This document shows positions 1 through 64,000 of a DNA stretch of 64,000 nucleotides, in pieces. Below the pieces are notes generated by a model. It had not been told where the DNA came from and ran no database searches. It saw only the letters and a program-made list of their open reading frames with translations. A program made the position numbers and the translations under genes. Numbering within the stretch: position 1 is the first letter of the stretch; each line of letters starts with the position of its first letter. The DNA lies in the NCBI GenBank assembly GCA_002787155.1, contig PCVY01000023.1:6828-70827 (forward strand), given 5' to 3'. The DNA comes from Candidatus Abzuiibacterium crystallinum. GTDB lineage: Bacteria > Omnitrophota > Omnitrophia > Omnitrophales > Abzuiibacteriaceae.

Positions 1-728
1 TCGAGAAAGCGGCGCAGGAAAAAATCATCCAATTCAGTGCCAAGGGACAAATAGGCGAGCAGCGTGCTGTGGTGGATCAAATTTTAGTGGCGGTTGGCCG
101 CACGGTCAATGTGGAAGGGTTAGCGCTTGAGAAAGTCCGTGTGGCGTACGAAACGCGCCGCGGGGTGCAGGTGAACGATTATCTGCAAACAACAAACCCG
201 GATATCTATGCGGCCGGTGATATTTGCATGAATTGGAAATTTACGCATGCGGCTGATGCAGCGGCACGTATCGTAATCCAAAATACGCTCTTTGGCGGCA
301 AAAAAAAGTTAAGCAGTCTCACAATGCCGTGGTGTACTTATACAGATCCTGAAATTGCGCATGTCGGATTGTATGAGCATGATGCGAAGCAACGGGGCAT
401 CTCCATCACCACATTCACGCGAGAACTCAAACAAGCCGACCGGGCAGTTGCGGACGGTGAAACCGACGGATTAATTAAAGTGCATGTCAAAAAAGGGACG
501 GATCAGATTTTAGGCGCCACAATGGTCGCGCGTCATGCCGGTGAAATGATCAGCGAAGTCAGTGTTGCCATGGCCGCCAAAATGGGTTTAGGTCGATTGG
601 CAGCGGTGATCCATCCTTACCCGACCCAAGCAGAGATCATCAAGCAAATTGCCGATCAATACAACCGGACCCGCCTGACACCGGTCATTAAGACCTTATT
701 TAAGAAGTGGCTGACGTGGACTCGCTAA
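1..728 (+). CDS. Class I pyridine nucleotide-disulfide oxidoreductase (dihydrolipoamide dehydrogenase / glutathione- or mercuric-reductase-like), C-terminal part; 5' end lies outside the window
   Basis: Frame 3 is open from the window edge (EKAAQEKIIQFSAKGQ... precedes the listed ORF 69..728). It has the FAD-contact motif DIYAAGDI and the dimerisation-domain signature VIHPYPTQAEI typical of this family. Confidence 0.75.
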   Translation, partial: EKAAQEKIIQFSAKGQIGEQRAVVDQILVAVGRTVNVEGLALEKVRVAYETRRGVQVNDYLQTTNPDIYAAGDICMNWKFTHAADAAARIVIQNTLFGGKKKLSSLTMPWCTYTDPEIAHVGLYEHDAKQRGISITTFTRELKQADRAVADGETDGLIKVHVKKGTDQILGATMVARHAGEMISEVSVAMAAKMGLGRLAAVIHPYPTQAEIIKQIADQYNRTRLTPVIKTLFKKWLTWTR

Positions 729-834
729 GCGCTAAATTTCAATATCTCATTTCGAATTTCTGATTTGTTTAGGATTTTTCACCAAAGGGACGGATCGGCC
801 TTAGGCTGAAGATATTGGGATTTAGAATTTGAAA

Positions 835-1416
835 TTAGGGATATAACAACTGCTGTTTCCAGCTGCCCGCTTGACGGCTGTACAAAACACGTTCGTGCAA
901 ACGATCAGACTTGCCGTACCAAAATTCAATTCTTTCGGGGATCAACAAAAAACCAGACCAATGAGCCGGGCGGGGCACTTGCTTACCCTTGAATTTTTGC
1001 TCCACTTTTTTATATTCTGCCAACAACGTTTCGCGCGAGGTCAACGTTTTGCTTTGCTTGGATGCCCATGCGCCTAACTGGCTGCCTCTCGGCCTGGTGG
1101 CAAAATAAGCATCTGCTTCGGTGTCGCTCACACTTTCTACTTTACCTTCGGCTCGAATCTGTTGTTCCAAAGTCGGCCACCAGAAAGAAATAGCGGCGTG
1201 AGGATTTTTAAGTAATTCTGCGCCTTTGCGGCTGTTTAAATTGGTGTAAAAAACAAAACCACGCTCATCCACATGTTTTAAGAGCATCAGCCGCACGGCA
1301 GGTTTGCCTTGTTTGTCGCAGGTGGCGAGCGCCATCCCATTGGCAAGTGGTAAGCCTTTCTTTTCTGCCCGTTCGAGTGCTTTTTGGCATTCAAGAATAG
1401 GATCAAGAGTATTCAT
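835..1416 (-). CDS. pdxH: Pyridoxamine 5'-phosphate oxidase
   Basis: ORF 835..1455 (-). The sequence RLMLLKHVDERGFVFYTNLNSRKGAELLKNPHAAISFWWP...IEFWYGKSDRLHERVLY is a classic PdxH pattern. The likely start is the internal ATG giving MNTLDP (1416); the upstream MLDFFLFRFMMIH looks like read-through. Confidence 0.85.
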   Translation of the reverse strand: MNTLDPILECQKALERAEKKGLPLANGMALATCDKQGKPAVRLMLLKHVDERGFVFYTNLNSRKGAELLKNPHAAISFWWPTLEQQIRAEGKVESVSDTEADAYFATRPRGSQLGAWASKQSKTLTSRETLLAEYKKVEQKFKGKQVPRPAHWSGFLLIPERIEFWYGKSDRLHERVLYSRQAGSWKQQLLYP

Positions 1417-1665
1417 GTGTATCATCATAAATCGAAATAGAAAGAAGTCAAGCAACTCTACCCCTCTTTGCTAGGGTGTTGTTTCTACAGTATTTGTTAT
1501 TTGTAGAACAATATGGTTGGGTTTTTAATTAATCTTTTAGAAAAATCCGCTAAGTTGATTTTTGAAATTGACTTATCAAATTAACTTTGCTAGTCTTCAA
1601 TCCCATTGGTTTTTATGACCATCACACTACCGATTTAACGGCATCATTTCATCAGGAGGAATGAT

Positions 1666-2901
1666 ATGCACTCTATTAACACAGGCGATACTGCATGGGT
1701 CATGATTTCATCTGGGTTGGTTCTACTCATGACACCAGGACTTGCTTTTTTCTACGGTGGATTAGTCCGCCGCAAGAATTTTCTTTCCGTTTTAATGCAA
1801 TGTTTCATGATGATTTGTTTGATTACATTGCAATGGATCTTAATCGGTTATAGTTTGTCTTTCGGTCCTGATATCAAAGGATTCATTGGTAACTTAGATT
1901 GGTTTGGATTAAAAAACGTCGGTTTGGAGCCGTCTGCTCAATACGGCACAACGATTCCGCATATTGTTTTCATGATTTTTCAGGGCATGTTTGCCATCAT
2001 CACACCTGCTTTGATTTTGGGCGCTTTTGCGGAACGGATGAAATTTTCCGCCTTTTGTATTTTTTCGGTTCTTTGGGCAACTTTTGTTTACAATCCCATT
2101 TGTCATTGGGTATGGGGTGGCGGATTTCTGGGTGCGGATGGCGCGCTTGATTTTGCCGGCGGTACGGTGGTGCACATTAATGCGGGTGTCGCCGCTTTGG
2201 CGGCGGCGCTGGTACTTGGTAAGCGCAAGGGATATCCTCATAATGTTTCACCTCCGCACAACCTACCTTTTGCGGTTTTAGGTGCAGGACTTTTATGGTT
2301 TGGCTGGTTTGGTTTTAATGCGGGCAGTGCTTTGGCTGCTGATGGGATTGCGGGCAATGCTTTTGTAACGACGCATGTTTCTGCAGCAGCTGCGGGATTA
2401 ACTTGGTCAGTGCTGGATTGGAAATACAATGCCCGCCCAACGATGTTGGGTATGATCACAGGCGCCGTAGCGGGTTTGGTGGCCATTACACCTGCGGCAG
2501 GTTTTGTCGGTCCGTTGGATGCTATCTGGATCGGCGTCGGCTCGGCCATTGTTTGCTACATAGCGGTGGCTGTCATTAAAACAAAATTAGGCTACGATGA
2601 TTCATTGGATGCTTTTGGTGTGCACGGAGTTGGTGGTATATGGGGCGCCTTGGCAACCGGCTTGTGGGCTCATACGGCTGTGAATGCCAATGGTGCAGAT
2701 GGACTTTTTTACGGCAATCCGGAACTCGTGCAAATTCAATTAAAAGCAGTTATCGTCACCGTCATTTATTCTTTTGTCGTGAGCTTCGTTTTACTGAAAG
2801 CAATTGATATGGTGTTAGGTGTGCGTGTGAAAGACGAAGATGAACGTATCGGGCTTGATTTAACACAGCACCGCGAATCCAGCTACACCATGTTGGAATA
2901 A
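1666..2901 (+). CDS. amtB: Ammonium transporter (Amt family)
   Basis: 411 aa and polytopic. The N-terminus DTAWVMISSGLVLLMTPGLAFFYGGLVRRKN and the segment DFAGGTVVHINAGVAALAAALVLGKR are Amt signatures. A strong SD (AGGAGG) precedes the ATG, and a P-II gene follows. Confidence 0.92.
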   Translation: MHSINTGDTAWVMISSGLVLLMTPGLAFFYGGLVRRKNFLSVLMQCFMMICLITLQWILIGYSLSFGPDIKGFIGNLDWFGLKNVGLEPSAQYGTTIPHIVFMIFQGMFAIITPALILGAFAERMKFSAFCIFSVLWATFVYNPICHWVWGGGFLGADGALDFAGGTVVHINAGVAALAAALVLGKRKGYPHNVSPPHNLPFAVLGAGLLWFGWFGFNAGSALAADGIAGNAFVTTHVSAAAAGLTWSVLDWKYNARPTMLGMITGAVAGLVAITPAAGFVGPLDAIWIGVGSAIVCYIAVAVIKTKLGYDDSLDAFGVHGVGGIWGALATGLWAHTAVNANGADGLFYGNPELVQIQLKAVIVTVIYSFVVSFVLLKAIDMVLGVRVKDEDERIGLDLTQHRESSYTMLE

Positions 2902-2958
2902 AAAGCATGAGCAAATAATGGAATCCAAGAGTCTTTTCATCAAAGAAGGAGAATTATC

Positions 2959-3300
2959 ATGAAATATGTGATTGGCATTATTCAGCCCGATCGTTTGGAT
3001 GATGTGCTTGAGTGCTTGAACGAACGCGGCATCCATCTTGTGACGGTTACACCTGTTTTGGGGCGTGGACGGCAAAAAGGGGTTTCAGAAATCTATCGCA
3101 GCCATAAAGAAATGGGCGGCTTGCTTCGGAAAGTCAAAGTGGAAGTGGCTGTGAATGATGAATTTGTGGAACCTACGGTTGAGTGCATTGCCGGCGCCGG
3201 ACGGACGGGTAACATCGGTGACGGGAAAATTTTTATTCTCGATCTTCAAGAATGCATTCGCATTCGCACGGGTGAACGCAACGCGATCGCCATCGGTTAG
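2959..3300 (+). CDS. glnK: Nitrogen regulatory protein P-II
   Basis: 113 aa. MKYVIGIIQPDRLDDVLECL...GDGKIFILDLQECIRIRTGE is a P-II fold signature. It lies immediately downstream of amtB in the canonical amtB-glnK pairing. An SD (AAGGAG) precedes the start. Confidence 0.9.
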   Translation: MKYVIGIIQPDRLDDVLECLNERGIHLVTVTPVLGRGRQKGVSEIYRSHKEMGGLLRKVKVEVAVNDEFVEPTVECIAGAGRTGNIGDGKIFILDLQECIRIRTGERNAIAIG

Positions 3301-3311
3301 TTTTTTTCAGG

Positions 3312-3364
3312 TCGGTCCTAAAAAGACCAGTTTTTCATCTGACTGTATCTTATTTTAGGACCGA
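3312..3364 (+). terminator. Stem-loop after glnK; possible terminator or mRNA 3' stabiliser
   Basis: A perfect 12-bp inverted repeat, TCGGTCCTAAAA (3312-3323) / TTTTAGGACCGA (3353-3364), starts 12 nt after the glnK stop. A T-run lies on the 5' side only, so this is not a textbook intrinsic terminator. Confidence 0.35.
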
Positions 3365-3374
3365 TCCCCGCTAG

Positions 3375-3403
3375 TTGACAAACATCCTTCCCGGTATTAT
3401 GAT
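3375..3403 (+). promoter_or_regulatory. Sigma70-like promoter for the trehalose operon
   Basis: TTGACA (3375-3380), a 17-nt spacer, then TATGAT (3398-3403), about 50 nt upstream of the otsA ATG. Confidence 0.4.
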
Positions 3404-3452
3404 AAAAAACCATTTCAAAATAACTTACACCTAATTTTTATCTGTTAACCAT

Positions 3453-4937
3453 ATGTGGACAAAAGAACGCCTTCAAGAAATTATCGCTACTAAAATGTCC
3501 GACTATACACTGGTGGTTGTCTCGAATCGCCAGCCCTATAGTCATGTCTTAAAATCAGGCAAAGTAATTTGCCAAAGGCAGCCCGGCGGTTTGGTCACCG
3601 CTCTCAATCCCGTTTTACAAGCCACACAAGGTCTCTGGATCGGGGTTGGTATGAGTCCTTACGATCAGCAGGTGCTTGATGCAAGCGGTAAAGTTCGGGT
3701 ACCGCCTCAGGGTGATAATGGTTATTGGTTACGGCGGCTTTTTTTAAGTAAGGAAGACATGGACGGTTATTATTATGGTTATTCAAACGAAGGATTATGG
3801 CCGCTGGCACACATTGCTTACACACGGCCTAACTTTATCGAGTCTGATTGGCAGGCATACCAAAAAGTCAATCGCATGTTTGCGGATGCAATCTTGCAGG
3901 AAGTTGGGGACCGCAATGCCTTTGTGTGGGTTCAGGATTTTCATTTAACCTTGGTGGCTAAATATTTGCGCGAAGCCAACAAACCCAACATTGTCACATC
4001 ACTTTTTTGGCATATTCCTTGGCCCAATTCGGAAGTTTTTCGCATTTGCCCGCAAAAGAATGAAATCCTGGAAGGTTTGTTGGCTTATGATATGCTGGGT
4101 TTTCATATCCGTTACCATTGCGACAATTTTTTTGCTTCCGTAAACCGCGAACTCGAATGCCGCATTGATTACGAACGGCGTTCGGTCAGTATTCAAAATC
4201 ATGAAACCTTGGTGCGTCAATTTCCGATTTCGGTAGATGCGACGTACATTTCCCAAGAGGTGGAGCAGCCGGAGACGGTTGAAAGATGCAACCATTTGAG
4301 AGATCATTTTAACATTGGCGACCGCAAAATTATTTTAGGGATTGATCGCATTGATTACACCAAAGGCATTCCGGAAAAATTAAAAGCACTCAACCGATTC
4401 CTTGAAAAACACCCGGAGCAAAAAGGACAGTTTAGTTTCTTGCAATTGGGGCAAATCAGCCGTATTCATATTCCGCGTTACAAACAACTCAATGATGAAA
4501 TTAACGCCTTGGTAGAAGAGATTAACTGGAAACACTCTGAAGGTACCTGGCAGCCTATTATTTTAGACCGTTCCTACATTGATCAGGCCGACATCAATGC
4601 GCTTTATCGGATGTCGGATGTTTGTGTGGTGAGTTCGCTTCATGACGGCATGAATTTGGTGGCGAAAGAATTTGTGGCTTGCCGTCCCGATTTGAACGGG
4701 GTGTTGTTGCTCTCAGAGTTTACCGGTGCCGCGCGGGAATTAACGGATGCCGTTGTTTTTAATCCTTACGACACGGAATCATTTGCAGATGCTTTGCAAA
4801 TGGCTTTGACCATGCCGCTTGAAGAACAGGAACGCCGGATGCGGCGGATGCGGGAAATCGTTTTTCATAACAATATTTACCGCTGGGCAGGGAAAGTCCT
4901 TTCACAACTTTTAAAATTTGAGTTTCAAGAAATATAA
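3453..4937 (+). CDS. otsA: Alpha,alpha-trehalose-phosphate synthase (GT20)
   Basis: 494 aa. The sequence VVSNRQPY...GGLVTAL...[16 protein letters not shown]...VWVQDFHL...[10 protein letters not shown]...[14 protein letters not shown] is the GT20 OtsA motif series. Confidence 0.88.
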
Positions 4938-5746
4938 TGATGAAGCGTCTCAAGCATGAGTGGCAGACGCTATCCAAAAGACTTCAAACCGTTAATCTCG
5001 CCCTTTTCCTTGATTATGACGGCACGTTAACACCGATTGTTCGTCATCCGCGTCTGGCCAAACTTTCGAACCAACATCGGCAGATTTTACGCCGTTTGAA
5101 TCGTTGTCCTCATATTTGGATGGCCATTGTCAGCGGCCGAGAACTGAAGGAAGTGAAGCGTTTTGTCCGCATCCCTTCCATGACCTATGCCGGCAATCAC
5201 GGTTTCCAAGTCTCGGGACCTGGTCTACACTTGGTTCATCCGCAAGCTAAAAAAAGTGCCCGTTTATTTCAAAAATTGTTGCCGGCTTTACGCGCTGAGC
5301 TCAAAACCATTTCCGGTTTGTGGGTGGAAAACAAGCAATTAACTTTGAGCATTCACTACAGACAGGTGCGAGCCCGGGATGTTGCCAGAGCCAAACAGAC
5401 GCTCCAGAAGATTTTAAAGCCCTTTTTACGTCAAAGACGACTCAAAATGACTGAAGGAAAAAAAGTGTGGGAGCTCAGGCCGCCGGTGACATGGCATAAG
5501 GGCGAAGCCGTGAAATGGCTTTTGCGTCAAAAGCAATCCAAAAGCAAACGGCCTTGGCTGCCGATTTTTATAGGGGATGATGTGACGGATGAAGATGCTT
5601 TTAAGGCAGTGAAAGGGCATGGCATCGGGGTCAAAGTAGTATATAATTTAAAGAGAAAGCCGGTCAGGAGCCAAGCTTCCTATGGTGTCGCATCCGTACG
5701 AGAAGTATTTTGGTTTCTGCAGGTTCTACAGCAATTGAGGGGTTAA
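4937..5746 (+). CDS. otsB: Trehalose-6-phosphate phosphatase (HAD superfamily)
   Basis: 269 aa. It has HAD motif I LFLDYDGTLTPIV, then VSGR, then GDDVTDEDAF. The start overlaps the otsA stop (TAATGATG), which suggests translational coupling. Confidence 0.82.
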   Translation: MMKRLKHEWQTLSKRLQTVNLALFLDYDGTLTPIVRHPRLAKLSNQHRQILRRLNRCPHIWMAIVSGRELKEVKRFVRIPSMTYAGNHGFQVSGPGLHLVHPQAKKSARLFQKLLPALRAELKTISGLWVENKQLTLSIHYRQVRARDVARAKQTLQKILKPFLRQRRLKMTEGKKVWELRPPVTWHKGEAVKWLLRQKQSKSKRPWLPIFIGDDVTDEDAFKAVKGHGIGVKVVYNLKRKPVRSQASYGVASVREVFWFLQVLQQLRG

Positions 5747-5755
5747 CAATTCTTC

Positions 5756-6433
5756 ATGGGAAGTGACAAACGGCATCGCATTGAAAAACCATTTCGCTTT
5801 TATAGCCGTGTCCACCTCCTCGAATTAACCGGTCTTAAAGTTTCTAATCTTGAAGGGCTTTTGGAGCATATCAAAACCATTGATGGCGCTTCTATTTATC
5901 ATCACACACACCATTTTCTGCAACAACACCAATTTTCCTCACCGGAACCGCCTAATGACTTTGCTTTTTGGGTGACCAAAGCTTTAAATGATAAACGTTT
6001 GGGAGAAAAGCTGGCCGCAATTAACATATGCGAATTTGGTTCCATTAATACTTTACGGCAATCGATTGTCCATACGCTTGAAACTTACCTAAAGGCACAT
6101 CCGGAGGCAGCCAATCGCAGCGTCGTGGAGGGAGATGAATTTTATTTTCTAAAATCGGTTAGTTTTGTTTTTCCGCTGCCTTATGAAGTACAGTCGCTTG
6201 AAGCTTTTGCGGAAGTCATTCGAAAGATTACGATTCATTCCATTTACTTTCACATGTTTGAAGCACGCCTCAGGATGGCGAAAGGCACCAATGACTTTTC
6301 TTACTGGCTGGAAACGGCTGCTTGGGAAGGTGAGTTGGCCAAGCAAATTGCCCGATTAGACCCTTATACGTTTACGATGGAATCACTGAGAAAAAAAATC
6401 ATCGAGTTAATCGAGAAACGAATCAACTTATGA
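5756..6433 (+). CDS. Conserved hypothetical protein inside the trehalose cluster (possibly the DUF5752-type family often found next to TreT-like glycosyltransferases; from memory only)
   Basis: A 225-aa ORF packed tightly between otsB and the GT4 gene, with a 4-nt ATGA overlap with the downstream gene. I recognise no catalytic motif. Confidence 0.5.
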   Translation: MGSDKRHRIEKPFRFYSRVHLLELTGLKVSNLEGLLEHIKTIDGASIYHHTHHFLQQHQFSSPEPPNDFAFWVTKALNDKRLGEKLAAINICEFGSINTLRQSIVHTLETYLKAHPEAANRSVVEGDEFYFLKSVSFVFPLPYEVQSLEAFAEVIRKITIHSIYFHMFEARLRMAKGTNDFSYWLETAAWEGELAKQIARLDPYTFTMESLRKKIIELIEKRINL

Positions 6434-7662
6434 GCGTCAAAACTTTTCATTTGAAGGATTACGAAAAAATTGTCGGACATCAAGTGGTCGAAGAGCTTTA
6501 CTTGATTGGCGAAAGAACCAAAGGCTTAAAAATCCGCAATGTCAATTCCACGGCGGTGGGCGGAGGTGTGGCAGAGATTCTGACGCGCATGATTCCACTG
6601 TTAAAAGATGTCGGCGTGGATGCTTCGTGGGATGTCATTAAGGGCAACGCGCGGTTTTATCAGGCCACCAAACGATTTCATAACGCTTTACACGGCAATG
6701 CAGCCGATTTATCCGAAGAGGATTTCGATGCTTTCTTGGCAACCAGCGAGGAAAACGGCAAAGCCATGGACATGTCCGGAGACGTGCTTTTTATCCACGA
6801 TCCTCAACCAATTACTTTAATCGAACAAAAAAGCCGCCAAAAAGGCAAATGGGTTTGGCGGTGCCATGTGGATGTTTCCAATCCCGATCAACGTGTCTGG
6901 GATTTTCTAAGACGTTACATGGATCAATATGACGCCACAGTTTTCTCGGCGCCCATGTTCAGCCGCTCGCTGCCCAACCGCCAATTTTTGATTGCGCCTT
7001 CCATTGATCCGTTGGCCGAAAAGAATAAGGAACTCTCTGAGAAGACCATTCAATCCGTTTTAGATAAATACAAGCTTGATCTCTCCAAACCCATGGTGAC
7101 TCAGGTGTCGCGGTTTGATTATTTAAAAGATCCGATTGGGGTGATTGAGGCTGTTGAAATGGTGCAGCGTTATGTGGATTGCCAATTGGTTTTGGTGGGC
7201 GGGGAAGCCGCGGATGATCCTGAAAGTACCGAAGTGTTGGCAAAGGTGAGAGAGCGGGCACAGAAAAACCCTGATGTGCATGTGCTGGCCATTCCCTCGG
7301 GAAGTGATGTTGAGATTAATGCGCTTCAGCGCGCTTCCGCGGTGGTGGTTCAAAAGTCCATCAAAGAGGGTTTTGGCCTGACGGTTTCGGAGGCGCTTTG
7401 GAAGGCGAAACCGGTTGTGGCTTCGGCGGTCGGAGGCATTACACTTCAAATTACACATCAGTATTCGGGGCTCTTATGTCATAGCGTGGAAGGGGCAGCT
7501 CATCAGATTAAACAATTACTGCAAAATCCAAAATTTGCCGAAAAGCTGGGTAAAAACGGCCAAGAACATGTGAAGCAGAATTTCTTGTTAACCCGTCATC
7601 TGCGCGACTATCTGCTGTTGTTCCTTGCTTTAACCCATGACGGGGACGTAGTGCACTTGTAA
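6430..7662 (+). CDS. GT4 glycosyltransferase, trehalose glycosyltransferring synthase (TreT)-like
   Basis: 410 aa. The N-terminus VNSTAVGGGVAEILTRMIPLLKDVGVDASWDVIKGNARFYQATKRFHNALHG resembles TreT-type enzymes. The C-terminal EGFGLTVSEALWKAKPVVAS is the GT-B / GT4 E-x7-E region. Confidence 0.65.
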   Translation: MSVKTFHLKDYEKIVGHQVVEELYLIGERTKGLKIRNVNSTAVGGGVAEILTRMIPLLKDVGVDASWDVIKGNARFYQATKRFHNALHGNAADLSEEDFDAFLATSEENGKAMDMSGDVLFIHDPQPITLIEQKSRQKGKWVWRCHVDVSNPDQRVWDFLRRYMDQYDATVFSAPMFSRSLPNRQFLIAPSIDPLAEKNKELSEKTIQSVLDKYKLDLSKPMVTQVSRFDYLKDPIGVIEAVEMVQRYVDCQLVLVGGEAADDPESTEVLAKVRERAQKNPDVHVLAIPSGSDVEINALQRASAVVVQKSIKEGFGLTVSEALWKAKPVVASAVGGITLQITHQYSGLLCHSVEGAAHQIKQLLQNPKFAEKLGKNGQEHVKQNFLLTRHLRDYLLLFLALTHDGDVVHL

Positions 7663-7688
7663 ATTATCTTGAGGAAGAGAATCATTTC

Positions 7689-9716
7689 ATGAAAAACGGT
7701 TTTCAGCAGCGGTTGACTCAATTTTTTCCGACAGAGCGCATTATTTTCCCAACCTTATTGGCTACTTTGGTCGGCATTTCTATTGGTTTTGCGGTTGTGT
7801 TTTTTATTAAAACCATTGATCTAAGTGAATATCTTTTCTTTGGAGCAGGTCGAGGAAAACTGGGTCTGTTGGGACCTTATGCGGTGGTATTTATTCCTGC
7901 TTTAGGCGGTCTTTTAGTCGGGTTATTGGTGACGTTAGGTGCCAAGCAAGCCGGCGGTCATGGTGTGCCGGAGGTGATTAAAGCCATTGCCCTTAAGGGC
8001 GGAAAAATTCCTATTTTTTCTGTTTTGATTAAACTCATTGCTTCCGCTATTTCAATTGGTTCAGGCGCGTCTGTTGGCCGTGAAGGTCCTGCGGTTCATA
8101 TCGGCTCAGGCATTGCTTCATTTACCGCACGCATTTTTAAACAAAGTGAAGCACGCATCAAAAATTACGTCGCCTGCGGTGCGGCAGCCGGTATTTCGGC
8201 CGTTTTTAACGCACCCATTACGGGTGTGATGTTTGCTTCTGAAATTGTCATTCGCGACTTTGGTGCACGCGCGCTCAGCACAGTCGTGATTGCTTCGGTG
8301 TCTGCCAGTACGATCAGCCGTATGTTTTTGGGGCACTCACCGGCATTTACCGTTCCCGTTTATAGTGTCTGGCATCCTTTGGAACTAATTCTTTATTTTA
8401 CGTTGGGTATTTTATCTGCTTTTGTATCACTGTTCATGATTAGTTCGTTGGACCGTTTGGAGCGCGGATTTGAATCTTATCAAGTGCCGGCATGGTTAAA
8501 ACCGGCCGTGGGCGGTTTTATTGTCGGGTGTATCGGGCTTTACTATCCGCAAGTGTTCGGCATGGGTTTTCATTCCATTGAAGGCATGCTAAACGGTGCT
8601 TTGGGTTCGGTCATGCTGCTTTTAGCGCTGGTTTTCATGAAAGCCGTGGCAACCAATGTTTCCATTAGTTCGGGAAGTTCAGGCGGTGTTTTTGCTCCGG
8701 CACTTTTCATCGGAGCCGCGTTAGGCGGTGTCGTGGGAAAATTGTTTTATAACCATTTACCGTTTCCCGTGGCGCCTCCCGGTGCTTATGCTTTAGTAGG
8801 CATGGCGAGTGTGTTTGCGGGCGCTTTTCATGCTCCGGTGACGGCGATTTTGCTCGTGTTTGAAATGACGGGCGACTACCGAATGATATTGCCGATCATG
8901 ATTGCGGTAGTGGCTTCGACATCCATTTCACAGTTATTCAGCCGCGACTCGATCGATACAATCAGTTTAAGGCGGAGCGGCATTGACCCTGGTTTTTTTG
9001 AAGAAGTGAAGGTGCTCGGCGCTTTGCAGGTACGGGATGCGATGACAGCTCAATTTGCCACCGTTCACCGAGACTTGCCCGGAAAGTTGCTGCTCGACAA
9101 AATGGCGAAAGAAAAAGATAAAAGTATTTTTGTTGTGAATGACCAAGAGCAATTGGTAGGACTCATCAAACCCGAAGAGGTGCAAAAAGCGCTTTTTGGG
9201 GAAGACATGACGGCGATTGTGGCAGATGACCTTATGTATCCGTTGGAGGAGCATTGTTTTGAGGATGAACCGCTTAGCGAAGTAGCGCATTTTATGATGG
9301 AACGGCACATCACGCAAATGTCCGTCATGGATTCGGTTGATCCCAAAAAAGTGGTGGGGGTCATCAAAAGCGAAGACATTTTTCATGCTTACACGGAGGT
9401 AACCGAAAAACGTTCCAGTCTCCTTAGCCGGATGGAGCACGAAAGCAGTCATGCCAGCGGGATGGTTCAGATTCGCTTTGTCATTTCACCCCGCTCGACA
9501 GTCACCGGAAAACCCATTAAAGAAATTAATTTACCGGACGGCATTGTCCTGACCTCGATCAAACGCCGGCAAGCTGTTTTAATTCCCGAAGGCAACACGA
9601 TTTTGAAAGCCCGCGACAAAATTTGGGCTGTCATGATCCCGTCTCAGGAAGAAGTATTTCGCAGTTGGCTGAAAGATGCTCAGTTAGCGCCTTTTACTTT
9701 TGATGCGGCTTATTAA
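7689..9716 (+). CDS. ClC family chloride channel / H+-Cl- antiporter with a C-terminal CBS pair and a TrkA-C (RCK_C)-like domain
   Basis: 675 aa. ClC selectivity motifs are present: GHGVPEV, GREGPAVHIGSG, GVFAPALFIGA. A cytosolic tail follows, with CBS-like segments and a final beta-rich domain (VISPRSTVTGKPIKEINLPDGIVLTSIKR). Confidence 0.85.
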   Translation: MKNGFQQRLTQFFPTERIIFPTLLATLVGISIGFAVVFFIKTIDLSEYLFFGAGRGKLGLLGPYAVVFIPALGGLLVGLLVTLGAKQAGGHGVPEVIKAIALKGGKIPIFSVLIKLIASAISIGSGASVGREGPAVHIGSGIASFTARIFKQSEARIKNYVACGAAAGISAVFNAPITGVMFASEIVIRDFGARALSTVVIASVSASTISRMFLGHSPAFTVPVYSVWHPLELILYFTLGILSAFVSLFMISSLDRLERGFESYQVPAWLKPAVGGFIVGCIGLYYPQVFGMGFHSIEGMLNGALGSVMLLLALVFMKAVATNVSISSGSSGGVFAPALFIGAALGGVVGKLFYNHLPFPVAPPGAYALVGMASVFAGAFHAPVTAILLVFEMTGDYRMILPIMIAVVASTSISQLFSRDSIDTISLRRSGIDPGFFEEVKVLGALQVRDAMTAQFATVHRDLPGKLLLDKMAKEKDKSIFVVNDQEQLVGLIKPEEVQKALFGEDMTAIVADDLMYPLEEHCFEDEPLSEVAHFMMERHITQMSVMDSVDPKKVVGVIKSEDIFHAYTEVTEKRSSLLSRMEHESSHASGMVQIRFVISPRSTVTGKPIKEINLPDGIVLTSIKRRQAVLIPEGNTILKARDKIWAVMIPSQEEVFRSWLKDAQLAPFTFDAAY

Positions 9717-9772
9717 CGGGAGACAATCCTGGCCTCTGAAAGTTCCACTTCACAGCAGTCGATAATTGACAT

Positions 9773-11449
9773 ATGAATCTCGGCAGCATACTCAAAGAGC
9801 GCGGTCTTCTGAATGCGGATCAATTGATTAAGGCCGAATCTTACGCTCAATCGAAAAAAATACCGTTAGGTTCGGCGATTCAGCGCCTTAATCTTGCCGC
9901 CAAAGAGCAAATTTACATGACGGTAGCCGAATCCATCGGTGTTCCTTATGTGGATCTATCCAGCTATGAAATTTCTCCCGATTGCACAAAATTGATCGCG
10001 CAAGAAACCGCGCGGCGTTACCGGGCCATTCCGCTTTTCAAAATCCAACAAACACTCACAGTCGCCATGGAAGACCCCACCAAATTGGCGGCGATTGACC
10101 GGATCCGGCATGAATCCAAAATGGAAATCGAATTGTGTTTGGCCGCCCCTGAAGACGTGCAAGAAGCTTTAGACCGTTACTTTGGCGTTTCGGGGACCAT
10201 TTCGAAATTGCTGGCTTCTTTAGATGCCGAAGACAAAGTCCGCCGGCGCGGAAGTGCGCCGCCCAAAGCAAAGCCGCTTAGCTTTGAAGCAACGGGGGGT
10301 GAACAGCCGATTGTGCAATTGGTCAATTTGATAGTCGAAGAAGCCGTGGAGCGGGGCGCCAGTGACATTCATATTGAACCCGAAGCAAACGAACTGCGCG
10401 TTCGTTACCGCATTGATGGTGTTTTGCAGGAAGCTCCTTCGCCGCCCAAACACTATGAAAGCGCGATCGTGTCGCGCTTAAAAGTGTTGGCCAATTTAGA
10501 TATTGCCGAAACCCGCATGCCCCAGGACGGTCAAATGAAAATCCAAGTCAAGAGCCGGGCCATTGATATTCGTGTCTCGGTCGTCCCGACCATTTATGGG
10601 GAAAACGCGGTCTTACGTATTCTAGATACCAACCGCGCTTTGCTCGACTTAAAACAATTGGGTTTTGCCGATGCCATGCTCCATCAGTTTGAAGAACTCA
10701 TCCGAAAATCCTACGGCATGATTTTAGTCACAGGCCCTACGGGCAGCGGCAAAACCACTTCACTTTATGCAGCTTTAACAGCCATTAATTCGGTTGAGCG
10801 CAGCATTGTCACCATTGAAGACCCGGTGGAATTCAAATTATCCCTCATTCGCCAAATCCAAGTGAACCCCAAAGCACAGCTGACGTTTGCCAACGGGCTT
10901 CGTTCCATTGTGCGGCAAGATCCGGATGTCATTATGGTCGGTGAAATCCGTGACTCCGAAACGGCCCACATTGCTACGCAAGCGGCGCTCACGGGCCATT
11001 TGGTTTTTAGTACGCTGCATACGCAAAATGCGGCGGGAGCCATTACGCGATTAGATGACATGGGGGTTGAGCCGTTTTACATTTCCTCATCGCTTCTATG
11101 CGTGGTTGCGCAGCGGCTGGTGCGTACCATTTGCGGGCAATGTAAAAAAACATATGATCCGCCTTCGGATATTCTAAACGCGATTCCGGCCAAGCACCGT
11201 TCAGAGATGAAGTTCTATAAAGGAAAAGGCTGTCAAAAATGCCAGCAAACGGGTTATCGAGGCCGTATTGGTATTTTTGAATTGCTTCGCATGACCGATG
11301 CGATCCGCCGGATGATTGCCAAAAAAGCAGTCAGTGCCGACATCCAACAACAAGCCGAAGCTGATGGCATGCAAACTTTATTTCTTGATGGTTTGGAAAA
11401 AGTGAAAGCGGGTATTACCACCATTGATGAAATTTTGAAAGTGATGTAG
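9773..11449 (+). CDS. GspE/PilB-family secretion or pilus-assembly ATPase
   Basis: 558 aa. It has an N-terminal T2SE_N/MshEN-like domain, Walker A GPTGSGKTTSLYAAL, Asp/His boxes (IMVGEIRDSETA, GHLVFSTLHT) and a tetracysteine cluster CGQCKK...CQKCQQTGYRGRIGIFE. Confidence 0.92.
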   Translation: MNLGSILKERGLLNADQLIKAESYAQSKKIPLGSAIQRLNLAAKEQIYMTVAESIGVPYVDLSSYEISPDCTKLIAQETARRYRAIPLFKIQQTLTVAMEDPTKLAAIDRIRHESKMEIELCLAAPEDVQEALDRYFGVSGTISKLLASLDAEDKVRRRGSAPPKAKPLSFEATGGEQPIVQLVNLIVEEAVERGASDIHIEPEANELRVRYRIDGVLQEAPSPPKHYESAIVSRLKVLANLDIAETRMPQDGQMKIQVKSRAIDIRVSVVPTIYGENAVLRILDTNRALLDLKQLGFADAMLHQFEELIRKSYGMILVTGPTGSGKTTSLYAALTAINSVERSIVTIEDPVEFKLSLIRQIQVNPKAQLTFANGLRSIVRQDPDVIMVGEIRDSETAHIATQAALTGHLVFSTLHTQNAAGAITRLDDMGVEPFYISSSLLCVVAQRLVRTICGQCKKTYDPPSDILNAIPAKHRSEMKFYKGKGCQKCQQTGYRGRIGIFELLRMTDAIRRMIAKKAVSADIQQQAEADGMQTLFLDGLEKVKAGITTIDEILKVM

Positions 11450-11459
11450 TTTAGAGATA

Positions 11460-11626
11460 CCAGAAACCGGTTTCATAAGTCCTCGTAAACCTAATAAAGA
11501 CATGTCATTGCGAGCTGAAGGCGAAGCAATCTCAGGTTTTAAAGAGGGATTGCCGCGTCGCTCCTTCGGAGTTCCTCGCAATGACGTGAATAAGGTAACT
11601 TATGAAGCCGCTTCCAGAAACCGGTT
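11460..11626. mobile_element. MITE-like palindromic element between the ATPase and platform genes
   Basis: The core has nested inverted repeats: GTCATTGCGAG (11504-11514) / CTCGCAATGAC (11575-11585), and GAAGCAATC (11523-11531) / GATTGC (11548-11553). Outer inverted repeats are TTCATAAG (11472-11479) / CTTATGAA (11599-11606). A 13-nt direct repeat CCAGAAACCGGTT flanks it at 11460-11472 and 11614-11626. Confidence 0.6.
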
Positions 11627-11714
11627 GCCAGTCAGCAGGTTAGTGATTCAGAAAATTTCAGCGGCACCTGGATTCTGGTTGCTGTTTTCCGGTTACTTGC
11701 TAAAGGGAACACAC

Positions 11715-12956
11715 GTGCCCATTTATCGTTATAAAGTCAAAACCGCGCAAGGTGAAGTGGTCACCGGTGCGATTGATGTTGAGAACAAGGAGTCGCTTCA
11801 AAAACAGTTGCGCACGCAAGGCCTGAGGCTTTTAGCGGCACAATTGGTTTCCACCAAGCCTGTTCCGGATGAAGACCGGTCCCTTCTGGTCGAACAAAAA
11901 AGAATCCGCGTTTCAAAAGCCCGTGTCCGCGATGAAGATATTTTAATGTTTACCCGTGAATTGCACAGTCTGGTCCGCTCCGGCATTCCGATCTTAAGCG
12001 GACTGCATTCCATGGCAGCCTCCACGAGTCACCGGACGATTAAAAATGTTGTTCTGTCTTTAGCCAATGATGTGGAAGCGGGCGAGCGGCTCTCAGATGC
12101 CATGCGCCGTCATCCGAACGTTTTCGAAGAAGTCTATGTGAGCAGCGTGGTAGCCGGTGAAGCGGCAGGGCAATTGCCGGAAGTATTAAGTCATTTAATT
12201 TCACTGCTTGAGCACCGGATTGAAACGCGAGGCGATATTCAAACGGCGACCCGTTATCCGTTAATTGTTTTAATCACGCTCGGTATTGGGTTTGGGATTA
12301 TCATTAATTTTGTCATTCCAAAGTTTGCCGGTTTCTACGCCAAATTTAACGCCGAACTTCCGCTGCCGACAAGGTTTTTAATTGCCTTGGGTCATTTGAC
12401 TTCCCAGCACGGTCTCGCTATGTTGGTCGTGCTTACTATTTGTATTTTCGCGGTTCGTATTTTTCTGCGTACGCCGATCGGAAAAAGTAGGTGGGACCAG
12501 CTCACGCTTCAAGTGCCTGTTTTTGGTCCGCTGTATCATAAAATTGCGTTATCTACTTTTGCAGCAACACTTGAGATGCTATATCGAAGCGGTGTTCCTA
12601 TCACGGAAGCTTTGCGTGTTGCCGCGCATGTGACCGGTAATGATATCGTAAGGCGCGGTGTGATCGACGTGCGGGAAGGTGTTTTGGCAGGCGAACCGAT
12701 TGCGGCGGTCATGAAACGGCATGCGATTTTTCCTTCGCTCATGGTGCAAATGATGTCCACTGGGGAGCAGACGGGTAACTTGGATCAATTGTTGCGTGAT
12801 TTGGCCAATCATTACGACCGGCAAGTCAAATATGAAACCAAGAACCTGACCACTTTAATCGAGCCCATGCTGACCATTTTATTAGGAGGGATGGTGCTGG
12901 TATTTGCCCTGGGTATTTTCTTACCCATGTGGAACATGATTCATCTCTTCAGATAA
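11715..12956 (+). CDS. GspF/PilC-family inner-membrane platform protein
   Basis: The listed ORF is 11502..12956, but its first ~70 codons are the translated MITE (MSLRAEGEAIS...). A GTG at 11715 is preceded by AAGGGA 6 nt upstream and gives MPIYRYKVKTAQGEVVTG, a typical GspF N-terminus, for a product of ~413 aa. Two T2SSF repeats are evident. Confidence 0.85.
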   Translation: MPIYRYKVKTAQGEVVTGAIDVENKESLQKQLRTQGLRLLAAQLVSTKPVPDEDRSLLVEQKRIRVSKARVRDEDILMFTRELHSLVRSGIPILSGLHSMAASTSHRTIKNVVLSLANDVEAGERLSDAMRRHPNVFEEVYVSSVVAGEAAGQLPEVLSHLISLLEHRIETRGDIQTATRYPLIVLITLGIGFGIIINFVIPKFAGFYAKFNAELPLPTRFLIALGHLTSQHGLAMLVVLTICIFAVRIFLRTPIGKSRWDQLTLQVPVFGPLYHKIALSTFAATLEMLYRSGVPITEALRVAAHVTGNDIVRRGVIDVREGVLAGEPIAAVMKRHAIFPSLMVQMMSTGEQTGNLDQLLRDLANHYDRQVKYETKNLTTLIEPMLTILLGGMVLVFALGIFLPMWNMIHLFR

Positions 12957-12969
12957 TGCCTTGGGGTGT

Positions 12970-13095
12970 CTTGGGGTCAGCACCTGAAGTTCATTGACAT
13001 TATTTAATATTCTTAATGAAAGCTTCAGGTACAGTCCCAACCAACCCTTAATATATAAATTGGAAGGTTGGGACAGGTCGGGGTCTGACCCCAAG
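12970..13095 (+). repeat. 126-nt nested-palindrome element (predicted three-way junction) just after the platform gene
   Basis: Outer stem: CTTGGGGTCAG (12970-12980) / CTGACCCCAAG (13085-13095). Inner hairpin A: ACCTGAAGTTCATT (12982-12995) / AATGAA..CTTCAGGT (13015-13030). Inner hairpin B: GTCCCAACC (13034-13042) / GGTTGGGAC (13066-13074). Confidence 0.55.
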
Positions 13096-13099
13096 AGTA

Positions 13100-13127
13100 T
13101 TGAACTTAACGTATTCTGTGGTATGAT
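13100..13127 (+). promoter_or_regulatory. Sigma70-like promoter (extended -10) for the first pilin gene
   Basis: TTGAAC (13100-13105), a 16-nt spacer, then TGgTATGAT (13119-13127). It lies between the palindromic element and the SD/ATG of the first prepilin gene. Confidence 0.4.
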
Positions 13128-13211
13128 AATTAAAGTTCAGTAAGCAGTTTTAGTTTCTATGTTTTCATGACGTTATGTTATAAAGATATCACTGCAAACG
13201 GAGGTCGTGCA

Positions 13212-13727
13212 ATGAAAAGTCGTCGTTTATCCCGAAAAGGTTTTACCCCGTTAGAGAATGAATCAGTATTAATTGGAAGTCATGACAAAAAGCCTATTGA
13301 TTGTCAAAGTGGAAAAACCCGCTTGAGAAAGAAACGCTCTCTAACGGGGTTTACGTTAATTGAATTAGTGATGGTCATTGTTGTATTAGGTTTTCTAGCG
13401 GTTGCCGCATTGCCGTCCTACTTTGATATTTCAACCGCTGCCCAAACAGCCAATGAAGATGGTGTCGTTGGCGGTGTCCGAGCCGGCATTGCCACCCAAT
13501 TTGTATCAGTGTTTACCACCGGAATCGGAACGCCTACATTTCCGGCTTCATTGGATACAGTAGGTGTTGCAACTACCTGTGATTCGGCTAACCCATGTTT
13601 TTCAACAGTATTACCAGGCGGTGTAACAGACGGTAATTGGACAAAAACAACCGCCACGCAATACACGGGCCCAAACAGCGGAACGTATACTTACAATTCA
13701 TCAAACGGCACTTTTACATCACCCTAA
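13212..13727 (+). CDS. Prepilin-type N-terminal cleavage/methylation domain protein (candidate major pilin/pseudopilin) with an abnormally long, duplicated leader
   Basis: GGAGG (13200-13204) lies 7 nt before ATG 13212, inside listed ORF 13167..13727. The sequence has RSLTG|FTLIELVMVIVVLGFLAVAALP (class III signal plus hydrophobic helix). The C-terminus is Thr/Ser/Gly-rich. Confidence 0.8.
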   Translation: MKSRRLSRKGFTPLENESVLIGSHDKKPIDCQSGKTRLRKKRSLTGFTLIELVMVIVVLGFLAVAALPSYFDISTAAQTANEDGVVGGVRAGIATQFVSVFTTGIGTPTFPASLDTVGVATTCDSANPCFSTVLPGGVTDGNWTKTTATQYTGPNSGTYTYNSSNGTFTSP

Positions 13728-13918
13728 TTTATTTATTCTCTGTTTTTCCTGTTAAGTGCTGCTACTGATGGGAAACTATTATTTCCATGTGATAACATGT
13801 ATTTTCACACAAAAAGTATTACTCCGCCCACGGACGCTCAAACAGTTCTATCAATAATTAATAGAAAAACTTCCCTAACGCAATCCGTTAGCAACAGCAC
13901 TCTTCAGAACTTAACCTT

Positions 13919-14386
13919 ATGCTGAATTTTCGCGCTGAGCGATGCAACCGAGTTTCTCGCGGGGCGGGGTTTACGCTTATTGAGCTCACCATCATCATTG
14001 TGATTATCGGTGTTTTGGCTGCTGCTGCTATTCCGCGTTATCTTGATCTCACCAACGAAGCAAAATTAAATGCCACCAAAGGTATTTTAGGTAATATGCG
14101 TGCCGCCATTATGATGCAGCGTGTGGATAACATCATCAAAACAGGTCAAGACCGTTTTCCGTCGTTAGCAGATATTCAGGATAATCCTTTTCAAACGGGT
14201 TGTACCGTTTTAGAAACGGGGGATCTTCCCGACAATCCTTTTAGTACAGGCTCGGATCCGGACGGTGTGGTGAGTACCACAGGCCGCCCCGTACCGACCG
14301 GTACGGATGGGGCGTGGGCCTATGATCCGCGAACGGGCGGTTTTTACGCAAACACCAAGAGCGGGAATGGCGAGGAACTTTTCTAA
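13919..14386 (+). CDS. Prepilin-type pilin/pseudopilin (GspG/PilA-like)
   Basis: 155 aa. It has RGAG|FTLIELTIIIVIIGVLAAAAIPRYLDLTNEAK, with Glu at +5 and the typical alpha1 helix. Confidence 0.82.
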   Translation: MLNFRAERCNRVSRGAGFTLIELTIIIVIIGVLAAAAIPRYLDLTNEAKLNATKGILGNMRAAIMMQRVDNIIKTGQDRFPSLADIQDNPFQTGCTVLETGDLPDNPFSTGSDPDGVVSTTGRPVPTGTDGAWAYDPRTGGFYANTKSGNGEELF

Positions 14387-14399
14387 TTTAGTAACTTAT

Positions 14400-14969
14400 A
14401 TGGGGTCAGACCCTGACCTGACCCCAAGACTAAGGGTCAGGTCAGGGTCTGACCCCAGGAAGAAGCGTTCCCTGTCTCTAACGGGGTTTACCCTCATCGA
14501 AATCCTGGTTGTTTTCACCGTCATCGTTTTTCTTTCCGTTTTTGCACTGACTAATTTCATCGATTTCTCCGCAACCCGTATCGAGGGGGCTGCCAAACGC
14601 ATTCAAACCGACATTCGTTATATTCAGCAAATTGCGTTGGCGCAGCAAAGAAGAACGCGTATCACCTTTGATGCCGGCACGGATAGTTATGCGGCTGAAA
14701 TGGAAAACACGCCCAATGCGGAAGATTGGACGTCGATCAATGACCCGCTGACCCGCCAGACTTTTCAGGTTATTTTTAATACGGGCGACTATCAAGGGGT
14801 TGATATCACAGGGGTGACGCTTGGCAGCGGGGATGTTTTGATATTTGATGAGATGGGCGATCCTTATACGGATGGAAACGTCGCTTTGGTAGAACCCGCC
14901 AATATTGTTTTAAACGGGACGCGTCAGATCCAAATCACAAGGGAAACAGGCCGTGTTCAAATTGTTTAA
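14400..14969 (+). CDS. Minor pseudopilin, GspH/FimT-like
   Basis: In listed ORF 14307..14969, the ATG at 14400 follows the upstream stop (14386). It has SLSLTG|FTLIEILVV followed by AKRIQTDIRYIQQIALAQQRRTRITFD, a GspH/FimT-type domain pattern. Confidence 0.72.
   Translation: MGSDPDLTPRLRVRSGSDPRKKRSLSLTGFTLIEILVVFTVIVFLSVFALTNFIDFSATRIEGAAKRIQTDIRYIQQIALAQQRRTRITFDAGTDSYAAEMENTPNAEDWTSINDPLTRQTFQVIFNTGDYQGVDITGVTLGSGDVLIFDEMGDPYTDGNVALVEPANIVLNGTRQIQITRETGRVQIV
14401..14457. repeat. REP-like perfect palindrome (24-bp arms, 9-nt loop)
   Basis: TGGGGTCAGACCCTGACCTGACCC (14401-14424) and GGGTCAGGTCAGGGTCTGACCCCA (14434-14457) are exact reverse complements. Confidence 0.9.
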
Positions 14970-15013
14970 CCCGTTAGAGACGCACGGGGTCTGACCCCAG
15001 GAGTACTACTAAA

Positions 15014-15436
15014 ATGCTTATCCAATTTCAAGTTGGAAAGACGCAATTGCAAAAAAGACGCTCTCTAACGGGGTTTACCCTGATCGAAATCGTGATTGTC
15101 ATCGTGGTTCTTTCGCTGGTAGCAGCCACACTTCTGACGGTGATGGGTGCCATTAGTCAAAACGTGATCCTTCCTTTCATGACTCAAATTGCAACCGGGC
15201 TCGCTGAAGAGCAGTTTGAACGCGTGATCGGACTTCGGTTTTCACAAGTCACAGACGAAGGGCCGGCAGCATTTGCGTTTCCCTTTACGGATTATTCGTA
15301 TGAGATTACCGTGAGTCCCGTTCCGGCAAATCTTTTTAATGATCCTTCCATGACACGTTACAAACAAGTGGAAATTGAAGTGAGTCACGCCTTAGTTGGC
15401 CATGTGAATGTGTACACGGTGGTAACCAATCATTAA
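15014..15436 (+). CDS. Minor pseudopilin (GspI/PilV-like)
   Basis: 140 aa. It has KRRSLTG|FTLIEIVIVIVVLSLVAATLL, a prepilin signal. Confidence 0.72.
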   Translation: MLIQFQVGKTQLQKRRSLTGFTLIEIVIVIVVLSLVAATLLTVMGAISQNVILPFMTQIATGLAEEQFERVIGLRFSQVTDEGPAAFAFPFTDYSYEITVSPVPANLFNDPSMTRYKQVEIEVSHALVGHVNVYTVVTNH

Positions 15437-15453
15437 CGGAGGGCTCGGGGCGC

Positions 15454-15478
15454 GGGGTCAGGTCCCGGACCTGACCCC
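15454..15478. repeat. REP-like 25-nt perfect palindrome
   Basis: GGGGTCAGGTCC-C-GGACCTGACCCC. It lies 18 nt after the upstream stop (15436) and 4 nt before ATG 15483. Confidence 0.9.
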
Positions 15479-15482
15479 TGAA

Positions 15483-16043
15483 ATGGATGACATGTTAAGT
15501 CGAATGATGCAAAAAAGAAGAGGGTTTACCCTTGTCGAACTGGTGATGGTGATTGCCATCATCGGGATCATGGCAGGCCTCCTTGGCCCTTTTTTGATTG
15601 TCACCGCTGATGCGCTGGATTTAATGTCCGTACAGTCCAATCTACAGGAAAGCGCTCAGGCGGCACTGGAACGCATGAGCCGTGATATTCGGCGGCTTCG
15701 GGATGATGAAAGTGTGGTGAATGCATCTTCCAGCTTTTTTTGGTTTTATGATGTGGATGACCGTCAAATGATTTATATTTTGGTCGGCAATACTTTGGTC
15801 CGGGTGATTTTTCCCGTTACACTTCCGCTGACTGTTCTAGCCGATCACGTTCAAACACTTTTGTTTCGCTATTATGATGACGATGGAAACCTCATTCCTT
15901 CTCCTGTGGTCGGATTGGGAACCGCCACCAATATCCGCCGCGTTCAAGTCGATATTCTTTTTGCAGACGGCAGTAAAAATTTAGTCGTGGAAGATAACAT
16001 TAGACCGAGAAATTTAAGACATGAATCCGATCGATTCTTTTAA
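15483..16043 (+). CDS. Minor pseudopilin (GspJ/PilW-like)
   Basis: 186 aa. It has MQKRRG|FTLVELVMVIAIIGIMAGLL followed by LQESAQAALERMSRDIRRL, a GspJ/PulJ-type pattern. Confidence 0.72.
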   Translation: MDDMLSRMMQKRRGFTLVELVMVIAIIGIMAGLLGPFLIVTADALDLMSVQSNLQESAQAALERMSRDIRRLRDDESVVNASSSFFWFYDVDDRQMIYILVGNTLVRVIFPVTLPLTVLADHVQTLLFRYYDDDGNLIPSPVVGLGTATNIRRVQVDILFADGSKNLVVEDNIRPRNLRHESDRFF

Positions 16044-17517
16044 AAGCTTGGGGTCAGGTCCGGGACCTGACCCCAGGAAAAAAGGTGTTTCACTGATCGC
16101 AGCCGTTGTGCTCATGCTGTTATTGGGCCTTTCGGGTGCCATTGGTTCGGCCATTGTGGCCAATGCCGGCATCCGCACGGTGCATACAGCACAAAGTTTA
16201 CAAGCCTTAGGCATTGCGCATGCCGGCATCGAATGGTATTTGGAACAATTGGAAGACGATACCGATTGGACTGATCAAACAAATGAAGTTCGCTTATTTG
16301 GGCCGCCGAGCACAGTGAGTAGTTTTACAATCCAGATTAACAATGCGTCTGCTACGGAAGTGAATTTCACATCCCTAGGACTTTTGGCGGGTTTGGATGG
16401 ACGGACCATGCAGCGCCGTTTAACGGTCACGGCTCAAAAAATGCCGTCCGCTTTTCTTTTTGCCTTGTATCAAGGCGAAGACCCGGGGGCTAACTTGGAA
16501 ATCAGAAATTCTTCCGTGGTCACAGGGGACATGTGGTCGCGGGGTTCAGTCAATGTTTTTTCTGGTAACACGGTACAGAATGGTTTGGTGTATGTGCCTG
16601 ATACCGAAACGGTGAGTGGTGCCGGTACGTTTACCGCTAAACAAATGACAGCGCCCTATCCCGCGATGCCGCAGATCACAACCACCAGTTACACCACGCT
16701 CATGGATGGATACGACACTACGATTGATACCGCTTCTGGTGCGGGTGATGATCCGCGAAATAGCGATATATTTTTATCGGGCAATACCATTTTGGCCAGA
16801 AACTTTTCAACATCAGGCACCATGACCATTACCGGGCACGGCACGATCGTCGCATTTCGAAATATGGACCTGCATACCGGCAATGGCGGAACGCTCACCA
16901 TCACACCATCCGGTGGGGACATTGTTTTCTTAGCAGGCCGCAATCTGGAAATCGGTAATACCAATGGCAATTCCACAGTTACAGTGAATGGCTCTGTGAC
17001 ACCCGGCAGTACCTGCCGCTTTTATTCAGAAGCCATGACCAATGCGAGTCAGCGCGTGCGGGTAAGCGGCAGTAATACCAATGTACACGGAGCTAATTTT
17101 TATGCGCGCCGCCGCATCTCAGTGGATAATAATGCTGTCATTGATCAGGGGAGTCTGCTTTATATTGATCGCGCCTCTTCCGCCAATAACAACCAAATTG
17201 ATATTACGGGTTCCGCCACGGCAGTCATCGGCTCTGTGATTAGTACCGGTCGGAATAATCTAAACCTTAGGATCCGGAATCAAGCGACGGTAACCGGTCT
17301 TGTTTATTCGTATGACACGGGCGGCAACGGACGTTTAGAGCTCAACAATTGCACCGTAACGGGTGCGGCGGCGGCCCAAAATTTCCGTGTCGGTAATAAT
17401 AACAATCGGATTCAAAGCGCAGCCGTTACTTACAGCGCCAGCGCTTTACCTTCAAGTGTTCCGAATGGATTTGAGACTTATGTTGTCAAAAAACCGAATT
17501 CGTGGGATCCTTTATAA
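16021..17517 (+). CDS. Large PilX/GspK-like pilus-associated protein with a repetitive C-terminal region rich in Asn, Thr, Ser and Gly
   Basis: 498 aa. The N-terminus KKGVSLIAAVVLMLLLGLSGAIGSAIV...AQSLQALGIAHAGIEWYLEQL matches the PilX N-terminal pattern and has no G|FTLIE site. The remainder is N/T/S/G-rich with short periodic hydrophobic positions, suggesting a beta-solenoid. Confidence 0.6.
   Translation: MNPIDSFKSLGSGPGPDPRKKGVSLIAAVVLMLLLGLSGAIGSAIVANAGIRTVHTAQSLQALGIAHAGIEWYLEQLEDDTDWTDQTNEVRLFGPPSTVSSFTIQINNASATEVNFTSLGLLAGLDGRTMQRRLTVTAQKMPSAFLFALYQGEDPGANLEIRNSSVVTGDMWSRGSVNVFSGNTVQNGLVYVPDTETVSGAGTFTAKQMTAPYPAMPQITTTSYTTLMDGYDTTIDTASGAGDDPRNSDIFLSGNTILARNFSTSGTMTITGHGTIVAFRNMDLHTGNGGTLTITPSGGDIVFLAGRNLEIGNTNGNSTVTVNGSVTPGSTCRFYSEAMTNASQRVRVSGSNTNVHGANFYARRRISVDNNAVIDQGSLLYIDRASSANNNQIDITGSATAVIGSVISTGRNNLNLRIRNQATVTGLVYSYDTGGNGRLELNNCTVTGAAAAQNFRVGNNNNRIQSAAVTYSASALPSSVPNGFETYVVKKPNSWDPL
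16050..16074. repeat. REP-like 25-nt perfect palindrome
   Basis: GGGGTCAGGTCC-G-GGACCTGACCCC. It lies 7 nt after the upstream stop (16043), inside the 5' coding end of the next ORF. Confidence 0.9.
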
Positions 17518-17906
17518 TGATGAGTGAAAAAAATCAACCCAAACGCCAAATTAATTCGCGTCAGGTACCGCGGGTGCCTGTCCAAGGCAAAATCCAACTT
17601 GTCATTTCACCCCGTATGCAAAGTGCGGTTGGCTTGGTCCAGAAACGCATTGAGGGCGAACTGACCGATATGAGTACGCTGGGTTTGGGGATGACCTCCG
17701 GCATTTTTTTACCCAAAGGGTCAAGAATTCAAGGCCAAGTCAGCTCAGCAAGGATTTTTAAATCCCGGCCGCTCCGCTTTGTCGGCACGGTGATGAACAT
17801 TGGCATGCAATCGGGTCATCGTTACCGGGTTGGGATTAAGTTTGAACGGATCAAGTCTCATGATCGCGGCCTCATCCAAAACTTCATTGACCGTGAGTCA
17901 ATTTAA
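17517..17906 (+). CDS. PilZ domain protein (c-di-GMP receptor)
   Basis: RxxxR (RQVPR) and DxSxxG (DMSTLG) motifs are present at the correct spacing. The start MMSEKN overlaps the upstream stop (TAATG). Confidence 0.75.
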   Translation: MMSEKNQPKRQINSRQVPRVPVQGKIQLVISPRMQSAVGLVQKRIEGELTDMSTLGLGMTSGIFLPKGSRIQGQVSSARIFKSRPLRFVGTVMNIGMQSGHRYRVGIKFERIKSHDRGLIQNFIDRESI

Positions 17907-17911
17907 TTATC

Positions 17912-19771
17912 ATGACCAGGATGTCCCCGCGTTTTTCTCTGTCTCAAGATCATAAAAAGCTTGGGCCCTTTATCAGTTTCTTCCTCATGGCTTTGGTTTT
18001 GCTGGTATTTTTTCAGGTCCGCACGTTCGAATTCATTAATTACGACGATCAAACCTATGTAGCGGATAATCCCCATATCACAGACGGCCTCACGCCTCAA
18101 GGTGTTGCGTGGGCCTTCAAGGCCGATTTGGTGAGCGATTCGCCAAATGCCGATTATTGGCAGCCGCTCACTTTTATTTCGCGGATGATGGATATCTCGC
18201 TTTTTGATCACCGTCCGAGCGGTCATCATTTGATGAATGTTTGGTTTCATTTGTTTAATACGCTGATTCTTTTTGTCTGGCTGCGCCGCTCAACCGGATC
18301 CATTTGGGCAAGCGGACTTTGCGCCGCTTTATTTGCGGTTCATCCGCTGCAAGTCGAGCCGGTGGCTTGGGTCACTGCACGCAAAGACCTGTTGAGCACT
18401 TGTTTTGCTTTGCTTGCTTTGTGGCAATACGATGGTTATGTTCAGCACCGCCGGAAGGCTGCTTATGTTTTAGTTTTTGTCTTATTTCTGCTCGGCATTT
18501 TTGCCAAACCGATGGTGATGACACTGCCGATTTTGTTCTTGCTGTGCGACTTTTGGCCTTACAAACGTTTTAAACAAGCGACCGCCCGAAACTTGATTGT
18601 TGAGAAAGCGCCTTTTCTTATTTTGTCAATTTTTTCTCTTTTAGTGACACTCAGGACACAGTCCTTTGTTTATCAGCTTGATTCCTGGCTCGTCATGATG
18701 AAGCGTATACCGGCCGCATACGTCTGGTATCTATTTAAATTCTTCTTGCCATTCAACTTGGCTTTGCGAAACGGCCAGCTATTCTATGAACCGCTCATGT
18801 GGCAGTGGTTGTTAGCGGCAGGGTTTTTAGCGGGTTTGTTGACAGCGGCCATCCGGTATCACAAACAAGCGCCTTACGTTTTGTTTGGCGTCCTTTGGTT
18901 TCTCGTGACGCTTTCTTTGGTGACTTTCATGCGTGGTTTTAGCGACCGGTTTATGTATTTACCGATGATTGGACTGATCACAGCTTGTGTTTGGTTGGCT
19001 CATGATTTAATAAACTGTCTGTCATTGTCCGCCAAAGGCGGATCCGTCCTCCGGCGGACGAGTGTTCAAGCGACAGTTGTTTCTCTCGTCATTATTTTCT
19101 TAAGCTTCCTGTCATACCGCCAAACCCGTTACTGGAAAAACAGCATCACTTTATTCGAACATGCGATTGAGGTGACCCAGCACAATTACATTGCGAACAT
19201 CAATTTAGGCAGTGCTTTGGTGGTAGACGAATGGCGCCAAGAAGCCAAACAACCCAAACCGGATGTTCAAGAAACTGCAACGCATGATCCTGTGTTTCTC
19301 AATCAATTGGGATATGCATGGGATGAGAGGGGAGACTACGAAAAAGCCATCCGTTATTACCGTCAAGCTGTCGCGGTCAATCCTGATTATGTGTTTCCAT
19401 ATAATAATTTAGGTGTGACGCTTGGCAAACAAGAAAAATACCAAGAAGCCATTCAACAGTTTCAAAAAGCACTTGCCCTGAATCCTCAATACATTGCAGC
19501 GCGTTACAATTTAGCCAAAGCGTATGCCATTGAAGGTAAAATGGAAGACGCCAAAGCCGCTTACGAAAAAGTACTTTCAATCGATCCGGAACATGTTGAT
19601 GCCTTGACCAATCTAGGACACATCTTCACAAGCGAATCTCAATATGCCCAAGCGATTTCTTACTATGAACGTGCGCTTCGGATTTCTCCGCGTCACGGCA
19701 AAGCCCGCTACGGCCTTGGCGTGGCTGAGAGCCAACTCGCACATCTTACTCATTCCGGATTTGCCGAATAA
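17912..19771 (+). CDS. Polytopic membrane protein with C-terminal TPR repeats (TMTC/PMT-like GT-C glycosyltransferase candidate)
   Basis: 619 aa. The N-terminal ~400 aa has many TM segments, with YDDQTYVADNPHI and HHLMNVWFHLFNTLILFVWL, as in TPR-linked GT-C-like proteins. The C-terminus has at least five TPR units (AIRYYRQAVAVNPDY..., AIQQFQKALALNPQY..., AKAAYEKVLSIDPEH..., AISYYERALRISPRH). Confidence 0.6.
   Translation: MTRMSPRFSLSQDHKKLGPFISFFLMALVLLVFFQVRTFEFINYDDQTYVADNPHITDGLTPQGVAWAFKADLVSDSPNADYWQPLTFISRMMDISLFDHRPSGHHLMNVWFHLFNTLILFVWLRRSTGSIWASGLCAALFAVHPLQVEPVAWVTARKDLLSTCFALLALWQYDGYVQHRRKAAYVLVFVLFLLGIFAKPMVMTLPILFLLCDFWPYKRFKQATARNLIVEKAPFLILSIFSLLVTLRTQSFVYQLDSWLVMMKRIPAAYVWYLFKFFLPFNLALRNGQLFYEPLMWQWLLAAGFLAGLLTAAIRYHKQAPYVLFGVLWFLVTLSLVTFMRGFSDRFMYLPMIGLITACVWLAHDLINCLSLSAKGGSVLRRTSVQATVVSLVIIFLSFLSYRQTRYWKNSITLFEHAIEVTQHNYIANINLGSALVVDEWRQEAKQPKPDVQETATHDPVFLNQLGYAWDERGDYEKAIRYYRQAVAVNPDYVFPYNNLGVTLGKQEKYQEAIQQFQKALALNPQYIAARYNLAKAYAIEGKMEDAKAAYEKVLSIDPEHVDALTNLGHIFTSESQYAQAISYYERALRISPRHGKARYGLGVAESQLAHLTHSGFAE
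19028..19058. repeat. GC-rich motif TCCGCC..GGCGGATCCGTCCTCCGGCGGA, copy in the TPR membrane-protein gene
   Basis: The 22-nt core GGCGGATCCGTCCTCCGGCGGA lies at 19037-19058 and is read as GGSVLRR. The same core occurs three times in the giant gene. Confidence 0.8.
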
Positions 19772-19803
19772 TCATTAATAGGTTCTATTAACATTTCTAA
19801 CCG

Positions 19804-19960
19804 GTCATTCTGAGTCCCCTCTGCCGAAGGCAGTGGAGGACGAAGAATCCAGATAAAAAGAGATCCTTCACGGCGTTTACCCTGAGATGCTTCCCGCCAG
19901 AAGCGAGGCTCGCCAAAGGCGGGGCTTCGCTCAGCATGACATCGAAGGGCTCAGGGTGAC
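19804..19960. mobile_element. MITE-like palindromic element (GTCATTCTGAG ... CTCAGCATGAC type)
   Basis: Terminal inverted repeats: GTCATTCTGAG (19804-19814) versus CTCAGCATGAC (19930-19940), plus a second copy CTCAGGGTGAC (19950-19960). There is an inner GAAGAATCC / GATCCTTC pair. It is intergenic, and the antisense ORF 19797..20006 is its translation artefact. Confidence 0.6.
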
Positions 19961-20114
19961 GCTTTGCCATGGCAAACGTCAACAGAACCCAGTCTTTTCC
20001 CAACAAATTTTTCTCTTTTCGTTAAAGATTTCCGTCTCCTGTCGATATTTATGATAGTACAGGTAAGAGTACTTCCTTGTTCCTGGTTCCTGGTTTTAAA
20101 GAGAGCGACTCTGA

Positions 20115-20366
20115 ATGACATTGATCCGAAAAGGGCAGCTGGCAAAAGAGCTTAACATTCCTTGGCCGACCGTGAAGTATTACACGGCAGTGGGGCTTTT
20201 CCCCGTGGCGGGCAGAACGCCCAATGGTCAGCACTTGTACCACTTACCGCTCATTCGAGAAAAATACGAACGCATCAAAACGCTGAAACGTCAGCGTTTG
20301 ACGATCGGTGAAATTATCGATCGTCTCAAAATGGAGAGTATTGTCCAAGAAACAAGCGCGGTTTAA
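20115..20366 (+). CDS. MerR-family HTH DNA-binding protein
   Basis: 83 aa. [45 protein letters not shown]...[10 protein letters not shown] fits the MerR winged-HTH pattern. Confidence 0.7.
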
Positions 20367-20389
20367 GCGCGCGCGAGAGGAGAACGGCG

Positions 20390-21445
20390 ATGACGATTAT
20401 CACGATTGCAAACCAAAAGGGAGGTTGCGGCAAAACCACCACCACCGTTAATTTGAGTGCCAGCTTGGCCGAGCGCGGTTACAAAGTATTATTAGTTGAT
20501 CTTGATCCGCAGGCGCACGCCACGCTGGGTTTGGGTATTGATCCTTATGAGCTCAAAGAATCCATTTATGAGATTCTCATTCATCCCGACAGGCATATTT
20601 CGGAAGTGATCCGCCGCACCTGTGTGCCTAACCTTTTTATCGCGCCTTCCAACATTCTCTTATCCGGCGCGGATTTGGACCTCAACAATGTGGTGGGACG
20701 CGAAGGAGTTTTAAAAGACCACTTACGCAAGCTCGATCCGTCCTACGAGTTCGTTTTAATTGATTGTTCACCGTCGCTCAATATCGTGACGGTCAATGGG
20801 TTAACGACAGCCAATTATTTGTTGATCCCGGTGCAAGCGCAGTACTATGCCATGGAAGGGATGAAGCAGCTGTTTAATACCGTTGATATTGTGCGCCGGC
20901 ATCTCAATCATGAGTTAAAATTGCTCGGTATTTTACTCACCATGTATGACGGACGGACCAATATCTGCCGCGATGTCGCACGCGGGATTCGCGAGCATTT
21001 TCAAAACAAAGTCTTCCAAACCATGATCAATGTCAATGTCAAAATTACAGAAGCGCCCAGTGCCGGGAAACCCGTCACCATGTACGACCCTTGTTCGATT
21101 GGTGCGCGTGATTATCAACAATTGACAACGGAAGCTTTGGCCATTCTCAACGGACGCCCTTTTGCACGGCCCGAAATTCAGGAAAAAACCAACGGGGCGC
21201 TGCCGGCACCGGCCGTTGAAGTCACTTCCGAGCCCGCCGCGGAAAAAAGCGAAAATGCCGTAGTGCAGGAAGAAGTTCAGACAGAGAAAACGCCTGATCC
21301 ATCACCGGTTTCGCCGGCACCCGAACCCTCTGCCTCAGAGCCTGCTGAAATTGAAACCCAAACATCCAAAGTCCAAGAAACGCCAAAGACTGAAGAAACC
21401 GAATCCGTTGATATTGAAAAAAAAGACGAAGTAAGCGTCGAATAA
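20390..21445 (+). CDS. ParA/MinD-family P-loop ATPase with a long acidic Pro/Glu-rich C-terminal tail
   Basis: It has the deviant Walker [18 protein letters not shown], then [12 protein letters not shown], then VLIDCSPSL. The last ~100 aa are low-complexity P/E/T/S. Confidence 0.85.
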
Positions 21446-21454
21446 ATTATTCAC

Positions 21455-23320
21455 ATGGCTAAGAAACCGACAGGGCTCAACAAGAAAGTCTCATCCATTT
21501 TTTCGGGCATTCCTTCATTCGGTGAAGAGAAGGAATCATCGTCACCTGAAGTCAAGCCGGAGGCGCAGGCAGCTGCTTCACTGAGCGGCGCCAAACCTGC
21601 TCAATTGCCACGGCCCATGGAACCAGGCCATCCCATACCAAAGTCAGAATTAAAATTTAATCTTGGCTCTCTTTTTCAAGTGCAGCCTCGTCCCCGGTTA
21701 ATTTTTGATATCGGGTCCAGCAACGTCAAGGCTGTCTTAATGAAACCGGGCTTGCGGTCATGGACCATACAAGATGCGCGTGACAGTGAGTTTACCGTTG
21801 ATCATCAAGGTGTTCGGCGGGCAGCGGGGGATGACATGGTGCTGGCATTAAAAGAAATTGCGGCGGCGCTTGATCCCAAACATGAAGCGTCGGTAGGGAT
21901 GGTGATTGGCAGCGCGAACTCATTTTTCAAAGTGATCCCGGCACCCGAGGGGCCAGAGAACACGTGGCGCGAAGAAATCGTTTGGCAGTTAGCGGAAACA
22001 GCTCCCTTTTCTTTGGAAGAAGCCGAGGTGGAATGGGTGAAAGTGCCTCGGTTGAACTTGCCTCATATCAAAGGTGTGCCGCTGCTCGCTGCTGCGGTTG
22101 AACGTTTTGAATTAGACCGATGGATGACTATTTTTCGGAAAGCCGGTTTGCATCTGGAGCTGATTATCCCTGCACCGCTTGCGGTTGAATCAATGCTCAC
22201 CCGTTATCGCCAGCCGGCAGCCGAATCAATGTTGATTGCAGATTTTGGCGCCGAACACACGCAGTTTTACGTTTTTGTGAAGGGGCAGTTTGTACTCATG
22301 AGAGATATTTCGTTCGGAACAGAACTCGTGATTCGCTCTTTAATCGGACCAATTCAAATTGATAATGAACGAGTTGAAATCGGGTTTCAGGAAGCCAGCA
22401 CCTTGGTTCGGGAATATCAATTATTTGCCGGAATCGGGCAGTATGATTCTGCGCAGCCCAAGCGTTCCCAGTTGGCGGCCCGTGTTCGCCCGCACATGGA
22501 AAAATTGGTCAACGAAATCAAGCGGTCTATCACATATTACCAGACAGAATTTCATGGCCCCGAAGTTTCTAATGTTTTCATTATTGGCGGCGGCGCCGGT
22601 TTAGAGGGGATCGATCAATTTTTATCGCATGAACTCAATGCGTCGGTTTCACGCGTTGACTTGGTCAAAGATTTTACTTGGCACTTGGATCCGCATCTAT
22701 TGAAACACACCCCGTCACTTCGCAGGACTTTCGGGGTGGTGCTGGGCGGCGCATATGTTAAATCACCTCGTATTAATTTTGCTGATTGGCAGGACCGATG
22801 GGCCTCCGTTGCCGCCCAAATCAAACAATGGTCGAAAGTAGCCATGCTGGGTGTCATGGTTGTCGCCGGCATAGGCTGGTCGTCTTTGACTGTGCAGCAG
22901 ACATTGCTTGATCGTGAATTGAAGGCTGTGCAGCAGAAAATTGATCAAGCGGGTCCCGTGACGGCTAAATTAACCGAATTAGAAACGTTAGGGCAGCAAA
23001 TCGAATTACGCCAGTCGCTTCTTGCGCAGGCTTTTGGTTATGAGCCTTATTGGGGAGGTATATTGAGGGAATTGAGTCATTTGATTCCCCGGGAACTGGT
23101 TTTAGATACCTTCAGTGCGGCAGAGAACAAGGGAGTGCCCGAAATCATTTTAACCGGGCATGTTCAAGTTTCGTCCAGACCCAGTGACATGGTGGTATCG
23201 GAATTGCTGCATGTTCTAAACGAATCACCCTTTTTTTCTTCGGCCCAGTTGATTAAGCGAACTCAGCAGGAAGAAGAAACAACCAAAACGACTTTTAGTG
23301 TCAAAGCAGATTTAGCCTAA
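21455..23320 (+). CDS. PilM-PilN fusion (actin-like pilus assembly ATPase fused to a TM/coiled-coil PilN-like module; GspL-like topology)
   Basis: 621 aa. It has a low-complexity N-terminus, then a PilM-like region (LIFDIGSSNVKAVLM ... IADFGAEHTQFYVF ... IIGGGAGLEGI), then a TM helix (VAMLGVMVVAGIGWSSL) and a coiled coil. Confidence 0.7.
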   Translation: MAKKPTGLNKKVSSIFSGIPSFGEEKESSSPEVKPEAQAAASLSGAKPAQLPRPMEPGHPIPKSELKFNLGSLFQVQPRPRLIFDIGSSNVKAVLMKPGLRSWTIQDARDSEFTVDHQGVRRAAGDDMVLALKEIAAALDPKHEASVGMVIGSANSFFKVIPAPEGPENTWREEIVWQLAETAPFSLEEAEVEWVKVPRLNLPHIKGVPLLAAAVERFELDRWMTIFRKAGLHLELIIPAPLAVESMLTRYRQPAAESMLIADFGAEHTQFYVFVKGQFVLMRDISFGTELVIRSLIGPIQIDNERVEIGFQEASTLVREYQLFAGIGQYDSAQPKRSQLAARVRPHMEKLVNEIKRSITYYQTEFHGPEVSNVFIIGGGAGLEGIDQFLSHELNASVSRVDLVKDFTWHLDPHLLKHTPSLRRTFGVVLGGAYVKSPRINFADWQDRWASVAAQIKQWSKVAMLGVMVVAGIGWSSLTVQQTLLDRELKAVQQKIDQAGPVTAKLTELETLGQQIELRQSLLAQAFGYEPYWGGILRELSHLIPRELVLDTFSAAENKGVPEIILTGHVQVSSRPSDMVVSELLHVLNESPFFSSAQLIKRTQQEEETTKTTFSVKADLA

Positions 23321-23334
23321 ACACAGGACAACAG

Positions 23335-23946
23335 ATGGCGGTCAGACCCGAATCGCAAAAAATCGTTTTACAATGGGCTGTCAAAGAGAAAGTGGTATTG
23401 CACTTGTCTGTTTTGGCAGGGTTAATTGTTTTTGCAGCTTTCGCCGTGATAGGTCCGCGGATAGCTGATTTAAACAAACAAAAAGCAAAGTTAAAGGAGT
23501 TTAATTCTTTTTTACTGGGTACACAAGAAGCCGCGAAACGGCTGAGAAATCTAGAACAATTGCTCGCAGATCAGAGGCAGGCATTAAAAGAGCTCAACGC
23601 ACAAACGCTGAAACGAACTTCCATTGCTGCTATGCTGCAGAATTTTACGGCCGCTTCCGAATCACTGCCAATGACCATTTTGGACATCAGACCGGATGAG
23701 GCACCCGCGGTCAATGATCCAAAGGCCGTCGTGCCGGCCTGGAAAGAAAACGGCTTTGATCAAAAGTTATTGAATATTCATTTTCAATGCCGGTACCAAA
23801 CGCTGGGTCGTTTACTGGAACGCTTAGAAGAAACACCTTTAATTTATCATGTCACTAAACTTGAAATGGGGACCAAGGATTTAATCGCACCTAATTTGGA
23901 CATTTCATTAACGTTAGCTTCTTATGTGGAAAATTCACCTCACTAA
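23335..23946 (+). CDS. PilO-like pilus assembly protein
   Basis: 203 aa. It has one N-terminal TM helix, a coiled coil (KQKAKLKEFN...LEQLLADQRQALKELN) and a C-terminal ferredoxin-like region. The position after pilMN supports the call. Confidence 0.55.
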   Translation: MAVRPESQKIVLQWAVKEKVVLHLSVLAGLIVFAAFAVIGPRIADLNKQKAKLKEFNSFLLGTQEAAKRLRNLEQLLADQRQALKELNAQTLKRTSIAAMLQNFTAASESLPMTILDIRPDEAPAVNDPKAVVPAWKENGFDQKLLNIHFQCRYQTLGRLLERLEETPLIYHVTKLEMGTKDLIAPNLDISLTLASYVENSPH

Positions 23947-23955
23947 GCAGATACC

Positions 23956-24489
23956 ATGGCACTCAGCAAAAAAGATAAAATTCAATTAGGCATCATCGTG
24001 ATGATGGTCGGACTGATTATTTTTAAATTGCCGGACTTCGTGCGGTTCGTGAGCGGTACCACACAAAAAGCCTCCTCAGGCGTTCCAAATGCCTTACCGG
24101 CACTGCCCGAGAATGCGCCCGATTTTTTGAAGGCCATGGTCATGCAAGTACGCAGCGGCACCGCTCATCCTCATTTCAATTTAACGCAAGAGCGGGCTCT
24201 TAGAGAACAGCAAGCGCTTCTCAAAGAACAATCCTGGGGAAGAGATCCGTTTTTTTCGATCCCCATTGATGAATCGCGGTCCAAAAAAATCGAAGTCACC
24301 GACAGCTCCGAATTGGTTCTCAAAGCGATCTCATTAAAAGGCACAACCGCCATGGCCATTATTAACCAAACGGTCATTCATGTCGGTGATGAAATTTTGG
24401 GAATGACTGTCAAATCCATTGAGCGCGGTCGTGTGATTTTAGCGAACAGCGAACGCGAACGTGTTTTACGTTTTGGAGGCATGACATGA
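23956..24489 (+). CDS. PilP/GspC-like small periplasmic protein
   Basis: 177 aa. It has an N-terminal TM helix and a C-terminal beta-rich segment (LKAISLKGTTAMAIINQTVIHVGDEILGMTVKSIERGRVIL), as in PilP / GspC HR domains. It overlaps the secretin gene by 4 nt. Confidence 0.45.
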   Translation: MALSKKDKIQLGIIVMMVGLIIFKLPDFVRFVSGTTQKASSGVPNALPALPENAPDFLKAMVMQVRSGTAHPHFNLTQERALREQQALLKEQSWGRDPFFSIPIDESRSKKIEVTDSSELVLKAISLKGTTAMAIINQTVIHVGDEILGMTVKSIERGRVILANSERERVLRFGGMT

Positions 24490-26147
24490 CAAAACCAATC
24501 CAGTTTGGTTTTGTTTTTCTTATGGTGTTGGCATTAACCGTCTCGCAGGCACAGGCAGACTACTCGCCGTCAACCGTTCAAAGCGATGATTCATTGGTGA
24601 CGCTGGATGTTCAGCAAACTGATATCAGAAGCGTGCTTAATCTGCTTGCCGAGCAGTACGACTTGAATATGGTGATTGATGATGACGTGACCGGCCTGAT
24701 CACCATTCGTTTGCAGGATGTCTCACTGCACGGAGCGTTACAGGCCATTTTATTATCGCACGGGTACGATTATGAAACCGTGGATAACATTGTCCGGATC
24801 GCTCCGACCGAAGTCCTGGCAGGCGAAAGAGTCATTCGGCAGGAACGGCAGGGGATTGAACCGCTTGTTTCTGAGGTGATTACGCTGCAATATTTAGACG
24901 CCAGCGACATACGCCCAGCCATTGAGGCGCTTCTCTCAGAGCGCGGTTCCATCAGCGTGGTTGAACGCAAGAACTTTACCGGGTTTCAGTTTGGTGCGCA
25001 GGCTGTTCAAACCGGATCAAGCACTTCCGGCGCAGCTGGTGAAGGATTAATTCGTGATAGACGCAAAGGAGATTCTACTGCACGGTCACGATTTTTATTG
25101 GTGACCGATACGCGCAGCCATGTGGAACGCATCAAGAGCGTGATCCGCAATGTTGATGTCAGGCCGCCGCAAATCCTGATTGATGCCAAAATCTTAGAGG
25201 TAGAAACAGACACCTTAGAGGATTTGGGTATTGAGTTTGATTCGCAAGTGACGCCGCCGACAGAAAATGATCATAACAGCGTGTTAAATTTTGATTTTAA
25301 TCAGGGCGTGAGCGGCAAAACTTTTCCCACGTCAAGTGATCAAGGGCTGAATGTTCAGTTTCAAAAAATCATCGGTGAGAATTTTCAAGCGGTTTTACAT
25401 GCGCTGCTGCAGGATGAGCGAACACGAACGCTTTCCAGCCCGCGTATTTTGGTTTTAGACGGACAAGAAGCTGCCATTTTGGTAGGGGAACAGTTCCCGA
25501 TTTTCGAAAGCACCGTTTCCGATCAAGGAACGGCCACCGAATCACTTTCTTTTTTCCAACCGATCGGTATTAGTTTGCAAGTGATTCCGCAAATTACCGC
25601 TGACAATAATATCCAGATGATCATTCACCCGACCGTCAGCTCAGTCGGTAATTTTGTGACGGGCAGCACCGGGCTCACTCAGCCCCGTATTAACATTCGC
25701 GAAGCTGACACTCAAGTGCTCGTGAAGAACAGCGAAACGCTTGTGATCGGCGGGCTGCTCGAAGACATTACAGTCGAATCTGAATTTAAGGTGCCAATTT
25801 TAGGGTATATTCCTTATCTGGGAAAACTATTTACACGTACCCGGACCGATGTGGATCAAAGAAATCTCATTGTTTTTATTACGCCTCAAATCATCAGCCC
25901 GGATGTTGGGTTGAGTGACAAACGGGCCAAGGAGGCATTCCTGGGCATTGTGGATTCGGATCGTTACGGTTTCTTGCATGAAAGGCGTGAGAATGTTAAA
26001 ACACATATCCAAGAAGGTGTGCGTGCTTTTCATTTAGGTGATTACGAAGTGGCCCGGCAGGCATTTGAACGCGTTCTGCGCTTGGATGATCAAAATCAAA
26101 CCGCCCGTGAGTACCTCAATAAGATCTACAACGCCCTCAGAAATTGA
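24486..26147 (+). CDS. Secretin (PilQ/GspD family) with a C-terminal TPR-like extension
   Basis: 553 aa. It has a signal peptide (FVFLMVLALTVSQAQA), N-domains, and a secretin core: TRTLSSPRILVLDGQEAAILVG...LVIGGLLED...KVPILGYIPYLGKLFTRTRTDVDQRNLIVFITPQII. Confidence 0.9.
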   Translation: MTKPIQFGFVFLMVLALTVSQAQADYSPSTVQSDDSLVTLDVQQTDIRSVLNLLAEQYDLNMVIDDDVTGLITIRLQDVSLHGALQAILLSHGYDYETVDNIVRIAPTEVLAGERVIRQERQGIEPLVSEVITLQYLDASDIRPAIEALLSERGSISVVERKNFTGFQFGAQAVQTGSSTSGAAGEGLIRDRRKGDSTARSRFLLVTDTRSHVERIKSVIRNVDVRPPQILIDAKILEVETDTLEDLGIEFDSQVTPPTENDHNSVLNFDFNQGVSGKTFPTSSDQGLNVQFQKIIGENFQAVLHALLQDERTRTLSSPRILVLDGQEAAILVGEQFPIFESTVSDQGTATESLSFFQPIGISLQVIPQITADNNIQMIIHPTVSSVGNFVTGSTGLTQPRINIREADTQVLVKNSETLVIGGLLEDITVESEFKVPILGYIPYLGKLFTRTRTDVDQRNLIVFITPQIISPDVGLSDKRAKEAFLGIVDSDRYGFLHERRENVKTHIQEGVRAFHLGDYEVARQAFERVLRLDDQNQTAREYLNKIYNALRN

Positions 26148-26264
26148 TGATTTTTTACCCCCATCTCATCAGCCCTGATTTATAATAGAAATTAGCGCCG
26201 TGCGCGAGTTTCTCCCTTTCCCCTCAAATAAGGGGGAGAGGAAATTCGGAATGTCAAAAAATAG

Positions 26265-27749
26265 ATGATCTTATTACGAAAGATTATTTTTTACCTTTTT
26301 GTCGTCATTTACATTGTCGTTTGCCCCATGGTCATCATGTACGCGATTGGCTACATCTATCGCCCGGGCGCTCGGCAGGAACTTGTTCAGACCGGATTGA
26401 TTTACCTTTCTACGGTACCGCCGGGTGCTGCGGTGTATTTAGAGGGAAAACGTTTTGCTCAGAAAACACCCGCCATGATTCGTGATTTGTTCCCGGGGCA
26501 ATACCAAGTCACGATGTCATTGAAAGGGTATGAAGACTGGTCACAGTCCGTTCCGATTACGGCAGAGCAAGCTTCTGTGTTGGATCACGTGCTTTTCCAT
26601 CCTAAAAGATGGCCGATTCAAACATTATCAAGCGGCTCTTTTCACAATTTTCAAGTGATCCAAAATTTCCATGTGATTCCCAAATCAGACCTCTTTGTGC
26701 TTGAAACGGCTGATCGTCAGGTGGGCGGCCTTTACCTTTATGACACACAATCAAAGGAATTGAAACCGCTGATCGGAAGTGATTCGCCTTGGCGTTCTCA
26801 AAGTATTGAACATCTTTACGCCGTGAAAGAAAGCTCGCAATTAATTTTGTCTGCCAAAGATAAGGGAGATCTAATTTTTTTGTCTGTCAATTTAGATGAC
26901 AAACCGCCGGCCATTCGTGAAATAACGTCTTTGTTCCAAGAGGAGAAACCCAAATACTTATGGTGGAGTGCTGATAACAAGGAGAATCTATTTGTTTACC
27001 GGAATCGGCAGTTACATCGTTTGAACTTAAGGCGTTATGAAGTCAATCCTGAATTTGCCGAAGGCACACGCGGATTTGGCGTGATGAAAGACAGCGCTTA
27101 CATTTTGCGTTCAGACGGCATTTTTATGAAGCGTTCCATTAACGGGCAAGACGAAAAAATTCTCTTAAAAGATCAAGACCTCATGCATTCACTATTCGGA
27201 GACGAAGGATTTTTCAAGATTTATGCCTATCCGTCGGATTTGTTTCTTTTTTGGGGAGACAAAGGACAATTATTGACCAACAAATTACCTTATCAATTGG
27301 TCAGGCAAGGTGTGAAGGGTTTCGCTTATGACGTCAAGAAAGAACTGCTGCTGATTTGGCGGCGCCAAGACTTAGGCATCGTTGATTTTGCCACGCGGCC
27401 TTTTGAGCGTGATGATGTTTTTGAACCCGCTCCGCGGCTCAAGTGGGTCTATCATGGCGGTGATCAGATTAATCAAGCTTTCCTGGTCTATGAGGGATCC
27501 GCGGTGATATTTCGTGACGGCAATCAGGTGCTTTTGCTTGATTTAGAAACGTTTGAAGAACCTCATTTGAGCCCGGTGGTTGAAGTGTTCCCAAGGTCCG
27601 ATATCTATTATTCAGATGATTCCGGATTTTTGTACTATTTAGATCAGGCCAAGGGTCACTTCATGTCGCTTCAAGTGGTTCCCAAGGAGTCAGTGATCCA
27701 GTTTCCGGAATGGAAAGAAACTTTTAAAAGAAGAAAGAAGCTATCATGA
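26265..27749 (+). CDS. Membrane-anchored PEGA-domain protein with a large C-terminal beta-rich domain
   Basis: 494 aa. It has an N-terminal TM helix, a PEGA-like segment (YLSTVPPGAAVYLEGKRFAQKTPAMIRDLFPGQYQVTMSLKGYEDW), and a repetitive beta-strand-like remainder. Confidence 0.55.
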   Translation: MILLRKIIFYLFVVIYIVVCPMVIMYAIGYIYRPGARQELVQTGLIYLSTVPPGAAVYLEGKRFAQKTPAMIRDLFPGQYQVTMSLKGYEDWSQSVPITAEQASVLDHVLFHPKRWPIQTLSSGSFHNFQVIQNFHVIPKSDLFVLETADRQVGGLYLYDTQSKELKPLIGSDSPWRSQSIEHLYAVKESSQLILSAKDKGDLIFLSVNLDDKPPAIREITSLFQEEKPKYLWWSADNKENLFVYRNRQLHRLNLRRYEVNPEFAEGTRGFGVMKDSAYILRSDGIFMKRSINGQDEKILLKDQDLMHSLFGDEGFFKIYAYPSDLFLFWGDKGQLLTNKLPYQLVRQGVKGFAYDVKKELLLIWRRQDLGIVDFATRPFERDDVFEPAPRLKWVYHGGDQINQAFLVYEGSAVIFRDGNQVLLLDLETFEEPHLSPVVEVFPRSDIYYSDDSGFLYYLDQAKGHFMSLQVVPKESVIQFPEWKETFKRRKKLS

Positions 27750-29380
27750 AGTTTAATTATACCGCTCAAAACTTGAGTGTTGAGGAGTATAAGTGGCAGC
27801 GTTTTTTTGAGATTTTACCGGGGCTTACCAGCTGGCTGATCATCGTTGGCCTGGTTGTGTTGACAATTTTTCAGCCCATTTTGGGCGCTTGCGGTGTTAT
27901 TGCGCTCATGTTGTATTGGATCTTAAGACTTTCTTACCTGACCATTTTTCTGCTTATTTCTTTTTTCAGGTTTTCAATGGAAAAAGAAATTGATTGGTTG
28001 GCACTCGCACACCTCGCGAGCGGAACCGGTGATATGTCCCGGTCGAATCGGACGCGCAAGGGATTGCGTGCTTTTAAATATCGCTTAGCCTATTTGCTTC
28101 ACAAAAAAGAGATTGAGCAATTAAGAAAAAATACTCAACCAGTCCCGTCGATGGATAAACTGATTCATTTGGTCATGATACCCATTGTCAATGAGCCTAG
28201 TCAAATTTTGGAGCAAAGCATCCAAAGTCTTGCGGGAGGGTCATTTTCAGCCAAGCAATTACTCGTTGTTCTCGCTGTGGAGGAAAGATCATCTCAGACG
28301 ATACAAGAGAATGCCATTCGGCTGCAGAAAAGATTTCAAAAATATTTTTATGATTTTAAAATCATTGTCCATCCCGATGGCATACCCGGGGAAGCCAAGG
28401 TCAAGGGGGCAAATGTGACTTTTGCAGCCAAGAAAATGGCTGCTTACTTTAACGAAAAAGGTATTCAGTATGAAAATGTTATTTTGTCTTGCTTTGATGC
28501 CGACACGGTCGTGGATCCCCAGTACTTTGCCTGCCTGACTTATCAATTTTTAGTTTGTCCCGATCGATTGCAGTCTAGTTTTCAGCCGGTTCCGGTTTAT
28601 ACCAATAATATATGGCAAGCGCACGGGTTTACGCGCGTACTTGAAATGGGCGCCTCATTTTTCCAGCTCATTGAAGCCACCAATCCGGAAAAATTGGTCA
28701 CCTTTTCAAGTCACAGCATGAGTTTTAAGGTTCTCGCGGATATCAATTATTGGCCCGTTGATATGATTTCAGACGATTCCTCTATTTTTTGGAAAGCATT
28801 CATTTATTATGATGGTCATTACCAAGCTGTCCCGCTTTATGTGACGGTTTCAATGGATGTGGTCGATGCCGGTAGTTGGTGGAGAACAGCCGTGAATGTT
28901 TATAAACAAAAAAGAAGGTGGGCTTGGGGAATCGAAAATTTTCCTATTATCCTGCGGGCCTTTATGAAGGCTGAACAAATTTCATTTTATGATAAATTTC
29001 GCTATGCCTTTAAAATGTTCGAAAGTCATGTCTCATGGGCGACGTGGGCTTTCATTCTGTCGTTTGTCGGATGGGTTCCGGCGTTACTGGCCAGCCGCAC
29101 TTTCTCGGAAACCGTGCTTTATTACACAGCACCTCGGATTACACATTTAATTCTCAATCTTTCATTGGGCGCTTTGATCGTTAGTATTATCTTAAGTTTA
29201 TTGATGCTGCCCAAACGTAAAGTCAAACACTCTTTCCTTAAAAAAACGGGTTTTACTTTGCAATGGTTTTTGCTGCCATGGACTTTTATTTTCTTGGGAG
29301 CACTTCCGGCTTTGGATGCCCAAACGCGCTTAATGTTTGGAAAATACATGACCTTTTGGGTCACAGAAAAGAAAAGGTGA
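27746..29380 (+). CDS. Integral-membrane family 2 glycosyltransferase (processive synthase-like)
   Basis: 544 aa. TM helices flank a GT-A core: VMIPIVNEPSQILEQSI, CFDADTVVDPQYF (the D,D motifs) and QKRRWAWG (the Q-x-x-RW motif of processive beta-glycan synthases). Confidence 0.75.
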   Translation: MKFNYTAQNLSVEEYKWQRFFEILPGLTSWLIIVGLVVLTIFQPILGACGVIALMLYWILRLSYLTIFLLISFFRFSMEKEIDWLALAHLASGTGDMSRSNRTRKGLRAFKYRLAYLLHKKEIEQLRKNTQPVPSMDKLIHLVMIPIVNEPSQILEQSIQSLAGGSFSAKQLLVVLAVEERSSQTIQENAIRLQKRFQKYFYDFKIIVHPDGIPGEAKVKGANVTFAAKKMAAYFNEKGIQYENVILSCFDADTVVDPQYFACLTYQFLVCPDRLQSSFQPVPVYTNNIWQAHGFTRVLEMGASFFQLIEATNPEKLVTFSSHSMSFKVLADINYWPVDMISDDSSIFWKAFIYYDGHYQAVPLYVTVSMDVVDAGSWWRTAVNVYKQKRRWAWGIENFPIILRAFMKAEQISFYDKFRYAFKMFESHVSWATWAFILSFVGWVPALLASRTFSETVLYYTAPRITHLILNLSLGALIVSIILSLLMLPKRKVKHSFLKKTGFTLQWFLLPWTFIFLGALPALDAQTRLMFGKYMTFWVTEKKR

Positions 29381-29416
29381 TTTGATGAGACGGTCTGAGC
29401 GGTATGAGAGGGGCGC

Positions 29417-30064
29417 ATGAAATTTAAATTACCGATTGACCAAAGAGCTTGGCCGGGTTCGGCAATCCTCTTGGCGCTCTCTTTTTTGCTTTATTTTATA
29501 TGTCATCTGCCTGGCTGGGCGTTGGTTGTTTTTATTTTATGGATGGGGCATTTGGTTTTTTTCAGGGATTTGCCTTGCCGTCCTCAGGAAACGAATGTCA
29601 TTTATTCACCCGCCTGCGGCACGGTGGTTGACATTGAAACGGTGGCGGAAGATCAATTTTTAAAAACCGCCTGTATCAAAATAGGCATTTTTTTATCCAT
29701 TTTTGACGGACATGTAACTTTGGCGCCCTTAACGGGAGAAATCGATCACATTCAATATGTCCCGGGCAAGTTTTTGAATGCCCTTAAACAGGATTCGGCA
29801 CTCAAAAATGAGGCCAATTGGATCGTGTTGAAAAAGGAGGGAAAAAAAGTTGTCGTCAAGCAAATCACTGGTGCCATTGCCCGCCGCATTTATTGTGATG
29901 TGAAAGTTGGAGAAAAGGTTGCAGTTGGCCGGAAAATGGGTATTATCTGTTATGGTTCTCGTGTCGAAGTCTATATACCAGAGGGCATGAGCCGGTTACA
30001 GGTTCGCAAAGGGGATTATGTGCGTGCCGGTCAATCAATCTTAGGAGCATGGATAAATGAATGA
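29417..30064 (+). CDS. psd: Phosphatidylserine decarboxylase (short, Asd/Psd-type proenzyme)
   Basis: 215 aa. It has an N-terminal TM segment, then IFLSIFDGHVTLAPLTGEI and the self-cleavage-type YGSRVEVYIP. It is followed directly by pssA. Confidence 0.75.
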   Translation: MKFKLPIDQRAWPGSAILLALSFLLYFICHLPGWALVVFILWMGHLVFFRDLPCRPQETNVIYSPACGTVVDIETVAEDQFLKTACIKIGIFLSIFDGHVTLAPLTGEIDHIQYVPGKFLNALKQDSALKNEANWIVLKKEGKKVVVKQITGAIARRIYCDVKVGEKVAVGRKMGIICYGSRVEVYIPEGMSRLQVRKGDYVRAGQSILGAWINE

Positions 30065-30812
30065 TCAAATCGGGAGTGATCATCCAGGGCTGGCATCTTG
30101 GATTCCCAATATCCTGACGTTTCTCAACTTGTGTACGGGTTTTTTAGCTTTACTCAAGATACATCAGGGTTATTTTTTTCAGGCGGTTTGGTTAATCGTA
30201 TTGTGTCTTGTTTGGGATTCACTCGACGGAAACATTGCCCGGATATTTAAAGTGACTTCACAATTGGGCCGCGAGCTTGATTCTTTGGCGGATGCCGTTT
30301 CATTTGTAGTGGCGCCTACATTTTTGGTTACGATCTATATGTGGTCACAGTTAGATATCCAAGTTCTTTTCTTTGCCGGTATTTTCTTGGTGGCCGGCGT
30401 TTACCGTCTGGCTCGTTTCAATTTAAAACCACCCGTCGCTTATTACTTTAAAGGTTTGCCGACGCCTGCTGCTGCAATTGCTTTAAGCATGACCGTTCTG
30501 GCCCACATGAAAAGTGCCGATCTTCATCCCGAAATTTCCAATTTTTCTTTGTTGTTACTGATGATCTTGCTCAGTATCTTGATGGTCAGCAAAGTCCCTT
30601 ATCCCAAAATATCTGCTTTACCATTCAAGAATTGGCAGATTCTGTCTTATGCCAGCTTGATCATTTTTGCTCTCACAACCTGGATGGTTAATTTGGAATC
30701 TGGAGCGGTCATGATTATTTATCTTTTTTTAGCTTTTTCACCTTTTTGTCGTCAACCTGAATCACCGGCAGTGATGGATCCCTCCGGGGCGCACGCACCT
30801 ATCCCCAAATAA
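30057..30812 (+). CDS. pssA: CDP-diacylglycerol--serine O-phosphatidyltransferase
   Basis: It has the CDP-alcohol phosphatidyltransferase motif DSLDGNIARIFKVTSQLGRELDSLADAVSF (D-x2-DG-x2-AR...G-x3-D-x3-D). It is polytopic and overlaps psd by 8 nt. Confidence 0.85.
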   Translation: MNDQIGSDHPGLASWIPNILTFLNLCTGFLALLKIHQGYFFQAVWLIVLCLVWDSLDGNIARIFKVTSQLGRELDSLADAVSFVVAPTFLVTIYMWSQLDIQVLFFAGIFLVAGVYRLARFNLKPPVAYYFKGLPTPAAAIALSMTVLAHMKSADLHPEISNFSLLLLMILLSILMVSKVPYPKISALPFKNWQILSYASLIIFALTTWMVNLESGAVMIIYLFLAFSPFCRQPESPAVMDPSGAHAPIPK

Positions 30813-30822
30813 AGCAGATTTC

Positions 30823-31425
30823 ATGCTCATTAGTTTTCTCCTTGGTTTCGTCGTTGCTTTGCTTAGTTGGCAGGTTAATTTAATTGCGACACATCAAGGA
30901 TTGCGCTACCGCCGGAGCGCAGCTTTCGCCGCAGGGATTGGTGCTACCTTTGGGGATTTGATTTACTTAGCGATTGCGCTCACCGGCAGCATTCGATTAG
31001 AACAGTTTCCGCAAGCCTGGTGGCTCATTAAATGGATCAGTGCGCTCGTTATTATTTTTATGGCTGCGCGCATGTTTTTTTACCCCATCGAATTAGCAGA
31101 TTCTCAAATGACGGCTGAAAAAGCGCATGTGCATAGTTTCGCGTTTGGTTTCATTCTGGTCGTCGGAAATCCGTTAATTCTTCTCATTTGGTTCGTGATT
31201 GTTAATTCTTTTTTGGAAGAAGTATTAAACCTTCATCGTCCCATGATGCAGGTCTTCATTTTGGCAGGTTTTTTCTTGGGCAGCTTATCCTGGTTTGCTC
31301 TATTAGCAGGTTTTCTGCTCGAGAAGATAAATCGTTTGGAAACGAAGTATCTGCAACAATTCTCGCGCGCAGGCGGTATCCTCCTCTTATTTGCCGGCAT
31401 CATGACACTACTGAAACATATCTAA
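30823..31425 (+). CDS. LysE/RhtB-type small-molecule exporter (tentative)
   Basis: 200 aa with ~6 TM helices. GIGATFGDLIYLAIALTG resembles the LysE family N-terminal pattern. There is no peptidase A24 motif, so it is not the missing prepilin peptidase. Confidence 0.4.
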   Translation: MLISFLLGFVVALLSWQVNLIATHQGLRYRRSAAFAAGIGATFGDLIYLAIALTGSIRLEQFPQAWWLIKWISALVIIFMAARMFFYPIELADSQMTAEKAHVHSFAFGFILVVGNPLILLIWFVIVNSFLEEVLNLHRPMMQVFILAGFFLGSLSWFALLAGFLLEKINRLETKYLQQFSRAGGILLLFAGIMTLLKHI

Positions 31426-31444
31426 ACAGTTCTTCACTATTCCG

Positions 31445-31526
31445 TATATATATGAGTCATCGGGGAATCAATCCCCGCTGGCTCAGGGTGAGAGGTCTGG
31501 AAACTCCCAGACCCCTCATATATATA
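31445..31526. repeat. 82-nt nested palindrome (outer 12-bp AT stem plus two GC hairpins) downstream of the LysE-like gene and upstream of the giant gene
   Basis: Outer stem: TATATATATGAG (31445-31456) / CTCATATATATA (31515-31526). Hairpin 1: CGGGGA-atcaa-TCCCCG (31461-31477). Hairpin 2: GGTCTGG-aaactc-CCAGACC (31494-31513). Confidence 0.6.
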
Positions 31527-31701
31527 AAATATGACCTAATATATGACTATTATAAAATAGAATTATATTATATTAATGTAAGTTGTTTATATATAATGAC
31601 TTACATATCATATTTTTTTCATTTCTATCCTTGTAATTTACCGGATATGCGGTAGACTTTCTAAAGTGCTTTAGTAAGTCAGTTCGCATGGTAAATAATG
31701 C

Positions 31702-34700
31702 ATGTTCATCCCTAAAAATATCCAGAGAGCCATAGCCTTTTTTCTTGCCATTTCATTCTCTTTATCGAATGGCCCAACGCTTTTACTTGCCGAAACTTAT
31801 CCGGGAAGCAGCCTGCCATACCATGCGAGCTCTGTGAATCCAAATGCTATTTTGGATTCCCTTAAGCTTCCCGGTGAGTTAGGCATTGTTCAAGAGGTTT
31901 ATAGCGCGGTACCAGGTACAACGGTGCCAGGTTCACAGAACCCGGCACCGGCTGTACCTGGTACCGGAATTGGTTTCAAAGTTAATCAACTGGTCATCCT
32001 CGTGCAAAATGCCCACGCCAATTATGATTCAGAGTCAAACGTCCGCAAAATCATCCAGTTCTTCCAAGAGCACTATCAATTAGGACTTGTTTTACTGGAA
32101 GGCGGGGAAGGCAAGTTAGACCCGCTTTTTTTTAAATCTTTTCCCGATGGCAAAATAAAAGAAAAACTGCTGGATCAATATTTAAAACATGGGGATTTAC
32201 AAGGCGGTGAAGCAGCAGCCATTTTGAATCATTCAAACAACCCAACGAGTTATTGGGGCATTGAAGATGAAACTTTGTACCAGCAAAACAAAGCGGCCTT
32301 CTTAAAAGCCATTGTTCAAACGGATCAAATCTTAAAACAGCTTACTCAAAAAGAAGCCGCACTCGAGGAAAACATTGCTTCATTGCCTGAATCATCACAA
32401 ACCTTTTACAAGGCTTGGCAGGCTTTTCATGCGGATGAGATGAATTTGCTGGAATACGTGAAAACGTTAGCTGAGCATACATCGGGTACCGGTTCTGTTG
32501 ACAGTGTCATTCCCGCTCGTCTTTGGCGGGAATCTACTGTGATCGGTGCTCTTGTGCGCTCATTTCCCGAACTTGCCAAATTGTTGGAAGTAGAGAAAGG
32601 CGAGCAAGCCCTCCAAAAAAGCGAAATTGACATGACCGTCAACCAACTGTTGAAAGAATTTCAATCAACTGCGCTGCCGGCGCTGTCAGTCGAATCACAG
32701 AAAGAATGGGGCCAGCGGATCCAGGATTATCAAACCGGCCGGCTCGGCGTGGGTTTTTTGATCAAACAGCTTGAAAGTTTTCTTACCATTCCCGATGTTC
32801 TAAAACCTGCTATTCAGCACGCCCAAACCATTTCTTCCGTCCGGGGAACAGAAATATTCCATGAACTTGAGCATTTAGAGAATGCTGTTCGCGATCAATT
32901 GCCGGGGCGTGAGCGCCTTCATCAAGTTAACGAACTGCATCTCTTGAAACGGTTTGCGCGTTTAGAAATTACACATGAAGAGTGGAAGGTCATTGCGAGC
33001 GCAGCGAAGCAATCTCAAGACCAAGGATTGCTTCGGTCATTTCATTCCCTCGCAATGACAGAAATGCTTAAGAACCATTTCACTTTCTACCAACTCGCAC
33101 TCAAGCGTGACGGCATTTTATCCGGCCGCATTCTCGAAATCATGCGCCGTGAATCTCAAAAAGTTTCGCTCGTGGTGACCGGCGGTTTTCATGAAAGCGG
33201 TATCAAAGAGCGCCTCCGGGCAAACGGCACCGCTTATGTTTTGATTTCTCCTGCGATTCAGGAAGTCGGATCAAACGAGGCTTACCTCAATGCCATGCAC
33301 GACAAGCGTTCTTTTATGAAATATTTTCAAGGCAGTTATTGGGATGCTTTGGCAAAGGATTACATGCAGCAATCGTCAGCGGCTGCGGGTCCGCAGGAAG
33401 AAAAGTTTATTTTTAAGCAGTGGCGCGATCAACTCATCCAAAACACGCTGCAGGAGGGCAGAATCACGCAGGCAACGCGTTACACGCGCTATTTGGATTC
33501 ATTTTTACAAACCGAGGGAAAACCAGCGGATGACAAAGTTGGCAGAAAAACTCAATTAGAAGGTGCTTTCGAAAGTTTCCTTTCAACTTATTTTAAACAG
33601 CATCAAGCTGATTTGAATGCCAAGCTTGATCATTTTGCGGCAGGTTTCAAAAATATGCTCACACAGGGCACCTTCACGCAAGGGGCGGTCGAAGCCTTGT
33701 TGCGTCAAACACAAGTCCTGCAAACGGCTCAACTCGCACCGGATCTCGCTTTGATTCCGGCCTGGAACCAATTTCATTTAAGTGAAGCAACGATTGAAAC
33801 ACTGCCTGATATCAACCAACCTCTTTGGCTCGAGCACAAGCAAAAATCCGAACTCAGGAGTGAAGAGGTAGACTCTGATTATTGGTATGCTTATGGTGAG
33901 GAATTCCTTATTTTGATGGAAGAGGTGGGGTACCGGATAGATGAAACTGACCTTGAAGGTGATATAACTCTGGAGGTAGAGACAGTATCAGACGATCGCT
34001 TTCCTAAAGATTTTAGCAAATTAGCTAAAAGTGTTCCCGAATCGGACCTCACACGTTTACGCGACACATATATCCATATTCTAAAGAATGCCATTGGGAA
34101 AAGTCGAACACTTGAGGAGATAGTTGAAGGCTTGAGCACTTTAATATTAAGGCAGGCAGGAATTCGATTAAATGACAGAAAATTAATTGAAGCCATTACT
34201 GATATTTTACTAACCTATAAAGAAAAAGGGGTGACGGGACCCACCCTGCAGCTGCGCCACGTTTATCTATTTCCAAGATATGGTGATGTGAATGAAATCA
34301 TTCAATTACTGGCCAACCATCGAGGGAAACGCGGAACCTTGAGCCAAACCCAACGGCAACTGATTGCACAGCAACTCGAAAACATGAAAGAGCAATGGCA
34401 AGCAAATTACGAAAGAGCTCAAGCCGAAAAAACCGAAGAACCTAAGGTTGATGGTCAACCCAAAACCGGTGAATCGCTTTGGCTGGAGGGTCAACCAAAA
34501 CCCGAACTCAGAAACGCAAAAGATTATACTCAGATGAGTGTCAAAGAATTGCTTGTAGAACTTCAATCAACTCGAAGTCAAAGTAGTCAAGTCAATTTTA
34601 AAATACTTAGGATTACCAGCGAGCTGGAGCAGCGCTCAGAGAAGATGTTAGACAGCGAGATAGTGGCGACTATCAATGCTTTACTTTCTGCATTGATGTT

Positions 34701-37700
34701 AATTGAGCCATCCAGCGAGGATGCGCTTCACGCTCACACTTCATTGAGGGCGGTGTTAGAACGATTGATAGAGGAAGTCTCTCAAGATGAGCTTGTTTCT
34801 ATAATCCCTGTTTTACATACAACACTTGAACAAATTCACGGAACGAGCAGTCAAGCCAATATGGCCAGAGTAACCATTACACGAATATTGGAAAAACTCT
34901 CGAAAAAGGTTCCTCTCCCTGCGTTGGCCAGTATTCAGAATGCCTTACTTTTAGCGCTCAAATTGACCGAAGGTTCAGATATTGATACAAGTCACACCAG
35001 AAATAACATAGCTCATTGCTTGGCTTTGGTCACACTGCGTTATTATCAGGTTATTCATTTGACTGATAATAGGTTACCCTTCATCAGTTTAGAAAAACTT
35101 TTGTCAATGGTAAGTTCCGGTCCGGATCGTATTTCACTTTTTCCTATTTATGGGGATCTTGAAGTGATTGGTCAAATCCTGCAATCTCAAGACCAGACAA
35201 ACATGATACAACAACTGAATGCTTACCGGGAACAATTGATGGCACAGTATCAAAGGGAACAGAGATCAGGGATCAGGGGACAGGGAACAGGGAACAGCTT
35301 GCCGGATCATGATCCGCTTTGGACAGCGGGGGTTGCCGGCGGCGTGAATGCGGGAGCAGGAGCTGACCGAGCAGAATTAAGAAACAAAAACTATTCCCAA
35401 ATGACAGCAGACGAACTGCTGCAAGCGCTCAAGTCTGTTCAAGGGACGAATGAAGCGTCGACGGATACTAGACGAGCTCTTTCAAATGCGCTGAATGCTG
35501 CTTTCAGAAGAATGAATCAAGAAGAACTACCCGCCATTTTTCAGGACTCGCTCGCCGCGATCAAAGAAATTGGTGAAAGTGATGAGCGCACTCAAGCTAG
35601 AGATTGGATTGCCATGCCACTCTTTGCCCTCATCCAAAAGATTGACGAGGATCAGCTTGCTTTCGTCTTTGAAAATCTGATAGCTGTTCTAAGAGAAATA
35701 AAAGGATCGAGTCATGCGGCGATTCAAGTACGATTCAGCATCATACAAAATTTAATCTTGATTGTGCACCGCCGTCATCATCGATCTTACACAAGCCCCG
35801 GGGATAAACTCGCTCAGGCGCTTCACGTCCTTTTCTCAGCTGCTTCTTCAAAAGTCTGGGTTTTTGAAACGTATGGCAGTTTACATGCGTTGGATCAAAT
35901 CTTTGAATCCAAAGATGACAAAACAATCATTGCAAAACTGAGCGCTTACAGGGAACAATTAATCGCACTGTCTCTAAGGGAAGAAGCGCCGCGGGTCAAG
36001 GGTCAAGAGCAGCAAGACACGGGCGGCGGATCAGGGGACACGGATCAAAATGATTCCATCTGGGCAGCCACTGTCTTGGGGCCTGCGAATGTGAGCGCCT
36101 CTATCAAAATTCATTCATCACGGTCTGAATTACGCATGAAACGCCGTTTGGATCCTTTAGATCAACTCTTGAATGATCTTAAGTCACTCAAAGGTTCGGG
36201 TGATACCACAAACGGCATCAGGGCAGATCTTGCGGATGCCCTGACAACATTGGGCAGAAAATTAACCGAATCTCAATTATTTCTTATCGTTGATCCCATC
36301 ATTACACAATTAGAACAAATTGAAGGATCACGATATACGGCCAATCGGGCAAAACTGGCCATTACCTCATTCATTAATATGGCAGCATCGCGCCTTTCGC
36401 CTACTCAACTGGGCGGTTTGGTTAAGCCATTATTTAACCAAATTGTGTTCAAACGTGAACTGGAAGAATTGACTTCAAACATACCAGTTTCATTTGGCGA
36501 CAGTTTGCTGGAAGTTGTCAGAGAAATCGATCAAACCCAATTACAGGAAGTGGCACGTTTACTGTTTGATTATTTAACAAATCTTCCGGATGACTTGGAA
36601 TACACAAATCTAAGTCTACGTTCTATTTGCCGGGCTTTGACAATGGTATTTAAACGTATCGATACCTTCCCATGGTCGGAAGCAGTTGCTGCGTTTAAAA
36701 CATTACACAGAAACACTGAGCAGACCCGAACATTCTACCCAGCCTTTCCATGGATTTCAGATGTTTTAGCCATGGCGCTCCTCAGAATGCACCAGATTGA
36801 AATTGAAAAAGGGAGGGACAGCCTTTTTTCTGCGCTTTCCCGTCTTTTGGAGTTTCATAAGGACGACACGGTTCTTTTTCTGCGTCATGGAGATTTTAAC
36901 GAAGTTAATTCCATCCTCCAGTCTCACGCGGATCGTTCTACCAAAACCGCGCAACTCAATCATTACCGCGAACAATTACTGGCCTTACATCAAAGGGAAC
37001 AGGGAGCAGGGAGCAGGGAACAGGGAACTCCGCCACACAGCGTCGGGCGGATCCGTCCTCCGGCGGAAGGGATCAGGTCACAGGATACGGATCACGAACT
37101 CTGGCTCAGCGGACCGGTGGGGGCAGGAGCAGTTGGTGTTGGCGCAGCAGTGTTGAATACCAAATCGGAGCTCCGAACTCATGGAGATGATGAATATGAT
37201 GTCATGGGTTTTGAGTCAAAATATTGGAAAATGGATTTAAACGAGTTACTCGATGAACTTTGGTTCATCTTATGGTTCAACGAAGAAGGGTGGGGAAAAA
37301 GTTTTGATAGGAACACCATTATTGAAATTACCGATCATATTCAAAGGAAAAGTAAGGAAGCCGATCAAGATGAACTTGTTCCTGCCGCCCGGCGGCTTTT
37401 TGATGCTTTGGAAAAAACGGTGAAGTATTTCAATCGTGACACGGCGGCACCGCACTTGGCGGTTGCCAGAGCGCTTGCGGCCGTTCATTGGAAGATTCAT
37501 GGTTTCAATACTTCGGAATGGTCAAACGAGTTATTTTTGACGCTCGAAGATATTTTTGTAATTGCCATCGGTGAGAAATCACTTTTCTTAAGTTACAGCA
37601 GCCCGGCTGCCATTAAGCAAATTCTTGAGCTCAAAGATCAAAATGCCATGATTTACCAACTCAAAGCGCTGCGCGAACAAATTCTTGCCGCCTATCAAAG

Positions 37701-40700
37701 AGAACAGGGAACAGGGGACTCCGCCGCACATCGTCGGGCGGATCCGTCCTCCGGCGGAAGGGAGCAGGAACCGCGGGACACGGGATCACATGAGCCTCTT
37801 TGGACTGCAGGGGTAGGCGCCGGCGTTCTGCTATCGGCCAAATCAGAATTACGCGTGCAATTTTTTCAGATTGCTTTAACAAAGCTCGTTGACTTTGCAA
37901 GACAAAACGCATCTCTTTTCTTTCGATATGTCATCAACCGTCAGAAGGTTGTTGAGCGGGATGATGACGATTATGAAAAAATGAGTACCGATGAACTATT
38001 AGACGACCTTCAATTTATTCACCTGGCTTATGCTTTTCGCCATGTCCCGCCTCAGCGCAGGTGGGATATTTCACTTTCGCTTGGGTGGCGCGTGCAAAAA
38101 ATGACAAAACCCGAACTTCTCGACTTTTCAAGAAAACTTCTCACTATCTTAACAACCACAAAAGGTTCTAGTGAAAACGCACATCAAATAAGAAGTGCCG
38201 CTGCCGGAGTCTTTAAGGAAGTGGTTAGAATTATTCCAGATACCGAATTATTAGCTATCTTTAAGGCGCTTTTTTCAGCATTAAAAATAACGCACCAGTC
38301 GCTTAGCGTTGCCTTTAGTCACGCCGCCAGGATTGAAGAGCGTGCAATCACAGACACTTTTGAAATAATACGTAAAAGAATGCCTAAAGCTGATTTTTCG
38401 CAAGTGGTTGACGAATACTTGGCAGTGTTGGAAGAAATAAAGAATCGAAAATTTCTTTTCTGGGAAAAAACAATACAACACCAAACTCTCCATTTAATGG
38501 GGGAAGCAGTCTATTCCTTTCCGGAAGCTCAACTGAGGCGAACGGCTAAAGAATTGATCGCTATTTTACGAGCTCTCAAGGACCAGGGCGGAAATGTGAA
38601 CGAAATTCGAATTTTATTACTTTATGTTTTTCGGAACATCGTCGAGCGTTTACCCGAAGCTGATCTGGGCGGCTATGTGACTGAATTACTCTCAACGTTT
38701 GATGCTATCAAAGGATCGAACGAACACGCTGGAGAAGCAAAAGGAGACATAGGTCATATTTTGTCGAAAGCAGCTGAACGGATGCCGCCCTCAGAACTAC
38801 CTCATTTTGCGGATGAAGCATTGATCAGGCTAGAGTCAACGCCAAATCGGGGAAATCAAGCTTATCAGACAACGCGAGCGATGGCGGAGGCTCTTTGGGG
38901 TTTTGCAAAGGCAGTTGATCCCGAAAAGGCGGATCCGCAAAAGATGTCTAAAATCATGAATCTACTTCTTGAAAAATTAAAGCTGATCAAAGGAAAAGGT
39001 GACAATGAGGAGTGGGCCAAAATACATATCTTGCTCGCTTTAGGAGCCATAGCTAAAAAAATCCCACATCAAGAGCTTCCCGGGCTTTCCAATGCAATTC
39101 TTTCAGAGTTAACGCATTATGAGTTTAATGACGGACTCAAAGGCCGTTTAATTGATGTGCTGATAGCAATTGCAGACAGCATTGATCTTGCTGAGCTGCC
39201 AAAGATATCAAACGAGCTTCTGGATGTTTTAAAAGAGATGGGAGAATTAAATGATGACGAAGATGGAGGGTATCAAACACTCGTCACTATAGCTGTATTT
39301 TTTGAACAGATCACACCCAAAATCTCAGAAACAGAACTCCCTCGTATTTCAAAAGCATTTCTCACTGCACTCGCCGCCATCAAAGGATCTAGTTACAATC
39401 TAGACCGTGTGAGAAGGTTTGTCGGAGACGTGCTGGCTTTGATATCACTGAGGATCAATCACTTACCATTGGATAATAAGCCATTAATTGAACAGCTTCA
39501 AAAGTTCTTCTCGCTTGCTCCGGCTAGTCATTCACTTTTTCCGATGTACGGCGACCTAAATGAAATTGGGCATATTTTAAAGCTTGAAGATCACAAGCAA
39601 GTAATAGCCCAACTCAATGCCTACCAGGCACAATTACTGGCACGGTATCAAAGGGAACAGGGAACTCCGCCACACAGCGTCGGGCGGATCCGTCCTCCGG
39701 CGGAAGGGAACAGGGAACAGGGGACGGGGATCAGGTCACAAGACACGGATCACGATCTCTGGCTCAGCGGACCGGTAGGGGCGGGTATCCGGGCAGAATT
39801 AAGAAACAAAGACTATTCCAAAATGACGATCGATGAATTGTTACAGGCACTTCAAATGGGAAGGTCTGATCAAGAAGCTCAGGAACTTAAAATTGGAATT
39901 GCCAAAGTTTTAAAAGAATCAGCTAAAACCATGCAACCAACGGAACTTCAGCATCTTTCTAATAGGCTCCTTTTACTGCTAGAGGCAGCACCGGCAAAGG
40001 GGAGGGCGGGCCGGCAAACCATTCAAGCAGTTGCAGATATTTATCAAGTGATTGCGATGAAAATTGACCCTGCCGAATTGCCTAAGATTTTAGAGGCACT
40101 GCTTACCGCCTCAAAACTACCGCTCAAATATGACGTTGACGGCAGAGATGCTAAAAGGTTCATTACGATTGCATTGACAAAAGTTGCTGAACGAATCCCA
40201 GAAGAAAAACTTCCTACCATATTAAATTATGCGCTTCTTGAATTAAGCCATTATGATTTGGATGATCAATTAACATACAGTTTAATTTTTGTGCTCGATG
40301 CAGTTGCTAACCGAATCCAACCAACCGAACTGCCAAGAATTTTGCATGCCTTACTCGATAAGCTTAAAACAATCAAATCATTAGATGATAAAGATGAAGA
40401 GGATCTCATTTGGCAGGTAGTGATGATAGCAGCATTTACCTTTAAATCGATTGCCGCCAGAATGAGCGCAACGGAACTACCGGCCATTTCGAAAAGACTT
40501 CTCGAAATACGCTCGCTTGCCAAAAGAGATAGCACTCAGGCGGAAAAAACAAGAGACGCTCTCTTAGCGCCTTTTCCTGCCATTGCTGCCCGTATAGACA
40601 AAAAAGAATTACCTAACTTATTTGATCAATTTGTTGACATTTTGAAAAATACACACCGAACAGACGCATCGCCGGGATCAAGTTCTAACATGAGATTGCG

Positions 40701-43700
40701 TTCGCGCAAAGTATTGGCAATTATTTTTCTCAGGAACCATCAATTACCTCTGGATGATGAAACCTTGGCCAAAGCGCTTGAGAACCTCTTGGGCATTCAC
40801 TCTCCTACCGATTCACTTTTTCCCATTTATGGTGAGTTCTCCGAAATCGACCGCATTTTACGATTGCCAGGCCGTGAACAAATGATTGCTCAGCTCACTA
40901 TTTACCGGAAACAATTAATCGCACAGTCTCAAAGGGATCAGGGAACAGGGAACAGGGAACAGGGAACAGGGGACGGGGAACAGGGGACGGGGATCAGGTC
41001 ACAAGACACAGAATCAAATGATACGCTTTGGGTAATTAGTCCTGCTGTCGAACGCTCCGAACTCAGAACCAAAGATTATTCCCGCATGAGCGTTGATGAA
41101 TTGTTAAACGAACTTCAGTCAATCAAAGGATCAACTATTGATGTCAATTGGGCAAGAGAGGCCATTGCCGATACCCTCACAGAAATATTAAAAAGAATTG
41201 ATCCAACCAAACTTCCCGCTATTTCACAAGCCTTGTTGACCGCTTTAAAAGAAATCAAAGGATTTGCTGATGATGCTAATCGGACAAGATGGGCCATTAC
41301 CTTTTCCTTCCCAGAAATATTGCAAAGAATTGATCCAACCGAACTCCCCGCTATTTCACAAGCGTTGTTGATCACTTTAAAAGAAATCAAAGGATTATCT
41401 AATGCGACCAATGAGGCAAGACGGACCATTACCTTTTCCTTCCCAGAAATATTGCAAAGAATTGATCCAACCGAACTCCCCGCTATTTCACAAGCCTTGT
41501 TGATCGCTTTAAAAGAAATCGAAGGATCAACTGATGCTGCCAATCAGGCAAGATGGGTTATTGCCGATGCCTTCAGAGAAATGCCAAAAAGAATTGATAA
41601 GTCTGAACTTCCCGCTATTTCACAAACCCTCTTAGCTGCTTTAAAAGAAATCAAAGGATCAACTATTGGTGCCAATCAGGCAAGAGAAGCTATTGGCAAA
41701 ACCCTAGCTGTTATTGTCTTTCGTCATCATCAAATCCCTGTCACCGATGAGACAAATGATTTATTGAGCGCTCTTCAAGATGTCTTTACACTTGAAATGA
41801 ACGGTGTTTCCATCTATCCCATAGAAAACCATCATCCATTGAACAACCCGGACAATCCCATTCATCAAATCTTTAAACAACATGATCAAGATTACGCACA
41901 AATCATGAGCCAGCTCAATCGTTACAGGGAACAATTGAGCGCACAGCATCAAAGGGATCAGGGAACAGGGAACAGGGAACAGGGGACGGGGATCAGGTCA
42001 CAAGACACGGATCACGATCTCTGGCTCAGCGGACCGGTAGGGGTGGGTGCTGGTTTAACAAAAGCCGGTCGACAGTCCGCAGACCATGATAAAAGGGTAG
42101 AACTGCGAAATGAATCACCCAACCTAGAAGACTTGAGTCCAACCGATGAGGCCCGTGAAGTTGAAGTGGTCATTAAGGCAATTCATGCATTGACAGATTC
42201 GGTTTGGAAGCAACCGCTGCCCCGTCTCAATACCCGATCGAACGCAGGAGCTGAACTTGCTTCATTAGTGAACCAGTGCGTTCACTTGATACGGGATACA
42301 AAGATGACGGTTAACGAGCAAATACAATTGGTGAAGGCGTTCCTGCATTTGCTCGAGTCTTTCGAGTCCTTATACTTGAAGACACTGGTTGGAAGTGCGA
42401 GTCATTTGCAACTGCATTGGCTGCTTAGGCACGTCATGACGGCAATACCGTTCGGGCAAATCACGCCTATCCGTCATGAGATCTATTTATCCCAAGAAAT
42501 AGCCAGAAGGCAGGGTCCTTCCCGTAACACAACCTTGCATATAGATTTTCTAAGCGAAATATTAATCATGCTTGCATTGAAGCAAGCAGGTTTTAAAGGA
42601 ACGTGGGATACGTTAGCCGTTGATAAAATATACAACACAAACGTGTGGAAAGAATTGGGTGATTTCTATTCGGGAACTGTCAGGGTGCGGAGGGAAGGTA
42701 TCGGATTCCTGCATCAATATGCTGATGATGCTGAAATTAACAAGATTATAAATATCTGGCTGGATGATAGCGGCAATCTTGATCACACGCGTGCAGAACA
42801 AGTCATCACTCAACTTAAGCTCTATATCGATCAGTTGCTTCATCAAATTAAAATAAAAGCAAATGAAGAACCCGGGACCGATGATGCTGAACAATCAGCT
42901 GACTCTCGTCCGGAAGATATTTGGCTGCGGGGCTCGTTCCGCCCTCAAGGCGGATTGGGGCCTTCAAAATCTGAATTGCGCACGGCCAAGTCAAAATCTG
43001 ACCTTGGAAAGCGCTTAACCCAATTAGCAAAAGATTTAGAAGCCGAGGTTGAAGCGCGGCAGATAAAAGGATTGGCAAAGCAATTGCTTGAGAATAAAAG
43101 CACCCGCACAAAAACAGATGCCCAAATCGAATCAGAGATCAAAGAAAAAGCGGCGGATGATGCCGCTATGGACCGGTTAATTGCTCATTTAAAAATTGCG
43201 CGCGCTCTTAAGGAAGCGGGAAATGATTTTTTGAGGGATTATGAACAAACGCATTATCTCAAATTAGCTAAAATTCAGCAGCCAAACGCTGTTTTGTGGG
43301 GTCTGCGCTTTCTGGATCTTGATGATATCCAGGATCCGGAAATTCGCCGGTTGATGGGGAAACTTCAGTCACTTTTGATGGTGAACGAGTTCTTTGGGCG
43401 TTCTAGCGCCGCCTTTGTCGAAAGCGTGCTGACGGAATTTATTGTCAACACCGTGATCGGAGATGATTTTGGCATGACGGAACTCTTGACGTCTCTTGAT
43501 CCTAACCAAAACCTGATCGAATTGTTTCAAGATTGGGGCGTTAACGTTCAGCTCAAATACAGCCGGGAGCACACGGGCATTCAAGCGCTCTATGACATAG
43601 CACGTCTTTATTCCAAGGTGTTCCCGGAGTTCAACAATAATGCACGTACCGGTTTTATCACGCATGATTTCAAGGAAATGCTGAGGGAGCCTGAAGGGGA

Positions 43701-46700
43701 TGCCGATCGAAATCAGCAGGCACGCGCGTTGGCAAGGGGAGGAGCCGCGCAAGCACTCAATCTGTTAACCATTCGCTTGCTGGGTTTGCCAGCGGGGCGC
43801 ACCATGGAACAACAGTGGCAGGAACTTTTTAAAATCACCGAAAAAGGAATTCCCAATCTTCAGAAACCGGAACATTTAAACGGCGCGCGCGCCGAAGATA
43901 TTTTGGCGGGTCTGGCAGAAATTTCCAAGACGTCTCAAGGACAACTCAAAGAAGTGGTGGCTGAGCTCATCCAGGGACGGTTTAAATTGCTGGTGAATCA
44001 CGATGTCGAACGGTTTAAACAAATTGGCATCATCATTGGTTTTACGGGGATTGACGGTTTTGCAAAGATTCCGTTCGGCCGCTTGCGGGAAAAATATCAT
44101 CTGACCGAAGGCAGTGAAGAGGAAGGCCGGCTGCTCAAAATCGTTGCCCAAATTTCCAGAACAGCCCGGGAAGGGACAGGCGGCCTCATTGAAGAAGTGT
44201 TTGATCTTTACAGCCAAGAAGCCGGCGAACATTTGGACGATTTGAACAAACTGCTTCAGGCATTTAGTTACTTTGTGCGGCTTGTGAATTTTCACCACGA
44301 TTATGAACGGCTTGTCTTAGAAGGTGATATCGGCAAGGTGAACAATGAAGCGCTCTTTGTCAGCTTGCGGGATTTGAAGCGCACACTTGATATCGTGAAG
44401 AAAAACGATGCCAAAGGGATGGACATTCGCGATGCCATTGCTTCTGCTGTCAAGCGCCGCTATTACAACCGCTTGAGCATCGAAGATCGGGGTATTGTTC
44501 GTGATTTAATGGCGAGACACCGGCTGATTCATGAAAACGATCTCCTGGATTTTGATTATGTGATTGATGGTTTCAAAAACGGCAGTTCCCGAATTCGTAT
44601 CTATCGCAAACGTAAATCAGGCCCGGCGCGGTTTAAACGAACGGAAGTCAAGCCCGGCGAATATAAGATGGAATTAATTCAAGAAAGCGTGGGAAAACCC
44701 GAACTGCTGCTCGAGATTCCGCTGGCTCAGCCGCTTGCCAACGTTGACCCGAAAATTATTTTAAACGAAACGACCCGCCGTAACCTGGCCAATATTCTGG
44801 ATGCATTGGAAGTGGAGGAGGGAAAGCGCTTTAATCCGGTGCTCGAATTTGGCGTGACTTCAGGCGGCAAAAGTACGACGGCAGCGTTGGTTGCCAAGAT
44901 TCTGGGCGTTGGTTTTACGCGCATTCAAATCAATGAACGCACCGATGAATTTGACCTTTTCGGATCGTTTCAGCCTTATGAAATCAATATCACGTTAGAA
45001 GAAGCCATCCAGCTTTTGCAGGAAGCGCTGGCCACGAACAATTATAACGGTCTTGAGGATGTGTTTAGTCGTTTAAAGTCGGATCAAACGGGACAATTTT
45101 GGGAAAATTATTTCAATGCTCAAGAACGACAGACAATCGAGCTTGGAAAGGACAGCCGTTATCCCCAGCGTTCGGTATTGGAGCGTCAACGAGCCGCCAT
45201 TCGTGATAAATTAAAACAATTGGCGGATAAACAGTTAGAACTTGCTCAATCGCTCAAAAGTTTAAGCGCTCAGGAACGCCGCCTCATTGATTCCAAGACA
45301 GATAACCCTGTCTGGCAAGCGCAGCTTGCCCAGCTGCGCCGGGAAGAAGCGGAAGGTTTTGATCAGCTGAACCGCATCAAATCCATTGCATTTATGTTAA
45401 ACCACGAGGTGGGCCTTCGGTATAAGGAAGGGCGTTTTCTCACGGCTTACAAGCGCGGAGATCTCATTCTGCTTGATGAAGTGAATTTAGCCAACGAAGA
45501 AATGCTGGGCGTGCTTTATCAATTACTCACTTTGGGTTATTTGGAATATAACGGCAAAGTGATCGAACCGCCTTTGGGCAAACAAGCCCGCATTCTAGCC
45601 ACGGCCAATCCCTCCGGTTATGCGGGCCGCAGACGCATGAGCGAAGCTTTTATGAACCGTTTTGAAATTATCCATGTTGATGAAATGACGGATGAGGAAA
45701 TGCGCGATATCGTGGTTGGGCAAATGATGAAAGATCTCATCGCCTCAGGCCGCTATACAGCCGGGGATTTTGAACAAAACTCGGATGAAGCGCCGGAAGT
45801 ATGGGATAAAAAAATCAACAAGATTTTACAGGAAGAATATGGTATTACGCGCGAAAGCACTCGATTGTTAGCTGGAGTTCAGCGAAAATTTAACAGCATT
45901 TTGGCGACGGGCAGTTTTCCGCGCATGGGATCCGACTCCAATTATGTCTTCACGCTTCGGAATCTTCAACGGATCGCCGGCGATGTGAAAGAACGCAAAG
46001 AAAATGGCGAACGCATCACCCTTGAAACCTGGATTCGGGAAGCGTACGGCGAATATGCCGGCGTCCTCATGCGGCCCAGCACACAGCCTTCCTACACCGC
46101 AGAGCGGCTTAAGCCTGATGAATCATTGCCGGCGGAACATCATTTATGGGATGATCCGGATTACAAAACCATTCGGCGGGTATTTACGACTTTCATGGGT
46201 GAATTGATTGCCGGAGAAAGTCATCAAAGTTACGATGACGCTTTTGACGAACTCATTCGCCGGCATTTTGAAACCATTCCGTATGTCTATGACTCAACCG
46301 CCCATGCCATCAAGCTGGACGGTCTTCTTACCCAAGGTGCTGAGCCAAACGATCAAAACCCCATTGAACCTTTAATCGAAGTGGGGTCAACCAAAATGGT
46401 TCAAAGGCAAATTTTAAAAGGCATTCGCCGGAATATCCCAACGCTCCTTGTCGGTCAATCCGGCGGCGGTAAAACAGAAATCATCGGCGACTTAGTCAAT
46501 CGCCTTGGCCGTCAATATATCAGCGTGTCTTTGGGCGATGCCACACTGGAAAGTCTGATCGGCACCATGGAATACAACCGAATGGAAAAACGTTTTGTTT
46601 ATCGGCGGGGTGTGCTCGTCAAAGCCATGGAAGAAGGTTCGGTTTTGGTGCTGGAAGAACTCAACATGGCTAAATCGGGCATATTAGAAATTTTGAATGA

Positions 46701-49700
46701 ATATTTCGATGACGGAACGTTTACCAACCCGTTTACCCTAAAACAGGTAGCGGTACACCGTGACTTCCGGTTGTTCGCTACCATGAACCCGATTCAGGGT
46801 GAGACGGGAGAAAATTTAGGCCGCGTGAGTTTGTCGCCCGCTCTCAGAAACCGCTTTCGGGAAATTTGGGTGCCGCACAAGAAAACGGACGCTGAAATGA
46901 ACGAAATTTTAATCGGAAAATTCAAGCAATTGGGTGTTGAAAAAATCGAAAAAGCAACAGGCGCCAAAATCATCGGCTTTTTCCGTGCCTATGAAGAGGC
47001 TTTTAAAGATCAAGCTGATCCGGTGTATTACACCAGTCTGCGCGATTTGAATCGGATTGCCAAAATCATGGCTTATTTAATCAATGAGCTCGACATGCAT
47101 GAGTCGGATGCATTGGCGCGCGCCATTGACCGCGTTTACCGTTTACGCATGCAAAACAGCGGCGCCTTGGCAGTGGTCGATCAAATTCTCATTGAGCTTA
47201 AAATCAAGATCCCGGGTGCCGGTCAATTGTCGTACCAGTCTCGGAATGGCGTCTTGGAAGTGCGCGATGGTCAAACACTGGTTGCCAAATTAGACCTTTC
47301 TTTGATACAGGCCAAGCTTCGCGACCGCATCCGCGGAGAACTCAGTGCTGATACGGATCCGGCAGAACTTGAAGCACTGACAGAGAAGCGTCTAAAAACT
47401 CTCTTGGATGAAGCTGTCTTGGTAGAAAATCCGCGCACGAAGGCTCATCTGCTGGATTTAATGGAAGCCGTCACGCTTCCTTCCGGCGAAGTGAAAAAAG
47501 GAAAATTTAACCCGATTTTTCTTTTGGGTGAGACCGCCGGCGGGAAAAGCTCCCTTACCAAATATTTGGCACTCCATCTTTTGGGCCAAAACTATACGCG
47601 CATTCAATTCAACGAACGCACGGATGAGTTCGACCTTTTTGGCGCCTATGAACCGCGCGAGCTTCACATGGGTCTGGACCGCGCTTTTCGGATTGTTCAA
47701 AATGCGATGGAACAAGGGGAGTGGGTCAAAATCAAGAAAGCCTTGAAGCTTTGGCAAACGGGGGCATTGACCGAAGATGATCTGTCCGAACTTGAAATGA
47801 TTGAGAAGGTGGAAGAGCGCATTCGCACGGTAGATTTAGAGGCCTCTCAACAGATCACAAAGATCTTAAAGGATGCTTCCGAGGAAGATGTCTTAGGTGA
47901 CCCCGGTCAGAAACGTGAAGCCGAACGCAAACTCAAAACCATTGCGTTTTTGATTGAAAATAACATGTTAAATGTCGAGCTGGAATTTCGCGAAGGCAGG
48001 TTATTACAGGCGATCAGGCGCGGCGATGTGGTGGTGCTGGATGAAATGAACCTGGCGAATGAAGAAGCGCTCGCTGTTTTATATCAACTCCTGACTCTGG
48101 GTTATGTGGAGTATTACCACAAAGATACCCGGCAAGTCGAACGCATTACCCCGGCACCGGGCTTTAAACTCATGGCGACCGCAAACCCCGCCTCATATGC
48201 GGGTCGTCATCGGTTGAGTGAAGCCTTAATGAACCGGTTTGAGATTCATTATGTGATGAACATGACACCCCAAGAAATGACCGAGATTCTGCGCGGTGAA
48301 AATAGTCATGAACCAGTGTTCGAACGCGATCAGTCATTTCAGACCACTGTTGAGAAACTGACATTGCTTCAAGAAAATATCAATGAAGCGCTCCGAAACG
48401 GTCAATTTCCCGAAGTGAGTTCCGACCAAGTGCAAGGCTATTTATTTACGCTTCGCAATTTGAAACGTGTTTTACGGAATACAGCAGAACTCTTACGCCA
48501 AGGCGACAGTTCGCCGCCATCTGAGTCACTCATTCGACAAGCCTACCTTGAATACTTAGGCGTCCTCGGACGTTCAGACGCCTCCATCAAAACGCTGCAG
48601 TCTCTTTTCAAAGCGCCAAAACAATTTCCCCAATTTAACCCTGATTTTCGAATTTCCTTTGAGTCAATGACTATGCCCAACGGTCAATCGGGTATTTTAG
48701 CGGGTGGTTTCAAAGTCGTGAGACGTTTTTATGAAGATGAGGCAGAAGGCGTTTCGCACGATGCAGATGTCATTGAAGAGCTTGAAGAGGGTGCAACGAC
48801 TAATTTGATCCGCCAAGCAATTGCGAAAGGACTGTTAGATTCTCGGATGGCGGTTTTGCTGGTGGGGCAAAGCGGCGGGGGTAAAACAGAAATGATCGGT
48901 GATTTAGCAAGGCGTCTGGGCTGGCGCTACCGCTCCGTTTCGCTTGGTAATGCCACCCTGGAGAGTTTAGTCGGCGGTTATGCCATGGACCACGAAACAA
49001 AAAAATTCCGTTATATCCCCGGGATTTTAATCCAGGCCATGCGCGAAGGCGCCATTTTGGTTTTGGAAGAAATGAATATGGCACCGTCCGGACTATTAGA
49101 AATTCTGAATGAATATTTTGACGAAAGTACCTTTACCAATCCCATGACGGGACAGAAAGAAAAAATTCATCCCAATTTTCGGTTATTTGCCACCATGAAT
49201 CCGGAAAAAGGTGTGACGAGTACCAGCGAAGGCCGTGTCGGCTTGTCGCCCGCTCTTCGCAGCCGTTTCTCAGAAGTATGGGTGCCCCATATACGGACGC
49301 AGGCGGAAACAGAGAGAATTATTCGTAAGAAATTCAGCAATCGAGGGGTAAGCCATGTACCGCCCAAAGTGACGGAAGATATTTACCGCGTCTATGACCA
49401 ATACCGCCGGTTTGTTGAAGAAGGCAAAATTGGCCAAGAAAGCAACGAAGGCTATTACGTCGGTTTGCGTGATGTGGTGAAAATAATTGACCTGGTAGCG
49501 CAGGATCAATCGCGCGGCATTCCAATGGAAGAAGCGCTGCGTTTTGCCTTCAAACGAATTTTTTATTTACGCCTCAATAGCGATGCGGACCGCAAAACAG
49601 TTCAAGAAGAGATTCTAAAAACATACGACATGAGCAAGACGGAATACCAATGGAAAAGTGTGAATGACCATTGGGTGGTTAAGCGCACTCAGTGGCAAAC

Positions 49701-52700
49701 GGCAGAAGTTCCGAAGGCACTTTTGAAGGAAAAAGGATTTATTTTAACGCCGCAAAGCCAAGAAGAGCTCGCGCTTCTGCTAGAGGCAATGCAGCGCGGC
49801 GTGACTATTCAGGGCAAAGCAGCCGCGCGTTCCTTTAATCCCATGATGCTGTTTGGTGAGACTTCCGGAGGAAAGTCTACCTTGGTTGAAATTGCCGCCA
49901 GTATTTTCCGGACCCCCTTTACCCGTATTCAAATGAATCAACGAACCGATGAATACGATTTGTTGGGCAGTTACCATCCTGTTGAAGTGAAGTTGACATT
50001 TGAACAAGCCTATGAAGTCGTTCAATCGGTTATTCGCCAAAATCAAACACTGCGTACCGCACAAGTGCTGCGGGCTTTACACATCACGGATGATCACGTG
50101 AAATCGGTTTTGCGCATAAACCCTGATCAAACGATGCCCTTAGAGCAGCTTCAAAAGCGCTTTTTAGAAGAACATGTTTTGGCAAATGCACGGCAGGGAA
50201 ATCCCAAGAGCATTGAACAAATGAAAGATATCGGCGCACTCCTCTTGAACGGCGTTGCCGGCATTGAACTTATTTTCCGTGAAGGCATGCTGCTTCAGGC
50301 CATGGGCGACCGTGAAACCGGTCGACCGGGTCAAGTGGTTCTGTTGGATGAATTTAATTTAGCCAATGAAGAAGCAATCGGCATTCTTTATCAACTGCTA
50401 ACGCTGGGATATATCGAATTTCAAGGGCGGAAAATCTTTCCCGGTAAAGGGTTTCAATTAATTGTGAGCGGCAACCCTTCCCGCTACTCGGGCCGAAGGC
50501 GGATGAGTGAAGCTTTTATGAACCGCTTTGAGATCTTGAACCGTCCTTCAATGACCAAAGAGGAAATGGTTAAAATCTTGACGGAGAAATATGCTTTAGA
50601 AGCATCGGGGATTTCGAAATCCGGCATCGAAGCCCTGGTTGATTTGCAGTTCGACATCGAAGAAACGGCTCAGTCCATCGGTTTTGACTTTTTCAACCAA
50701 GATAACACGTACCGATTTAGTTTGCGGAACTTGGAACGTATTGTGCAGGATTTGAAAAAACGGATGGAAGTGGAGCCCGAACGTTCCGTGCAAGTCATGT
50801 TGCGCGAAGAGGCCTATTTAGAATATGCCGGTTTGCTTTCACAGTCCACCGATGAGGATGATCCGAAGAAGAATAATTTGAAAGTCTTAGCAGGTCTTTT
50901 TAAGAAACACTTCAATTGGGAGATCGATCCGGAAACGGTTTTACCCGAATTCAAGAAGCAGACGCTTGTTAAAGGAGAAGACGAATGGATTTCCTTAAAC
51001 GGGGTGCGTGTGAGAAAACTCTCACCGCATCAAATGTTAGAGAGTTTGCAGTTGGAATTAAATGAAGAAATCAGAAGCGGCGCCTTGGCAGATGATGATG
51101 GCGGAAAATTAGTGCTTTTAACAGAGGCGAATCTTGTGCGCATTTTAGCGCAGGTAGAAAAACGGCTCGCCAGTCATGATCCGCTTTCAAGAAAAGAAAT
51201 CATGCGCGAGGAAGCGCGCACGGAATATCTTAAGATGCTGGGGGAATCGCCTCGTTTGGTCAAGCGCTTAGACGAACTGATTAACCAGCATTTTTATACT
51301 CAAGCCGAGCGCATCGAGCCTTTGGTAGAACTCAAATCAACACGTTTGGTGCGCATGCAAATTTTAAAAGGCTTCCGTGACGGCGGCGTGATTCGTTCTC
51401 GTGATACGGAAGGACGGGAGGTTTTGAATCATCGTTCGCAGCCCGTGCTTTTAGTCGGACAATCGGGCGGCGGTAAAACCGAAGAAATTGCCGATGCGGC
51501 CAGGGAGCTCAACCGGCCTTATATTTCGGTGGCGTTGGGTGCGGCGACCATTGAATCGTTAATCGGCAGCTTTGTGCTGAATAGCGAAACGGGCACTTTT
51601 GAATTTCGAAAAGGGATTATGGTGCGCGCGATGGAAGAAGGGAGCGCGCTCACGCTCGAAGAGCTCAATATGGCGGAAAGCAGCATTATCGAAGTGCTGA
51701 ATGAATATTTTGATCGAGGAACGATGACGATTCAAGAGCGGAATGTTCCCATCCGCATTCATCCCAACTTCCGCTTGTTTGCGACAATGAATCCGACCGA
51801 AGGCAGAACCGGCAGAAATGCGGGACGTATCCCGCTGTCTCCTGCGCTGAGAAGCCGGTTTCGGGAAGTCTGGGTCCGCAATGAACGCAATAAGGGCGAA
51901 CAATACCGCCTCATGTTAGGCGGGATTCACGCGCTTGTTTCTTCTTTAATTACAAGAGGTCTGCCGGAAGATAGGCCGGATGAATTGGAAAACTTAGAGC
52001 TTGATTGGACACGCCGAAGATTGGCTGAGACCGCCGGGCAGCAGGTGCAATTCGCAAGCAGCGAGTCATTGTCCGCCGCATTAAAGGCGGGTCCGTCCAT
52101 TACACTGCCTCGCCATGACAGTTCAGCTATCCGCATGGCCAAAGCATCTGAAGACGGAACGCCCAAAGAAAAACCCACATCAAAGGAATGGGAGCGTATG
52201 GCTATCAATGAAAGAAAACGCATTTATGAAGAACAGTTTCGGATTGTGAGCCACGGCATCATGAACATCATGTCTTCCGATGAAGCCATCGAGTTAGGCC
52301 TATCAAGAGATGGAAGCCATCATTGGGCGTATGCACCTAGTATCAATACATTAATTTATAACAGCCGGGAAATCATGACTTTGAGCTTGGATGCGTTAAT
52401 CGGTGTCGGCGTTCATGAATCGATGCACCGTTACGGCACCCGGTATACGTCTCTTTTTGCAGACTTTTTAGATGCACAGAGTTTGGCGGGCAGTTTTTTT
52501 AATATTTTAGAAGACGGACGCATTGAAAATTGGGCACGTTATCGATTCCGGGGCGTGGAGCGGCCGCTGCGCACACTGAATGATGAAATTATTTTTGATT
52601 TTGAAGATGATAATGAAATGGTTGAGCGCATGATTAAAACTTCTAAAGATGGTAAAGACATAGGTCATGCCGGTGCCATCGGTAATTTCTTTCTTTATCT

Positions 52701-55700
52701 CGCAAAACGCGGATCAGATCCGGGCGCCGGCAAAGTCATCGAAAAGTTCTTAAAAGCGTTTGAAGAAAGAGATCCGGCTTTGAAAGAGGATATAGAAAAT
52801 CTCATGCAAGCCGGCTATTTTGGCGGTGCCAGAGACGAAGATATTATTGATGCGGCACGGCAGCGCAAAGCACAAGGCGTTTTTTCAGCTATTCCAGTCT
52901 CGCCTGATGATGTGGGTGTTTATCGTGTGGATCCCAATCCTTCGGAAGAAACAATTTTGCAATTGGCCATTCACCAAGGTATTTTGATTCGCGATTTTAT
53001 CATGCCCGTTGTTTACAAATGGGCGGTGCTCCAAGCCGAAGGCGAAGGAAGCGGGAAAAGCGGTTCGGGCGGCGCGCCGGGTAGAGGGAAAATCGTCATT
53101 CGGCCGGGCAAACCCGGCGAAGAAAGCACGCCTATTTCACCGCGTGAGTGGAAAAAAATTTGGGATTCATTATCTGAAAATGACAAAAAGAAAATTCTGG
53201 ATACGCTGGATGATCTCAAGAAAAAAGCCCAGGACCGCACAGCCAAAGATTCTATCGATCATAAGAACGCCGCCATCGATGCGGAAATTACCGAACCTAA
53301 GAGCGAGCGCGACCGCTTGATGAGCCAAATGGGCAAGATGATTCATGAGTTGGCAGGATATCTGAGAGATCTTATTCAAAATACGATTCGGCCCAAAGAA
53401 ATTACCGGCCTCAAAAAAGGCCGTATCGACGTCCGGCGTCTCATGAACGCCATGGCGCGCGGTTTTACCGACATGCGTTTTTACAAACAGCGCATCATCC
53501 CTGACAAAAAGGATATCAAATTTACCTTAATCATTGATGAAAGCGGCAGTATGGCAGGGATGGGTGAGTCCGGCAAAGGTCCTGAGGACAATGCGGCAGC
53601 CAAAGGTTACCGCACCTTAATGGGCGCCGCCCTATTAATGGAAGTCCTTGAAACTTTAGGCATTGATTTTGCAGTCCGTGGTTACGGGGATGACACTTTT
53701 CTGCATAAGCGATTTAAAGGACAGCGTATCGAACTATCCGATCAGCGCGCTCACTTTCCGCCGGTGCCGGATGGTTATGCCACACGCAAAGAAAAAGATA
53801 CTTTAATCGATGACTTATACGGTTCTATCGGTAACCATGGCGGCAACAACGAAGGGCCGGCGCTTCAAGCCGCGATTCGGGATATCTTAAAGGCAGGCGG
53901 TGAAAAACATTTTGTCATCGTGATTACCGATGCGATGGGTGACACCAAAGCCATACAAGAGATTTTAGACGAAGTCAGAGCTAAAAAAGGCATGATTGGT
54001 TCCACACAAACCGAGTTCATTGCCATTGGTTTGGGTAATGATACGGAATCGGTGCCGGAGGTCTACGGCAGCGAACACGGATTTTGGCTGCATGATGACG
54101 AAGTCCACAAACTGCCTTCCGAAATTAAAAAGCTGCTGCAAAACGTGATCCGCGGTGTTTATGCACCCGGCAGCGGAACCCCCAGCCGTTTTTCACAGTT
54201 CGGCAAACGGATGACTGATAGTGCTTCAATGGCGGGTGCGGCGGGTGTCGGTGCAAGTACTGCTTCTGCTTCGAGCGCAGCCCGCTCGCACTCAGAGCTG
54301 CGTGCAGATGATTTGGAGTCAAAGGTGCGGAAGATCATTATTCGCTTAGCGCGTTCCCAAGGCGATGGTTTATCTGCTGAACAAGAGCACACGGATATGC
54401 TCAGGCGGTTAGGGGTGCTGGCCAATCGAAGATCACCAGAGGAAGTTTTTGAAATTGTGATCGAAATGATGGCAGACGAGACAGTTGGTTTTAGTCGAAA
54501 AGAAAATGCGATTCGCCGCGCTATCATGGAAGCGTTTCTGAAAGAACTGACACCATCGGCTGTCCTAACCTCGAGCGCGATTAATGAGTTACAAGATTTA
54601 ATGCACACTTTAGCCAGGGAAGCCCACTCACCGGAGGCTCAAGCAGAAATTGACGTGATCAAGAGTCGCATCAAAGAGCTCAGGCTTAAACTGATCATGC
54701 GTCAAGAGGTCTTTACTTATGCCAAAATCACCCAACTTTTGTCTCTCGATCCCTCTGAGACGGTTGATTTATTTCTTGAATCTCTTTTAAGCGGCGATTA
54801 CAGCTCGGGAGTTGATCGTAAAAGAATGGCTAGTAATTTTGGAAATTTGATCTCAAACCTAAACGGCGAACTATTGTTGCAAACAACCGAGCAAATCATT
54901 GAAGCTATCCGGACAGATCCTCGAGCTCACATTGATCCTTATGAGAACCTTGAGAAATATGGGTCAAAGATAGCTTACGAACGACATTCGATTCTGTTGG
55001 AAGGTTTATTGGTGGCTGTGAAAAAGGTGGATCGTTCTATATTGCAGTCAATTGTTGATTGCATGGTTCAAGACTTGCAATATGAGAGGAGCAAGAAACT
55101 CAAGGCGGAAATTTTAGCTATTGCTTTGTTGCGTCAGGAAAATATTATTACTACCAATCCATCTCAAGAAGAAAAAAGTCTCATTAATGCATTAGTAAAC
55201 TTGCCGGGACGTTCCACTTTTCAAACCAGTGATCTAAAAGAAATAACGCTCATGTTGCAGCATGCCAAACCAAAACGAGGGCGCCTGTCAAGCCAAGCCA
55301 TTAAAGTCCTGAGGGAACAGATTAAGAATTTTGATGAGCAAATCAGAGCCCGGGCAACACGCGCACAAAATGAAAATGAACAGCGTTCTGAAGACAATTT
55401 GTTGCCTCCGGATACTGAATCTGAGCTTTGGTTAGAAAATCCTCGCGCGGAACTCCGTACCGAAAATGATGGCAGCAGACGTGTCGATCAATTGTTAAAA
55501 GAACTTCAATCGATTCAGGGATCAAGCGATGAAGCGAATCGCATCAGGCGCGACATTGGGCGGGCTTTAAAGAAGACGGTGGAAGAAAATGCAATCATTG
55601 ATCCCTCTCACGCTGCCCAAGTTCTCATCTCAACGCTTCATCAAATCAAAGGGTCAAACGCCGGGGCTTATAAAGCCAAAGAAGCCATCGGATGGGCGCT

Positions 55701-58700
55701 GGCCGAAGTAGCCAAAAAAATTGAAACAACGGAACTTCCCAAGATTTCTCAAGCTTTTATTTCGGTTCTTGAAGCAATAGAAGGATCGAGTGCTGCCGCC
55801 ACTAATTTGAGATTAAACGCTGCGTGGATGCTGGACGGAACCGCTCAAAGAATTGATTTAACCGAACTCCCTGCCATTTTCCAGGCGCTCATTTCAGCAC
55901 TTGGTCAATTAAGAGGGTCAGATGCCGGCACCAGGAATGGCAGAACAGATTTTGGCTTTGTGCTTACCGATATCGTGTTTCGTTACCATCAGCTTGCTCC
56001 TTATTTAGAAAGCAGTGAAAGTGAGTTACATTCAGCAATGAGAAACCTGATGACAATGCTTTCCTTTTCCGATGATGTTCCTCTTTTTCCTCGATATGGT
56101 GACTGGGACACTCTTCATCAAATTTTTGAGATGGGGGATTCAAAAAAAATTATTCAAAACTTAAAGAAATTCCGGGAACAAATTTTTGCACAGTATCAAA
56201 GGGAACAGAGATCAGGGGACAGGGAACAGGGGACGAGGGACAGGTTACAGGACACGGGAACAAATGAAACCCTTTGGACGGCGGGGGTTGCCGGCAGCGT
56301 GAGTGCGGGAGCTTTCGTTCCCGCTGCCCGCAGTGAGCTTAGGACCAAAAATTATTTTCGAACGGCAGTTGATAAATTATTAAGAAAACTTAGATCCATG
56401 AGAGTTCATAGATTATTAAGAGAACTCAAAGGATTAATTGGTAATACAACGTCTGATGCCCATTGGGCAAGATTGGACATTGCCGGCGCCCTCATAAGAA
56501 TATCAAAAAAAACTGATTCAACGGATCTTCCCGCTGTTACACAAGCCTTGTTTTTAGTACTCAGTACAACTGAAAGATCATCTTCTCTTGGTCTTGAAGA
56601 GGAAAGAAGGTTAGGTGTTTTTCGTGCATTAAGAGAAATATCAAAAAGAATTGATTCAGCAGAGCTTTCCGCTATCTTACATGCTTTGTTTTCAGTCTTA
56701 AGAGAAACTAAGGGATCATTTGTTTCTGCTGCTTATGAAAGAAGGGCCATTGCCAATATATTCATAGAAATATCACGAAGAATTGATCAAACAGAACTTC
56801 CTGCCATGATGCAAGGCCTGCTGAGCGTTCTTCTGGAAGTATTTGAAGATTCAGGTTCTGCGGACCATGATGCAATAGAGGCCGTTGCCGGCGTATTAAA
56901 CGAAATTTCAAAAAGAATTGATCAAGCCAATCTTCTCAATTTCACGCAAGCTCTGCTTTTAGCGCTAAGTGAAATTAAAGGATCAAATCAGGATGCCAGT
57001 ACGGCAAGAACAAAAATTGCCATCGTATTAAGGGAAATATCAAAAAGCATTGCTGACACGGAACTTCCTACCGTCACCCAAGCCCTGCTTAAAGCGCTAA
57101 ATGAGAGTGAAGGATTCGATACGTATGCCAGTGATGCAAGAGCGCAAATTGCCGTTGCATTAGAAGAAATATTAAAACGCATCGATGAAACAGAACTTCC
57201 CGCTGTCGCCCAAGCTCTGATTTCGATCTCGAACAAATTTAAAAGCTTAGGTTATAGCTTTTGGCCAAATTCGACCATTCAAGAGGCTCTTGCTGTTATT
57301 GTCTTTCGTCATCATCAAATGCCTGTTACAGATGAAACAAATGATTTATTGAGCGCTCTTCAAGATGTCTTTACACTTGAAATGAACGGTGTTTCCATCT
57401 ATCCCATAGAAAACCATCATCCGTTGAACAACCCAGACAACCCCATTCATCAAATCTTTAAACAACATGGTCAAGATCACGCACAAATCATGAGCCAACT
57501 CAATCGTTACAGGGAACAATTGAGCGCACAGCATCAAAGGGAACAGAGATCAGGGGACAGGGGACAGGGAACAGGGAACAGCTTGCCGGATCAGGATTCG
57601 CTTTGGGCAGCGGGAGTGGGTTTGGGTACTTTCTTGTTCACTGCTCGCAACGAACTTAGAAACGGATGGTTGGCTGAGCGGGGACACTATCTTGTTCACC
57701 GCTTTGTTCACATGGTTTATGGGATCCGGATTAAATTTAGAAAGAAAGATCATATTACCGAAAGAGTGCTTGCGCTCATTAACGAACTTAAATCATTAAA
57801 AGGATCTGGCCCGGATGTTGTTCAATCCATCACGGATCTTGCCACTTCATTAGTCGAGAATTTAAAGCACATCGATCAAAAGGATCTGCCTTATGTGCTA
57901 GATGTGCTTCTTTCAACTCTCAAACAAATCAAAGGCTCAGATGATCGAGCGACCGATGCGCGAGTGTGGATAACAACTGTATTGGGCACAATGGTGGATC
58001 GCCTTGATAAGAAGGAACGGACTAAACTGGTAAAAGAATTCCTTTCCATTTCTCGACAAATGAAAGGAACCATGGTGAACAACATTTTTGTTTGGACCAA
58101 TATCTTGCAAACGTTTGCGGCCATGTTGGCATATCTGGATGATCATGAGCGTCCCTTGATTATCGAAGAGTTGGTGACAGCTCTCAAGGACATAGAAGAT
58201 CCTACTGGGAATGCGGATCTGATTCGCAAAAATATCAGTGAAACTTTAAGTATTTTCTTCTTTCATCGCCATGGTTATCCTGATCTGGAAAATAAAGATC
58301 CGCTATTTGTTGCTTTAAAAAAGCTTTTTGGAGCAACACAAAACGCTGTTTCGCTCTTCCCGCGTTATGGTGATTTAACGGAAGTAGACAGGATTTTACA
58401 ACTTGAAGACCGTGAGAAAATTATTTCTCAACTTAACGCTTACAGGGAACAATTGATGGCACAGTATCAAAGGGATCAGAGATCAGGGAACAGGGATCAG
58501 GTGTCAGGGGATGGGGGGCAGGGATCAGGGAACAGGTCGCAAGATATGAACGATGATCTTTGGTTGGTCGGATTAGCCGGAGCGGCAGCTGTTCATCGGA
58601 CCGAATTAAGAGGCGTCGAGTCGCTTTTTAGGCAGTTGATTAATCTTGTTCGCTCAGCACTTGGCCGCAAGCAGCCGGCCGGCTCGTTAAAAACAAAACT

Positions 58701-61700
58701 TCATGCGCTGATCGGCATGCGGACCGAGGAGGCACATCAACAACGTGCATCACTTTTGGTGCAGCTTAAAAATGAAGTGTCTTATGCAAGCCTCAGTGAA
58801 CTGACAGTCATCATTTCTGTTCTCTTCGATTTAATAAAGGCATATGAAGATTCAAGCCAAAGCGAGCAGGCGCTGATCCGGTCGATTTTCAAAAAGGTGA
58901 TTAAACGTCTTGATCAAACAGAACTGCTCCATCTGAGCCAACGCTTGTTAGGTGTTTTCCAATCGATGGATAGTTCCGAATATTTGGCGCATCAAGCCCG
59001 AGAATCGTTGGTAAAAGCTTTTATTGCGGTCACGCAAAACATTGATTACTCAGCTTTTCCGCGCGTGATTGAAATCATGCTTAATTTTGCGCAATCACGT
59101 GAGCTGCAATATGATATCGGCGGCACACGTGGGGAGCCGGCAAGGTTAAGATTTGAGTTGGCACCCGCTCTCGCGGCTATGGTGAAGCGTGTTCCGCGAA
59201 ATAAGCGTCTTCAAACCATTCAATTTTTGCTTGATCATCTTCGTTTGATGGCTCAAACGTACGAAACCGTGAATATGGGTTCAGAGATCGTCCGGTATTC
59301 GTTGAATGAGATAACAGAGCAAATGGATTCCCGCGCGTTGCTTGATCTGACTCAATTATTATGGCGCACATTGGAATTACTGGAAGATTCAAGCAGGTCT
59401 GCCTTTGATGTGAAGTTTAGGATTCTTTATGTTTTGGATGATGTGATAGGGAAAGAGGCCGAAGTAAACTCTAGCCGTTTGACGGAAGACTGGCGTCACA
59501 GGATTGATCAATTGATATCGTATTTACGTCGGACACCTAATCACAAGAGAGATACATTTGATATCAGATGGATGGTCAGACGGATTTTAATGACCATTAC
59601 CTCAAAACTTGAGGGGCCTAGACTTAACGATGCTGTTGCCGGGCTTTTAGATCAACTGGAGTCTATCCATGACTCTGATGATGTCAGTAACGGCGCCAGG
59701 CAGGTGATAGCGGATGTTTTGGCTAAAGCCGTTCATGGTTATGATAAGGCGTTATTGTCTCGTGCGGCATCCGTGCTTTTTGAAACGTCAAAATTAATTG
59801 TCACGCAAAATCAAGAAGCCAATCAAGCAAAAGCCGCATATGGAAAAGTATTAGTGGAAATTGTTTTACGGCTGGATGAATCCGCATTGTCTGCCCTGGT
59901 AGCGCCTCTCGGGCAATTACTCGATTCCGTTATCCCTATACACAAAGATAGAGTGATTCAGTACGAGAGAGATTCGCTTGGCGCAGCTTTATCAATTGTT
60001 ATTTTGCGATTACACCAGATTAATTTTCATTATGTAAGAGATCCCAGCGCTTATCCAGATCCCAATGATTATATTGATTTTTTACAATATAACATCGCAA
60101 TGCTATTTAACCTCTATATCGAAGACCCTTCTTTTTCCGCGCAGACTAAATGGGATGCCATTGAGCAATTCACTCGAGATGTTATGGGTGACGATCAAGT
60201 GCTTCCGGAAGCAAAGCGCGAGGCCCTGATGGGAAAAATTGGCACATACCGTGAACAGTTGGATGCTGCTTACAAAAGGCATCAGTCCGAGGAAGGCGGC
60301 AGCCAAGACACCGGCCCTGAAGTCCAGGATGAACCGGGCGATTCGCTTTGGTTGGCACGTGCTTCTACCGGAAAGTCAGAACTCAGGGAGGATGCGCTAA
60401 GTCGGATGACAGAGAATCAGTTATTTGATGCATTAATATCCATATCATTTCATGACGACACAACCATTTTTCATCGTTATGCAGGTCCTTTGATATGGGA
60501 ATTGGCCGCAAGGGTAAGGCGTATTAAGAACCCGCTTAGTCAGGAGGTTTTGCTTCAGATGGTGCCAAAACTCCTGGAAGTTTACTTGAGGCATAAAGTT
60601 GTTGAGGAATGGCTTGATCAATTAAGGCAGGAAATCGATCATACACTCAGCGACATTGCCAAACGGTTAAAAAATCAAGAACGTACAGAAATGTTGAAGA
60701 TGATTTTGGATTTCTTGTATTCATTCCCAGGCGCCGGGGTTGAGCTGAATCGCGTCCGGGTAACTGCGGGAGACGTTTTGCGGGAAATCGCAAGAGGCAC
60801 TGATGCCGAAGAACTGCCTGATTTATTAAATTCGGTTTTATCCATTTATCAAGCAATCAAAGGATCAGACAGAGATGCCAATCAAGCCAGATGGAGAATG
60901 GGAAGTGCGTTAAAAGAAATCGCTAAACGTATTGATTCATCCCAATTACTTCCCTTGGTTACACCTCTTTTGGATTCTCTTTCACTGATGGCAGATCCAA
61001 GAGACCCGTCAAGCGCGTACGCAAATACGGCATACCGCACTGTTGCCAATATTTTAAGAACCATCGTGAAACGCATAGATCCCCATCAACTGCCTGAAAT
61101 AAAAGCGCCGCTTTTAGGTGCGCTGACGCATATACAAGGCGACACCGAAGCTGCGCGTTTTGCACGGGGTGATATTAGCAGATTGCTTGCGGAACATTAT
61201 TTACGCTCACATGGATTAGCCTTAAGCGGACGCGGGGGTAATTTACTCAAAGCTTTTGCGGATGTTTTTGCGGCCGCATCACCGGACGGAATATCGGTAT
61301 TTCCTCTCTATGGTGATCAAAAAGAAATTGATCGTCTTTTTCAAAGTGCCGCAGACAAAAATGGCCGCATAGCACCTCAAATGCGTCAGCAACTCATTTC
61401 ACAACTTCAAACTTACCAAGAACAATTAATCGCCGCGTATCAAAGGGATCAGAGATCAGGGAACAGGGATCAGGGGACAGGGAACAGGTCACAAGACACG
61501 GGAACAGATGAGACGCTTTGGGCGGCGGGGGTTGCCGGCAGCGTGAGTGCGGGAGCCATCGCGTCCGCGGCCCGCAGTGAACCATCGACTCGCAGCGAAC
61601 TGCGCTCAAAAGATTATTTCCATCAGGCAACAGAGAACTTGCTGCGCGAATTGGCCGCGCTTCAAGGGTCTAGCGATGATGTCAATCAACGCAGGAAATG

Positions 61701-64000
61701 GATGGCGGATGCGCTGGACGGAGAGGTTATTAAGAGAGTACAGTCTTCGATGCTTCCCGTGTTTTTATATCCGCTCCTCCGCCAGCTTGATGCGATTGAA
61801 AACGCCGGTGTATTAGCCAACCAAGCCAGAGCATCTCTTGGGAATCATTTGGTAACCATCGCCGTCTATGTTGATGCCGGTCATTTACCGGCCATGTCAG
61901 GAGTTACGATGAAAGCTTTGGCGCGAATTCAGGGGGATGATCCCGCAGCTAATAATGCCAGAGGCGTGATGACATCGATTTTAAGACAAGTTACAAGACG
62001 CATCGAACCGCATGAACTGCTTCAAATCAAAGGGGCGTTTCTCGCAGAACTCGCAAAACCTCTGGGCAATGGTCAAGAAGCACGCTATGTAAGGTGGGGT
62101 ATTTTTTATTCATTAGAAGAGCTTGCTAAACGGATTGACACGGCAGAACTGCCGCACTTAACGGCCGTGATGCTGAATGAACTAGTGAATACGGCTGAGC
62201 GAACGGATGATACTGCCAATGAAACCAAGCAATCGGTCGGAAGGGTTTTAAAAGAAATTGCTCATCGTATTGATTCTGATGCCCTGCCCGGTCTGATAGC
62301 GCCTGTCGTGGCGGCGTTGGATGGTGTCACAGACCTCAGCAAATCTGCCTACGAAGTTCAAAGCTCTCTCACATCGGCGTTGACAGCAATCGCAAATCGT
62401 GTGCATGAACGGGAACTTCCCCAACTGATTCCGCCGCTTCTTGGGACATTAAAAAAGATTTCGGAAGCAAAAGGCGAAGATGAAAAAAAGGCGGCTGATG
62501 ATGTGAGACTGCACGCGGCGGTTGCCGTCCAGGCAGTGTCTCGGCGTGTTGCTGATGTTCGTGAGATTGATCTGCTTGCTGCGTCCATGACGGATGAACT
62601 TGCGAAATTCAAAGACCCGAATCATTCAACGTTAGCCACACTAAGAGCGGTTGCAGAAGCGCTTGCCGTTATTTATATGAGGCTTCACGATCTTTCATTA
62701 AAAAATGAACCGTTATTTCACGCCCTCAGAGATCTTTTGAAAGTGGAATATGTAGTTGACGCAAAGCTCTTTCCCGCTTATGGAAGCTTGGAAAATGTTA
62801 AACAGATCCTCCAACACGCAGATCCGGCACGGATGACTGCCCAATTGAACGCTTACCGCAAACAATTAATCGCTGAGTATCAAAGAGATCAGGGAACAGG
62901 GATCAGGGATCAGGTGTCGGGGGATGGGGATCAGGGGACGGGGAACAGGTCAAAAGACACGAGAACAAATGAAACCCTTTGGACGGCGGGGGTTACCGGC
63001 GGTGTGAGTGCGGGAGCGGAGATTACAGGAAGAAGTGAAATGCGGAAAAAAGTAGACAGCACTGCCGGTTCTCGCTCCGAACCCCACTTGAGTCCAACCG
63101 ACTCAAGTGCTGTCCGTCCCGAAAAGCCAACCGCTTTTCGAGCGGAACTGCGAACCAAAGATTATTCCCGCATGAGCGTTGATGAATTGTTAAATGAACT
63201 TCAGTCAATCAAAGGATCAACTGATGATGCCAATTGGGCAAGACGAGTCATTACCGATGTCTTCACAGAAATATCAAAAAGAATTGATGAAACCGAACTT
63301 CCCGCTATTTCACAAGCGTTGTTGATCACTTTAAAAGAAATCAAAGGATCAACTATTTATGCCAATATTTATGCCAATTGGGCAAGACGGGCCATTGCCG
63401 ATGCCCTCGGAGAAATATCAAAAAGAATTGCTGAAACCGAACTTCCCGCTCTTTCACAAGCCTTGTTGATTGCTTTAAAAGAAATCAAAGGATCAACTTT
63501 TGATGCCCATCCGGCAAGACGGGCCATTGCTGATGCCTTCCGAGAAATATCAAAAAGAATTGATGAAACCGAACTTCCCGCTATTTCACAAGCCTTGTTG
63601 ATCGCTTTAAAAGAAATCGAAGGATCAACTGATGATGCCAAGCATATGAGATGGGTCATTGTCGATGCCCTCAGAGAAATATCAAAAAGAATTGATGAAA
63701 CTGAACTCATCGCTATTTCACAAGCCTTGTTGGCAGCTTTGAAGAAAATCAAAGGATCAACAACTGATGATTATGCTCATGGTGCAAGAGAGGCTATTGG
63801 CAAAACCCTAGCTGTTATTGTGTTGCGATATCATCAAATCCCTATTTCAGATGAGAGAAATGATTTATTGAGCGCTCTTCAAGATGTCTTTACACTTGAA
63901 ATGAACGGTGTTTCCATCTATCCCATAGAAAACCATCATCCATTGAATAACCCAAACAATTCCATTCATCAAATCTTTAAACAACATGGCCAAAACCACG
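31702..64000 (+). CDS. Giant modular protein, 3' end outside the window (at least 10,766 codons visible): signal/anchor, N-terminal domain, many ARM/HEAT-like repeat cassettes, central hexa-AAA+ (midasin/dynein/MoxR type), HExxH segment, VWA(MIDAS), then more cassettes
   Basis: Frame +1 has a TAA at 31696-31698, an ATG at 31702, and then no stop that I found. I hand-translated about 40 separate 60-nt rows between 31.7 and 64.0 kb. All read sensibly in frame +1 (position mod 3 = 1), for example 35401 MTADELLQALK, 44851 GVTSGGKSTT, 53536 DESGS, 63961 SIHQIFKQHGQNH. The ORF track lists no frame +1 ORF of 60 aa or more here, which is what a single ORF with no stop codon in the window would give. 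All listed + ORFs in this span are frame 2, and the rest are antisense. Confidence 0.9.
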   Translation, partial: MFIPKNIQRAIAFFLAISFSLSNGPTLLLAETYPGSSLPYHASSVNPNAILDSLKLPGELGIVQEVYSAVPGTTVPGSQNPAPAVPGTGIGFKVNQLVILVQNAHANYDSESNVRKIIQFFQEHYQLGLVLLEGGEGKLDPLFFKSFPDGKIKEKLLDQYLKHGDLQGGEAAAILNHSNNPTSYWGIEDETLYQQNKAAFLKAIVQTDQILKQLTQKEAALEENIASLPESSQTFYKAWQAFHADEMNLLEYVKTLAEHTSGTGSVDSVIPARLWRESTVIGALVRSFPELAKLLEVEKGEQALQKSEIDMTVNQLLKEFQSTALPALSVESQKEWGQRIQDYQTGRLGVGFLIKQLESFLTIPDVLKPAIQHAQTISSVRGTEIFHELEHLENAVRDQLPGRERLHQVNELHLLKRFARLEITHEEWKVIASAAKQSQDQGLLRSFHSLAMTEMLKNHFTFYQLALKRDGILSGRILEIMRRESQKVSLVVTGGFHESGIKERLRANGTAYVLISPAIQEVGSNEAYLNAMHDKRSFMKYFQGSYWDALAKDYMQQSSAAAGPQEEKFIFKQWRDQLIQNTLQEGRITQATRYTRYLDSFLQTEGKPADDKVGRKTQLEGAFESFLSTYFKQHQADLNAKLDHFAAGFKNMLTQGTFTQGAVEALLRQTQVLQTAQLAPDLALIPAWNQFHLSEATIETLPDINQPLWLEHKQKSELRSEEVDSDYWYAYGEEFLILMEEVGYRIDETDLEGDITLEVETVSDDRFPKDFSKLAKSVPESDLTRLRDTYIHILKNAIGKSRTLEEIVEGLSTLILRQAGIRLNDRKLIEAITDILLTYKEKGVTGPTLQLRHVYLFPRYGDVNEIIQLLANHRGKRGTLSQTQRQLIAQQLENMKEQWQANYERAQAEKTEEPKVDGQPKTGESLWLEGQPKPELRNAKDYTQMSVKELLVELQSTRSQSSQVNFKILRITSELEQRSEKMLDSEIVATINALLSALMLIEPSSEDALHAHTSLRAVLERLIEEVSQDELVSIIPVLHTTLEQIHGTSSQANMARVTITRILEKLSKKVPLPALASIQNALLLALKLTEGSDIDTSHTRNNIAHCLALVTLRYYQVIHLTDNRLPFISLEKLLSMVSSGPDRISLFPIYGDLEVIGQILQSQDQTNMIQQLNAYREQLMAQYQREQRSGIRGQGTGNSLPDHDPLWTAGVAGGVNAGAGADRAELRNKNYSQMTADELLQALKSVQGTNEASTDTRRALSNALNAAFRRMNQEELPAIFQDSLAAIKEIGESDERTQARDWIAMPLFALIQKIDEDQLAFVFENLIAVLREIKGSSHAAIQVRFSIIQNLILIVHRRHHRSYTSPGDKLAQALHVLFSAASSKVWVFETYGSLHALDQIFESKDDKTIIAKLSAYREQLIALSLREEAPRVKGQEQQDTGGGSGDTDQNDSIWAATVLGPANVSASIKIHSSRSELRMKRRLDPLDQLLNDLKSLKGSGDTTNGIRADLADALTTLGRKLTESQLFLIVDPIITQLEQIEGSRYTANRAKLAITSFINMAASRLSPTQLGGLVKPLFNQIVFKRELEELTSNIPVSFGDSLLEVVREIDQTQLQEVARLLFDYLTNLPDDLEYTNLSLRSICRALTMVFKRIDTFPWSEAVAAFKTLHRNTEQTRTFYPAFPWISDVLAMALLRMHQIEIEKGRDSLFSALSRLLEFHKDDTVLFLRHGDFNEVNSILQSHADRSTKTAQLNHYREQLLALHQREQGAGSREQGTPPHSVGRIRPPAEGIRSQDTDHELWLSGPVGAGAVGVGAAVLNTKSELRTHGDDEYDVMGFESKYWKMDLNELLDELWFILWFNEEGWGKSFDRNTIIEITDHIQRKSKEADQDELVPAARRLFDALEKTVKYFNRDTAAPHLAVARALAAVHWKIHGFNTSEWSNELFLTLEDIFVIAIGEKSLFLSYSSPAAIKQILELKDQNAMIYQLKALREQILAAYQREQGTGDSAAHRRADPSSGGREQEPRDTGSHEPLWTAGVGAGVLLSAKSELRVQFFQIALTKLVDFARQNASLFFRYVINRQKVVERDDDDYEKMSTDELLDDLQFIHLAYAFRHVPPQRRWDISLSLGWRVQKMTKPELLDFSRKLLTILTTTKGSSENAHQIRSAAAGVFKEVVRIIPDTELLAIFKALFSALKITHQSLSVAFSHAARIEERAITDTFEIIRKRMPKADFSQVVDEYLAVLEEIKNRKFLFWEKTIQHQTLHLMGEAVYSFPEAQLRRTAKELIAILRALKDQGGNVNEIRILLLYVFRNIVERLPEADLGGYVTELLSTFDAIKGSNEHAGEAKGDIGHILSKAAERMPPSELPHFADEALIRLESTPNRGNQAYQTTRAMAEALWGFAKAVDPEKADPQKMSKIMNLLLEKLKLIKGKGDNEEWAKIHILLALGAIAKKIPHQELPGLSNAILSELTHYEFNDGLKGRLIDVLIAIADSIDLAELPKISNELLDVLKEMGELNDDEDGGYQTLVTIAVFFEQITPKISETELPRISKAFLTALAAIKGSSYNLDRVRRFVGDVLALISLRINHLPLDNKPLIEQLQKFFSLAPASHSLFPMYGDLNEIGHILKLEDHKQVIAQLNAYQAQLLARYQREQGTPPHSVGRIRPPAEGNREQGTGIRSQDTDHDLWLSGPVGAGIRAELRNKDYSKMTIDELLQALQMGRSDQEAQELKIGIAKVLKESAKTMQPTELQHLSNRLLLLLEAAPAKGRAGRQTIQAVADIYQVIAMKIDPAELPKILEALLTASKLPLKYDVDGRDAKRFITIALTKVAERIPEEKLPTILNYALLELSHYDLDDQLTYSLIFVLDAVANRIQPTELPRILHALLDKLKTIKSLDDKDEEDLIWQVVMIAAFTFKSIAARMSATELPAISKRLLEIRSLAKRDSTQAEKTRDALLAPFPAIAARIDKKELPNLFDQFVDILKNTHRTDASPGSSSNMRLRSRKVLAIIFLRNHQLPLDDETLAKALENLLGIHSPTDSLFPIYGEFSEIDRILRLPGREQMIAQLTIYRKQLIAQSQRDQGTGNREQGTGDGEQGTGIRSQDTESNDTLWVISPAVERSELRTKDYSRMSVDELLNELQSIKGSTIDVNWAREAIADTLTEILKRIDPTKLPAISQALLTALKEIKGFADDANRTRWAITFSFPEILQRIDPTELPAISQALLITLKEIKGLSNATNEARRTITFSFPEILQRIDPTELPAISQALLIALKEIEGSTDAANQARWVIADAFREMPKRIDKSELPAISQTLLAALKEIKGSTIGANQAREAIGKTLAVIVFRHHQIPVTDETNDLLSALQDVFTLEMNGVSIYPIENHHPLNNPDNPIHQIFKQHDQDYAQIMSQLNRYREQLSAQHQRDQGTGNREQGTGIRSQDTDHDLWLSGPVGVGAGLTKAGRQSADHDKRVELRNESPNLEDLSPTDEAREVEVVIKAIHALTDSVWKQPLPRLNTRSNAGAELASLVNQCVHLIRDTKMTVNEQIQLVKAFLHLLESFESLYLKTLVGSASHLQLHWLLRHVMTAIPFGQITPIRHEIYLSQEIARRQGPSRNTTLHIDFLSEILIMLALKQAGFKGTWDTLAVDKIYNTNVWKELGDFYSGTVRVRREGIGFLHQYADDAEINKIINIWLDDSGNLDHTRAEQVITQLKLYIDQLLHQIKIKANEEPGTDDAEQSADSRPEDIWLRGSFRPQGGLGPSKSELRTAKSKSDLGKRLTQLAKDLEAEVEARQIKGLAKQLLENKSTRTKTDAQIESEIKEKAADDAAMDRLIAHLKIARALKEAGNDFLRDYEQTHYLKLAKIQQPNAVLWGLRFLDLDDIQDPEIRRLMGKLQSLLMVNEFFGRSSAAFVESVLTEFIVNTVIGDDFGMTELLTSLDPNQNLIELFQDWGVNVQLKYSREHTGIQALYDIARLYSKVFPEFNNNARTGFITHDFKEMLREPEGDADRNQQARALARGGAAQALNLLTIRLLGLPAGRTMEQQWQELFKITEKGIPNLQKPEHLNGARAEDILAGLAEISKTSQGQLKEVVAELIQGRFKLLVNHDVERFKQIGIIIGFTGIDGFAKIPFGRLREKYHLTEGSEEEGRLLKIVAQISRTAREGTGGLIEEVFDLYSQEAGEHLDDLNKLLQAFSYFVRLVNFHHDYERLVLEGDIGKVNNEALFVSLRDLKRTLDIVKKNDAKGMDIRDAIASAVKRRYYNRLSIEDRGIVRDLMARHRLIHENDLLDFDYVIDGFKNGSSRIRIYRKRKSGPARFKRTEVKPGEYKMELIQESVGKPELLLEIPLAQPLANVDPKIILNETTRRNLANILDALEVEEGKRFNPVLEFGVTSGGKSTTAALVAKILGVGFTRIQINERTDEFDLFGSFQPYEINITLEEAIQLLQEALATNNYNGLEDVFSRLKSDQTGQFWENYFNAQERQTIELGKDSRYPQRSVLERQRAAIRDKLKQLADKQLELAQSLKSLSAQERRLIDSKTDNPVWQAQLAQLRREEAEGFDQLNRIKSIAFMLNHEVGLRYKEGRFLTAYKRGDLILLDEVNLANEEMLGVLYQLLTLGYLEYNGKVIEPPLGKQARILATANPSGYAGRRRMSEAFMNRFEIIHVDEMTDEEMRDIVVGQMMKDLIASGRYTAGDFEQNSDEAPEVWDKKINKILQEEYGITRESTRLLAGVQRKFNSILATGSFPRMGSDSNYVFTLRNLQRIAGDVKERKENGERITLETWIREAYGEYAGVLMRPSTQPSYTAERLKPDESLPAEHHLWDDPDYKTIRRVFTTFMGELIAGESHQSYDDAFDELIRRHFETIPYVYDSTAHAIKLDGLLTQGAEPNDQNPIEPLIEVGSTKMVQRQILKGIRRNIPTLLVGQSGGGKTEIIGDLVNRLGRQYISVSLGDATLESLIGTMEYNRMEKRFVYRRGVLVKAMEEGSVLVLEELNMAKSGILEILNEYFDDGTFTNPFTLKQVAVHRDFRLFATMNPIQGETGENLGRVSLSPALRNRFREIWVPHKKTDAEMNEILIGKFKQLGVEKIEKATGAKIIGFFRAYEEAFKDQADPVYYTSLRDLNRIAKIMAYLINELDMHESDALARAIDRVYRLRMQNSGALAVVDQILIELKIKIPGAGQLSYQSRNGVLEVRDGQTLVAKLDLSLIQAKLRDRIRGELSADTDPAELEALTEKRLKTLLDEAVLVENPRTKAHLLDLMEAVTLPSGEVKKGKFNPIFLLGETAGGKSSLTKYLALHLLGQNYTRIQFNERTDEFDLFGAYEPRELHMGLDRAFRIVQNAMEQGEWVKIKKALKLWQTGALTEDDLSELEMIEKVEERIRTVDLEASQQITKILKDASEEDVLGDPGQKREAERKLKTIAFLIENNMLNVELEFREGRLLQAIRRGDVVVLDEMNLANEEALAVLYQLLTLGYVEYYHKDTRQVERITPAPGFKLMATANPASYAGRHRLSEALMNRFEIHYVMNMTPQEMTEILRGENSHEPVFERDQSFQTTVEKLTLLQENINEALRNGQFPEVSSDQVQGYLFTLRNLKRVLRNTAELLRQGDSSPPSESLIRQAYLEYLGVLGRSDASIKTLQSLFKAPKQFPQFNPDFRISFESMTMPNGQSGILAGGFKVVRRFYEDEAEGVSHDADVIEELEEGATTNLIRQAIAKGLLDSRMAVLLVGQSGGGKTEMIGDLARRLGWRYRSVSLGNATLESLVGGYAMDHETKKFRYIPGILIQAMREGAILVLEEMNMAPSGLLEILNEYFDESTFTNPMTGQKEKIHPNFRLFATMNPEKGVTSTSEGRVGLSPALRSRFSEVWVPHIRTQAETERIIRKKFSNRGVSHVPPKVTEDIYRVYDQYRRFVEEGKIGQESNEGYYVGLRDVVKIIDLVAQDQSRGIPMEEALRFAFKRIFYLRLNSDADRKTVQEEILKTYDMSKTEYQWKSVNDHWVVKRTQWQTAEVPKALLKEKGFILTPQSQEELALLLEAMQRGVTIQGKAAARSFNPMMLFGETSGGKSTLVEIAASIFRTPFTRIQMNQRTDEYDLLGSYHPVEVKLTFEQAYEVVQSVIRQNQTLRTAQVLRALHITDDHVKSVLRINPDQTMPLEQLQKRFLEEHVLANARQGNPKSIEQMKDIGALLLNGVAGIELIFREGMLLQAMGDRETGRPGQVVLLDEFNLANEEAIGILYQLLTLGYIEFQGRKIFPGKGFQLIVSGNPSRYSGRRRMSEAFMNRFEILNRPSMTKEEMVKILTEKYALEASGISKSGIEALVDLQFDIEETAQSIGFDFFNQDNTYRFSLRNLERIVQDLKKRMEVEPERSVQVMLREEAYLEYAGLLSQSTDEDDPKKNNLKVLAGLFKKHFNWEIDPETVLPEFKKQTLVKGEDEWISLNGVRVRKLSPHQMLESLQLELNEEIRSGALADDDGGKLVLLTEANLVRILAQVEKRLASHDPLSRKEIMREEARTEYLKMLGESPRLVKRLDELINQHFYTQAERIEPLVELKSTRLVRMQILKGFRDGGVIRSRDTEGREVLNHRSQPVLLVGQSGGGKTEEIADAARELNRPYISVALGAATIESLIGSFVLNSETGTFEFRKGIMVRAMEEGSALTLEELNMAESSIIEVLNEYFDRGTMTIQERNVPIRIHPNFRLFATMNPTEGRTGRNAGRIPLSPALRSRFREVWVRNERNKGEQYRLMLGGIHALVSSLITRGLPEDRPDELENLELDWTRRRLAETAGQQVQFASSESLSAALKAGPSITLPRHDSSAIRMAKASEDGTPKEKPTSKEWERMAINERKRIYEEQFRIVSHGIMNIMSSDEAIELGLSRDGSHHWAYAPSINTLIYNSREIMTLSLDALIGVGVHESMHRYGTRYTSLFADFLDAQSLAGSFFNILEDGRIENWARYRFRGVERPLRTLNDEIIFDFEDDNEMVERMIKTSKDGKDIGHAGAIGNFFLYLAKRGSDPGAGKVIEKFLKAFEERDPALKEDIENLMQAGYFGGARDEDIIDAARQRKAQGVFSAIPVSPDDVGVYRVDPNPSEETILQLAIHQGILIRDFIMPVVYKWAVLQAEGEGSGKSGSGGAPGRGKIVIRPGKPGEESTPISPREWKKIWDSLSENDKKKILDTLDDLKKKAQDRTAKDSIDHKNAAIDAEITEPKSERDRLMSQMGKMIHELAGYLRDLIQNTIRPKEITGLKKGRIDVRRLMNAMARGFTDMRFYKQRIIPDKKDIKFTLIIDESGSMAGMGESGKGPEDNAAAKGYRTLMGAALLMEVLETLGIDFAVRGYGDDTFLHKRFKGQRIELSDQRAHFPPVPDGYATRKEKDTLIDDLYGSIGNHGGNNEGPALQAAIRDILKAGGEKHFVIVITDAMGDTKAIQEILDEVRAKKGMIGSTQTEFIAIGLGNDTESVPEVYGSEHGFWLHDDEVHKLPSEIKKLLQNVIRGVYAPGSGTPSRFSQFGKRMTDSASMAGAAGVGASTASASSAARSHSELRADDLESKVRKIIIRLARSQGDGLSAEQEHTDMLRRLGVLANRRSPEEVFEIVIEMMADETVGFSRKENAIRRAIMEAFLKELTPSAVLTSSAINELQDLMHTLAREAHSPEAQAEIDVIKSRIKELRLKLIMRQEVFTYAKITQLLSLDPSETVDLFLESLLSGDYSSGVDRKRMASNFGNLISNLNGELLLQTTEQIIEAIRTDPRAHIDPYENLEKYGSKIAYERHSILLEGLLVAVKKVDRSILQSIVDCMVQDLQYERSKKLKAEILAIALLRQENIITTNPSQEEKSLINALVNLPGRSTFQTSDLKEITLMLQHAKPKRGRLSSQAIKVLREQIKNFDEQIRARATRAQNENEQRSEDNLLPPDTESELWLENPRAELRTENDGSRRVDQLLKELQSIQGSSDEANRIRRDIGRALKKTVEENAIIDPSHAAQVLISTLHQIKGSNAGAYKAKEAIGWALAEVAKKIETTELPKISQAFISVLEAIEGSSAAATNLRLNAAWMLDGTAQRIDLTELPAIFQALISALGQLRGSDAGTRNGRTDFGFVLTDIVFRYHQLAPYLESSESELHSAMRNLMTMLSFSDDVPLFPRYGDWDTLHQIFEMGDSKKIIQNLKKFREQIFAQYQREQRSGDREQGTRDRLQDTGTNETLWTAGVAGSVSAGAFVPAARSELRTKNYFRTAVDKLLRKLRSMRVHRLLRELKGLIGNTTSDAHWARLDIAGALIRISKKTDSTDLPAVTQALFLVLSTTERSSSLGLEEERRLGVFRALREISKRIDSAELSAILHALFSVLRETKGSFVSAAYERRAIANIFIEISRRIDQTELPAMMQGLLSVLLEVFEDSGSADHDAIEAVAGVLNEISKRIDQANLLNFTQALLLALSEIKGSNQDASTARTKIAIVLREISKSIADTELPTVTQALLKALNESEGFDTYASDARAQIAVALEEILKRIDETELPAVAQALISISNKFKSLGYSFWPNSTIQEALAVIVFRHHQMPVTDETNDLLSALQDVFTLEMNGVSIYPIENHHPLNNPDNPIHQIFKQHGQDHAQIMSQLNRYREQLSAQHQREQRSGDRGQGTGNSLPDQDSLWAAGVGLGTFLFTARNELRNGWLAERGHYLVHRFVHMVYGIRIKFRKKDHITERVLALINELKSLKGSGPDVVQSITDLATSLVENLKHIDQKDLPYVLDVLLSTLKQIKGSDDRATDARVWITTVLGTMVDRLDKKERTKLVKEFLSISRQMKGTMVNNIFVWTNILQTFAAMLAYLDDHERPLIIEELVTALKDIEDPTGNADLIRKNISETLSIFFFHRHGYPDLENKDPLFVALKKLFGATQNAVSLFPRYGDLTEVDRILQLEDREKIISQLNAYREQLMAQYQRDQRSGNRDQVSGDGGQGSGNRSQDMNDDLWLVGLAGAAAVHRTELRGVESLFRQLINLVRSALGRKQPAGSLKTKLHALIGMRTEEAHQQRASLLVQLKNEVSYASLSELTVIISVLFDLIKAYEDSSQSEQALIRSIFKKVIKRLDQTELLHLSQRLLGVFQSMDSSEYLAHQARESLVKAFIAVTQNIDYSAFPRVIEIMLNFAQSRELQYDIGGTRGEPARLRFELAPALAAMVKRVPRNKRLQTIQFLLDHLRLMAQTYETVNMGSEIVRYSLNEITEQMDSRALLDLTQLLWRTLELLEDSSRSAFDVKFRILYVLDDVIGKEAEVNSSRLTEDWRHRIDQLISYLRRTPNHKRDTFDIRWMVRRILMTITSKLEGPRLNDAVAGLLDQLESIHDSDDVSNGARQVIADVLAKAVHGYDKALLSRAASVLFETSKLIVTQNQEANQAKAAYGKVLVEIVLRLDESALSALVAPLGQLLDSVIPIHKDRVIQYERDSLGAALSIVILRLHQINFHYVRDPSAYPDPNDYIDFLQYNIAMLFNLYIEDPSFSAQTKWDAIEQFTRDVMGDDQVLPEAKREALMGKIGTYREQLDAAYKRHQSEEGGSQDTGPEVQDEPGDSLWLARASTGKSELREDALSRMTENQLFDALISISFHDDTTIFHRYAGPLIWELAARVRRIKNPLSQEVLLQMVPKLLEVYLRHKVVEEWLDQLRQEIDHTLSDIAKRLKNQERTEMLKMILDFLYSFPGAGVELNRVRVTAGDVLREIARGTDAEELPDLLNSVLSIYQAIKGSDRDANQARWRMGSALKEIAKRIDSSQLLPLVTPLLDSLSLMADPRDPSSAYANTAYRTVANILRTIVKRIDPHQLPEIKAPLLGALTHIQGDTEAARFARGDISRLLAEHYLRSHGLALSGRGGNLLKAFADVFAAASPDGISVFPLYGDQKEIDRLFQSAADKNGRIAPQMRQQLISQLQTYQEQLIAAYQRDQRSGNRDQGTGNRSQDTGTDETLWAAGVAGSVSAGAIASAARSEPSTRSELRSKDYFHQATENLLRELAALQGSSDDVNQRRKWMADALDGEVIKRVQSSMLPVFLYPLLRQLDAIENAGVLANQARASLGNHLVTIAVYVDAGHLPAMSGVTMKALARIQGDDPAANNARGVMTSILRQVTRRIEPHELLQIKGAFLAELAKPLGNGQEARYVRWGIFYSLEELAKRIDTAELPHLTAVMLNELVNTAERTDDTANETKQSVGRVLKEIAHRIDSDALPGLIAPVVAALDGVTDLSKSAYEVQSSLTSALTAIANRVHERELPQLIPPLLGTLKKISEAKGEDEKKAADDVRLHAAVAVQAVSRRVADVREIDLLAASMTDELAKFKDPNHSTLATLRAVAEALAVIYMRLHDLSLKNEPLFHALRDLLKVEYVVDAKLFPAYGSLENVKQILQHADPARMTAQLNAYRKQLIAEYQRDQGTGIRDQVSGDGDQGTGNRSKDTRTNETLWTAGVTGGVSAGAEITGRSEMRKKVDSTAGSRSEPHLSPTDSSAVRPEKPTAFRAELRTKDYSRMSVDELLNELQSIKGSTDDANWARRVITDVFTEISKRIDETELPAISQALLITLKEIKGSTIYANIYANWARRAIADALGEISKRIAETELPALSQALLIALKEIKGSTFDAHPARRAIADAFREISKRIDETELPAISQALLIALKEIEGSTDDAKHMRWVIVDALREISKRIDETELIAISQALLAALKKIKGSTTDDYAHGAREAIGKTLAVIVLRYHQIPISDERNDLLSALQDVFTLEMNGVSIYPIENHHPLNNPNNSIHQIFKQHGQNH
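32989..33059. mobile_element. MITE-like palindrome embedded in frame in the giant ORF
   Basis: GTCATTGCGAG (32989-32999) / CTCGCAATGAC (33049-33059), with inner GAAGCAATC (33006-33014) / GATTGCTTC (33026-33034). It is the same family as the intergenic copy at 11504-11585. It is translated as VIASAAKQSQDQGLLRSFHSLAMT. Confidence 0.7.
37029..37067. repeat. GC-rich motif, copy 1 in the giant gene
   Basis: TCCGCCACACAGCGTCGGGCGGATCCGTCCTCCGGCGGA. The core lies at 37046-37067 and is read as (G)RIRPPAE, shifted by one nucleotide relative to the 19037 copy. Confidence 0.8.
37720..37758. repeat. GC-rich motif, copy 2 in the giant gene
   Basis: TCCGCCGCACATCGTCGGGCGGATCCGTCCTCCGGCGGA, with the core at 37737-37758. 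Confidence 0.8.
39666..39704. repeat. GC-rich motif, copy 3 in the giant gene
   Basis: TCCGCCACACAGCGTCGGGCGGATCCGTCCTCCGGCGGA is identical to copy 1 over 39 nt. Confidence 0.8.
40939..40994 (+). repeat. Heptanucleotide microsatellite (CAGGGAA)4 plus two degenerate 14-mers, coding for an inter-cassette linker
   Basis: There are four perfect CAGGGAA units (40939-40966), then CAGGGGACGGGGAA and CAGGGGACGGGGAT. The translation cycles through all three phases (QGTGNREQGTG...). Confidence 0.85.
41120..41710 (+). repeat. Tandem 132-bp (44-aa) ARM/HEAT-like coding repeats, ~5 units
   Basis: TGCAAAGAATTGATCCAACCGAACTCCCCGCTATTTCACAAGC recurs at 41321 and 41453, exactly 132 nt apart. The unit consensus is a.R.aIa.a..EI.KRID.TELPAISQALL.ALKEIKGS. 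Confidence 0.85.
41959..41993 (+). repeat. Heptanucleotide microsatellite (CAGGGAA)3 plus one 14-mer, a paralogous linker
   Basis: There are three perfect units (41959-41979), then CAGGGGACGGGGAT. The flanks match the 40939 tract but the unit count differs. Confidence 0.85.
44770..45740 (+). other. AAA+ module 1 (type A, AAA_5/dynein-midasin-MoxR type) of the giant protein
   Basis: Walker A GVTSGGKST (44851-44877). It has RIQINERTDEFDLFGSF and Walker B LILLDEVNLA (DE at 45475-45480). It also has ATANPSGYAGRRRMSEAFMNRFEIIHV. Confidence 0.85.
46390..46960 (+). other. AAA+ module 2 (type B)
   Basis: Walker A GQSGGGKTE (46453-46479). The Walker B-like motif VLVLEELNMA has EE at 46654-46659. It has FRLFATMNP...GRVSLSPALRNRFREIWV. 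Confidence 0.85.
47500..48300 (+). other. AAA+ module 3 (type A)
   Basis: Walker A GETAGGKSS (47527-47553). It has RIQFNERTDEFDLFGAY and Walker B VVVLDEMNLA (DE at 48040-48045). It also has ATANPASYAGRHRLSEALMNRFEIHYV. Confidence 0.85.
48790..49330 (+). other. AAA+ module 4 (type B)
   Basis: Walker A GQSGGGKTE (48865-48891). The motif ILVLEEMNMA has EE at 49066-49071. It has FRLFATMNP...GRVGLSPALRSRFSEVWV. Confidence 0.85.
49780..50590 (+). other. AAA+ module 5 (type A)
   Basis: Walker A GETSGGKST (49855-49881). It has RIQMNQRTDEYDLLGSY and Walker B VVLLDEFNLA (DE at 50347-50352). It also has SGNPSRYSGRRRMSEAFMNRFEILN. Confidence 0.85.
51350..51900 (+). other. AAA+ module 6 (type B)
   Basis: Walker A GQSGGGKTE (51457-51483). 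The motif ALTLEELNMA has EE at 51658-51663. It has FRLFATMNP...GRIPLSPALRSRFREVWV. Confidence 0.85.
52300..52570 (+). other. HExxH zincin-like segment of the giant protein
   Basis: LIGVGVHESMHRYGT carries HESMH at 52414-52428. NILEDGRIENW follows ~25 residues later. The pattern resembles the putative metallopeptidase module found N-terminal to some VWA-like domains (DUF2201_N type, from memory). Confidence 0.5.
53500..54130 (+). other. von Willebrand factor A domain with a MIDAS motif
   Basis: KDIKFTLIIDESGSMAG carries the DxSxS motif DESGS at 53536-53550. Later it has GGNNEGPALQAAI and FVIVITDAMGD, which fit the remaining MIDAS-loop positions. Confidence 0.8.
56440..57240 (+). repeat. Array of ~44-46-aa ARM/HEAT-like coding repeats (~6 units, more diverged)
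   Basis: The pattern ...ISK(R/K)ID..(E/D)L(P/S)A..QAL...L.E.KGS... recurs through this span. The antisense ORF 56988..57236 is its shadow. Confidence 0.7.
63190..63800 (+). repeat. Tandem ~132-bp (44-aa) ARM/HEAT-like coding repeats, ~5 units; paralogous to 41120-41710
   Basis: GAAATATCAAAAAGAATTGATGAAACCGAACTTCCCGCTATTTCACAAGCC recurs with few changes. The antisense ORF 63369..63752 is its shadow. Confidence 0.85.

Follow-up and report, generated by a model that had tools for sequence, protein, structure and literature searches.

Duplicated cassettes and probable gene conversion in a giant modular gene (~11,000 residues) from a groundwater Omnitrophota bacterium

The giant genes of Omnitrophota are known yet poorly understood, and one of them, lying in a 64,000-nt stretch of a contig of Candidatus Abzuiibacterium crystallinum (hereafter the window), raises the question of how highly similar cassettes, 15.6 and 22 kb apart, came to flank an AAA+ motor core inside a single gene. 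A sequence-only reading of the window had ascribed them to recent duplication or gene conversion, and had regarded them both as potential substrates for large deletions and as a hazard for assembly. What it overlooked is that the entire open reading frame (ORF) is modular, that the core is itself one of the modules and that heptanucleotide tracts at the module junctions hold the breakpoints of a mosaic. The gene, which comes from an Omnitrophota bacterium of groundwater, is modular and encodes roughly 11,000 residues: its ORF is still open at the window end (Table 1), and an 11,094-aa product is called on an independent ENA contig, where the ORF is complete, lies fully inside the contig and is about as long as the gene in the window should be. 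That contig implies a stop near window-equivalent position 64,990–65,120, which places the last ~330–370 aa beyond the window.

Module chain of the giant ORF

The 18 modules, the core excepted, are HEAT-like alpha-solenoids built of 44-aa repeats. At the module end lies a conserved tail and helix (..LFPxYGD..QLNAYREQL..), after which come a disordered linker and then the LW and SELR motifs. The full junction, LFPxYGD..YREQL followed by disordered linker and LW...SELR, has 24 carriers among 1.84 billion representative proteins, and this junction grammar shows where giant proteins can be divided for structure prediction and for tests of processing. The AF2 model of cassette A is all-alpha with 44-aa units (pLDDT 80.9, pTM 0.78), forming an alpha-solenoid at residues 1–304 and disorder at 305–347, and has in common with HEAT repeat proteins a solenoid of paired antiparallel helices in units of ~40–47 aa. 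Foldseek searches with it retrieved importin-beta, CAND1, armadillo-repeat (APC) and designed helical repeats, all as weak matches (best E 0.015). Pfam found no family at E<=0.01 on either arm of the giant ORF, and its HEAT models did not match cassette A even at E<=1; nor did Pfam and NCBIfam give anything above cut-offs on the cassettes, the junctions and the N-terminal domain, a word-indexed protein search with cassette A anything at E<=0.001, or Rfam any match over the whole window.

Other identities proposed for junction and module-head elements were rejected. The junction is not a transmembrane helix: the LW-to-ELR spacers measure 5–24 aa, none attains a KD19 of 1.6, and AF2 predicts disorder; over the part of the protein encoded in the window, three segments reach KD19 >= 1.6, and none of these is in a junction. 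The "ELxxIxGS" of the module heads resembles the double-glycine (C39) leader consensus, and the leader identity was dismissed, the motif being helix A of every 44-aa unit. A 48-nt in-frame insert (PPHSVGRIRPPAEG) of three junctions was discarded as a structured element on DNA folding z-scores of -0.45 to +0.32.

Table 1. Coordinates of the giant gene, its cassettes, junction features and core in the window
Feature	Position	Strand	Description
T2SSE	9773-11449		upstream of giant ORF
T2SSF	11502-12956		upstream of giant ORF
PilM_2	21455-23320		upstream of giant ORF
Secretin	24486-26147		upstream of giant ORF
Giant ORF	31702->64000	+	at least 10,766 aa, still open at window end
N-terminal part	31702 onward	+	signal/anchor and Tiki/TraB-like domain, before module 1
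Starts of modules 1-9	33847, ~34510, 35371, 36124, 37165, 37843, 39793, 41056, 42097	+	
Starts of modules 10-18	42970, 54292, 55447, 56332, 57649, 58600, 60376, 61594, 63142	+	
Junction patch	39705-39786	+	98.8% identical to 41967-42048 (82 nt); begins at heptamer tract
Tract with G4 motif	40933-40998	+	junction upstream of cassette A, 9.4 copies
Cassette A (module 8)	41056-42096	+	five 44-aa HEAT-like units, variant tail (SIYPIENHHPLNNPDNPIHQIF), YREQL helix, disordered junction
132-bp tandem array of A	41121-41686	+	4.3 copies, 82% matches
Tail patch of A	41704-41996	+	93.5% identical to 57289-57581; right edge within heptamer tract
84-nt three-way identical block	41754-41837	+	other copies 57339-57422, 63858-63941
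Tract with G4 motif	41953-41997	+	junction downstream of cassette A
Core module	42970-54291	+	six AAA_5, HExxH, VWA-like region; same SELR junction bounds as other modules
Walker A motifs of core	44851, 46453, 47527, 48865, 49855, 51457	+	two AAA_5 types alternating, 3x(a+b)
HExxH motif	52414	+	between AAA ring and VWA-like region
DESGS (MIDAS) motif	53536 (aa 7280)	+	VWA-like region
Module 13 (B)	56332-57648	+	own diverged HEAT-like array, A-like tail patch 57289-57581, heptamer tract 57538-57581
132-bp array of B	56895-57219	+	weaker than A and C arrays
Tract with G4 motif	62887-62949	+	junction upstream of cassette C
Cassette C (module 18)	63142-64000	+	truncated by window end; array 63227-63761 (3.9 copies); tail from 63784

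Mosaic similarity of the cassettes

Between cassettes A and C, blastn aligns 41059–41884 with 63145–63988 (844 columns, 84.0% identity, E=0), and over the whole cassettes identity is about 84–85% at the nucleotide and 74% at the amino acid level; the earlier description as near-identical is thus right for certain sub-stretches and wrong for the cassettes as wholes. All of its particulars were reproduced: the cassettes open almost alike, with one base (C/T) separating 41066–41139 from 63152–63225, both A and C contain arrays of 132-bp tandem repeats, and a cassette-end segment recurs at 41758, 57343 and 63862, its third copy, claimed to equal the first for ~88 nt, matching it exactly over 90 nt (41754–41843 = 63858–63947), the longest exact repeat. 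The antisense ORFs at 41761–41952 and 57346–57537 do differ at 4 of 63 residues; as genes they were rejected, being short shadow ORFs inside the giant ORF. Cassette C also shows a perfect 12-nt tandem duplication at 63354–63378.

What B has in common with A and C is confined to the tail, its array being ~63–70% identical to theirs. The tails, beginning at 41704, 57289 and 63784, are 91–94% identical (A/B 93.5% over 293 nt, 41704–41996 / 57289–57581, E=4e-125; C against A as reference copy 91% over 217 nt). The edges of identity are sharp, at ~41700, ~41990 and ~41059, and the A/C homology begins abruptly at ~41059/63145. Synonymous divergence (dS) is 0.22 for A/C and 0.215 for the A/B tail, as against 0.66 for the A/B arrays, a value of ~0.2 counting as recent relative to other modules only. 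This contrast points to a recent common ancestry of the DNA rather than to protein-level constraint and, taken with the sharp patch edges and the donor switches described below, upholds the attribution to recent duplication or gene conversion. Omega is 0.33 in the helix-A half of the unit, 1.39 in the loop/helix-B half and 0.22–0.26 in the tail.

Junction tracts and the origin of the copies

Heptanucleotide tracts, (AGGGAAC)n, lie at 10 module junctions in 4–9 copies with imperfect units (68–92% matches) and encode the linker. In the tract at 41953–41997 the best donor switches from B upstream to the junction 39705–39786 downstream (99% over 82 nt), and a further donor switch lies inside the B tract, where the downstream junction of B resembles 35298–35333. 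Of the ends of patches with at least 85% identity, 10 of 24 fall inside heptamer tracts, although BLAST patch ends in such low-complexity tracts may partly be changes of alignment register.

In the one full-length sequence available, for which no recombinant, deletion or duplication variants were observed, A, the tail of B and C are most probably paralogous copies of one module type that arose by module-wise duplication and gene conversion with edges in the tracts. The recombination mechanism, and the part of the tracts in it, that we infer from the observed repeats, divergence, mosaic structure, tracts and assembly breaks would begin with a whole-module duplication giving rise to cassettes A and C, whereas in B gene conversion over ~290 nt would have brought in an A-type tail and nothing more. 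Later patches of smaller size, such as the 84-nt three-copy block and the 99%-identical 82-nt junction patch, would then have homogenised parts of the tails and junctions, with the tracts providing common homology, and possibly G4-prone break sites, where exchanges begin or stop. After copying, the scaffold half of the repeat unit and the tail would have been held by purifying selection, and the loop and second-helix face would have changed at or above the neutral rate. These patterns suggest that internal recombination rebuilds the gene one module at a time, and they offer direct sequence evidence for a continuing exchange of modules through gene conversion whose breakpoints lie in the G-rich heptanucleotide tracts. 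Against the role of the tracts, a single inherited ancestral junction with no function in recombination could explain why the tract is common, and in relatives the LW...SExR junction is preserved but carries no G-rich tract, which means that modules can turn over in its absence.

The composition of the tracts raises the possibility of programmed, G4-stimulated shuffling, in which tracts on the non-template strand would form G4 structures in transcription and start frequent in-frame swapping, loss or doubling of modules and core, a counterpart inside one gene of pilE/vlsE variation. The 64-kb window holds 11 canonical G4 motifs, all on the coding strand and all in the junctions of this gene (10 inside the 10 long tracts and one, at 57605, ~25 nt past the B tract), as against 0.47 expected from synonymous resampling of the ORF (maximum 4 in 300); nearly all stretches with a G4Hunter-type score of at least 1.5 are likewise at tracts, with four elsewhere in the window. 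This placement, the location of the mosaic breakpoints in the tracts, the omega of ~1.4 on the loop/helix-B face and the precedent of G4-linked recombination at variable loci (PMC3547852, PMC3585125, PMC5093961) all speak for shuffling. As in pilE/pilS of Neisseria, vlsE of Borrelia and var of Plasmodium, variable cassettes are bounded by conserved sequence, with G4 motifs by the exchange points and mosaic conversion. However, here there are no silent loci, every copy being inside the expressed ORF, the G4 tracts are numerous instead of single, and the G4 structures are predicted from sequence motifs. Moreover, the four tracts in 35254–40998 are identical among the consensus sequences of three independent assemblies (window, NCBI contig and ENA contig), the sole polymorphism seen is a one-unit change in a 132-bp array, and a dS of ~0.2 speaks against very frequent exchange. 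The tracts are also absent from the relatives. Programmed shuffling is accordingly judged rather unlikely; if true, it would make of the tracts and the conserved junction sequence around them a recombination system by which HEAT-like binding modules are exchanged, deleted or duplicated, up to the in-frame loss of the whole midasin-like motor, so that surface or binding properties could vary with no silent donor loci involved.

Duplication with gene conversion also has to be set against the view that these are old duplicates, kept similar through selection on the protein only and without recent exchange of DNA. Purifying selection on the tail and the helix-A half (omega 0.22–0.33) and the retention of the LW and SELR junction motifs across species are what such a view would draw upon, but the synonymous sites are well short of saturation (dS ~0.2 versus 0.66 for other module pairs), a contrast already enough to refute it. 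In the arrays nucleotide identity (84%) exceeds amino acid identity (72%), the opposite of what is expected under protein-level constraint. The perfect identity over 84–90 nt spans synonymous sites: the 84-nt block has no differences where ~3–3.7 synonymous ones are expected per pair (P~0.015–0.03 per pair), with 10/109 and 18/109 differences outside it. The ~61%-identical orthologue, too, lacks counterpart copies, all of which makes an old origin with protein selection only very improbable.

The repeats are indeed the assembly hazard that they had been suspected to be: NCBI contig PFGO01000018.1 (MAG GCA_002781965.1) matches the window at 100% identity and breaks off at 41776, within the exact repeat of 90 nt, and ENA contig ERZ27293413:k141_303988 has exactly one 132-bp unit fewer in array A. 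These two failures, together with a second-assembly cross-check that covers the window up to 41776, are what could be said for repeat copies having been collapsed, expanded or joined into a chimera. Nevertheless, the chance of such an artefact is very slim, as the copies differ by 6–16%, no exact repeat exceeds 90 nt and no stop interrupts the 32-kb frame that runs through every copy. The repeats are real, as borne out by the intact ORF, the private substitutions, the different flanks, the 100% NCBI match up to the repeat and the complete 11,094-aa ENA ORF of near-expected length. With short-read assemblies breaking or collapsing at repeats, the published lengths and architectures of giant genes are likely underestimated.

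The offsets between the repeats (15,585, 22,086 and 22,104 nt) are all multiples of 3, so deletions or duplications of 15.6–22 kb would keep the frame. In the group B streptococcal alpha C protein and in staphylococcal and streptococcal wall proteins, the number of in-frame repeats varies by homologous recombination or slippage, and assemblies break there; the repeats of the present gene are likewise in frame, but instead of being tandem only they are spread over 22 kb that include an ATPase core, are more diverged and come with a dedicated conserved junction. Metagenome contigs were scanned with the core of the tail (40 nt) and that of the head (30 nt) and gave no matches, and a junction-alignment scan of GTDB genome contigs gave 340 pattern matches with no relative among them, so the repeat region of the source genome is absent from the GTDB representatives.

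It is highly improbable that the heptamer tracts are phase-variation switches, in which slippage by one unit would shift the frame and truncate the protein after a chosen module, for although they resemble phase-variable contingency loci in being intragenic repeats whose period (7) is not a multiple of three, and number 4–9 copies at 10 junctions inside the ORF, the four tracts covered by the other assemblies show no length polymorphism in the consensus sequences, the distance from tract to next out-of-frame stop equals background, and the imperfect units reduce slippage.

Relatives and the AAA+ core

All 13 loci found in GTDB with the N-terminal domain belong to MAGs titled Omnitrophota, Omnitrophica or 'uncultured bacterium'. 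Across this protein and its relatives, the best match of 51 of 56 modules is a paralog in the same protein, with cores ~61% identical between species, and the relatives have intragenic module repeats of their own at 73–85% nucleotide identity; judged from these matches, the modules appear to evolve in concert or by lineage-specific expansion.

According to West-Roberts et al. 2023 (bioRxiv 10.1101/2023.11.21.568195) and Nielsen & Lui 2026 (bioRxiv 10.64898/2026.06.07.730766), HEAT-type scaffolding and internal repeats are the rule in Omnitrophota giant proteins, AAA_5 is listed among their domains, no cleavage or module boundaries are known, and most repeats are old and have dissolved in the nucleotide sequence. 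The present protein matches those described there in exceeding 10,000 aa and in its N-terminal signal/anchor, whereas several of its repeats are 84–99% identical. The giant-gene class of the 2023 paper further has T2SS-like genes nearby, many transmembrane helices and, in addition, a SecA DEAD-like domain. A T2SS-like cluster lies directly upstream here (Table 1); in contrast, no SecA_DEAD, and likewise no dockerin or metabolic enzyme domain, was detected by Pfam in the window part of the ORF, and hydropathy over the same part gave no transmembrane-like segment in the junctions. Intragenic duplication and gene conversion are real in what is a known kind of giant gene, with unreported junction features: term searches in the full text of both papers brought up neither the LW...SELR junction nor the heptanucleotide tracts, nor a core of six AAA_5 domains with a VWA-like region.

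Pfam AAA_5 matches the core in 8 stretches (E 1.9e-107), and matching Walker B motifs accompany the six Walker A motifs. Among PDB sequence matches midasin is the best by far (E 9e-85, 6 stretches), with NorQ/CbbQ/CobS at ~1e-8, and the midasin AAA lid gives weak matches in the core; the Pfam VWA match (E 0.0012, 19.5 bits) is below the 23.8-bit cut-off. As in midasin (Rea1/Mdn1), one polypeptide contains six AAA_5 domains, and after them comes a weakly supported VWA-like region in which the DxSxS MIDAS motif is intact. Unlike midasin, the core is bacterial, consists of a triplicated pair, 3x(a+b), has an HExxH motif before the VWA-like region and is embedded between 9 and at least 8 HEAT-like modules. 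The origin of six-AAA chains has been placed in early eukaryotes (PMC3495828), and the core would represent a motor of the type ascribed to them, with six AAA domains and a probable MIDAS domain in a single bacterial chain; a bacterial chain of this midasin-like kind is relevant to how dynein- and midasin-type motors arose. The three a/b AAA pairs remain similar at the DNA level, which, with the alternating a/b pattern, suggests that the triplication may have been independent.

Repeat copies, their age and the assembly hazard

The giant gene is a single frame on the forward strand, open from the ATG at 31702 to the window end (at least 10,766 aa), in which an N-terminal domain is followed by 18 modules split by a conserved junction, three of these modules being the repeat cassettes A, B and C. 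The facts stated in the sequence-only reading are all correct: the heads of A and C are almost the same (one base differs over ~74 nt), with homology starting abruptly at ~41059/63145; both cassettes contain 132-bp tandem repeats; the cassette-end segment occurs in three copies (starts 41758, 57343 and 63862); and the paired antisense ORFs show 4 differences in 63 residues. These two are shadow ORFs, and the opposite strand has no ORF above 149 aa. An additional 132-bp array lies in B. The description "near-identical" holds for sub-stretches but not for the whole A and C cassettes, which have 85% nucleotide and 74% amino acid identity. By blastn, 41059-41884 and 63145-63988 (A/C) have 84.0% identity in 844 aligned columns (E=0), and the tails of A and B (41704-41996 and 57289-57581) match at 93.5% (E=4e-125); the longest exact repeat is one of 90 nt between A and C (41754-41843 = 63858-63947), and an 84-nt block is without any difference across all three copies.

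The proposal of recent duplication or gene conversion is supported by Nei-Gojobori dS values of 0.22 for A/C and 0.215 for the A/B tails, against 0.66 for the A/B arrays; the B/C tails give 0.28. The arrays show lower identity in amino acids (72%) than in nucleotides (84%), and their likeness is thus due to common descent of the DNA rather than to constraint on the protein. The copies are under uneven selection, with omega at 0.33 in the helix-A half of the repeat units, 1.39 in the half that holds the loop and helix B, and 0.22-0.26 in the tail. A 12-nt indel between A and C arises from a perfect 12-nt tandem duplication at 63354-63378 (TATTTATGCCAA x2.1, encoding IYANIYAN). It lies within the first complete unit of C and has the appearance of a very recent product of slippage.

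That such repeats are an assembly hazard, as had been anticipated, is demonstrated by two further assemblies. The NCBI MAG contig PFGO01000018.1 (GCA_002781965.1), 100% identical to window 20823-41425, stops at window 41776, within the 90-nt repeat shared exactly by A and C; the gene product on that contig is likewise cut short there, at 3,358 aa. The independent ENA contig ERZ27293413:k141_303988 (71,961 bp) holds the giant gene inside the contig, with an 11,094-aa product, and diverges from the window at 41364, while its final 75 nt equal window 41483-41557 exactly; thus, array A is shorter there by exactly one 132-bp (44-aa) unit. In the region compared (window 41253-41516), neighboring units have a 70-nt exact stretch in common, and the one-unit difference reflects either true variation in copy number or a collapse during assembly.

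Coordinates of repeat, junction and neighborhood features in the window
Feature	Position	Detail
18 junctions	33847-63153, e.g. 41923-42108	every module delimited, AAA/VWA core included
Cassette A	41056-42096	module 8
AAA/VWA core	42970-54291	module 10
Cassette B	56332-57648	module 13
Cassette C	63142->64000	module 18
132-bp arrays (TRF)	41121-41686, 56895-57219, 63227-63761	in A, B and C, respectively
(AGGGAAC)n tracts, first five	35254-35297, 36994-37028, 39705-39735, 40933-40998, 41953-41997	
(AGGGAAC)n tracts, last five	56200-56262, 57538-57581, 58471-58536, 61444-61488, 62887-62949	
~48-nt insert copies	37015-37090, 37706-37781, 39652-39727	
T2SS/T4P-like cluster	9773-26147	GspE/PilB-type ATPase (T2SSE), T2SSF, small ORFs, TPR protein, ParA-like protein, PilM_2, secretin
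After the cluster		PEGA, glycosyltransferase-like protein, PS decarboxylase, CDP-alcohol phosphatidyltransferase, LysE

Heptanucleotide tracts and mosaic breakpoints

Ten junctions inside the ORF carry period-7 AGGGAAC arrays of 4-9.4 copies (TRF). Translation of the heptamer through its three frames gives the peptide GTGNREQ (the "REQGTG" linker), and the "linker peptide" thus looks like a read-out of the DNA repeat. The 64-kb window has 11 canonical G4 motifs, every one of them at a module junction and on the coding strand, with none on the other strand or elsewhere in the window; ten are inside heptamer tracts, and the eleventh (57605) follows the B tract after ~25 nt, still within that junction. 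When synonymous codons of the whole ORF were resampled, 0.47 motifs were expected and no more than 4 arose in any of 300 trials, against the 11 observed, and G4Hunter-type scores reach 2.6 at the tracts. Within the tracts, Gly is encoded by GGG at 69% (gene-wide 15%), Arg by AGG at 100% (10%) and Gln by CAG at 100% (31%), a contrast built in to some extent, as the tracts were chosen for G-richness. No G4 clusters were found at the relatives' junctions; therefore, the tracts were added in this lineage to a junction that is conserved at the protein level. At three junctions the heptamer tract contains an in-frame insert of ~48 nt that encodes (T)PPHSVGRIRPPAEG (83-93% identity), and DNA folding gave no significant structure for it.

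The high-identity patches switch donor inside these tracts. At the 3' junction of A, 41890-41957 is B-like, while from the tract to 42048 the sequence resembles the junction at 39705-39786 (98.8%), the match to B being lost past the tract; the B junction is A-like upstream of its tract and downstream resembles 35298-35333, unlike A. The best-supported reading combines duplication, a conversion patch, micro-patches and tract-bounded exchanges: a whole-module duplication would have yielded A and C, a gene-conversion patch of ~290 nt would have given B its A-type tail, younger micro-patches would have come after, and the exchanges would start or stop in heptamer tracts. A programmed, G4-driven recombination system stays a minority reading, since four tracts agree in three assemblies. 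The offsets between copies (15,585, 22,086 and 22,104) are all multiples of 3, and recombination between copies would therefore stay in frame; if it occurs, it would delete or double the motor. Scans of metagenome contigs for a 40-nt core of the tail and a 30-nt core of the head gave 0 matches.

Internal repeats are the rule in Omnitrophota giant genes and mostly old, according to bioRxiv 10.64898/2026.06.07.730766, whereas those of the present gene are dispersed, relatively young and mosaic. The passages of that preprint and of bioRxiv 10.1101/2023.11.21.568195 retrieved by term searches make no mention of such repeats, of an explicit junction grammar, of heptanucleotide/G4 tracts at breakpoints or of a midasin-like core.

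Modules, core and relatives

The junction consensus reads ...LFPxYGD..IL...QLNAYREQLxAQYQREQ - low-complexity linker - [DE]xLW - 5-24 variable residues - (R/K)(S/A)ELR. The junction may be a site of processing or docking; a transmembrane helix was ruled out, the spacers being too short and too polar. In an AlphaFold2 model built on 11 aligned paralogous modules, cassette A forms an all-alpha solenoid whose repeating units are 44 aa long (pLDDT 80.9, pTM 0.78), and its junction is disordered. Foldseek matches are weak (importin-beta, CAND1, armadillo-repeat (APC) and designed helical repeats; best E 0.015), and Pfam and NCBIfam gave nothing above cut-offs for cassettes, junctions or N-terminal domain; the module fold is HEAT-like by prediction, an assignment made from the modeled fold without a HEAT family match.

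The core, a ring of six AAA_5 domains in one chain, has six Walker A/B pairs, with two AAA_5 types alternating as 3x(a+b), a pattern that suggests an independent triplication; downstream follow an HExxH (aa 6906; 52414) and a DESGS MIDAS motif (aa 7280; 53536), the latter in a VWA-like region whose Pfam VWA score is below threshold. Among PDB sequences, the core is closest to eukaryotic midasin (E 9e-85), with NorQ, CbbQ and CobS far behind. The literature has six-AAA chains arising in early eukaryotes (PMC3495828); bacterial chains run counter to that expectation, and a single-chain bacterial hexamer is therefore notable. Smaller proteins of about 1,800 aa from other metagenomes (P0002-P0005) have VWA, true Pfam HEAT, two AAA_5 and a midasin AAA lid, and could represent a compact relative of the HEAT, AAA_5 and VWA combination in the giant gene.

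A profile built from 13 junctions, run exhaustively with HMMER against 1.84 billion representative proteins, matched 24 of them, including the NCBI fragment of the giant gene itself, an orthologue whose core is ~61% identical (P0012 and P0016) and other multi-module giants, e.g., P0025 (7,743 aa), whose 18 LW...SExR junctions flank different module types. The relatives keep the LW and SExR motifs but not the low-complexity linker in between. Of 56 modules from the giant protein and its relatives, 51 have their best match in a paralog of the same protein, and the relatives have their own intragenic DNA repeats (73-85% identity); thus, compared with the evolution of the core, the turnover or homogenization of modules within a lineage is much faster. 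A search of 185,579 GTDB species genomes gave 13 relatives of the N-terminal domain, each of them in an Omnitrophota or "uncultured bacterium" MAG that comes from a groundwater-type sample. In the nearest relative, that with the ~61%-identical core (L008 1448-26502; JGI 3300031576 Ga0247727_10000388), the locus forms three consecutive ORFs (2,813, 4,753 and ~750 aa) with fewer modules, the first break falling just ahead of AAA1; the same split recurs in three independent assemblies (L008, L009 and L010).

A T2SS/T4P-like cluster lies directly upstream of the giant gene, a likeness to other Omnitrophota giant genes, beside which a type II secretion-like context is reported (bioRxiv 10.1101/2023.11.21.568195). 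Farther off, a trehalose gene set (3453-7662; OtsA-like GT20, trehalose phosphatase, DUF5752 and TreT-like synthase) adjoins an ammonium transporter (1666-2901) and a CLC channel (7689-9716).

What the first reader, a model, noticed from the sequence alone, without database searches (positions are those of the whole stretch)
44960..50340. Type A modules carry 100-140-aa insertions between the TDEFDLFG strand and Walker B
The Walker A to Walker B distance is 67 residues in every type B module (46453->46654, 48865->49066, 51457->51658). In the type A modules it is 208, 171 and 164 residues (44851->45475, 47527->48040, 49855->50347). The extra sequence lies where helix-2 inserts occur in this AAA+ clade. 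It is charged and helical (for example QRAAIRDKLKQLADKQLELAQSLKSLSAQERRLIDS in module 1). In dynein and midasin, insertions emerging from the ring (stalk, buttress, H2 inserts) are the mechanical output or substrate-contact elements. Three such inserts spaced symmetrically around an (AB)3 ring would form a three-fold protrusion.
Basis: partly seen in the sequence, partly recalled or inferred. Interest (0 to 1): 0.5.

Follow-up and report, generated by a model that had tools for sequence, protein, structure and literature searches.

The report
Midasin-type helical inserts in bacterial ring
Every second ATPase module of a six-module motor ring, buried inside a bacterial protein of more than 10,767 residues, carries a folded helical excursion of 90-134 residues at the same spot where the eukaryotic ribosome-assembly motor midasin carries its regulatory helical inserts, so this is a bacterial look-alike of a machine usually regarded as a eukaryotic invention.

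Summary
Walker A to Walker B is 208, 171 and 164 residues in modules A1-A3 and exactly 67 in B1-B3. The extra 134, 97 and 90 residues replace the turn of the helix-2 beta-hairpin. AlphaFold2 predicts them as all-helical bundles; in A1 the last two helices form a heptad-patterned hairpin. Position and length are kept in about 15 Omnitrophota species (A1 176-211, A2 165-174, A3 159-166, B always 67). The sequence drifts faster than the core (26-36% against 63-71% identity). The refutation condition (disordered, not conserved) is not met.

This long/short alternation is the known hallmark of eukaryotic midasin (Rea1/Mdn1), where AAA2, AAA4 and AAA6 carry helical "H2-alpha" extensions. AAA2's extension plugs the ring and autoinhibits the ATPase. 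The host is one open frame of more than 10,767 residues. It holds six AAA_5 modules, a B-type lid in front of A1, a conserved HExxH motif and a MIDAS-type VWA domain.

The likeliest role is regulation and docking on the pore face. A symmetric three-fold mechanical output is unlikely, because the three inserts differ (18-33% identity). Homology of the inserts to midasin's is not proven. No paper in the searched library describes this motor in Omnitrophota giant proteins.

The parts
31702..63999 (+). One giant open reading frame of more than 10,767 codons. The first ATG is at 31702 and the frame runs off the 3' end of the window. It is the host protein of the AAA+ ring.
   Evidence: it is the only open stretch above 700 codons. 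The ORF listing does not list it because it leaves the window.
44293..44505 (+). B-type AAA+ lid (small domain) directly in front of module A1 (aa 4199-4269). It probably occupies the small-domain position next to A1 that B3, which has no lid of its own, cannot fill.
   Evidence: BLASTP against the B2 lid (aa 5899-5970): 37.5% identity, E 6e-11. Pfam AAA_lid_5 'Midasin AAA lid domain' E 0.0026, below the cut-off.
44716..46317 (+). Module A1 (long type). Walker A GVTSGGKS at 44851; Walker B LILLDE with D at 45475. Module boundaries are approximate.
   Evidence: AF2 model; PDB hits to midasin.
44992..45393 (+). A1 H2-alpha-type insert of 134 aa (aa 4432-4565): four short helices followed by a long helical hairpin.
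   Evidence: AF2 predicts helices at 94-106, 110-122, 128-132, 135-142, 154-192 and 198-229 of the 364-aa query, with pLDDT 80-91 over residues 100-180. Orthologue lengths are 109-134 aa.
45175..45402 (+). Predicted antiparallel coiled-coil hairpin of the A1 insert (helices aa 4493-4531 and 4537-4568).
   Evidence: heptad a/d positions are 73-78% hydrophobic, against 29-35% at the other positions.
46318..47391 (+). Module B1 (compact). Walker A GQSGGGKT at 46453; Walker B VLVLEE at 46654. The H2 beta-hairpin is bare.
47392..48729 (+). Module A2 (long type). Walker A GETAGGKS at 47527; Walker B D at 48040.
47668..47958 (+). A2 H2-alpha-type insert of 97 aa (aa 5324-5420), predicted as five helices.
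   Evidence: AF2 predicts helices at 95-107, 111-123, 128-131, 141-162 and 171-189, with pLDDT 46-75. Orthologue lengths are 94-97 aa.
48730..49719 (+). Module B2 (compact). Walker A at 48865; Walker B EE at 49066.
   Evidence: The AF2 model shows a bare hairpin (strands 528-532 and 539-543) at the site that carries the insert in A modules.
49720..51321 (+). Module A3 (long type). Walker A GETSGGKS at 49855; Walker B D at 50347.
49996..50265 (+). A3 H2-alpha-type insert of 90 aa (aa 6100-6189), predicted as five helices.
   Evidence: AF2 predicts helices at 870-882, 886-895, 900-906, 917-934 and 938-953, with pLDDT 62-88. Orthologue lengths are 89-98 aa.
51322..51978 (+). Module B3 (compact, large domain only). 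Walker A at 51457; Walker B EE at 51658. No lid-like sequence follows it.
52414..52428 (+). HESMH, a conserved HExxH motif followed by DGRIENW (aa 6906-6910), lying between the ring and the VWA domain. A possible metallopeptidase-like domain.
   Evidence: Conserved in WIN, P0001, P0002, P0013, P0015 and P0024. No Pfam family matched.
53506..54198 (+). VWA domain with a MIDAS motif: DESGS at aa 7280-7284 (nt 53536-53550) and a later ITDA/ITDG strand.
   Evidence: Pfam VWA E 0.0014 and VWA_CoxE E 0.035, both below their cut-offs. A profile searched against the PDB gives the Rea1 MIDAS domain 6qt8_A as best hit (E 0.047), then CobT VWA and Mdn1 residues 4446-4520.

Best explanation
The three insertions are folded, all-helical extensions grafted onto the tip of the helix-2 beta-hairpin of every second module. 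The ring is a six-module, single-chain AAA+ ring of the MoxR/midasin/dynein (AAA_5) type. The inserts are the bacterial counterpart of the 'H2-alpha' inserts on AAA2, AAA4 and AAA6 of eukaryotic midasin (Rea1/Mdn1).

Shown here:
- the position of the inserts;
- their predicted helical fold;
- conservation of position and length across Omnitrophota;
- the same long/short alternation as in midasin;
- a midasin-like context: six modules, a lid in front of the first module, and a MIDAS-type VWA domain about 620 residues after the last Walker B.

Inferred by analogy with Rea1:
- H2 inserts emerge on the pore-proximal face of the ring.
- The three differentiated bundles would therefore sit over or in the central opening.
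- There they would act as regulatory and docking elements. One could occupy the ring centre and hold nucleotide sites open (autoinhibition) until a partner displaces it. The others could contact the N-terminal lid, the post-ring segment or the MIDAS domain.
- The ATP-driven ring would then pull on whatever the MIDAS domain holds.

The long, length-variable coiled-coil hairpin of A1 is the best candidate for a partner-contact arm.

The confidence of 0.6 is a blend: about 0.85 for the structural identification and about 0.4 for the inferred regulatory/docking role.
For: Distances of 208/67/171/67/164/67.

Insert position. The insert lies between strands 83-88 and 233-238 of the A1 model, immediately before helix 240-247 and the Walker B strand 250-254. 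B2 has a bare hairpin at the equivalent place.

Fold. All three inserts are predicted helical. pLDDT is 80-91 (A1, residues 100-180), 46-75 (A2) and 62-88 (A3). The A1 long helices show a heptad pattern. Hydrophobic content is 28-33%, close to the 34% of the whole ring.

Conservation. Lengths are conserved in WIN plus nine homologous proteins and about 15 species. The first two helices and the last helix are conserved even in a second Omnitrophota family that has 145-residue modules.

Link to midasin. Midasins show 70/179/67/135/70/158 and 68/199/66/185/70/251. Short-long-short-long-short-long is the commonest pattern among 143 midasins. An A-module profile searched against 1.84 billion proteins finds, after the Omnitrophota-type relatives, about 130 eukaryotic midasins, most often with AAA2 as the best stretch, bridged across its insert. 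The best PDB sequence hits are midasin. The three-module model best matches the Mdn1 and Rea1 rings (E 1e-22, TM 0.51 over 1071 columns), then dyneins.

Function in Rea1. The helical H2 extensions on AAA2/4/6, the plug role of AAA2, and the 10-15-fold rise in ATPase on its deletion come from PMC6286127 and the review PMC7973254.
Against: Homology of the inserts themselves to midasin's is not demonstrated. Insert-only profile comparison gives P 0.003-0.05 over about 21 columns; the register is always the same, but the result is not significant.

The module cores do not pair A with AAA2/4/6 or B with AAA1/3/5. In the NJ tree A1-3 and B1-3 are each monophyletic at 100%, while 'A + even' gets 2% support. 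In a test with core HMMs the B profile scores higher on five of six midasin module classes, with no alternation. The bacterial ring was therefore probably built by its own triplication of an A-B pair, and the alternation could be parallel evolution.

The register is shifted by one module relative to midasin: the long module comes first here and second in midasin.

The AF2 models rest on shallow alignments (10 and 5 sequences) with mean pLDDT of 73-74. The A2 insert is predicted only at low to moderate confidence.

No tool here could place the inserts relative to the assembled ring, and no functional data exist for any homologue.
Confidence: 0.6

Rival explanations
1. First reader's reading. 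The three inserts form a symmetric three-fold protrusion that is the mechanical output or substrate-contact element of an (AB)3 ring, comparable to the dynein stalk and buttress.
For: The A-B-A-B-A-B order places the inserts at alternate positions of the ring. The A1 insert contains a long coiled-coil hairpin of about 70 residues that could reach away from the ring. H2 inserts contact substrates or partners in several AAA+ families (PMC7973254).
Against: The three inserts are not equivalent. They are 134, 97 and 90 aa long and 18-33% identical to each other, and each has its own orthologue-specific conservation. In the only solved relative, the equivalent inserts are a plug, a partly disordered element and a linker/N-terminal-domain contact, not the force output. 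The dynein stalk and buttress arise from small domains, not from helix 2 (my own knowledge). Only A1 has the long hairpin.
Confidence: 0.12
2. Convergent adaptor arms. The helical inserts arose within Omnitrophota independently of midasin. They serve mainly as docking sites for other parts of the same giant protein (for example the helical repeat arrays) or for partner proteins, in the manner of the ClpB/ClpC middle domain, with no autoinhibitory plug function.
For: Core-based tests give no A-to-even-module orthology. The insert-only comparison is not significant. Foldseek with the A1 model also picks up ClpC/ClpB chains, which carry coiled-coil insertions in an AAA domain. Other prokaryotic six-module AAA_5 giants lack inserts altogether (P0019-P0023), so inserts can be gained or lost. 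The middle of the insert is variable in sequence and, in A1, in length.
Against: The insertion point, the helical nature, the alternation and the lengths (A2 171 against a midasin AAA2 median of 176) all coincide with midasin. The flanking G-x-[YFQ]-x-P hairpin strand is shared with midasin AAA2 and AAA4. The weak insert similarity always falls in the same register. HMMER bridges the insert in AAA2.
Confidence: 0.22
3. The insertions are disordered, compositionally biased filler with no specific structure or function.
For: They are rich in charged residues (22-38%) and evolve about twice as fast as the core. The A2 insert has some segments with pLDDT below 50.
Against: Lengths are held within a few residues for A2 and A3 across about 15 species. 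Hydrophobic content is like that of the ring, and there are few Pro or Gly. The helices are predicted with pLDDT up to 91, and A1 shows a heptad pattern. The first and last helices are conserved even in a second family.
Confidence: 0.03

Closest known systems
H2-alpha inserts of eukaryotic midasin (Rea1/Mdn1) AAA2, AAA4 and AAA6
   Same: A helical bundle is grafted on the tip of the H2 beta-hairpin. It is present in every second module of a six-module single-chain AAA_5 ring. Lengths are similar (midasin AAA2 Walker A to Walker B median 176, against 171 for A2). The three copies are differentiated. The ring is followed by a MIDAS-type VWA domain, and an N-terminal element stands where the missing last small domain would be.
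   Different: The register is shifted by one module: the long module is first here and second in midasin. [quoted passage not shown] There is no linker of about 1700 residues: only about 620 residues separate the last Walker B from the MIDAS motif, and they contain an HExxH motif. The ring is embedded in a protein of more than 10,767 residues with helical repeat arrays on both sides. Insert sequence homology is unproven. The cores indicate an independent A-B triplication.
MoxR-family hexamers (NorQ, CbbQ, RavA) with a VWA partner
   Same: The AAA_5/MoxR fold with a bare H2 beta-hairpin, as in the B modules. They are functionally coupled to a VWA/MIDAS protein. NorQ and CbbQ are the top single-module structural hits.
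   Different: These are homo-hexamers of single-module proteins without helical extensions on the H2 hairpin, and the VWA domain is on a separate polypeptide.
Dynein motor domain
   Same: Six concatenated AAA+ modules in one chain. It is the second-best structural match of the three-module model. The AAA2 H2 insert is functionally important.
   Different: There is no alternation of helical H2 extensions and no MIDAS domain. The output elements (stalk, buttress) arise from small domains, and several sites are degenerate.
Omnitrophota giant proteins ('Archaeovorins'; West-Roberts et al. 2023, bioRxiv 10.1101/2023.11.21.568195; Seymour et al. 2023, PMC10066038)
   Same: The closest homologues are all from Omnitrophota MAGs. 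The ORF is a giant one. Type IV pilus / type II secretion-like genes lie just upstream, as those papers report. AAA_5 is listed among the frequent domains in those proteins.
   Different: Neither those papers nor a 2026 preprint on very long Omnitrophota proteins mentions midasin, dynein or MoxR, or dissects a six-module ring. This protein shows only one convincing hydrophobic segment, at the N-terminus, and its repeat arrays give no Pfam hit.
ClpB/ClpC middle domain and HslU I-domain
   Same: These are also helical or coiled-coil insertions in an AAA+ large domain, used for regulation and partner docking. They appear among weaker Foldseek hits.
   Different: The insertion site and the AAA+ clade are different, and there is no relationship beyond the general principle.

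Membership tests
AAA+ helix-2-insert clade, AAA_5 (MoxR/midasin/dynein-related) subfamily | P-loop AAA+ core matching the AAA_5 profile | tested here: met
   Pfam AAA_5 E 2e-108, 8 stretches over the ring. The A modules are split into two stretches by the insert.
AAA+ helix-2-insert clade, AAA_5 (MoxR/midasin/dynein-related) subfamily | Beta-hairpin inserted in helix 2 between strand beta-2 and Walker B | tested here: met
   AF2: strands 83-88 and 233-238 in A1; strands 528-532 and 539-543 in B2. The top structural hits are NorQ, CbbQ and Rea1.
Midasin (Rea1/Mdn1) | Six AAA+ modules concatenated in one polypeptide | tested here: met
   Six Walker A / Walker B pairs in one frame. Paired N-half and C-half HMM hits give six modules.
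Midasin (Rea1/Mdn1) | Helical (H2-alpha) extension of the H2 hairpin on alternate modules | tested here: met
   208/67/171/67/164/67 here against 70/179/67/135/70/158 in midasin. The inserts are predicted helical. The register is shifted by one module. Sequence homology of the inserts is inconclusive.
Midasin (Rea1/Mdn1) | Last module lacks its small domain; an N-terminal domain takes that place next to the first large domain | tested here: inconclusive
   A B-type lid precedes A1 (E 6e-11 against the B2 lid) and none follows B3. This is the same topology as described for Rea1. Its placement in the ring could not be verified.
Midasin (Rea1/Mdn1) | C-terminal MIDAS (VWA) domain with DxSxS | tested here: inconclusive
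   DESGS and an ITDA/ITDG strand are present and conserved. The best PDB hit of the profile is the Rea1 MIDAS domain, but only at E 0.047. Pfam VWA E 0.0014 is below the gathering score. The domain is not C-terminal: more than 3,200 further residues follow it.
Midasin (Rea1/Mdn1) | Linker of about 1700 residues plus a D/E-rich region between the ring and MIDAS | tested here: not met
   Only about 620 residues separate the last Walker B (aa 6654) from the MIDAS motif (aa 7280). They contain an HExxH motif and a short Gly/Lys/Ser-rich stretch.
Midasin (Rea1/Mdn1) | Module-by-module orthology with AAA1-AAA6 | tested here: not met
   A1-3 and B1-3 each form their own clade (100%). 'A + even' gets 2% support. 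The core HMM scores show no alternation. Whole-ring identity to midasins is 22-26%.
Midasin (Rea1/Mdn1) | [quoted passage not shown] | not testable with these tools
   This is a eukaryote-specific process and no functional data exist for the bacterial proteins.
Omnitrophota giant proteins | Giant ORF in an Omnitrophota genome near type II secretion / type IV pilus-like genes | tested here: met
   The frame is longer than 10,767 codons. The nearest relatives are 13 named Omnitrophota or Omnitrophota-candidate MAGs, five MAGs labelled only 'uncultured bacterium', and one MAG labelled Chlamydiae. PilM/PilN, secretin and a ParA-like ATPase lie upstream. That the window itself comes from Omnitrophota is an inference; the best identity is 57%.
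Omnitrophota giant proteins | Many transmembrane segments; HEAT repeats detectable | tested here: not met
   The only convincing hydrophobic segment is the N-terminal one. A Gly/Ala-rich junction and a few segments inside folded regions also passed the threshold (Kyte-Doolittle scan). No Pfam family matches either repeat array at E <= 0.001.

The most novel reading that the evidence does not exclude
Omnitrophota giant proteins embed a complete midasin-type engine: six concatenated AAA_5 modules with alternating H2-alpha inserts, a lid that closes the ring, and a tethered MIDAS domain. This would mean that the single-chain ring with alternating helical inserts is not a eukaryotic invention. Either a two-module 'long + short' ancestor predates both lineages and was triplicated in each, or bacteria built the same architecture in parallel. 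In both cases these proteins would be a tractable prokaryotic model for how H2-alpha inserts gate a midasin-like motor. The motor might act on its own polyprotein, whose 17 or more cassettes are separated by a conserved LW...(Gly/Ala-rich)...ELR junction and which carries a conserved HExxH motif beside the MIDAS domain.
Probability: 0.25. Interest if true: 0.8.

Novelty: new variant of a known kind. Interest (0 to 1): 0.58.

Why it matters
The published view found here (PMC3495828) is that a MoxR-like ATPase gave rise to a six-tandem-AAA+ protein 'early in eukaryotic evolution', and that this protein diverged into dynein and midasin. Here a bacterial lineage carries a six-module single-chain ring with midasin's most idiosyncratic feature, helical H2 extensions on every second module, together with a MIDAS-type domain.

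If the inserts are homologous, the alternating two-module unit is older than eukaryotes. If they are not, the same solution was found twice, which argues that alternating plugs are a functional requirement of this kind of ring.

The result also gives a first mechanistic handle on the Omnitrophota giant proteins. The literature describes their functions as poorly understood. At least this family contains an intracellular-type ATP-driven remodelling engine, which sits awkwardly with a purely extracellular adhesin model.

Tried and rejected
1. The search for homologous proteins with the A-module alignment returned nothing, although single-sequence and exhaustive searches do find relatives. I treat this as a failure of the word-index step and it cost one search.

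2. An NJ tree of 29 module cores, built to test A = even and B = odd midasin modules, left the deep nodes unresolved.

3. Reciprocal core-HMM scoring on 42 x 6 midasin modules showed no alternating preference. The B profile simply scores higher nearly everywhere. I therefore do not claim module orthology.

4. Insert-only hhalign against midasin AAA2 and AAA4 inserts gave P 0.003-0.19, which is not significant.

5. Pfam on both repeat arrays (3,300 and 3,268 aa) gave no family. 'HEAT-like' is therefore only a visual impression.

6. Pfam on the post-ring segment gave only sub-threshold VWA hits and nothing for the HExxH region.

7. Literature searches for a bacterial or prokaryotic midasin found nothing relevant. 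The library lacks many subscription papers (for example Iyer et al. 2004 and Garbarino & Gibbons 2002), so prior mention cannot be excluded.

8. I considered and rejected equating the inserts with the dynein stalk or buttress (different structural origin) and reading them as transmembrane or disordered segments.

Full report
**What is at the locus**

The finding lies inside a single open frame that starts at nt 31699 (first ATG at 31702) and is still open at nt 63999, that is, more than 10,767 codons. The ORF listing does not show it because it runs off the window.

Pfam finds AAA_5 ('dynein-related subfamily') at E 2e-108 in eight stretches between nt 44299 and 54300. Motif scanning gives six Walker A / Walker B pairs in the order A1 B1 A2 B2 A3 B3.

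**Check of the observation**

- The Walker A glycines are at aa 4385, 4919, 5277, 5723, 6053 and 6587.
- The Walker B acidic pairs are at aa 4593, 4986, 5448, 5790, 6217 and 6654.
- The distances are 208/67/171/67/164/67, exactly as reported, at the reported nucleotide positions.
- The quoted charged peptide is present.

**Where exactly the extra sequence sits**

An A module can be aligned with a B module around the insertion site:

- B: LESLIG-TMEYNRMEKRFVYRRG-VLVKAMEEG-SVLVLEE
- A: EFDLFG-SFQPYEI[...]VGLRYKEG-RFLTAYKRG-DLILLDE

The insert replaces the turn of the helix-2 beta-hairpin.

The AF2 model of A1 (10-sequence alignment, mean pLDDT 74) has strand 83-88, then six helices (94-106, 110-122, 128-132, 135-142, 154-192, 198-229). 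After these come strand 233-238, helix 240-247 and the Walker B strand 250-254.

The model of A2-B2-A3 (5 orthologues, mean pLDDT 73) gives the same five-helix plan for A2 (95-189) and A3 (870-953). B2 has a bare hairpin (528-532 and 539-543) at the same site.

The 'TDEFDLFG strand' of the finding is in fact the N-terminal stub of helix 2.

I place the inserts as follows:

| Insert | nt | Length |
|---|---|---|
| A1 | 44992-45393 | 134 aa |
| A2 | 47668-47958 | 97 aa |
| A3 | 49996-50265 | 90 aa |

**Structured or disordered?**

- pLDDT in the inserts reaches 80-91 (A1) and 62-88 (A3). It is lower, 46-75, in A2.
- The two long A1 helices (aa 4493-4531 and 4537-4568) carry hydrophobic residues at 73-78% of heptad a/d positions, against 29-35% at the other positions. 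This is what an antiparallel coiled-coil hairpin would show.
- Hydrophobic content is 28-33%, close to the 34% of the ring, and Pro and Gly are few.

**Conservation**

Walker A to Walker B distances in WIN and nine homologous proteins:

| Module | Distances |
|---|---|
| A1 | 208/183/193/193/204/204 |
| A2 | 171/168/168/171/171/171 |
| A3 | 164/163/166/159/164/164/163 |
| B | always 67 |

A scan of 185,579 species genomes found 20 loci in 18 MAGs. Thirteen are named Omnitrophota or Omnitrophota-candidate genera, one is labelled Chlamydiae, and the rest are labelled only 'uncultured bacterium'. In these loci A1 is 176-211, A2 165-174, A3 159-166, and B is always 67.

Orthologue identity is 63-71% in the cores and 26-36% in the inserts. 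The first two helices and the last helix are the conserved parts. They are recognisable even in a second Omnitrophota family (P0017, P0018, P0031), whose modules alternate 145/68.

The finding's refutation condition (disordered, not conserved in length or position) is therefore not met.

**What it corresponds to**

The best PDB sequence matches for both A and B modules are midasin chains. Beyond the Omnitrophota-type family, the best database relatives of the ring are eukaryotic midasins at 22-26% identity.

Midasins show the same alternation:

- 70/179/67/135/70/158 in P0007 and 68/199/66/185/70/251 in P0008.
- Short-long-short-long-short-long is the commonest pattern among 143 midasins.
- The median Walker A to Walker B distance is 176 for AAA2 and 131 for AAA4.

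The Rea1 cryo-EM paper (PMC6286127) states that all large domains have H2 beta-sheet inserts. [quoted passage not shown] According to that paper:

- AAA2L-H2-alpha sits in the ring centre and keeps sites open.
- Its deletion raises ATPase activity 10-15-fold.
- AAA4L-H2-alpha can take its place.
- AAA6L-H2-alpha contacts the N-terminal domain and linker.

An exhaustive profile search with the A module against 1.84 billion representatives returns first the Omnitrophota-type proteins. It then returns about 130 midasins, most often with AAA2 as the best stretch, bridged across its insert.

The three-module model matches the Mdn1 ring (E 1.3e-22, TM 0.51 over 1071 columns) and the Rea1 ring best, then dyneins. 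The single A1 model matches NorQ, CbbQ and Rea1.

**The wider engine**

- Lid before A1. A B-type lid lies immediately before A1: aa 4199-4269 is 37.5% identical to the B2 lid, E 6e-11. Pfam gives 'Midasin AAA lid' at E 0.0026, below the cut-off. No lid follows B3. This parallels Rea1, where AAA6S is absent and the N-terminal domain takes its place.
- After B3. A conserved HESMHR...DGRIENW motif follows.
- MIDAS-type domain. About 620 residues after the last Walker B there is a VWA domain with DESGS and an ITDA/ITDG strand. Its profile hits the Rea1 MIDAS domain first in the PDB, but only at E 0.047. Pfam VWA is below threshold.
- Nucleotide sites. All six modules keep the Walker A lysine, the Walker B glutamate, the sensor-1 Asn (ATANP / ATMNP) and NRF. 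The B modules have EE instead of DE.

**Limits of the midasin comparison**

- The insert sequences are not demonstrably homologous. hhalign gives P 0.003-0.05 over about 21 columns, always in the same register.
- In a module tree A1-3 and B1-3 are each monophyletic at 100%, while 'A + even modules' gets 2%.
- Core HMMs show no alternating preference.
- The bacterial ring thus looks like its own triplication of an A-B pair, and the register is shifted by one module relative to midasin.
- There is no 1700-residue linker, and the MIDAS-type domain is internal, not C-terminal.

I therefore file the ring as midasin-like in construction, not as a member of the midasin orthologous group.

**Likely mechanism**

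Shown: folded helical extensions sit on the H2 hairpin tips of alternate modules. They are conserved in place and size, and they are differentiated from one another (18-33% identity).

Inferred from AAA+ geometry and from Rea1: the inserts emerge on the pore-proximal face and cannot all occupy the centre. They probably act as gate and docking elements that couple partner binding to ATPase activation and MIDAS docking. The A1 coiled-coil hairpin, which is variable in length (109-134 aa), would be the reach-out arm.

**Novelty**

H2-alpha inserts are known in midasin. Two papers on Omnitrophota giant genes and a 2026 preprint do not mention midasin, dynein or MoxR. One of them lists AAA_5 among frequent domains. 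A 2012 analysis places the origin of the six-tandem ring 'early in eukaryotic evolution'. No paper on a bacterial midasin was found, but the library is incomplete.

Noticed in passing
window 31702-63999 (+): The frame begins with a signal-peptide-like segment (MFIPKNIQRAIAFFLAISFSLSNGPTLLLAETYPG). A hydropathy scan finds no other convincing membrane segment. Yet the protein contains an ATP-dependent ring, which makes no sense outside the cell. The topology or export of this giant is unexplained.
   Followed up: partly
window 33823-42981 and 55426-63045 (17 sites, e.g. 37099, 39757, 41026, 56272, 57601): A recurring junction motif, [LI]W-(Gly/Ala-rich, 5-25 aa)-x-E-L-R, often preceded by Y-R-E-Q-L...Q-R-E-Q-G-T-G, cuts the protein into at least 17 cassettes. 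The motor cassette itself is bounded by SKSELR (aa 3761) and HSELR (about aa 7545). Homologue P0010 has SEVR at the same places. The motif could be a cleavage site or a MIDAS-ligand site of a polyprotein. This is pure speculation.
   Followed up: partly
window 46642-46659, 49054-49071, 51646-51663: All B modules have Walker B hhhhEE instead of hhhhDE (VLVLEE, ILVLEE, ALTLEE). This is conserved in nearly all B modules of the homologues examined. The A modules have the canonical DE.
   Followed up: partly
window 44293-44505 versus 49393-49608: A B-type AAA+ lid lies N-terminal to A1, and none follows B3. The ring is therefore encoded as six 'small domain + next large domain' units, that is, a circularly permuted B module. 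This mirrors the replacement of AAA6S by the N-terminal domain in Rea1.
   Followed up: partly
window 52414-52428 (and about 52330-52600): A conserved HExxH motif (HESMHR...DGRIENWAR) lies between the ring and the VWA domain in all homologues that cover the region. No Pfam family matches. It may be a metallopeptidase-like domain.
   Followed up: partly
L021 and L022, position about 18443-18445 (homologue P0010/P0015): In a homologous gene assembled independently in a JGI and an ENA sample, a single in-frame TAG interrupts the frame inside the A1 insert, after the first long helix. The same frame continues directly into the rest of A1. It could be an error, a pseudogene, read-through or a naturally split ring. 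The location in the insert is notable.
   Followed up: partly
window 41704-41996 versus 57289-57581 and 63701-63988: There are near-identical internal DNA repeats within the giant ORF: 93.5% identity over 293 nt and 87% over 288 nt. They indicate recent cassette duplication or gene conversion, and they are a possible source of assembly collapse.
   Followed up: partly
window 17912-31425 (+): The genes just upstream encode a TPR protein, a ParA-like AAA_31 ATPase, a PilM/PilN fusion, a secretin, a PEGA-domain protein, phosphatidylserine decarboxylase, a CDP-alcohol phosphatidyltransferase and a LysE-type translocator. This is a type IV pilus / type II secretion-like neighbourhood, as reported for Omnitrophota giant genes.
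   Followed up: partly
proteins P0017, P0018, P0031; P0019-P0023: Other prokaryotic single-chain multi-AAA_5 proteins exist. A second Omnitrophota family alternates 145/68-residue modules. Several giants, including one from a Thermoproteota archaeon (P0020), have five or six compact modules (67-82) without helical inserts. Concatenated AAA_5 rings are therefore not confined to eukaryotes.
   Followed up: partly
window 34399-44298 and 54196-63999: The long helical repeat arrays on both sides of the motor (units such as ELPAISQALLxALKEIKGSxxxAxxAR) give no Pfam hit at E <= 0.001, although they look HEAT/ARM-like by eye.
   Followed up: partly

What the first reader, a model, noticed from the sequence alone, without database searches (positions are those of the whole stretch)
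52300..54130. HExxH zincin-like segment plus VWA/MIDAS domain directly after the AAA+ ring
About 170 residues after module 6 comes VHESMH (52414-52428), followed by NILEDGRIENW. About 370 residues further on is a VWA domain with an intact MIDAS DxSxS (DESGS, 53536-53550). MoxR-type AAA+ ATPases characteristically work with VWA partners. A putative metallopeptidase-like module N-terminal to a VWA-like domain is a known pairing (DUF2201-type, from memory). Here ATPase, zincin-like module and VWA are fused in one chain, reproducing the ring-linker-MIDAS logic of midasin. The MIDAS domain would be expected to grip an acidic residue of a ligand and transmit force from the ring. The ligand could be one of the protein's own cassettes, a pilus component or a host/prey surface molecule. 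If the HExxH site is catalytic, it could process the ELR junctions.
Basis: partly seen in the sequence, partly recalled or inferred. Interest (0 to 1): 0.8.

Follow-up and report, generated by a model that had tools for sequence, protein, structure and literature searches.

The report
Protease-like adaptor fused to midasin-like ring
Right after a six-module ATPase ring, a giant protein of an Omnitrophota bacterium carries a complete copy of the adaptor protein that related motors normally use as a separate partner; its zinc-protease motif is intact, giving a bacterial, single-chain counterpart of the eukaryotic ribosome-assembly motor midasin.

Summary
VHESMH (52414-52428), NILEDGRIENW (52501-52533) and DESGS (53536-53550) lie in one unbroken frame of an ORF of at least 10,766 aa, just after the sixth AAA_5 module.

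The segment 52.2-54.16 kb is one unit. It is a full-length homologue of the CobT/NorD/CbbO adaptors of CobS/NorQ/CbbQ (MoxR-type) motors. Its parts are:
- an N-terminal zincin-like domain
- a disordered linker
- a shaft or finger
- a VWA domain with a MIDAS site

The evidence is as follows.
- Of 82 aligned units, 81-82 keep H, E and H, 80-81 keep N..ED, and all keep the MIDAS D/S/S/D.
- Stand-alone relatives of about 600 aa sit directly downstream of an AAA_5 ATPase gene.
- The N-domain model (pLDDT 92) has the zincin topology. Its structural neighbours are M48 peptidases and minigluzincins, and its profile finds selecase (E 5.6e-4).
- The VWA model is closest to NorD and to the human MDN1 MIDAS domain.

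It is not a DUF2201-type protein. NorD and CbbO have lost the catalytic Glu (HMxxH); this subfamily keeps it.

The likely mechanism is the one seen in NorQD and CobST: the shaft sits in the pore, the N-domain on a lid, and the MIDAS site on a client. Cleavage by the zincin is possible but untested.

I rate it a new variant of a known kind. The ligand and the idea of ELR-junction processing remain speculation.

The parts
44600..52200 (+). Context: a single-chain ring of six AAA_5 (midasin/dynein/CbbQ-type) modules. They alternate between two types (GxTxGGKS and GQSGGGKTE), so the ring looks like a triplicated pair.
   Evidence: Pfam AAA_5 hits in every module, and Walker A motifs at 44851, 46453, 47527, 48865, 49855 and 51457. 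Best PDB sequence match is midasin at E 1.7e-86, followed by NorQ, CobS and CbbQ at about 1e-8 to 1e-6.
52201..53046 (+). N-terminal domain of the adaptor unit. It is zincin-like (M48/minigluzincin-like) and equivalent to CobT_N and the NorD NTD.
   Evidence: - AlphaFold2 model: pLDDT 92.2, pTM 0.89. Topology is helix 2-16, three strands, helix 63-79 (HExxH) and helix 95-115 (NxxED).
- A profile of this domain alone finds selecase at E 5.6e-4.
- The domain aligns to the N-terminus of stand-alone relatives of about 600 aa.
52414..52428 (+). HESMH: two predicted zinc-binding His residues and the catalytic Glu, on the active-site helix.
   Evidence: H, E and H are kept in 81, 81 and 82 of 82 aligned units, and E and the second H are invariant in A1, A2 and A4. 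NorD and CbbO have HMxxH at this position.
52501..52533 (+). NILEDGRIENW on the next helix. E104 (52510-52512) is the predicted third metal ligand, and N101, D105 and R107 are conserved around it.
   Evidence: N101 is kept in 80 of 82 units, E104 in 80, D105 in 81 and R107 in 76. The motif lies in helix 95-115 of the model. NorD and CbbO keep LEDAR[VI]E here.
53047..53304 (+). Flexible Gly/Lys/Glu-rich linker between the N-domain and the VWA part.
   Evidence: Low-complexity sequence with no conserved columns. pLDDT is 51-73 at the start of the VWA model. CobT has a disordered linker of about 90 residues and NorD an unresolved linker at residues 242-393.
53305..53511 (+). Long alpha0 helix, then the shaft or finger: strand, short helix at the tip (KKGRIDVRRLMNAMA), strand. 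This is the element predicted to enter the ring pore.
   Evidence: - Model elements H35-62, E65-70, H77-85 and E94-98 have pLDDT of 87-97.
- G407 is invariant in all 82 units.
- The stretch aligns with the midasin sequence GKRLNIKKIIPYIAS....
- CobT shaft residues 373-413 and NorD finger residues 403-448 occupy the same position just before the MIDAS site.
53512..54162 (+). VWA domain core.
   Evidence: Model core pLDDT is above 90. Foldseek places it nearest to the NorD VWA domain (6e-11) and human MDN1 MIDAS (1.3e-8, TM 0.71), then integrin I domains. The family profile matches CobT at 6.7e-32, midasin at 3e-19 and NorD at 1e-9. Pfam VWA scores 5e-4, just below its cut-off.
53536..53550 (+). 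MIDAS motif DESGS (D446, S448, S450).
   Evidence: Invariant in all 82 aligned units. Equivalent to CobT D422, S424 and S426.
53845..53931 (+). The remaining MIDAS residues: N549 (53845-53847) and D577 (53929-53931).
   Evidence: D577 is kept in all 82 units and N549 in 56. The spacing of 28 residues from N to D equals that between CobT N518 and D546.
54163..54327 (+). S/A/G-rich junction ending in SELR. The block conserved with relatives ends here, so it marks the end of the ring-plus-adaptor cassette.
   Evidence: Low-complexity scan. BLASTP blocks shared with P0002, P0003 and P0004 stop at nt 54243-54249.

Best explanation
Bases 52201-54162 encode one functional unit: a cis-fused adaptor of the CobT/NorD/CbbO class. 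It sits at the C-terminal end of a six-module AAA_5 ring, inside a giant Omnitrophota protein.

The unit has four parts:
- a zincin-like N-domain with an intact HExxH...E metal site
- a disordered linker
- a shaft or finger
- a VWA domain with a complete MIDAS site

The anatomy, the homology and the fusion are shown by the data. The mechanism below is inferred from the solved NorQD and CobST(N) complexes.

1. The shaft inserts into the central pore of the ring encoded just upstream.
2. The N-domain docks on the small (lid) subdomain of one AAA module.
3. The MIDAS site binds an acidic residue of a client.
4. ATP-driven steps of the ring rotate or pull the VWA domain and shaft relative to the N-domain. 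This stretches the linker and remodels the client.

This subfamily keeps the catalytic Glu that NorD and CbbO have lost. The N-domain is therefore likely to bind zinc and may cleave the client or the giant chain itself. That would make the cassette an ATP-driven, MIDAS-targeted processing machine.
For: Homology of the whole unit:
- 250 relatives were found at E <= 1e-3, and 81 of the top 150 carry both halves in one unit of about 600 aa.
- These relatives hit Pfam CobT_C and the PHROG families annotated as CobT or cobalamin biosynthesis.
- The family profile finds CobT at 6.7e-32, midasin MIDAS at 3e-19 and NorD at 1e-9.

Gene context:
- Two stand-alone relatives lie directly downstream of an AAA_5 ATPase gene; in one of the two that product also hits CbbQ_C.

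Same fusion elsewhere:
- P0002, P0003, P0005, P0012 and P0017 have six AAA hits directly before the unit. Other relatives have two.
- The conserved block runs from about 43,900 to 54,249.

Zincin nature of the N-domain:
- Near-invariant H, E, H and N..ED.
- A confident model with the canonical topology of helix, three strands, HExxH helix and Glu helix (topology as defined in PMC5512222).
- The sequence profile finds selecase at E 5.6e-4.
- CobT_N is reported to resemble peptidase M48C (10.64898/2026.07.21.739949).

VWA domain and MIDAS site:
- Model and Foldseek neighbours, and invariant MIDAS residues.

Mechanistic template:
- NorQD (PMC13036017) and CobST.
Against: - No experiment and no model of the complex: docking of the shaft and the N-domain on this ring is inferred by analogy.
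- No sequence match was obtained between this N-domain and CobT_N or the NorD NTD among PDB chains. The link to them rests on the whole-unit profile and on the CbbO/NorD alignments.
- In NorD the free C-terminus binds the ring. Here the chain continues for more than 3,200 residues, so that contact must differ.
- In all characterised relatives the N-domain is a docking module, not a peptidase.
- The only hydrophobic segment of the ORF looks like a signal peptide. If the bulk were exported, the ring would have no ATP.
- The homologue set was gathered with a query that contains the HExxH motif, which favours sequences that keep it.
Confidence: 0.8

Rival explanations
1. The N-domain is only a docking or metal-holding module, as in CobT and NorD. 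It would anchor the adaptor on an AAA lid and help hold the client. The HExxH...E site would bind a structural or cargo metal without cutting peptide bonds.
For: - CobT_N binds the small subdomain of CobS and also CobN. The NorD NTD binds the NorQ lid.
- CobST and NorQD act in metal insertion.
- NorD and CbbO keep H..H and E but have Met in place of the catalytic Glu. A non-proteolytic version of the fold therefore works.
Against: - The catalytic Glu is kept in 81 of 82 units at about 20% overall identity, and it is invariant in A1, A2 and A4.
- A purely structural metal site would not need that Glu.
- The conserved N..ED.R motif resembles the second-shell pattern of gluzincins.
Confidence: 0.35
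2. The zincin processes the giant polyprotein itself. It would cut at the S/A/G-rich ...SE[LM]R junctions, or in its own linker, and so release cassettes.
For: - A junction of this kind starts at the end of the VWA domain, about 30 codons downstream of where the conserved cassette ends.
- Self-processing by embedded zincins is the published prediction for polyvalent giant proteins of phages and plasmids (PMC5512222).
- Peptidase-mediated cleavage of giant Omnitrophota proteins has been proposed, for other peptidase families (10.1101/2023.11.21.568195).
Against: - Only three such junctions exist in 10,766 residues, and none lies upstream of the ring.
- Stand-alone relatives of about 600 aa keep the same active site with no polyprotein to process.
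- No evidence of cleavage exists.
Confidence: 0.12
3. It is a true midasin orthologue, working through a long mechanical linker arm as in eukaryotic ribosome assembly.
For: The ring's best PDB match is midasin. The shaft and MIDAS region aligns with midasin. The human MDN1 MIDAS domain is a close structural neighbour.
Against: - The organism is a bacterium.
- Only about 110 residues separate the AAA6 core from the adaptor, against a linker of about 1,700 residues in Rea1 (PMC11603028 abstract).
- There is no D/E-rich region.
- It has a zincin N-domain, for which no match in midasin was found.
- The family profile matches CobT more strongly than midasin.
Confidence: 0.05
4. The motifs are chance occurrences in a long ORF, or the pairing is of the DUF2201 type.
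For: By composition, 0.43 HExxH and 2.7 DxSxS are expected by chance in the ORF. Pfam gives only sub-threshold VWA hits for the window sequence.
Against: Conservation across 82 to 172 relatives, confident fold models, and no DUF2201 or DUF2201_N hit for the window segment at E <= 10, nor among the 25 most frequently matched families when the 47 A1 members were scanned at E <= 1.
Confidence: 0.01

Closest known systems
CobT, adaptor of the aerobic cobalt chelatase CobSTN (PDB 9UKA and others; bioRxiv 10.64898/2026.07.21.739949)
   Same: - Same order of parts: an N-domain with a helix, a three-stranded sheet and then helices (reported to resemble peptidase M48C), a disordered linker, a shaft just before the VWA domain, and a VWA domain with MIDAS residues D/S/S/N/D at matching spacing.
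- It is the best PDB sequence match of the family profile (6.7e-32).
- It partners a CobS AAA_5-type ring.
   Different: - CobT is a separate protein of 637 aa working with a homo-hexamer. Here the unit is fused to a six-module single chain, and the chain continues beyond it.
- The N-domain-only profile found no match to CobT_N among PDB chains.
- No CobN-like client is evident.
NorD and CbbO, adaptors of NorQ and CbbQ (NorQD cryo-EM, PMC13036017)
   Same: - N-domain, linker, finger and VWA-MIDAS in the same order.
- The finger sits in the pore and the N-domain on the AAA lid.
- The NorD VWA domain is the closest structural neighbour of the VWA model.
- CbbO and NorD N-domains align to this N-domain, including LEDAR[VI]E.
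   Different: - NorD and CbbO have HMxxH, so the catalytic Glu is lost. The window and 81 of 82 relatives have HExxH.
- NorD's free C-terminus binds the post-sensor-1 loop. Here there is no free C-terminus.
- They are separate genes, not fusions.
Midasin (Rea1/MDN1)
   Same: - A single chain with six AAA_5 modules followed by a MIDAS domain whose loop enters the ring.
- The ring is the best PDB sequence match (1.7e-86).
- The shaft and MIDAS stretch aligns.
   Different: - Midasin is eukaryotic. It has a linker of about 1,700 residues and a D/E-rich region, and no zincin-like domain was detected in it.
- In the window the adaptor follows the ring almost directly, and the cassette is embedded in a protein of more than 10,000 aa.
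Minigluzincins (selecase, proabylysin, projannalysin) and M48 peptidases (ZMPSTE24, BepA)
   Same: - Core fold and order of elements.
- HExxH on the first helix and Glu on the second.
- The profile finds selecase at E 5.6e-4.
   Different: - The N-domain carries about 170 extra helical residues.
- No activity is known.
- It is fused to a VWA domain.
Phage and conjugative-element gene pairs of an AAA_5 ATPase plus a 'CobT-like' protein (phrog_1576, phrog_5298, phrog_17276)
   Same: These are the nearest stand-alone relatives. They have the same HExxH...NxLEDxRIE...DxSGSM layout and sit directly after an AAA_5 gene.
   Different: They are two genes rather than a fusion, their function is unknown, and they are annotated only by similarity to CobT.

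Membership tests
CobT/NorD/CbbO-type adaptors of MoxR (CobS/NorQ/CbbQ) motors | C-terminal VWA domain with a complete MIDAS site (D-x-S-x-S ... N/T ... D) | tested here: met
   DESGS at 53536-53550, N549 and D577. VWA model with core pLDDT above 90. Nearest structures are NorD and MDN1 MIDAS.
CobT/NorD/CbbO-type adaptors of MoxR (CobS/NorQ/CbbQ) motors | Shaft or finger element immediately N-terminal to the MIDAS strand | tested here: met
   Strand, short helix and strand at model residues 65-98, with invariant G407. Same position as CobT 373-413 and NorD 403-448. Insertion into the pore was not tested.
CobT/NorD/CbbO-type adaptors of MoxR (CobS/NorQ/CbbQ) motors | N-terminal M48C-like domain joined to the VWA part by a disordered linker | tested here: met
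CobT/NorD/CbbO-type adaptors of MoxR (CobS/NorQ/CbbQ) motors | Significant sequence similarity to family members | tested here: met
   The family profile containing the window sequence finds CobT at 6.7e-32 and NorD at 1e-9. 43 of 47 aligned members hit Pfam CobT_C. The window sequence alone is below the Pfam cut-offs.
CobT/NorD/CbbO-type adaptors of MoxR (CobS/NorQ/CbbQ) motors | Works with an AAA_5-type ring encoded next to it | tested here: met
   Here it is fused after six AAA_5 modules. Stand-alone relatives follow an AAA_5 gene. Physical interaction was not tested.
Zincin (gluzincin) metallopeptidases | HExxH on one helix and a third-ligand Glu on the following helix | tested here: met
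   HESMH lies in helix 63-79 and E104 in helix 95-115. These positions are conserved in 80-82 of 82 units.
Zincin (gluzincin) metallopeptidases | Core fold: N-terminal helix, three-stranded sheet, two helices | tested here: met
Zincin (gluzincin) metallopeptidases | Metal-site geometry, zinc binding and peptidase activity | not testable with these tools
   Model coordinates could not be read, and no biochemistry is available.
Midasin (Rea1/MDN1) | Six AAA modules in one chain followed by a C-terminal MIDAS domain | tested here: met
Midasin (Rea1/MDN1) | Long structured linker (about 1,700 residues) and a D/E-rich region between the ring and the MIDAS domain | tested here: not met
   Only about 550 residues lie between the AAA6 core and the MIDAS motif, and most of them are the zincin-like domain.
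DUF2201 (metallopeptidase-like DUF2201_N plus VWA-like DUF2201) | Match to Pfam DUF2201_N or DUF2201 | tested here: not met
   No such hit for the window segment at E <= 10, nor among the 25 most frequently matched families when the 47 A1 members were scanned at E <= 1.

The most novel reading that the evidence does not exclude
The ring-plus-adaptor cassette (about 43,900-54,250) would be a prokaryotic single-chain relative of midasin whose adaptor is still an active zinc peptidase. Two things would follow.
- The six-module fusion and the docking of a MIDAS shaft in the pore would predate eukaryotes or have arisen in parallel with them. The literature read here places the origin of six tandem AAA domains early in eukaryotic evolution (PMC3495828).
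- The ancestral CobT/NorD/CbbO adaptor would have been a protease. These motors would then have begun as ATP-driven, MIDAS-targeted processing machines. In Omnitrophota, such a machine would cut a client or the giant polyprotein itself.
Probability: 0.2. Interest if true: 0.85.

Novelty: new variant of a known kind. Interest (0 to 1): 0.62.

Why it matters
- It gives a concrete, testable function to about 3,400 residues of an otherwise unannotated giant Omnitrophota protein. The papers on these proteins that I read list AAA_5 only as a frequent domain, or do not mention midasin, MoxR or VWA at all.
- It shows bacterial single chains with six AAA_5 modules plus a cis MIDAS adaptor. Relatives with two modules plus the adaptor, and relatives with the ATPase as a separate gene, also exist. 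Together they form a graded series that bears on how midasin and dynein arose from MoxR-like systems.
- It identifies a large, mostly unannotated subfamily of CobT-like adaptors with an intact zincin site. These occur in phages, conjugative elements and giant proteins.
- It shows that NorD and CbbO carry an inactivated version of the same site (HMxxH...E). This bears on how these metal-insertion and remodelling chaperones work.

Tried and rejected
- The word-based protein search with the window segment found only one fragment. The full HMMER scan was needed.
- Pfam and NCBIfam on the window segment gave only sub-threshold VWA or VWA_CoxE hits and nothing for the N-domain.
- The genome-contig scan with the single protein found no relative. 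The organism was identified instead from exact matches of upstream proteins.
- The afdb50 fold library was not available.
- Foldseek of the N-domain against the PDB gave no significant hit.
- The N-domain-only profile found neither CobT_N, the NorD NTD nor midasin among PDB chains.
- PADLOC gave no defence-system match for the unit.
- I suspected a 20-kb repeat because two minus-strand ORFs lie exactly 20,000 bases apart (43369 and 63369). They are 28% identical, so it was coincidence.
- The self-BLAST of the giant ORF in that call returned no usable rows and was not pursued.
- Garbarino and Gibbons 2002 is not held. Iyer et al. 2004 was not looked up. An earlier description of bacterial six-module proteins therefore cannot be excluded.

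Full report
**1. What is there**

The + strand frame containing 52300 is open from 31699 (ATG at 31702) to the end of the window. The ORF therefore has at least 10,766 codons and runs off the window.

Exact matches of upstream proteins place the window in an Omnitrophota genome assembled from a metagenome, Candidatus Abzuiibacterium crystallinum, on a contig of 112,992 bp. A cluster of type II secretion and type IV pilus genes lies at 9.7-26 kb. This is the neighbourhood published for giant Omnitrophota genes (10.1101/2023.11.21.568195).

Within the ORF, six Pfam AAA_5 modules are found, with Walker A motifs at 44851, 46453, 47527, 48865, 49855 and 51457. They alternate between two sequence types. 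By sequence, the ring matches midasin best among solved structures (E 1.7e-86 over five stretches), followed by NorQ, CobS and CbbQ.

**2. The observation**

- HESMH is at 52414-52428, NILEDGRIENW at 52501-52533 and DESGS at 53536-53550.
- By composition, 0.43 HExxH and 2.7 DxSxS would be expected by chance in this ORF. The motifs alone prove nothing; homology does.

**3. Homology of the whole segment**

A word-based search found only one fragment. A full HMMER scan of 1.84 billion representative proteins with 52201-54300 found 250 proteins at E <= 1e-3.

- 81 of the best 150 carry both halves, HExxH region and VWA domain, in one unit of about 550-780 residues. For most of them that unit is the whole protein.
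- In a MAFFT alignment of 82 units, H72, E73 and H76 are kept in 81, 81 and 82 sequences.
- N101, E104, D105 and R107 are kept in 80, 80, 81 and 76.
- G407 and the MIDAS residues D446, S448, S450 and D577 are kept in all 82. Numbering starts at nt 52201.
- Of 172 relatives chosen only for a MIDAS motif with enough upstream sequence, 161 have an HExxH 200-650 residues upstream of it.

There is a caveat. The query contained the motif, which favours relatives that keep it.

**4. Which family**

- The stand-alone relatives hit Pfam CobT_C: 43 of 47 aligned members, best E 4e-16. Two give a faint hit to the CobT N-terminal model.
- They also hit the PHROG families annotated as CobT or cobalamin biosynthesis.
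- A profile of alignment A1 finds CobT (9UKA chain G, 6.7e-32), the midasin MIDAS domain (3e-19) and NorD (1e-9) among PDB sequences.
- With the window sequence alone, the only PDB sequence hit below E = 0.1 is the midasin MIDAS domain (E 0.023). It aligns GRIDVRRLMNAMARGF...IPDKKDIKFTLIIDESGSM with GKRLNIKKIIPYIASSY...IPSKRAYQILLCVDDSSSM.
- Two stand-alone relatives that I located on contigs lie directly downstream of an AAA_5 ATPase gene; in the first the ATPase product also hits CbbQ_C. One contig looks like a phage and the other like a conjugative element.
- No DUF2201 model is matched.

**5. The N-terminal domain**

AlphaFold2 with a 73-sequence alignment gives a confident model: pLDDT 92.2 and pTM 0.89. 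Its elements, in order, are:
- helix 2-16
- strands 22-25, 43-45 and 50-53
- helix 63-79, carrying HExxH at 72-76
- helix 95-115, carrying N101, E104 and D105
- seven further helices, with two short strands before the last one

This is the published core topology of zincin-like metallopeptidases: an N-terminal helix, a three-stranded sheet, a helix with HExxH and a helix with Glu (PMC5512222).

Three searches bear on the fold.
- Foldseek finds nothing significant. Its top hits, at E about 1, are again selecase and jannalysin.
- A profile of the N-domain alone finds selecase at E 5.6e-4. The alignment runs through the strands and the HExxH helix.

Independently, a July 2026 preprint reports that the crystal structure of CobT_N is a helix, a three-stranded sheet and eight helices, and that it resembles peptidase M48C (10.64898/2026.07.21.739949).

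CbbO- and NorD-annotated proteins align to this N-domain with VAHMAAH / AAHMAAH and LLEDAR[VI]E. They keep the three putative metal ligands but have Met in place of the catalytic Glu. The window therefore belongs to a subfamily in which the full active-site signature is retained. I could not measure the site geometry because model coordinates are not readable.

**6. The C-terminal half**

The model of 53203-54300 has a core pLDDT above 90. Its elements are:
- a long helix
- a strand, short-helix and strand element (residues 65-98; tip sequence KKGRIDVRRLMNAMA)
- a VWA fold whose first strand ends in DESGS

Foldseek puts the NorD VWA domain first (6e-11 to 5e-10), then human MDN1 MIDAS (1.3e-8, TM 0.71), then integrin and complement VWA domains.

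The element before the MIDAS motif sits where the CobT shaft (373-413) and the NorD finger (403-448) sit. Both of these insert into the pore of their ATPase ring. The CobT MIDAS site is D422, S424, S426, N518 and D546. Here D446, S448, S450, N549 and D577 have the same spacing, 28 residues from N to D.

Between the two domains lies a Gly/Lys/Glu-rich stretch with no conservation and low confidence (53047-53304). It matches the disordered linkers of CobT and NorD.

**7. The fusion recurs**

- Relatives P0002, P0003, P0005, P0012 and P0017 have six AAA hits directly before the unit.
- P0014, P0044, P0082 and P0093 have two.
- Most relatives have none, and their ATPase is a separate gene.
- The block shared with the closest relatives (44-61% identity) runs from about nt 43,900-44,300 to 54,243-54,249, ending about 30 codons upstream of where the VWA core ends (54,162). 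The flanks do not align.

Ring plus adaptor is therefore a conserved cassette of about 3,400 residues set in variable surroundings. Right after it comes an S/A/G-rich junction ending in SELR (54163-54327). Two similar junctions lie further downstream and none upstream.

**8. How it most likely works**

Shown: the anatomy, the homology and the fusion.

Inferred from the NorQD and CobST(N) structures (PMC13036017; 10.64898/2026.07.21.739949):
1. The shaft enters the pore of the ring.
2. The N-domain binds a lid subdomain.
3. The MIDAS site holds an acidic residue of a client.
4. Nucleotide-driven steps rotate or pull the VWA domain and shaft relative to the N-domain, stretching the linker and remodelling the client.

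Further inferred from the conserved catalytic Glu: the N-domain binds zinc and may cut the client or the chain itself. My estimates are:
- about 0.8 that the unit is a CobT/NorD/CbbO-type adaptor acting on the adjacent ring
- about 0.5 that the zincin is catalytically active
- about 0.1 that it cuts the SE[LM]R junctions

**9. Differences from known systems**

- Unlike CobT, NorD and CbbO, the unit is fused to a six-module ring, has no free C-terminus and keeps HExxH.
- Unlike midasin, it has no long linker arm and no D/E-rich region. It has a zincin-like domain, which I did not detect in midasin.

**10. An open puzzle**

The only hydrophobic segment in 10,766 residues is a signal-peptide-like stretch at residues 11-29. 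If the bulk were exported, an ATPase ring would have no ATP. Three readings are possible:
- the segment is an anchor and the bulk is cytoplasmic
- the true start codon is elsewhere
- the protein acts inside another cell

**11. Novelty**

The parts are known kinds. The papers on giant Omnitrophota proteins that I read list AAA_5 only as a frequent domain, or do not mention midasin, MoxR or VWA. A search for 'midasin-like' together with 'bacterial' found nothing relevant. One paper states that six tandem AAA domains arose early in eukaryotic evolution from MoxR (PMC3495828). The original AAA+ classification paper was not looked up and the midasin paper is not held, so earlier mentions of bacterial six-module proteins cannot be excluded. 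I rate the finding a new variant of a known kind.

Noticed in passing
window 31702-64000: The giant ORF has only one clearly hydrophobic segment, residues 11-29. It looks like a Sec signal peptide (K5 and R9, a hydrophobic core, then LLLA|E). No membrane segment lies between it and the ATPase ring, so the location of an ATP-dependent ring is unexplained.
   Followed up: partly
window 44851-52200: The six AAA modules alternate between two sequence types (FNPxxxxGxTxGGKS and LLVGQSGGGKTE), as if a two-module unit had been triplicated. Relatives with exactly two AAA modules plus the adaptor exist (P0014, P0044, P0082, P0093).
   Followed up: partly
window 43900-54249: The block conserved with the closest relatives (P0002, P0003, P0004) starts just before the ring and ends within a few dozen residues of the VWA C-terminus. 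The flanking parts of these giant proteins do not align. Ring plus adaptor behaves as a movable cassette.
   Followed up: partly
window 54163-54327, 61468-61614, 62983-63072: Three S/A/G-rich junctions share a (W/M)AG.(A)GV.G...SA...(R)SE[LM]R pattern. All lie downstream of the VWA domain. The second is hydrophobic enough, on a rough hand estimate, to be a marginal glycine-zipper-like helix.
   Followed up: no
P0199 (NorD-annotated) residues ~40-90; P0200 (CbbO-annotated) residues ~255-305: NorD and CbbO N-domains align to the zincin-like domain with HMxxH and LEDAR[VI]E. The three putative metal ligands are kept and the catalytic Glu is replaced by Met. The NorQD paper does not mention a metal site in this domain.
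   Followed up: partly
L001 3615-6857; L002 3282-7202: Gene pairs of an AAA_5 ATPase and an HExxH-VWA protein occur on a phage-like contig (with DNA polymerase A, RecA, Thy1 and QueC) and on a conjugative-element-like contig (with a topoisomerase and TraG). Phage databases annotate them as CobT, which is unlikely to be their real role.
   Followed up: no
window 9773-26147: A cluster of type II secretion and type IV pilus genes (GspE, GspF/PilC, several pilins, PilM/N/O-like proteins and a secretin) lies upstream of the giant ORF, as published for giant Omnitrophota genes.
   Followed up: partly
window 54328-64000: The more than 3,200 residues after the cassette have no Pfam family above threshold. 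There are only faint armadillo/TPR-like hits at about 60.4-60.8 kb. The region could be a helical-repeat platform, but that is not established. In CobSTN an armadillo-like domain of CobN lies next to the CobT MIDAS site.
   Followed up: no
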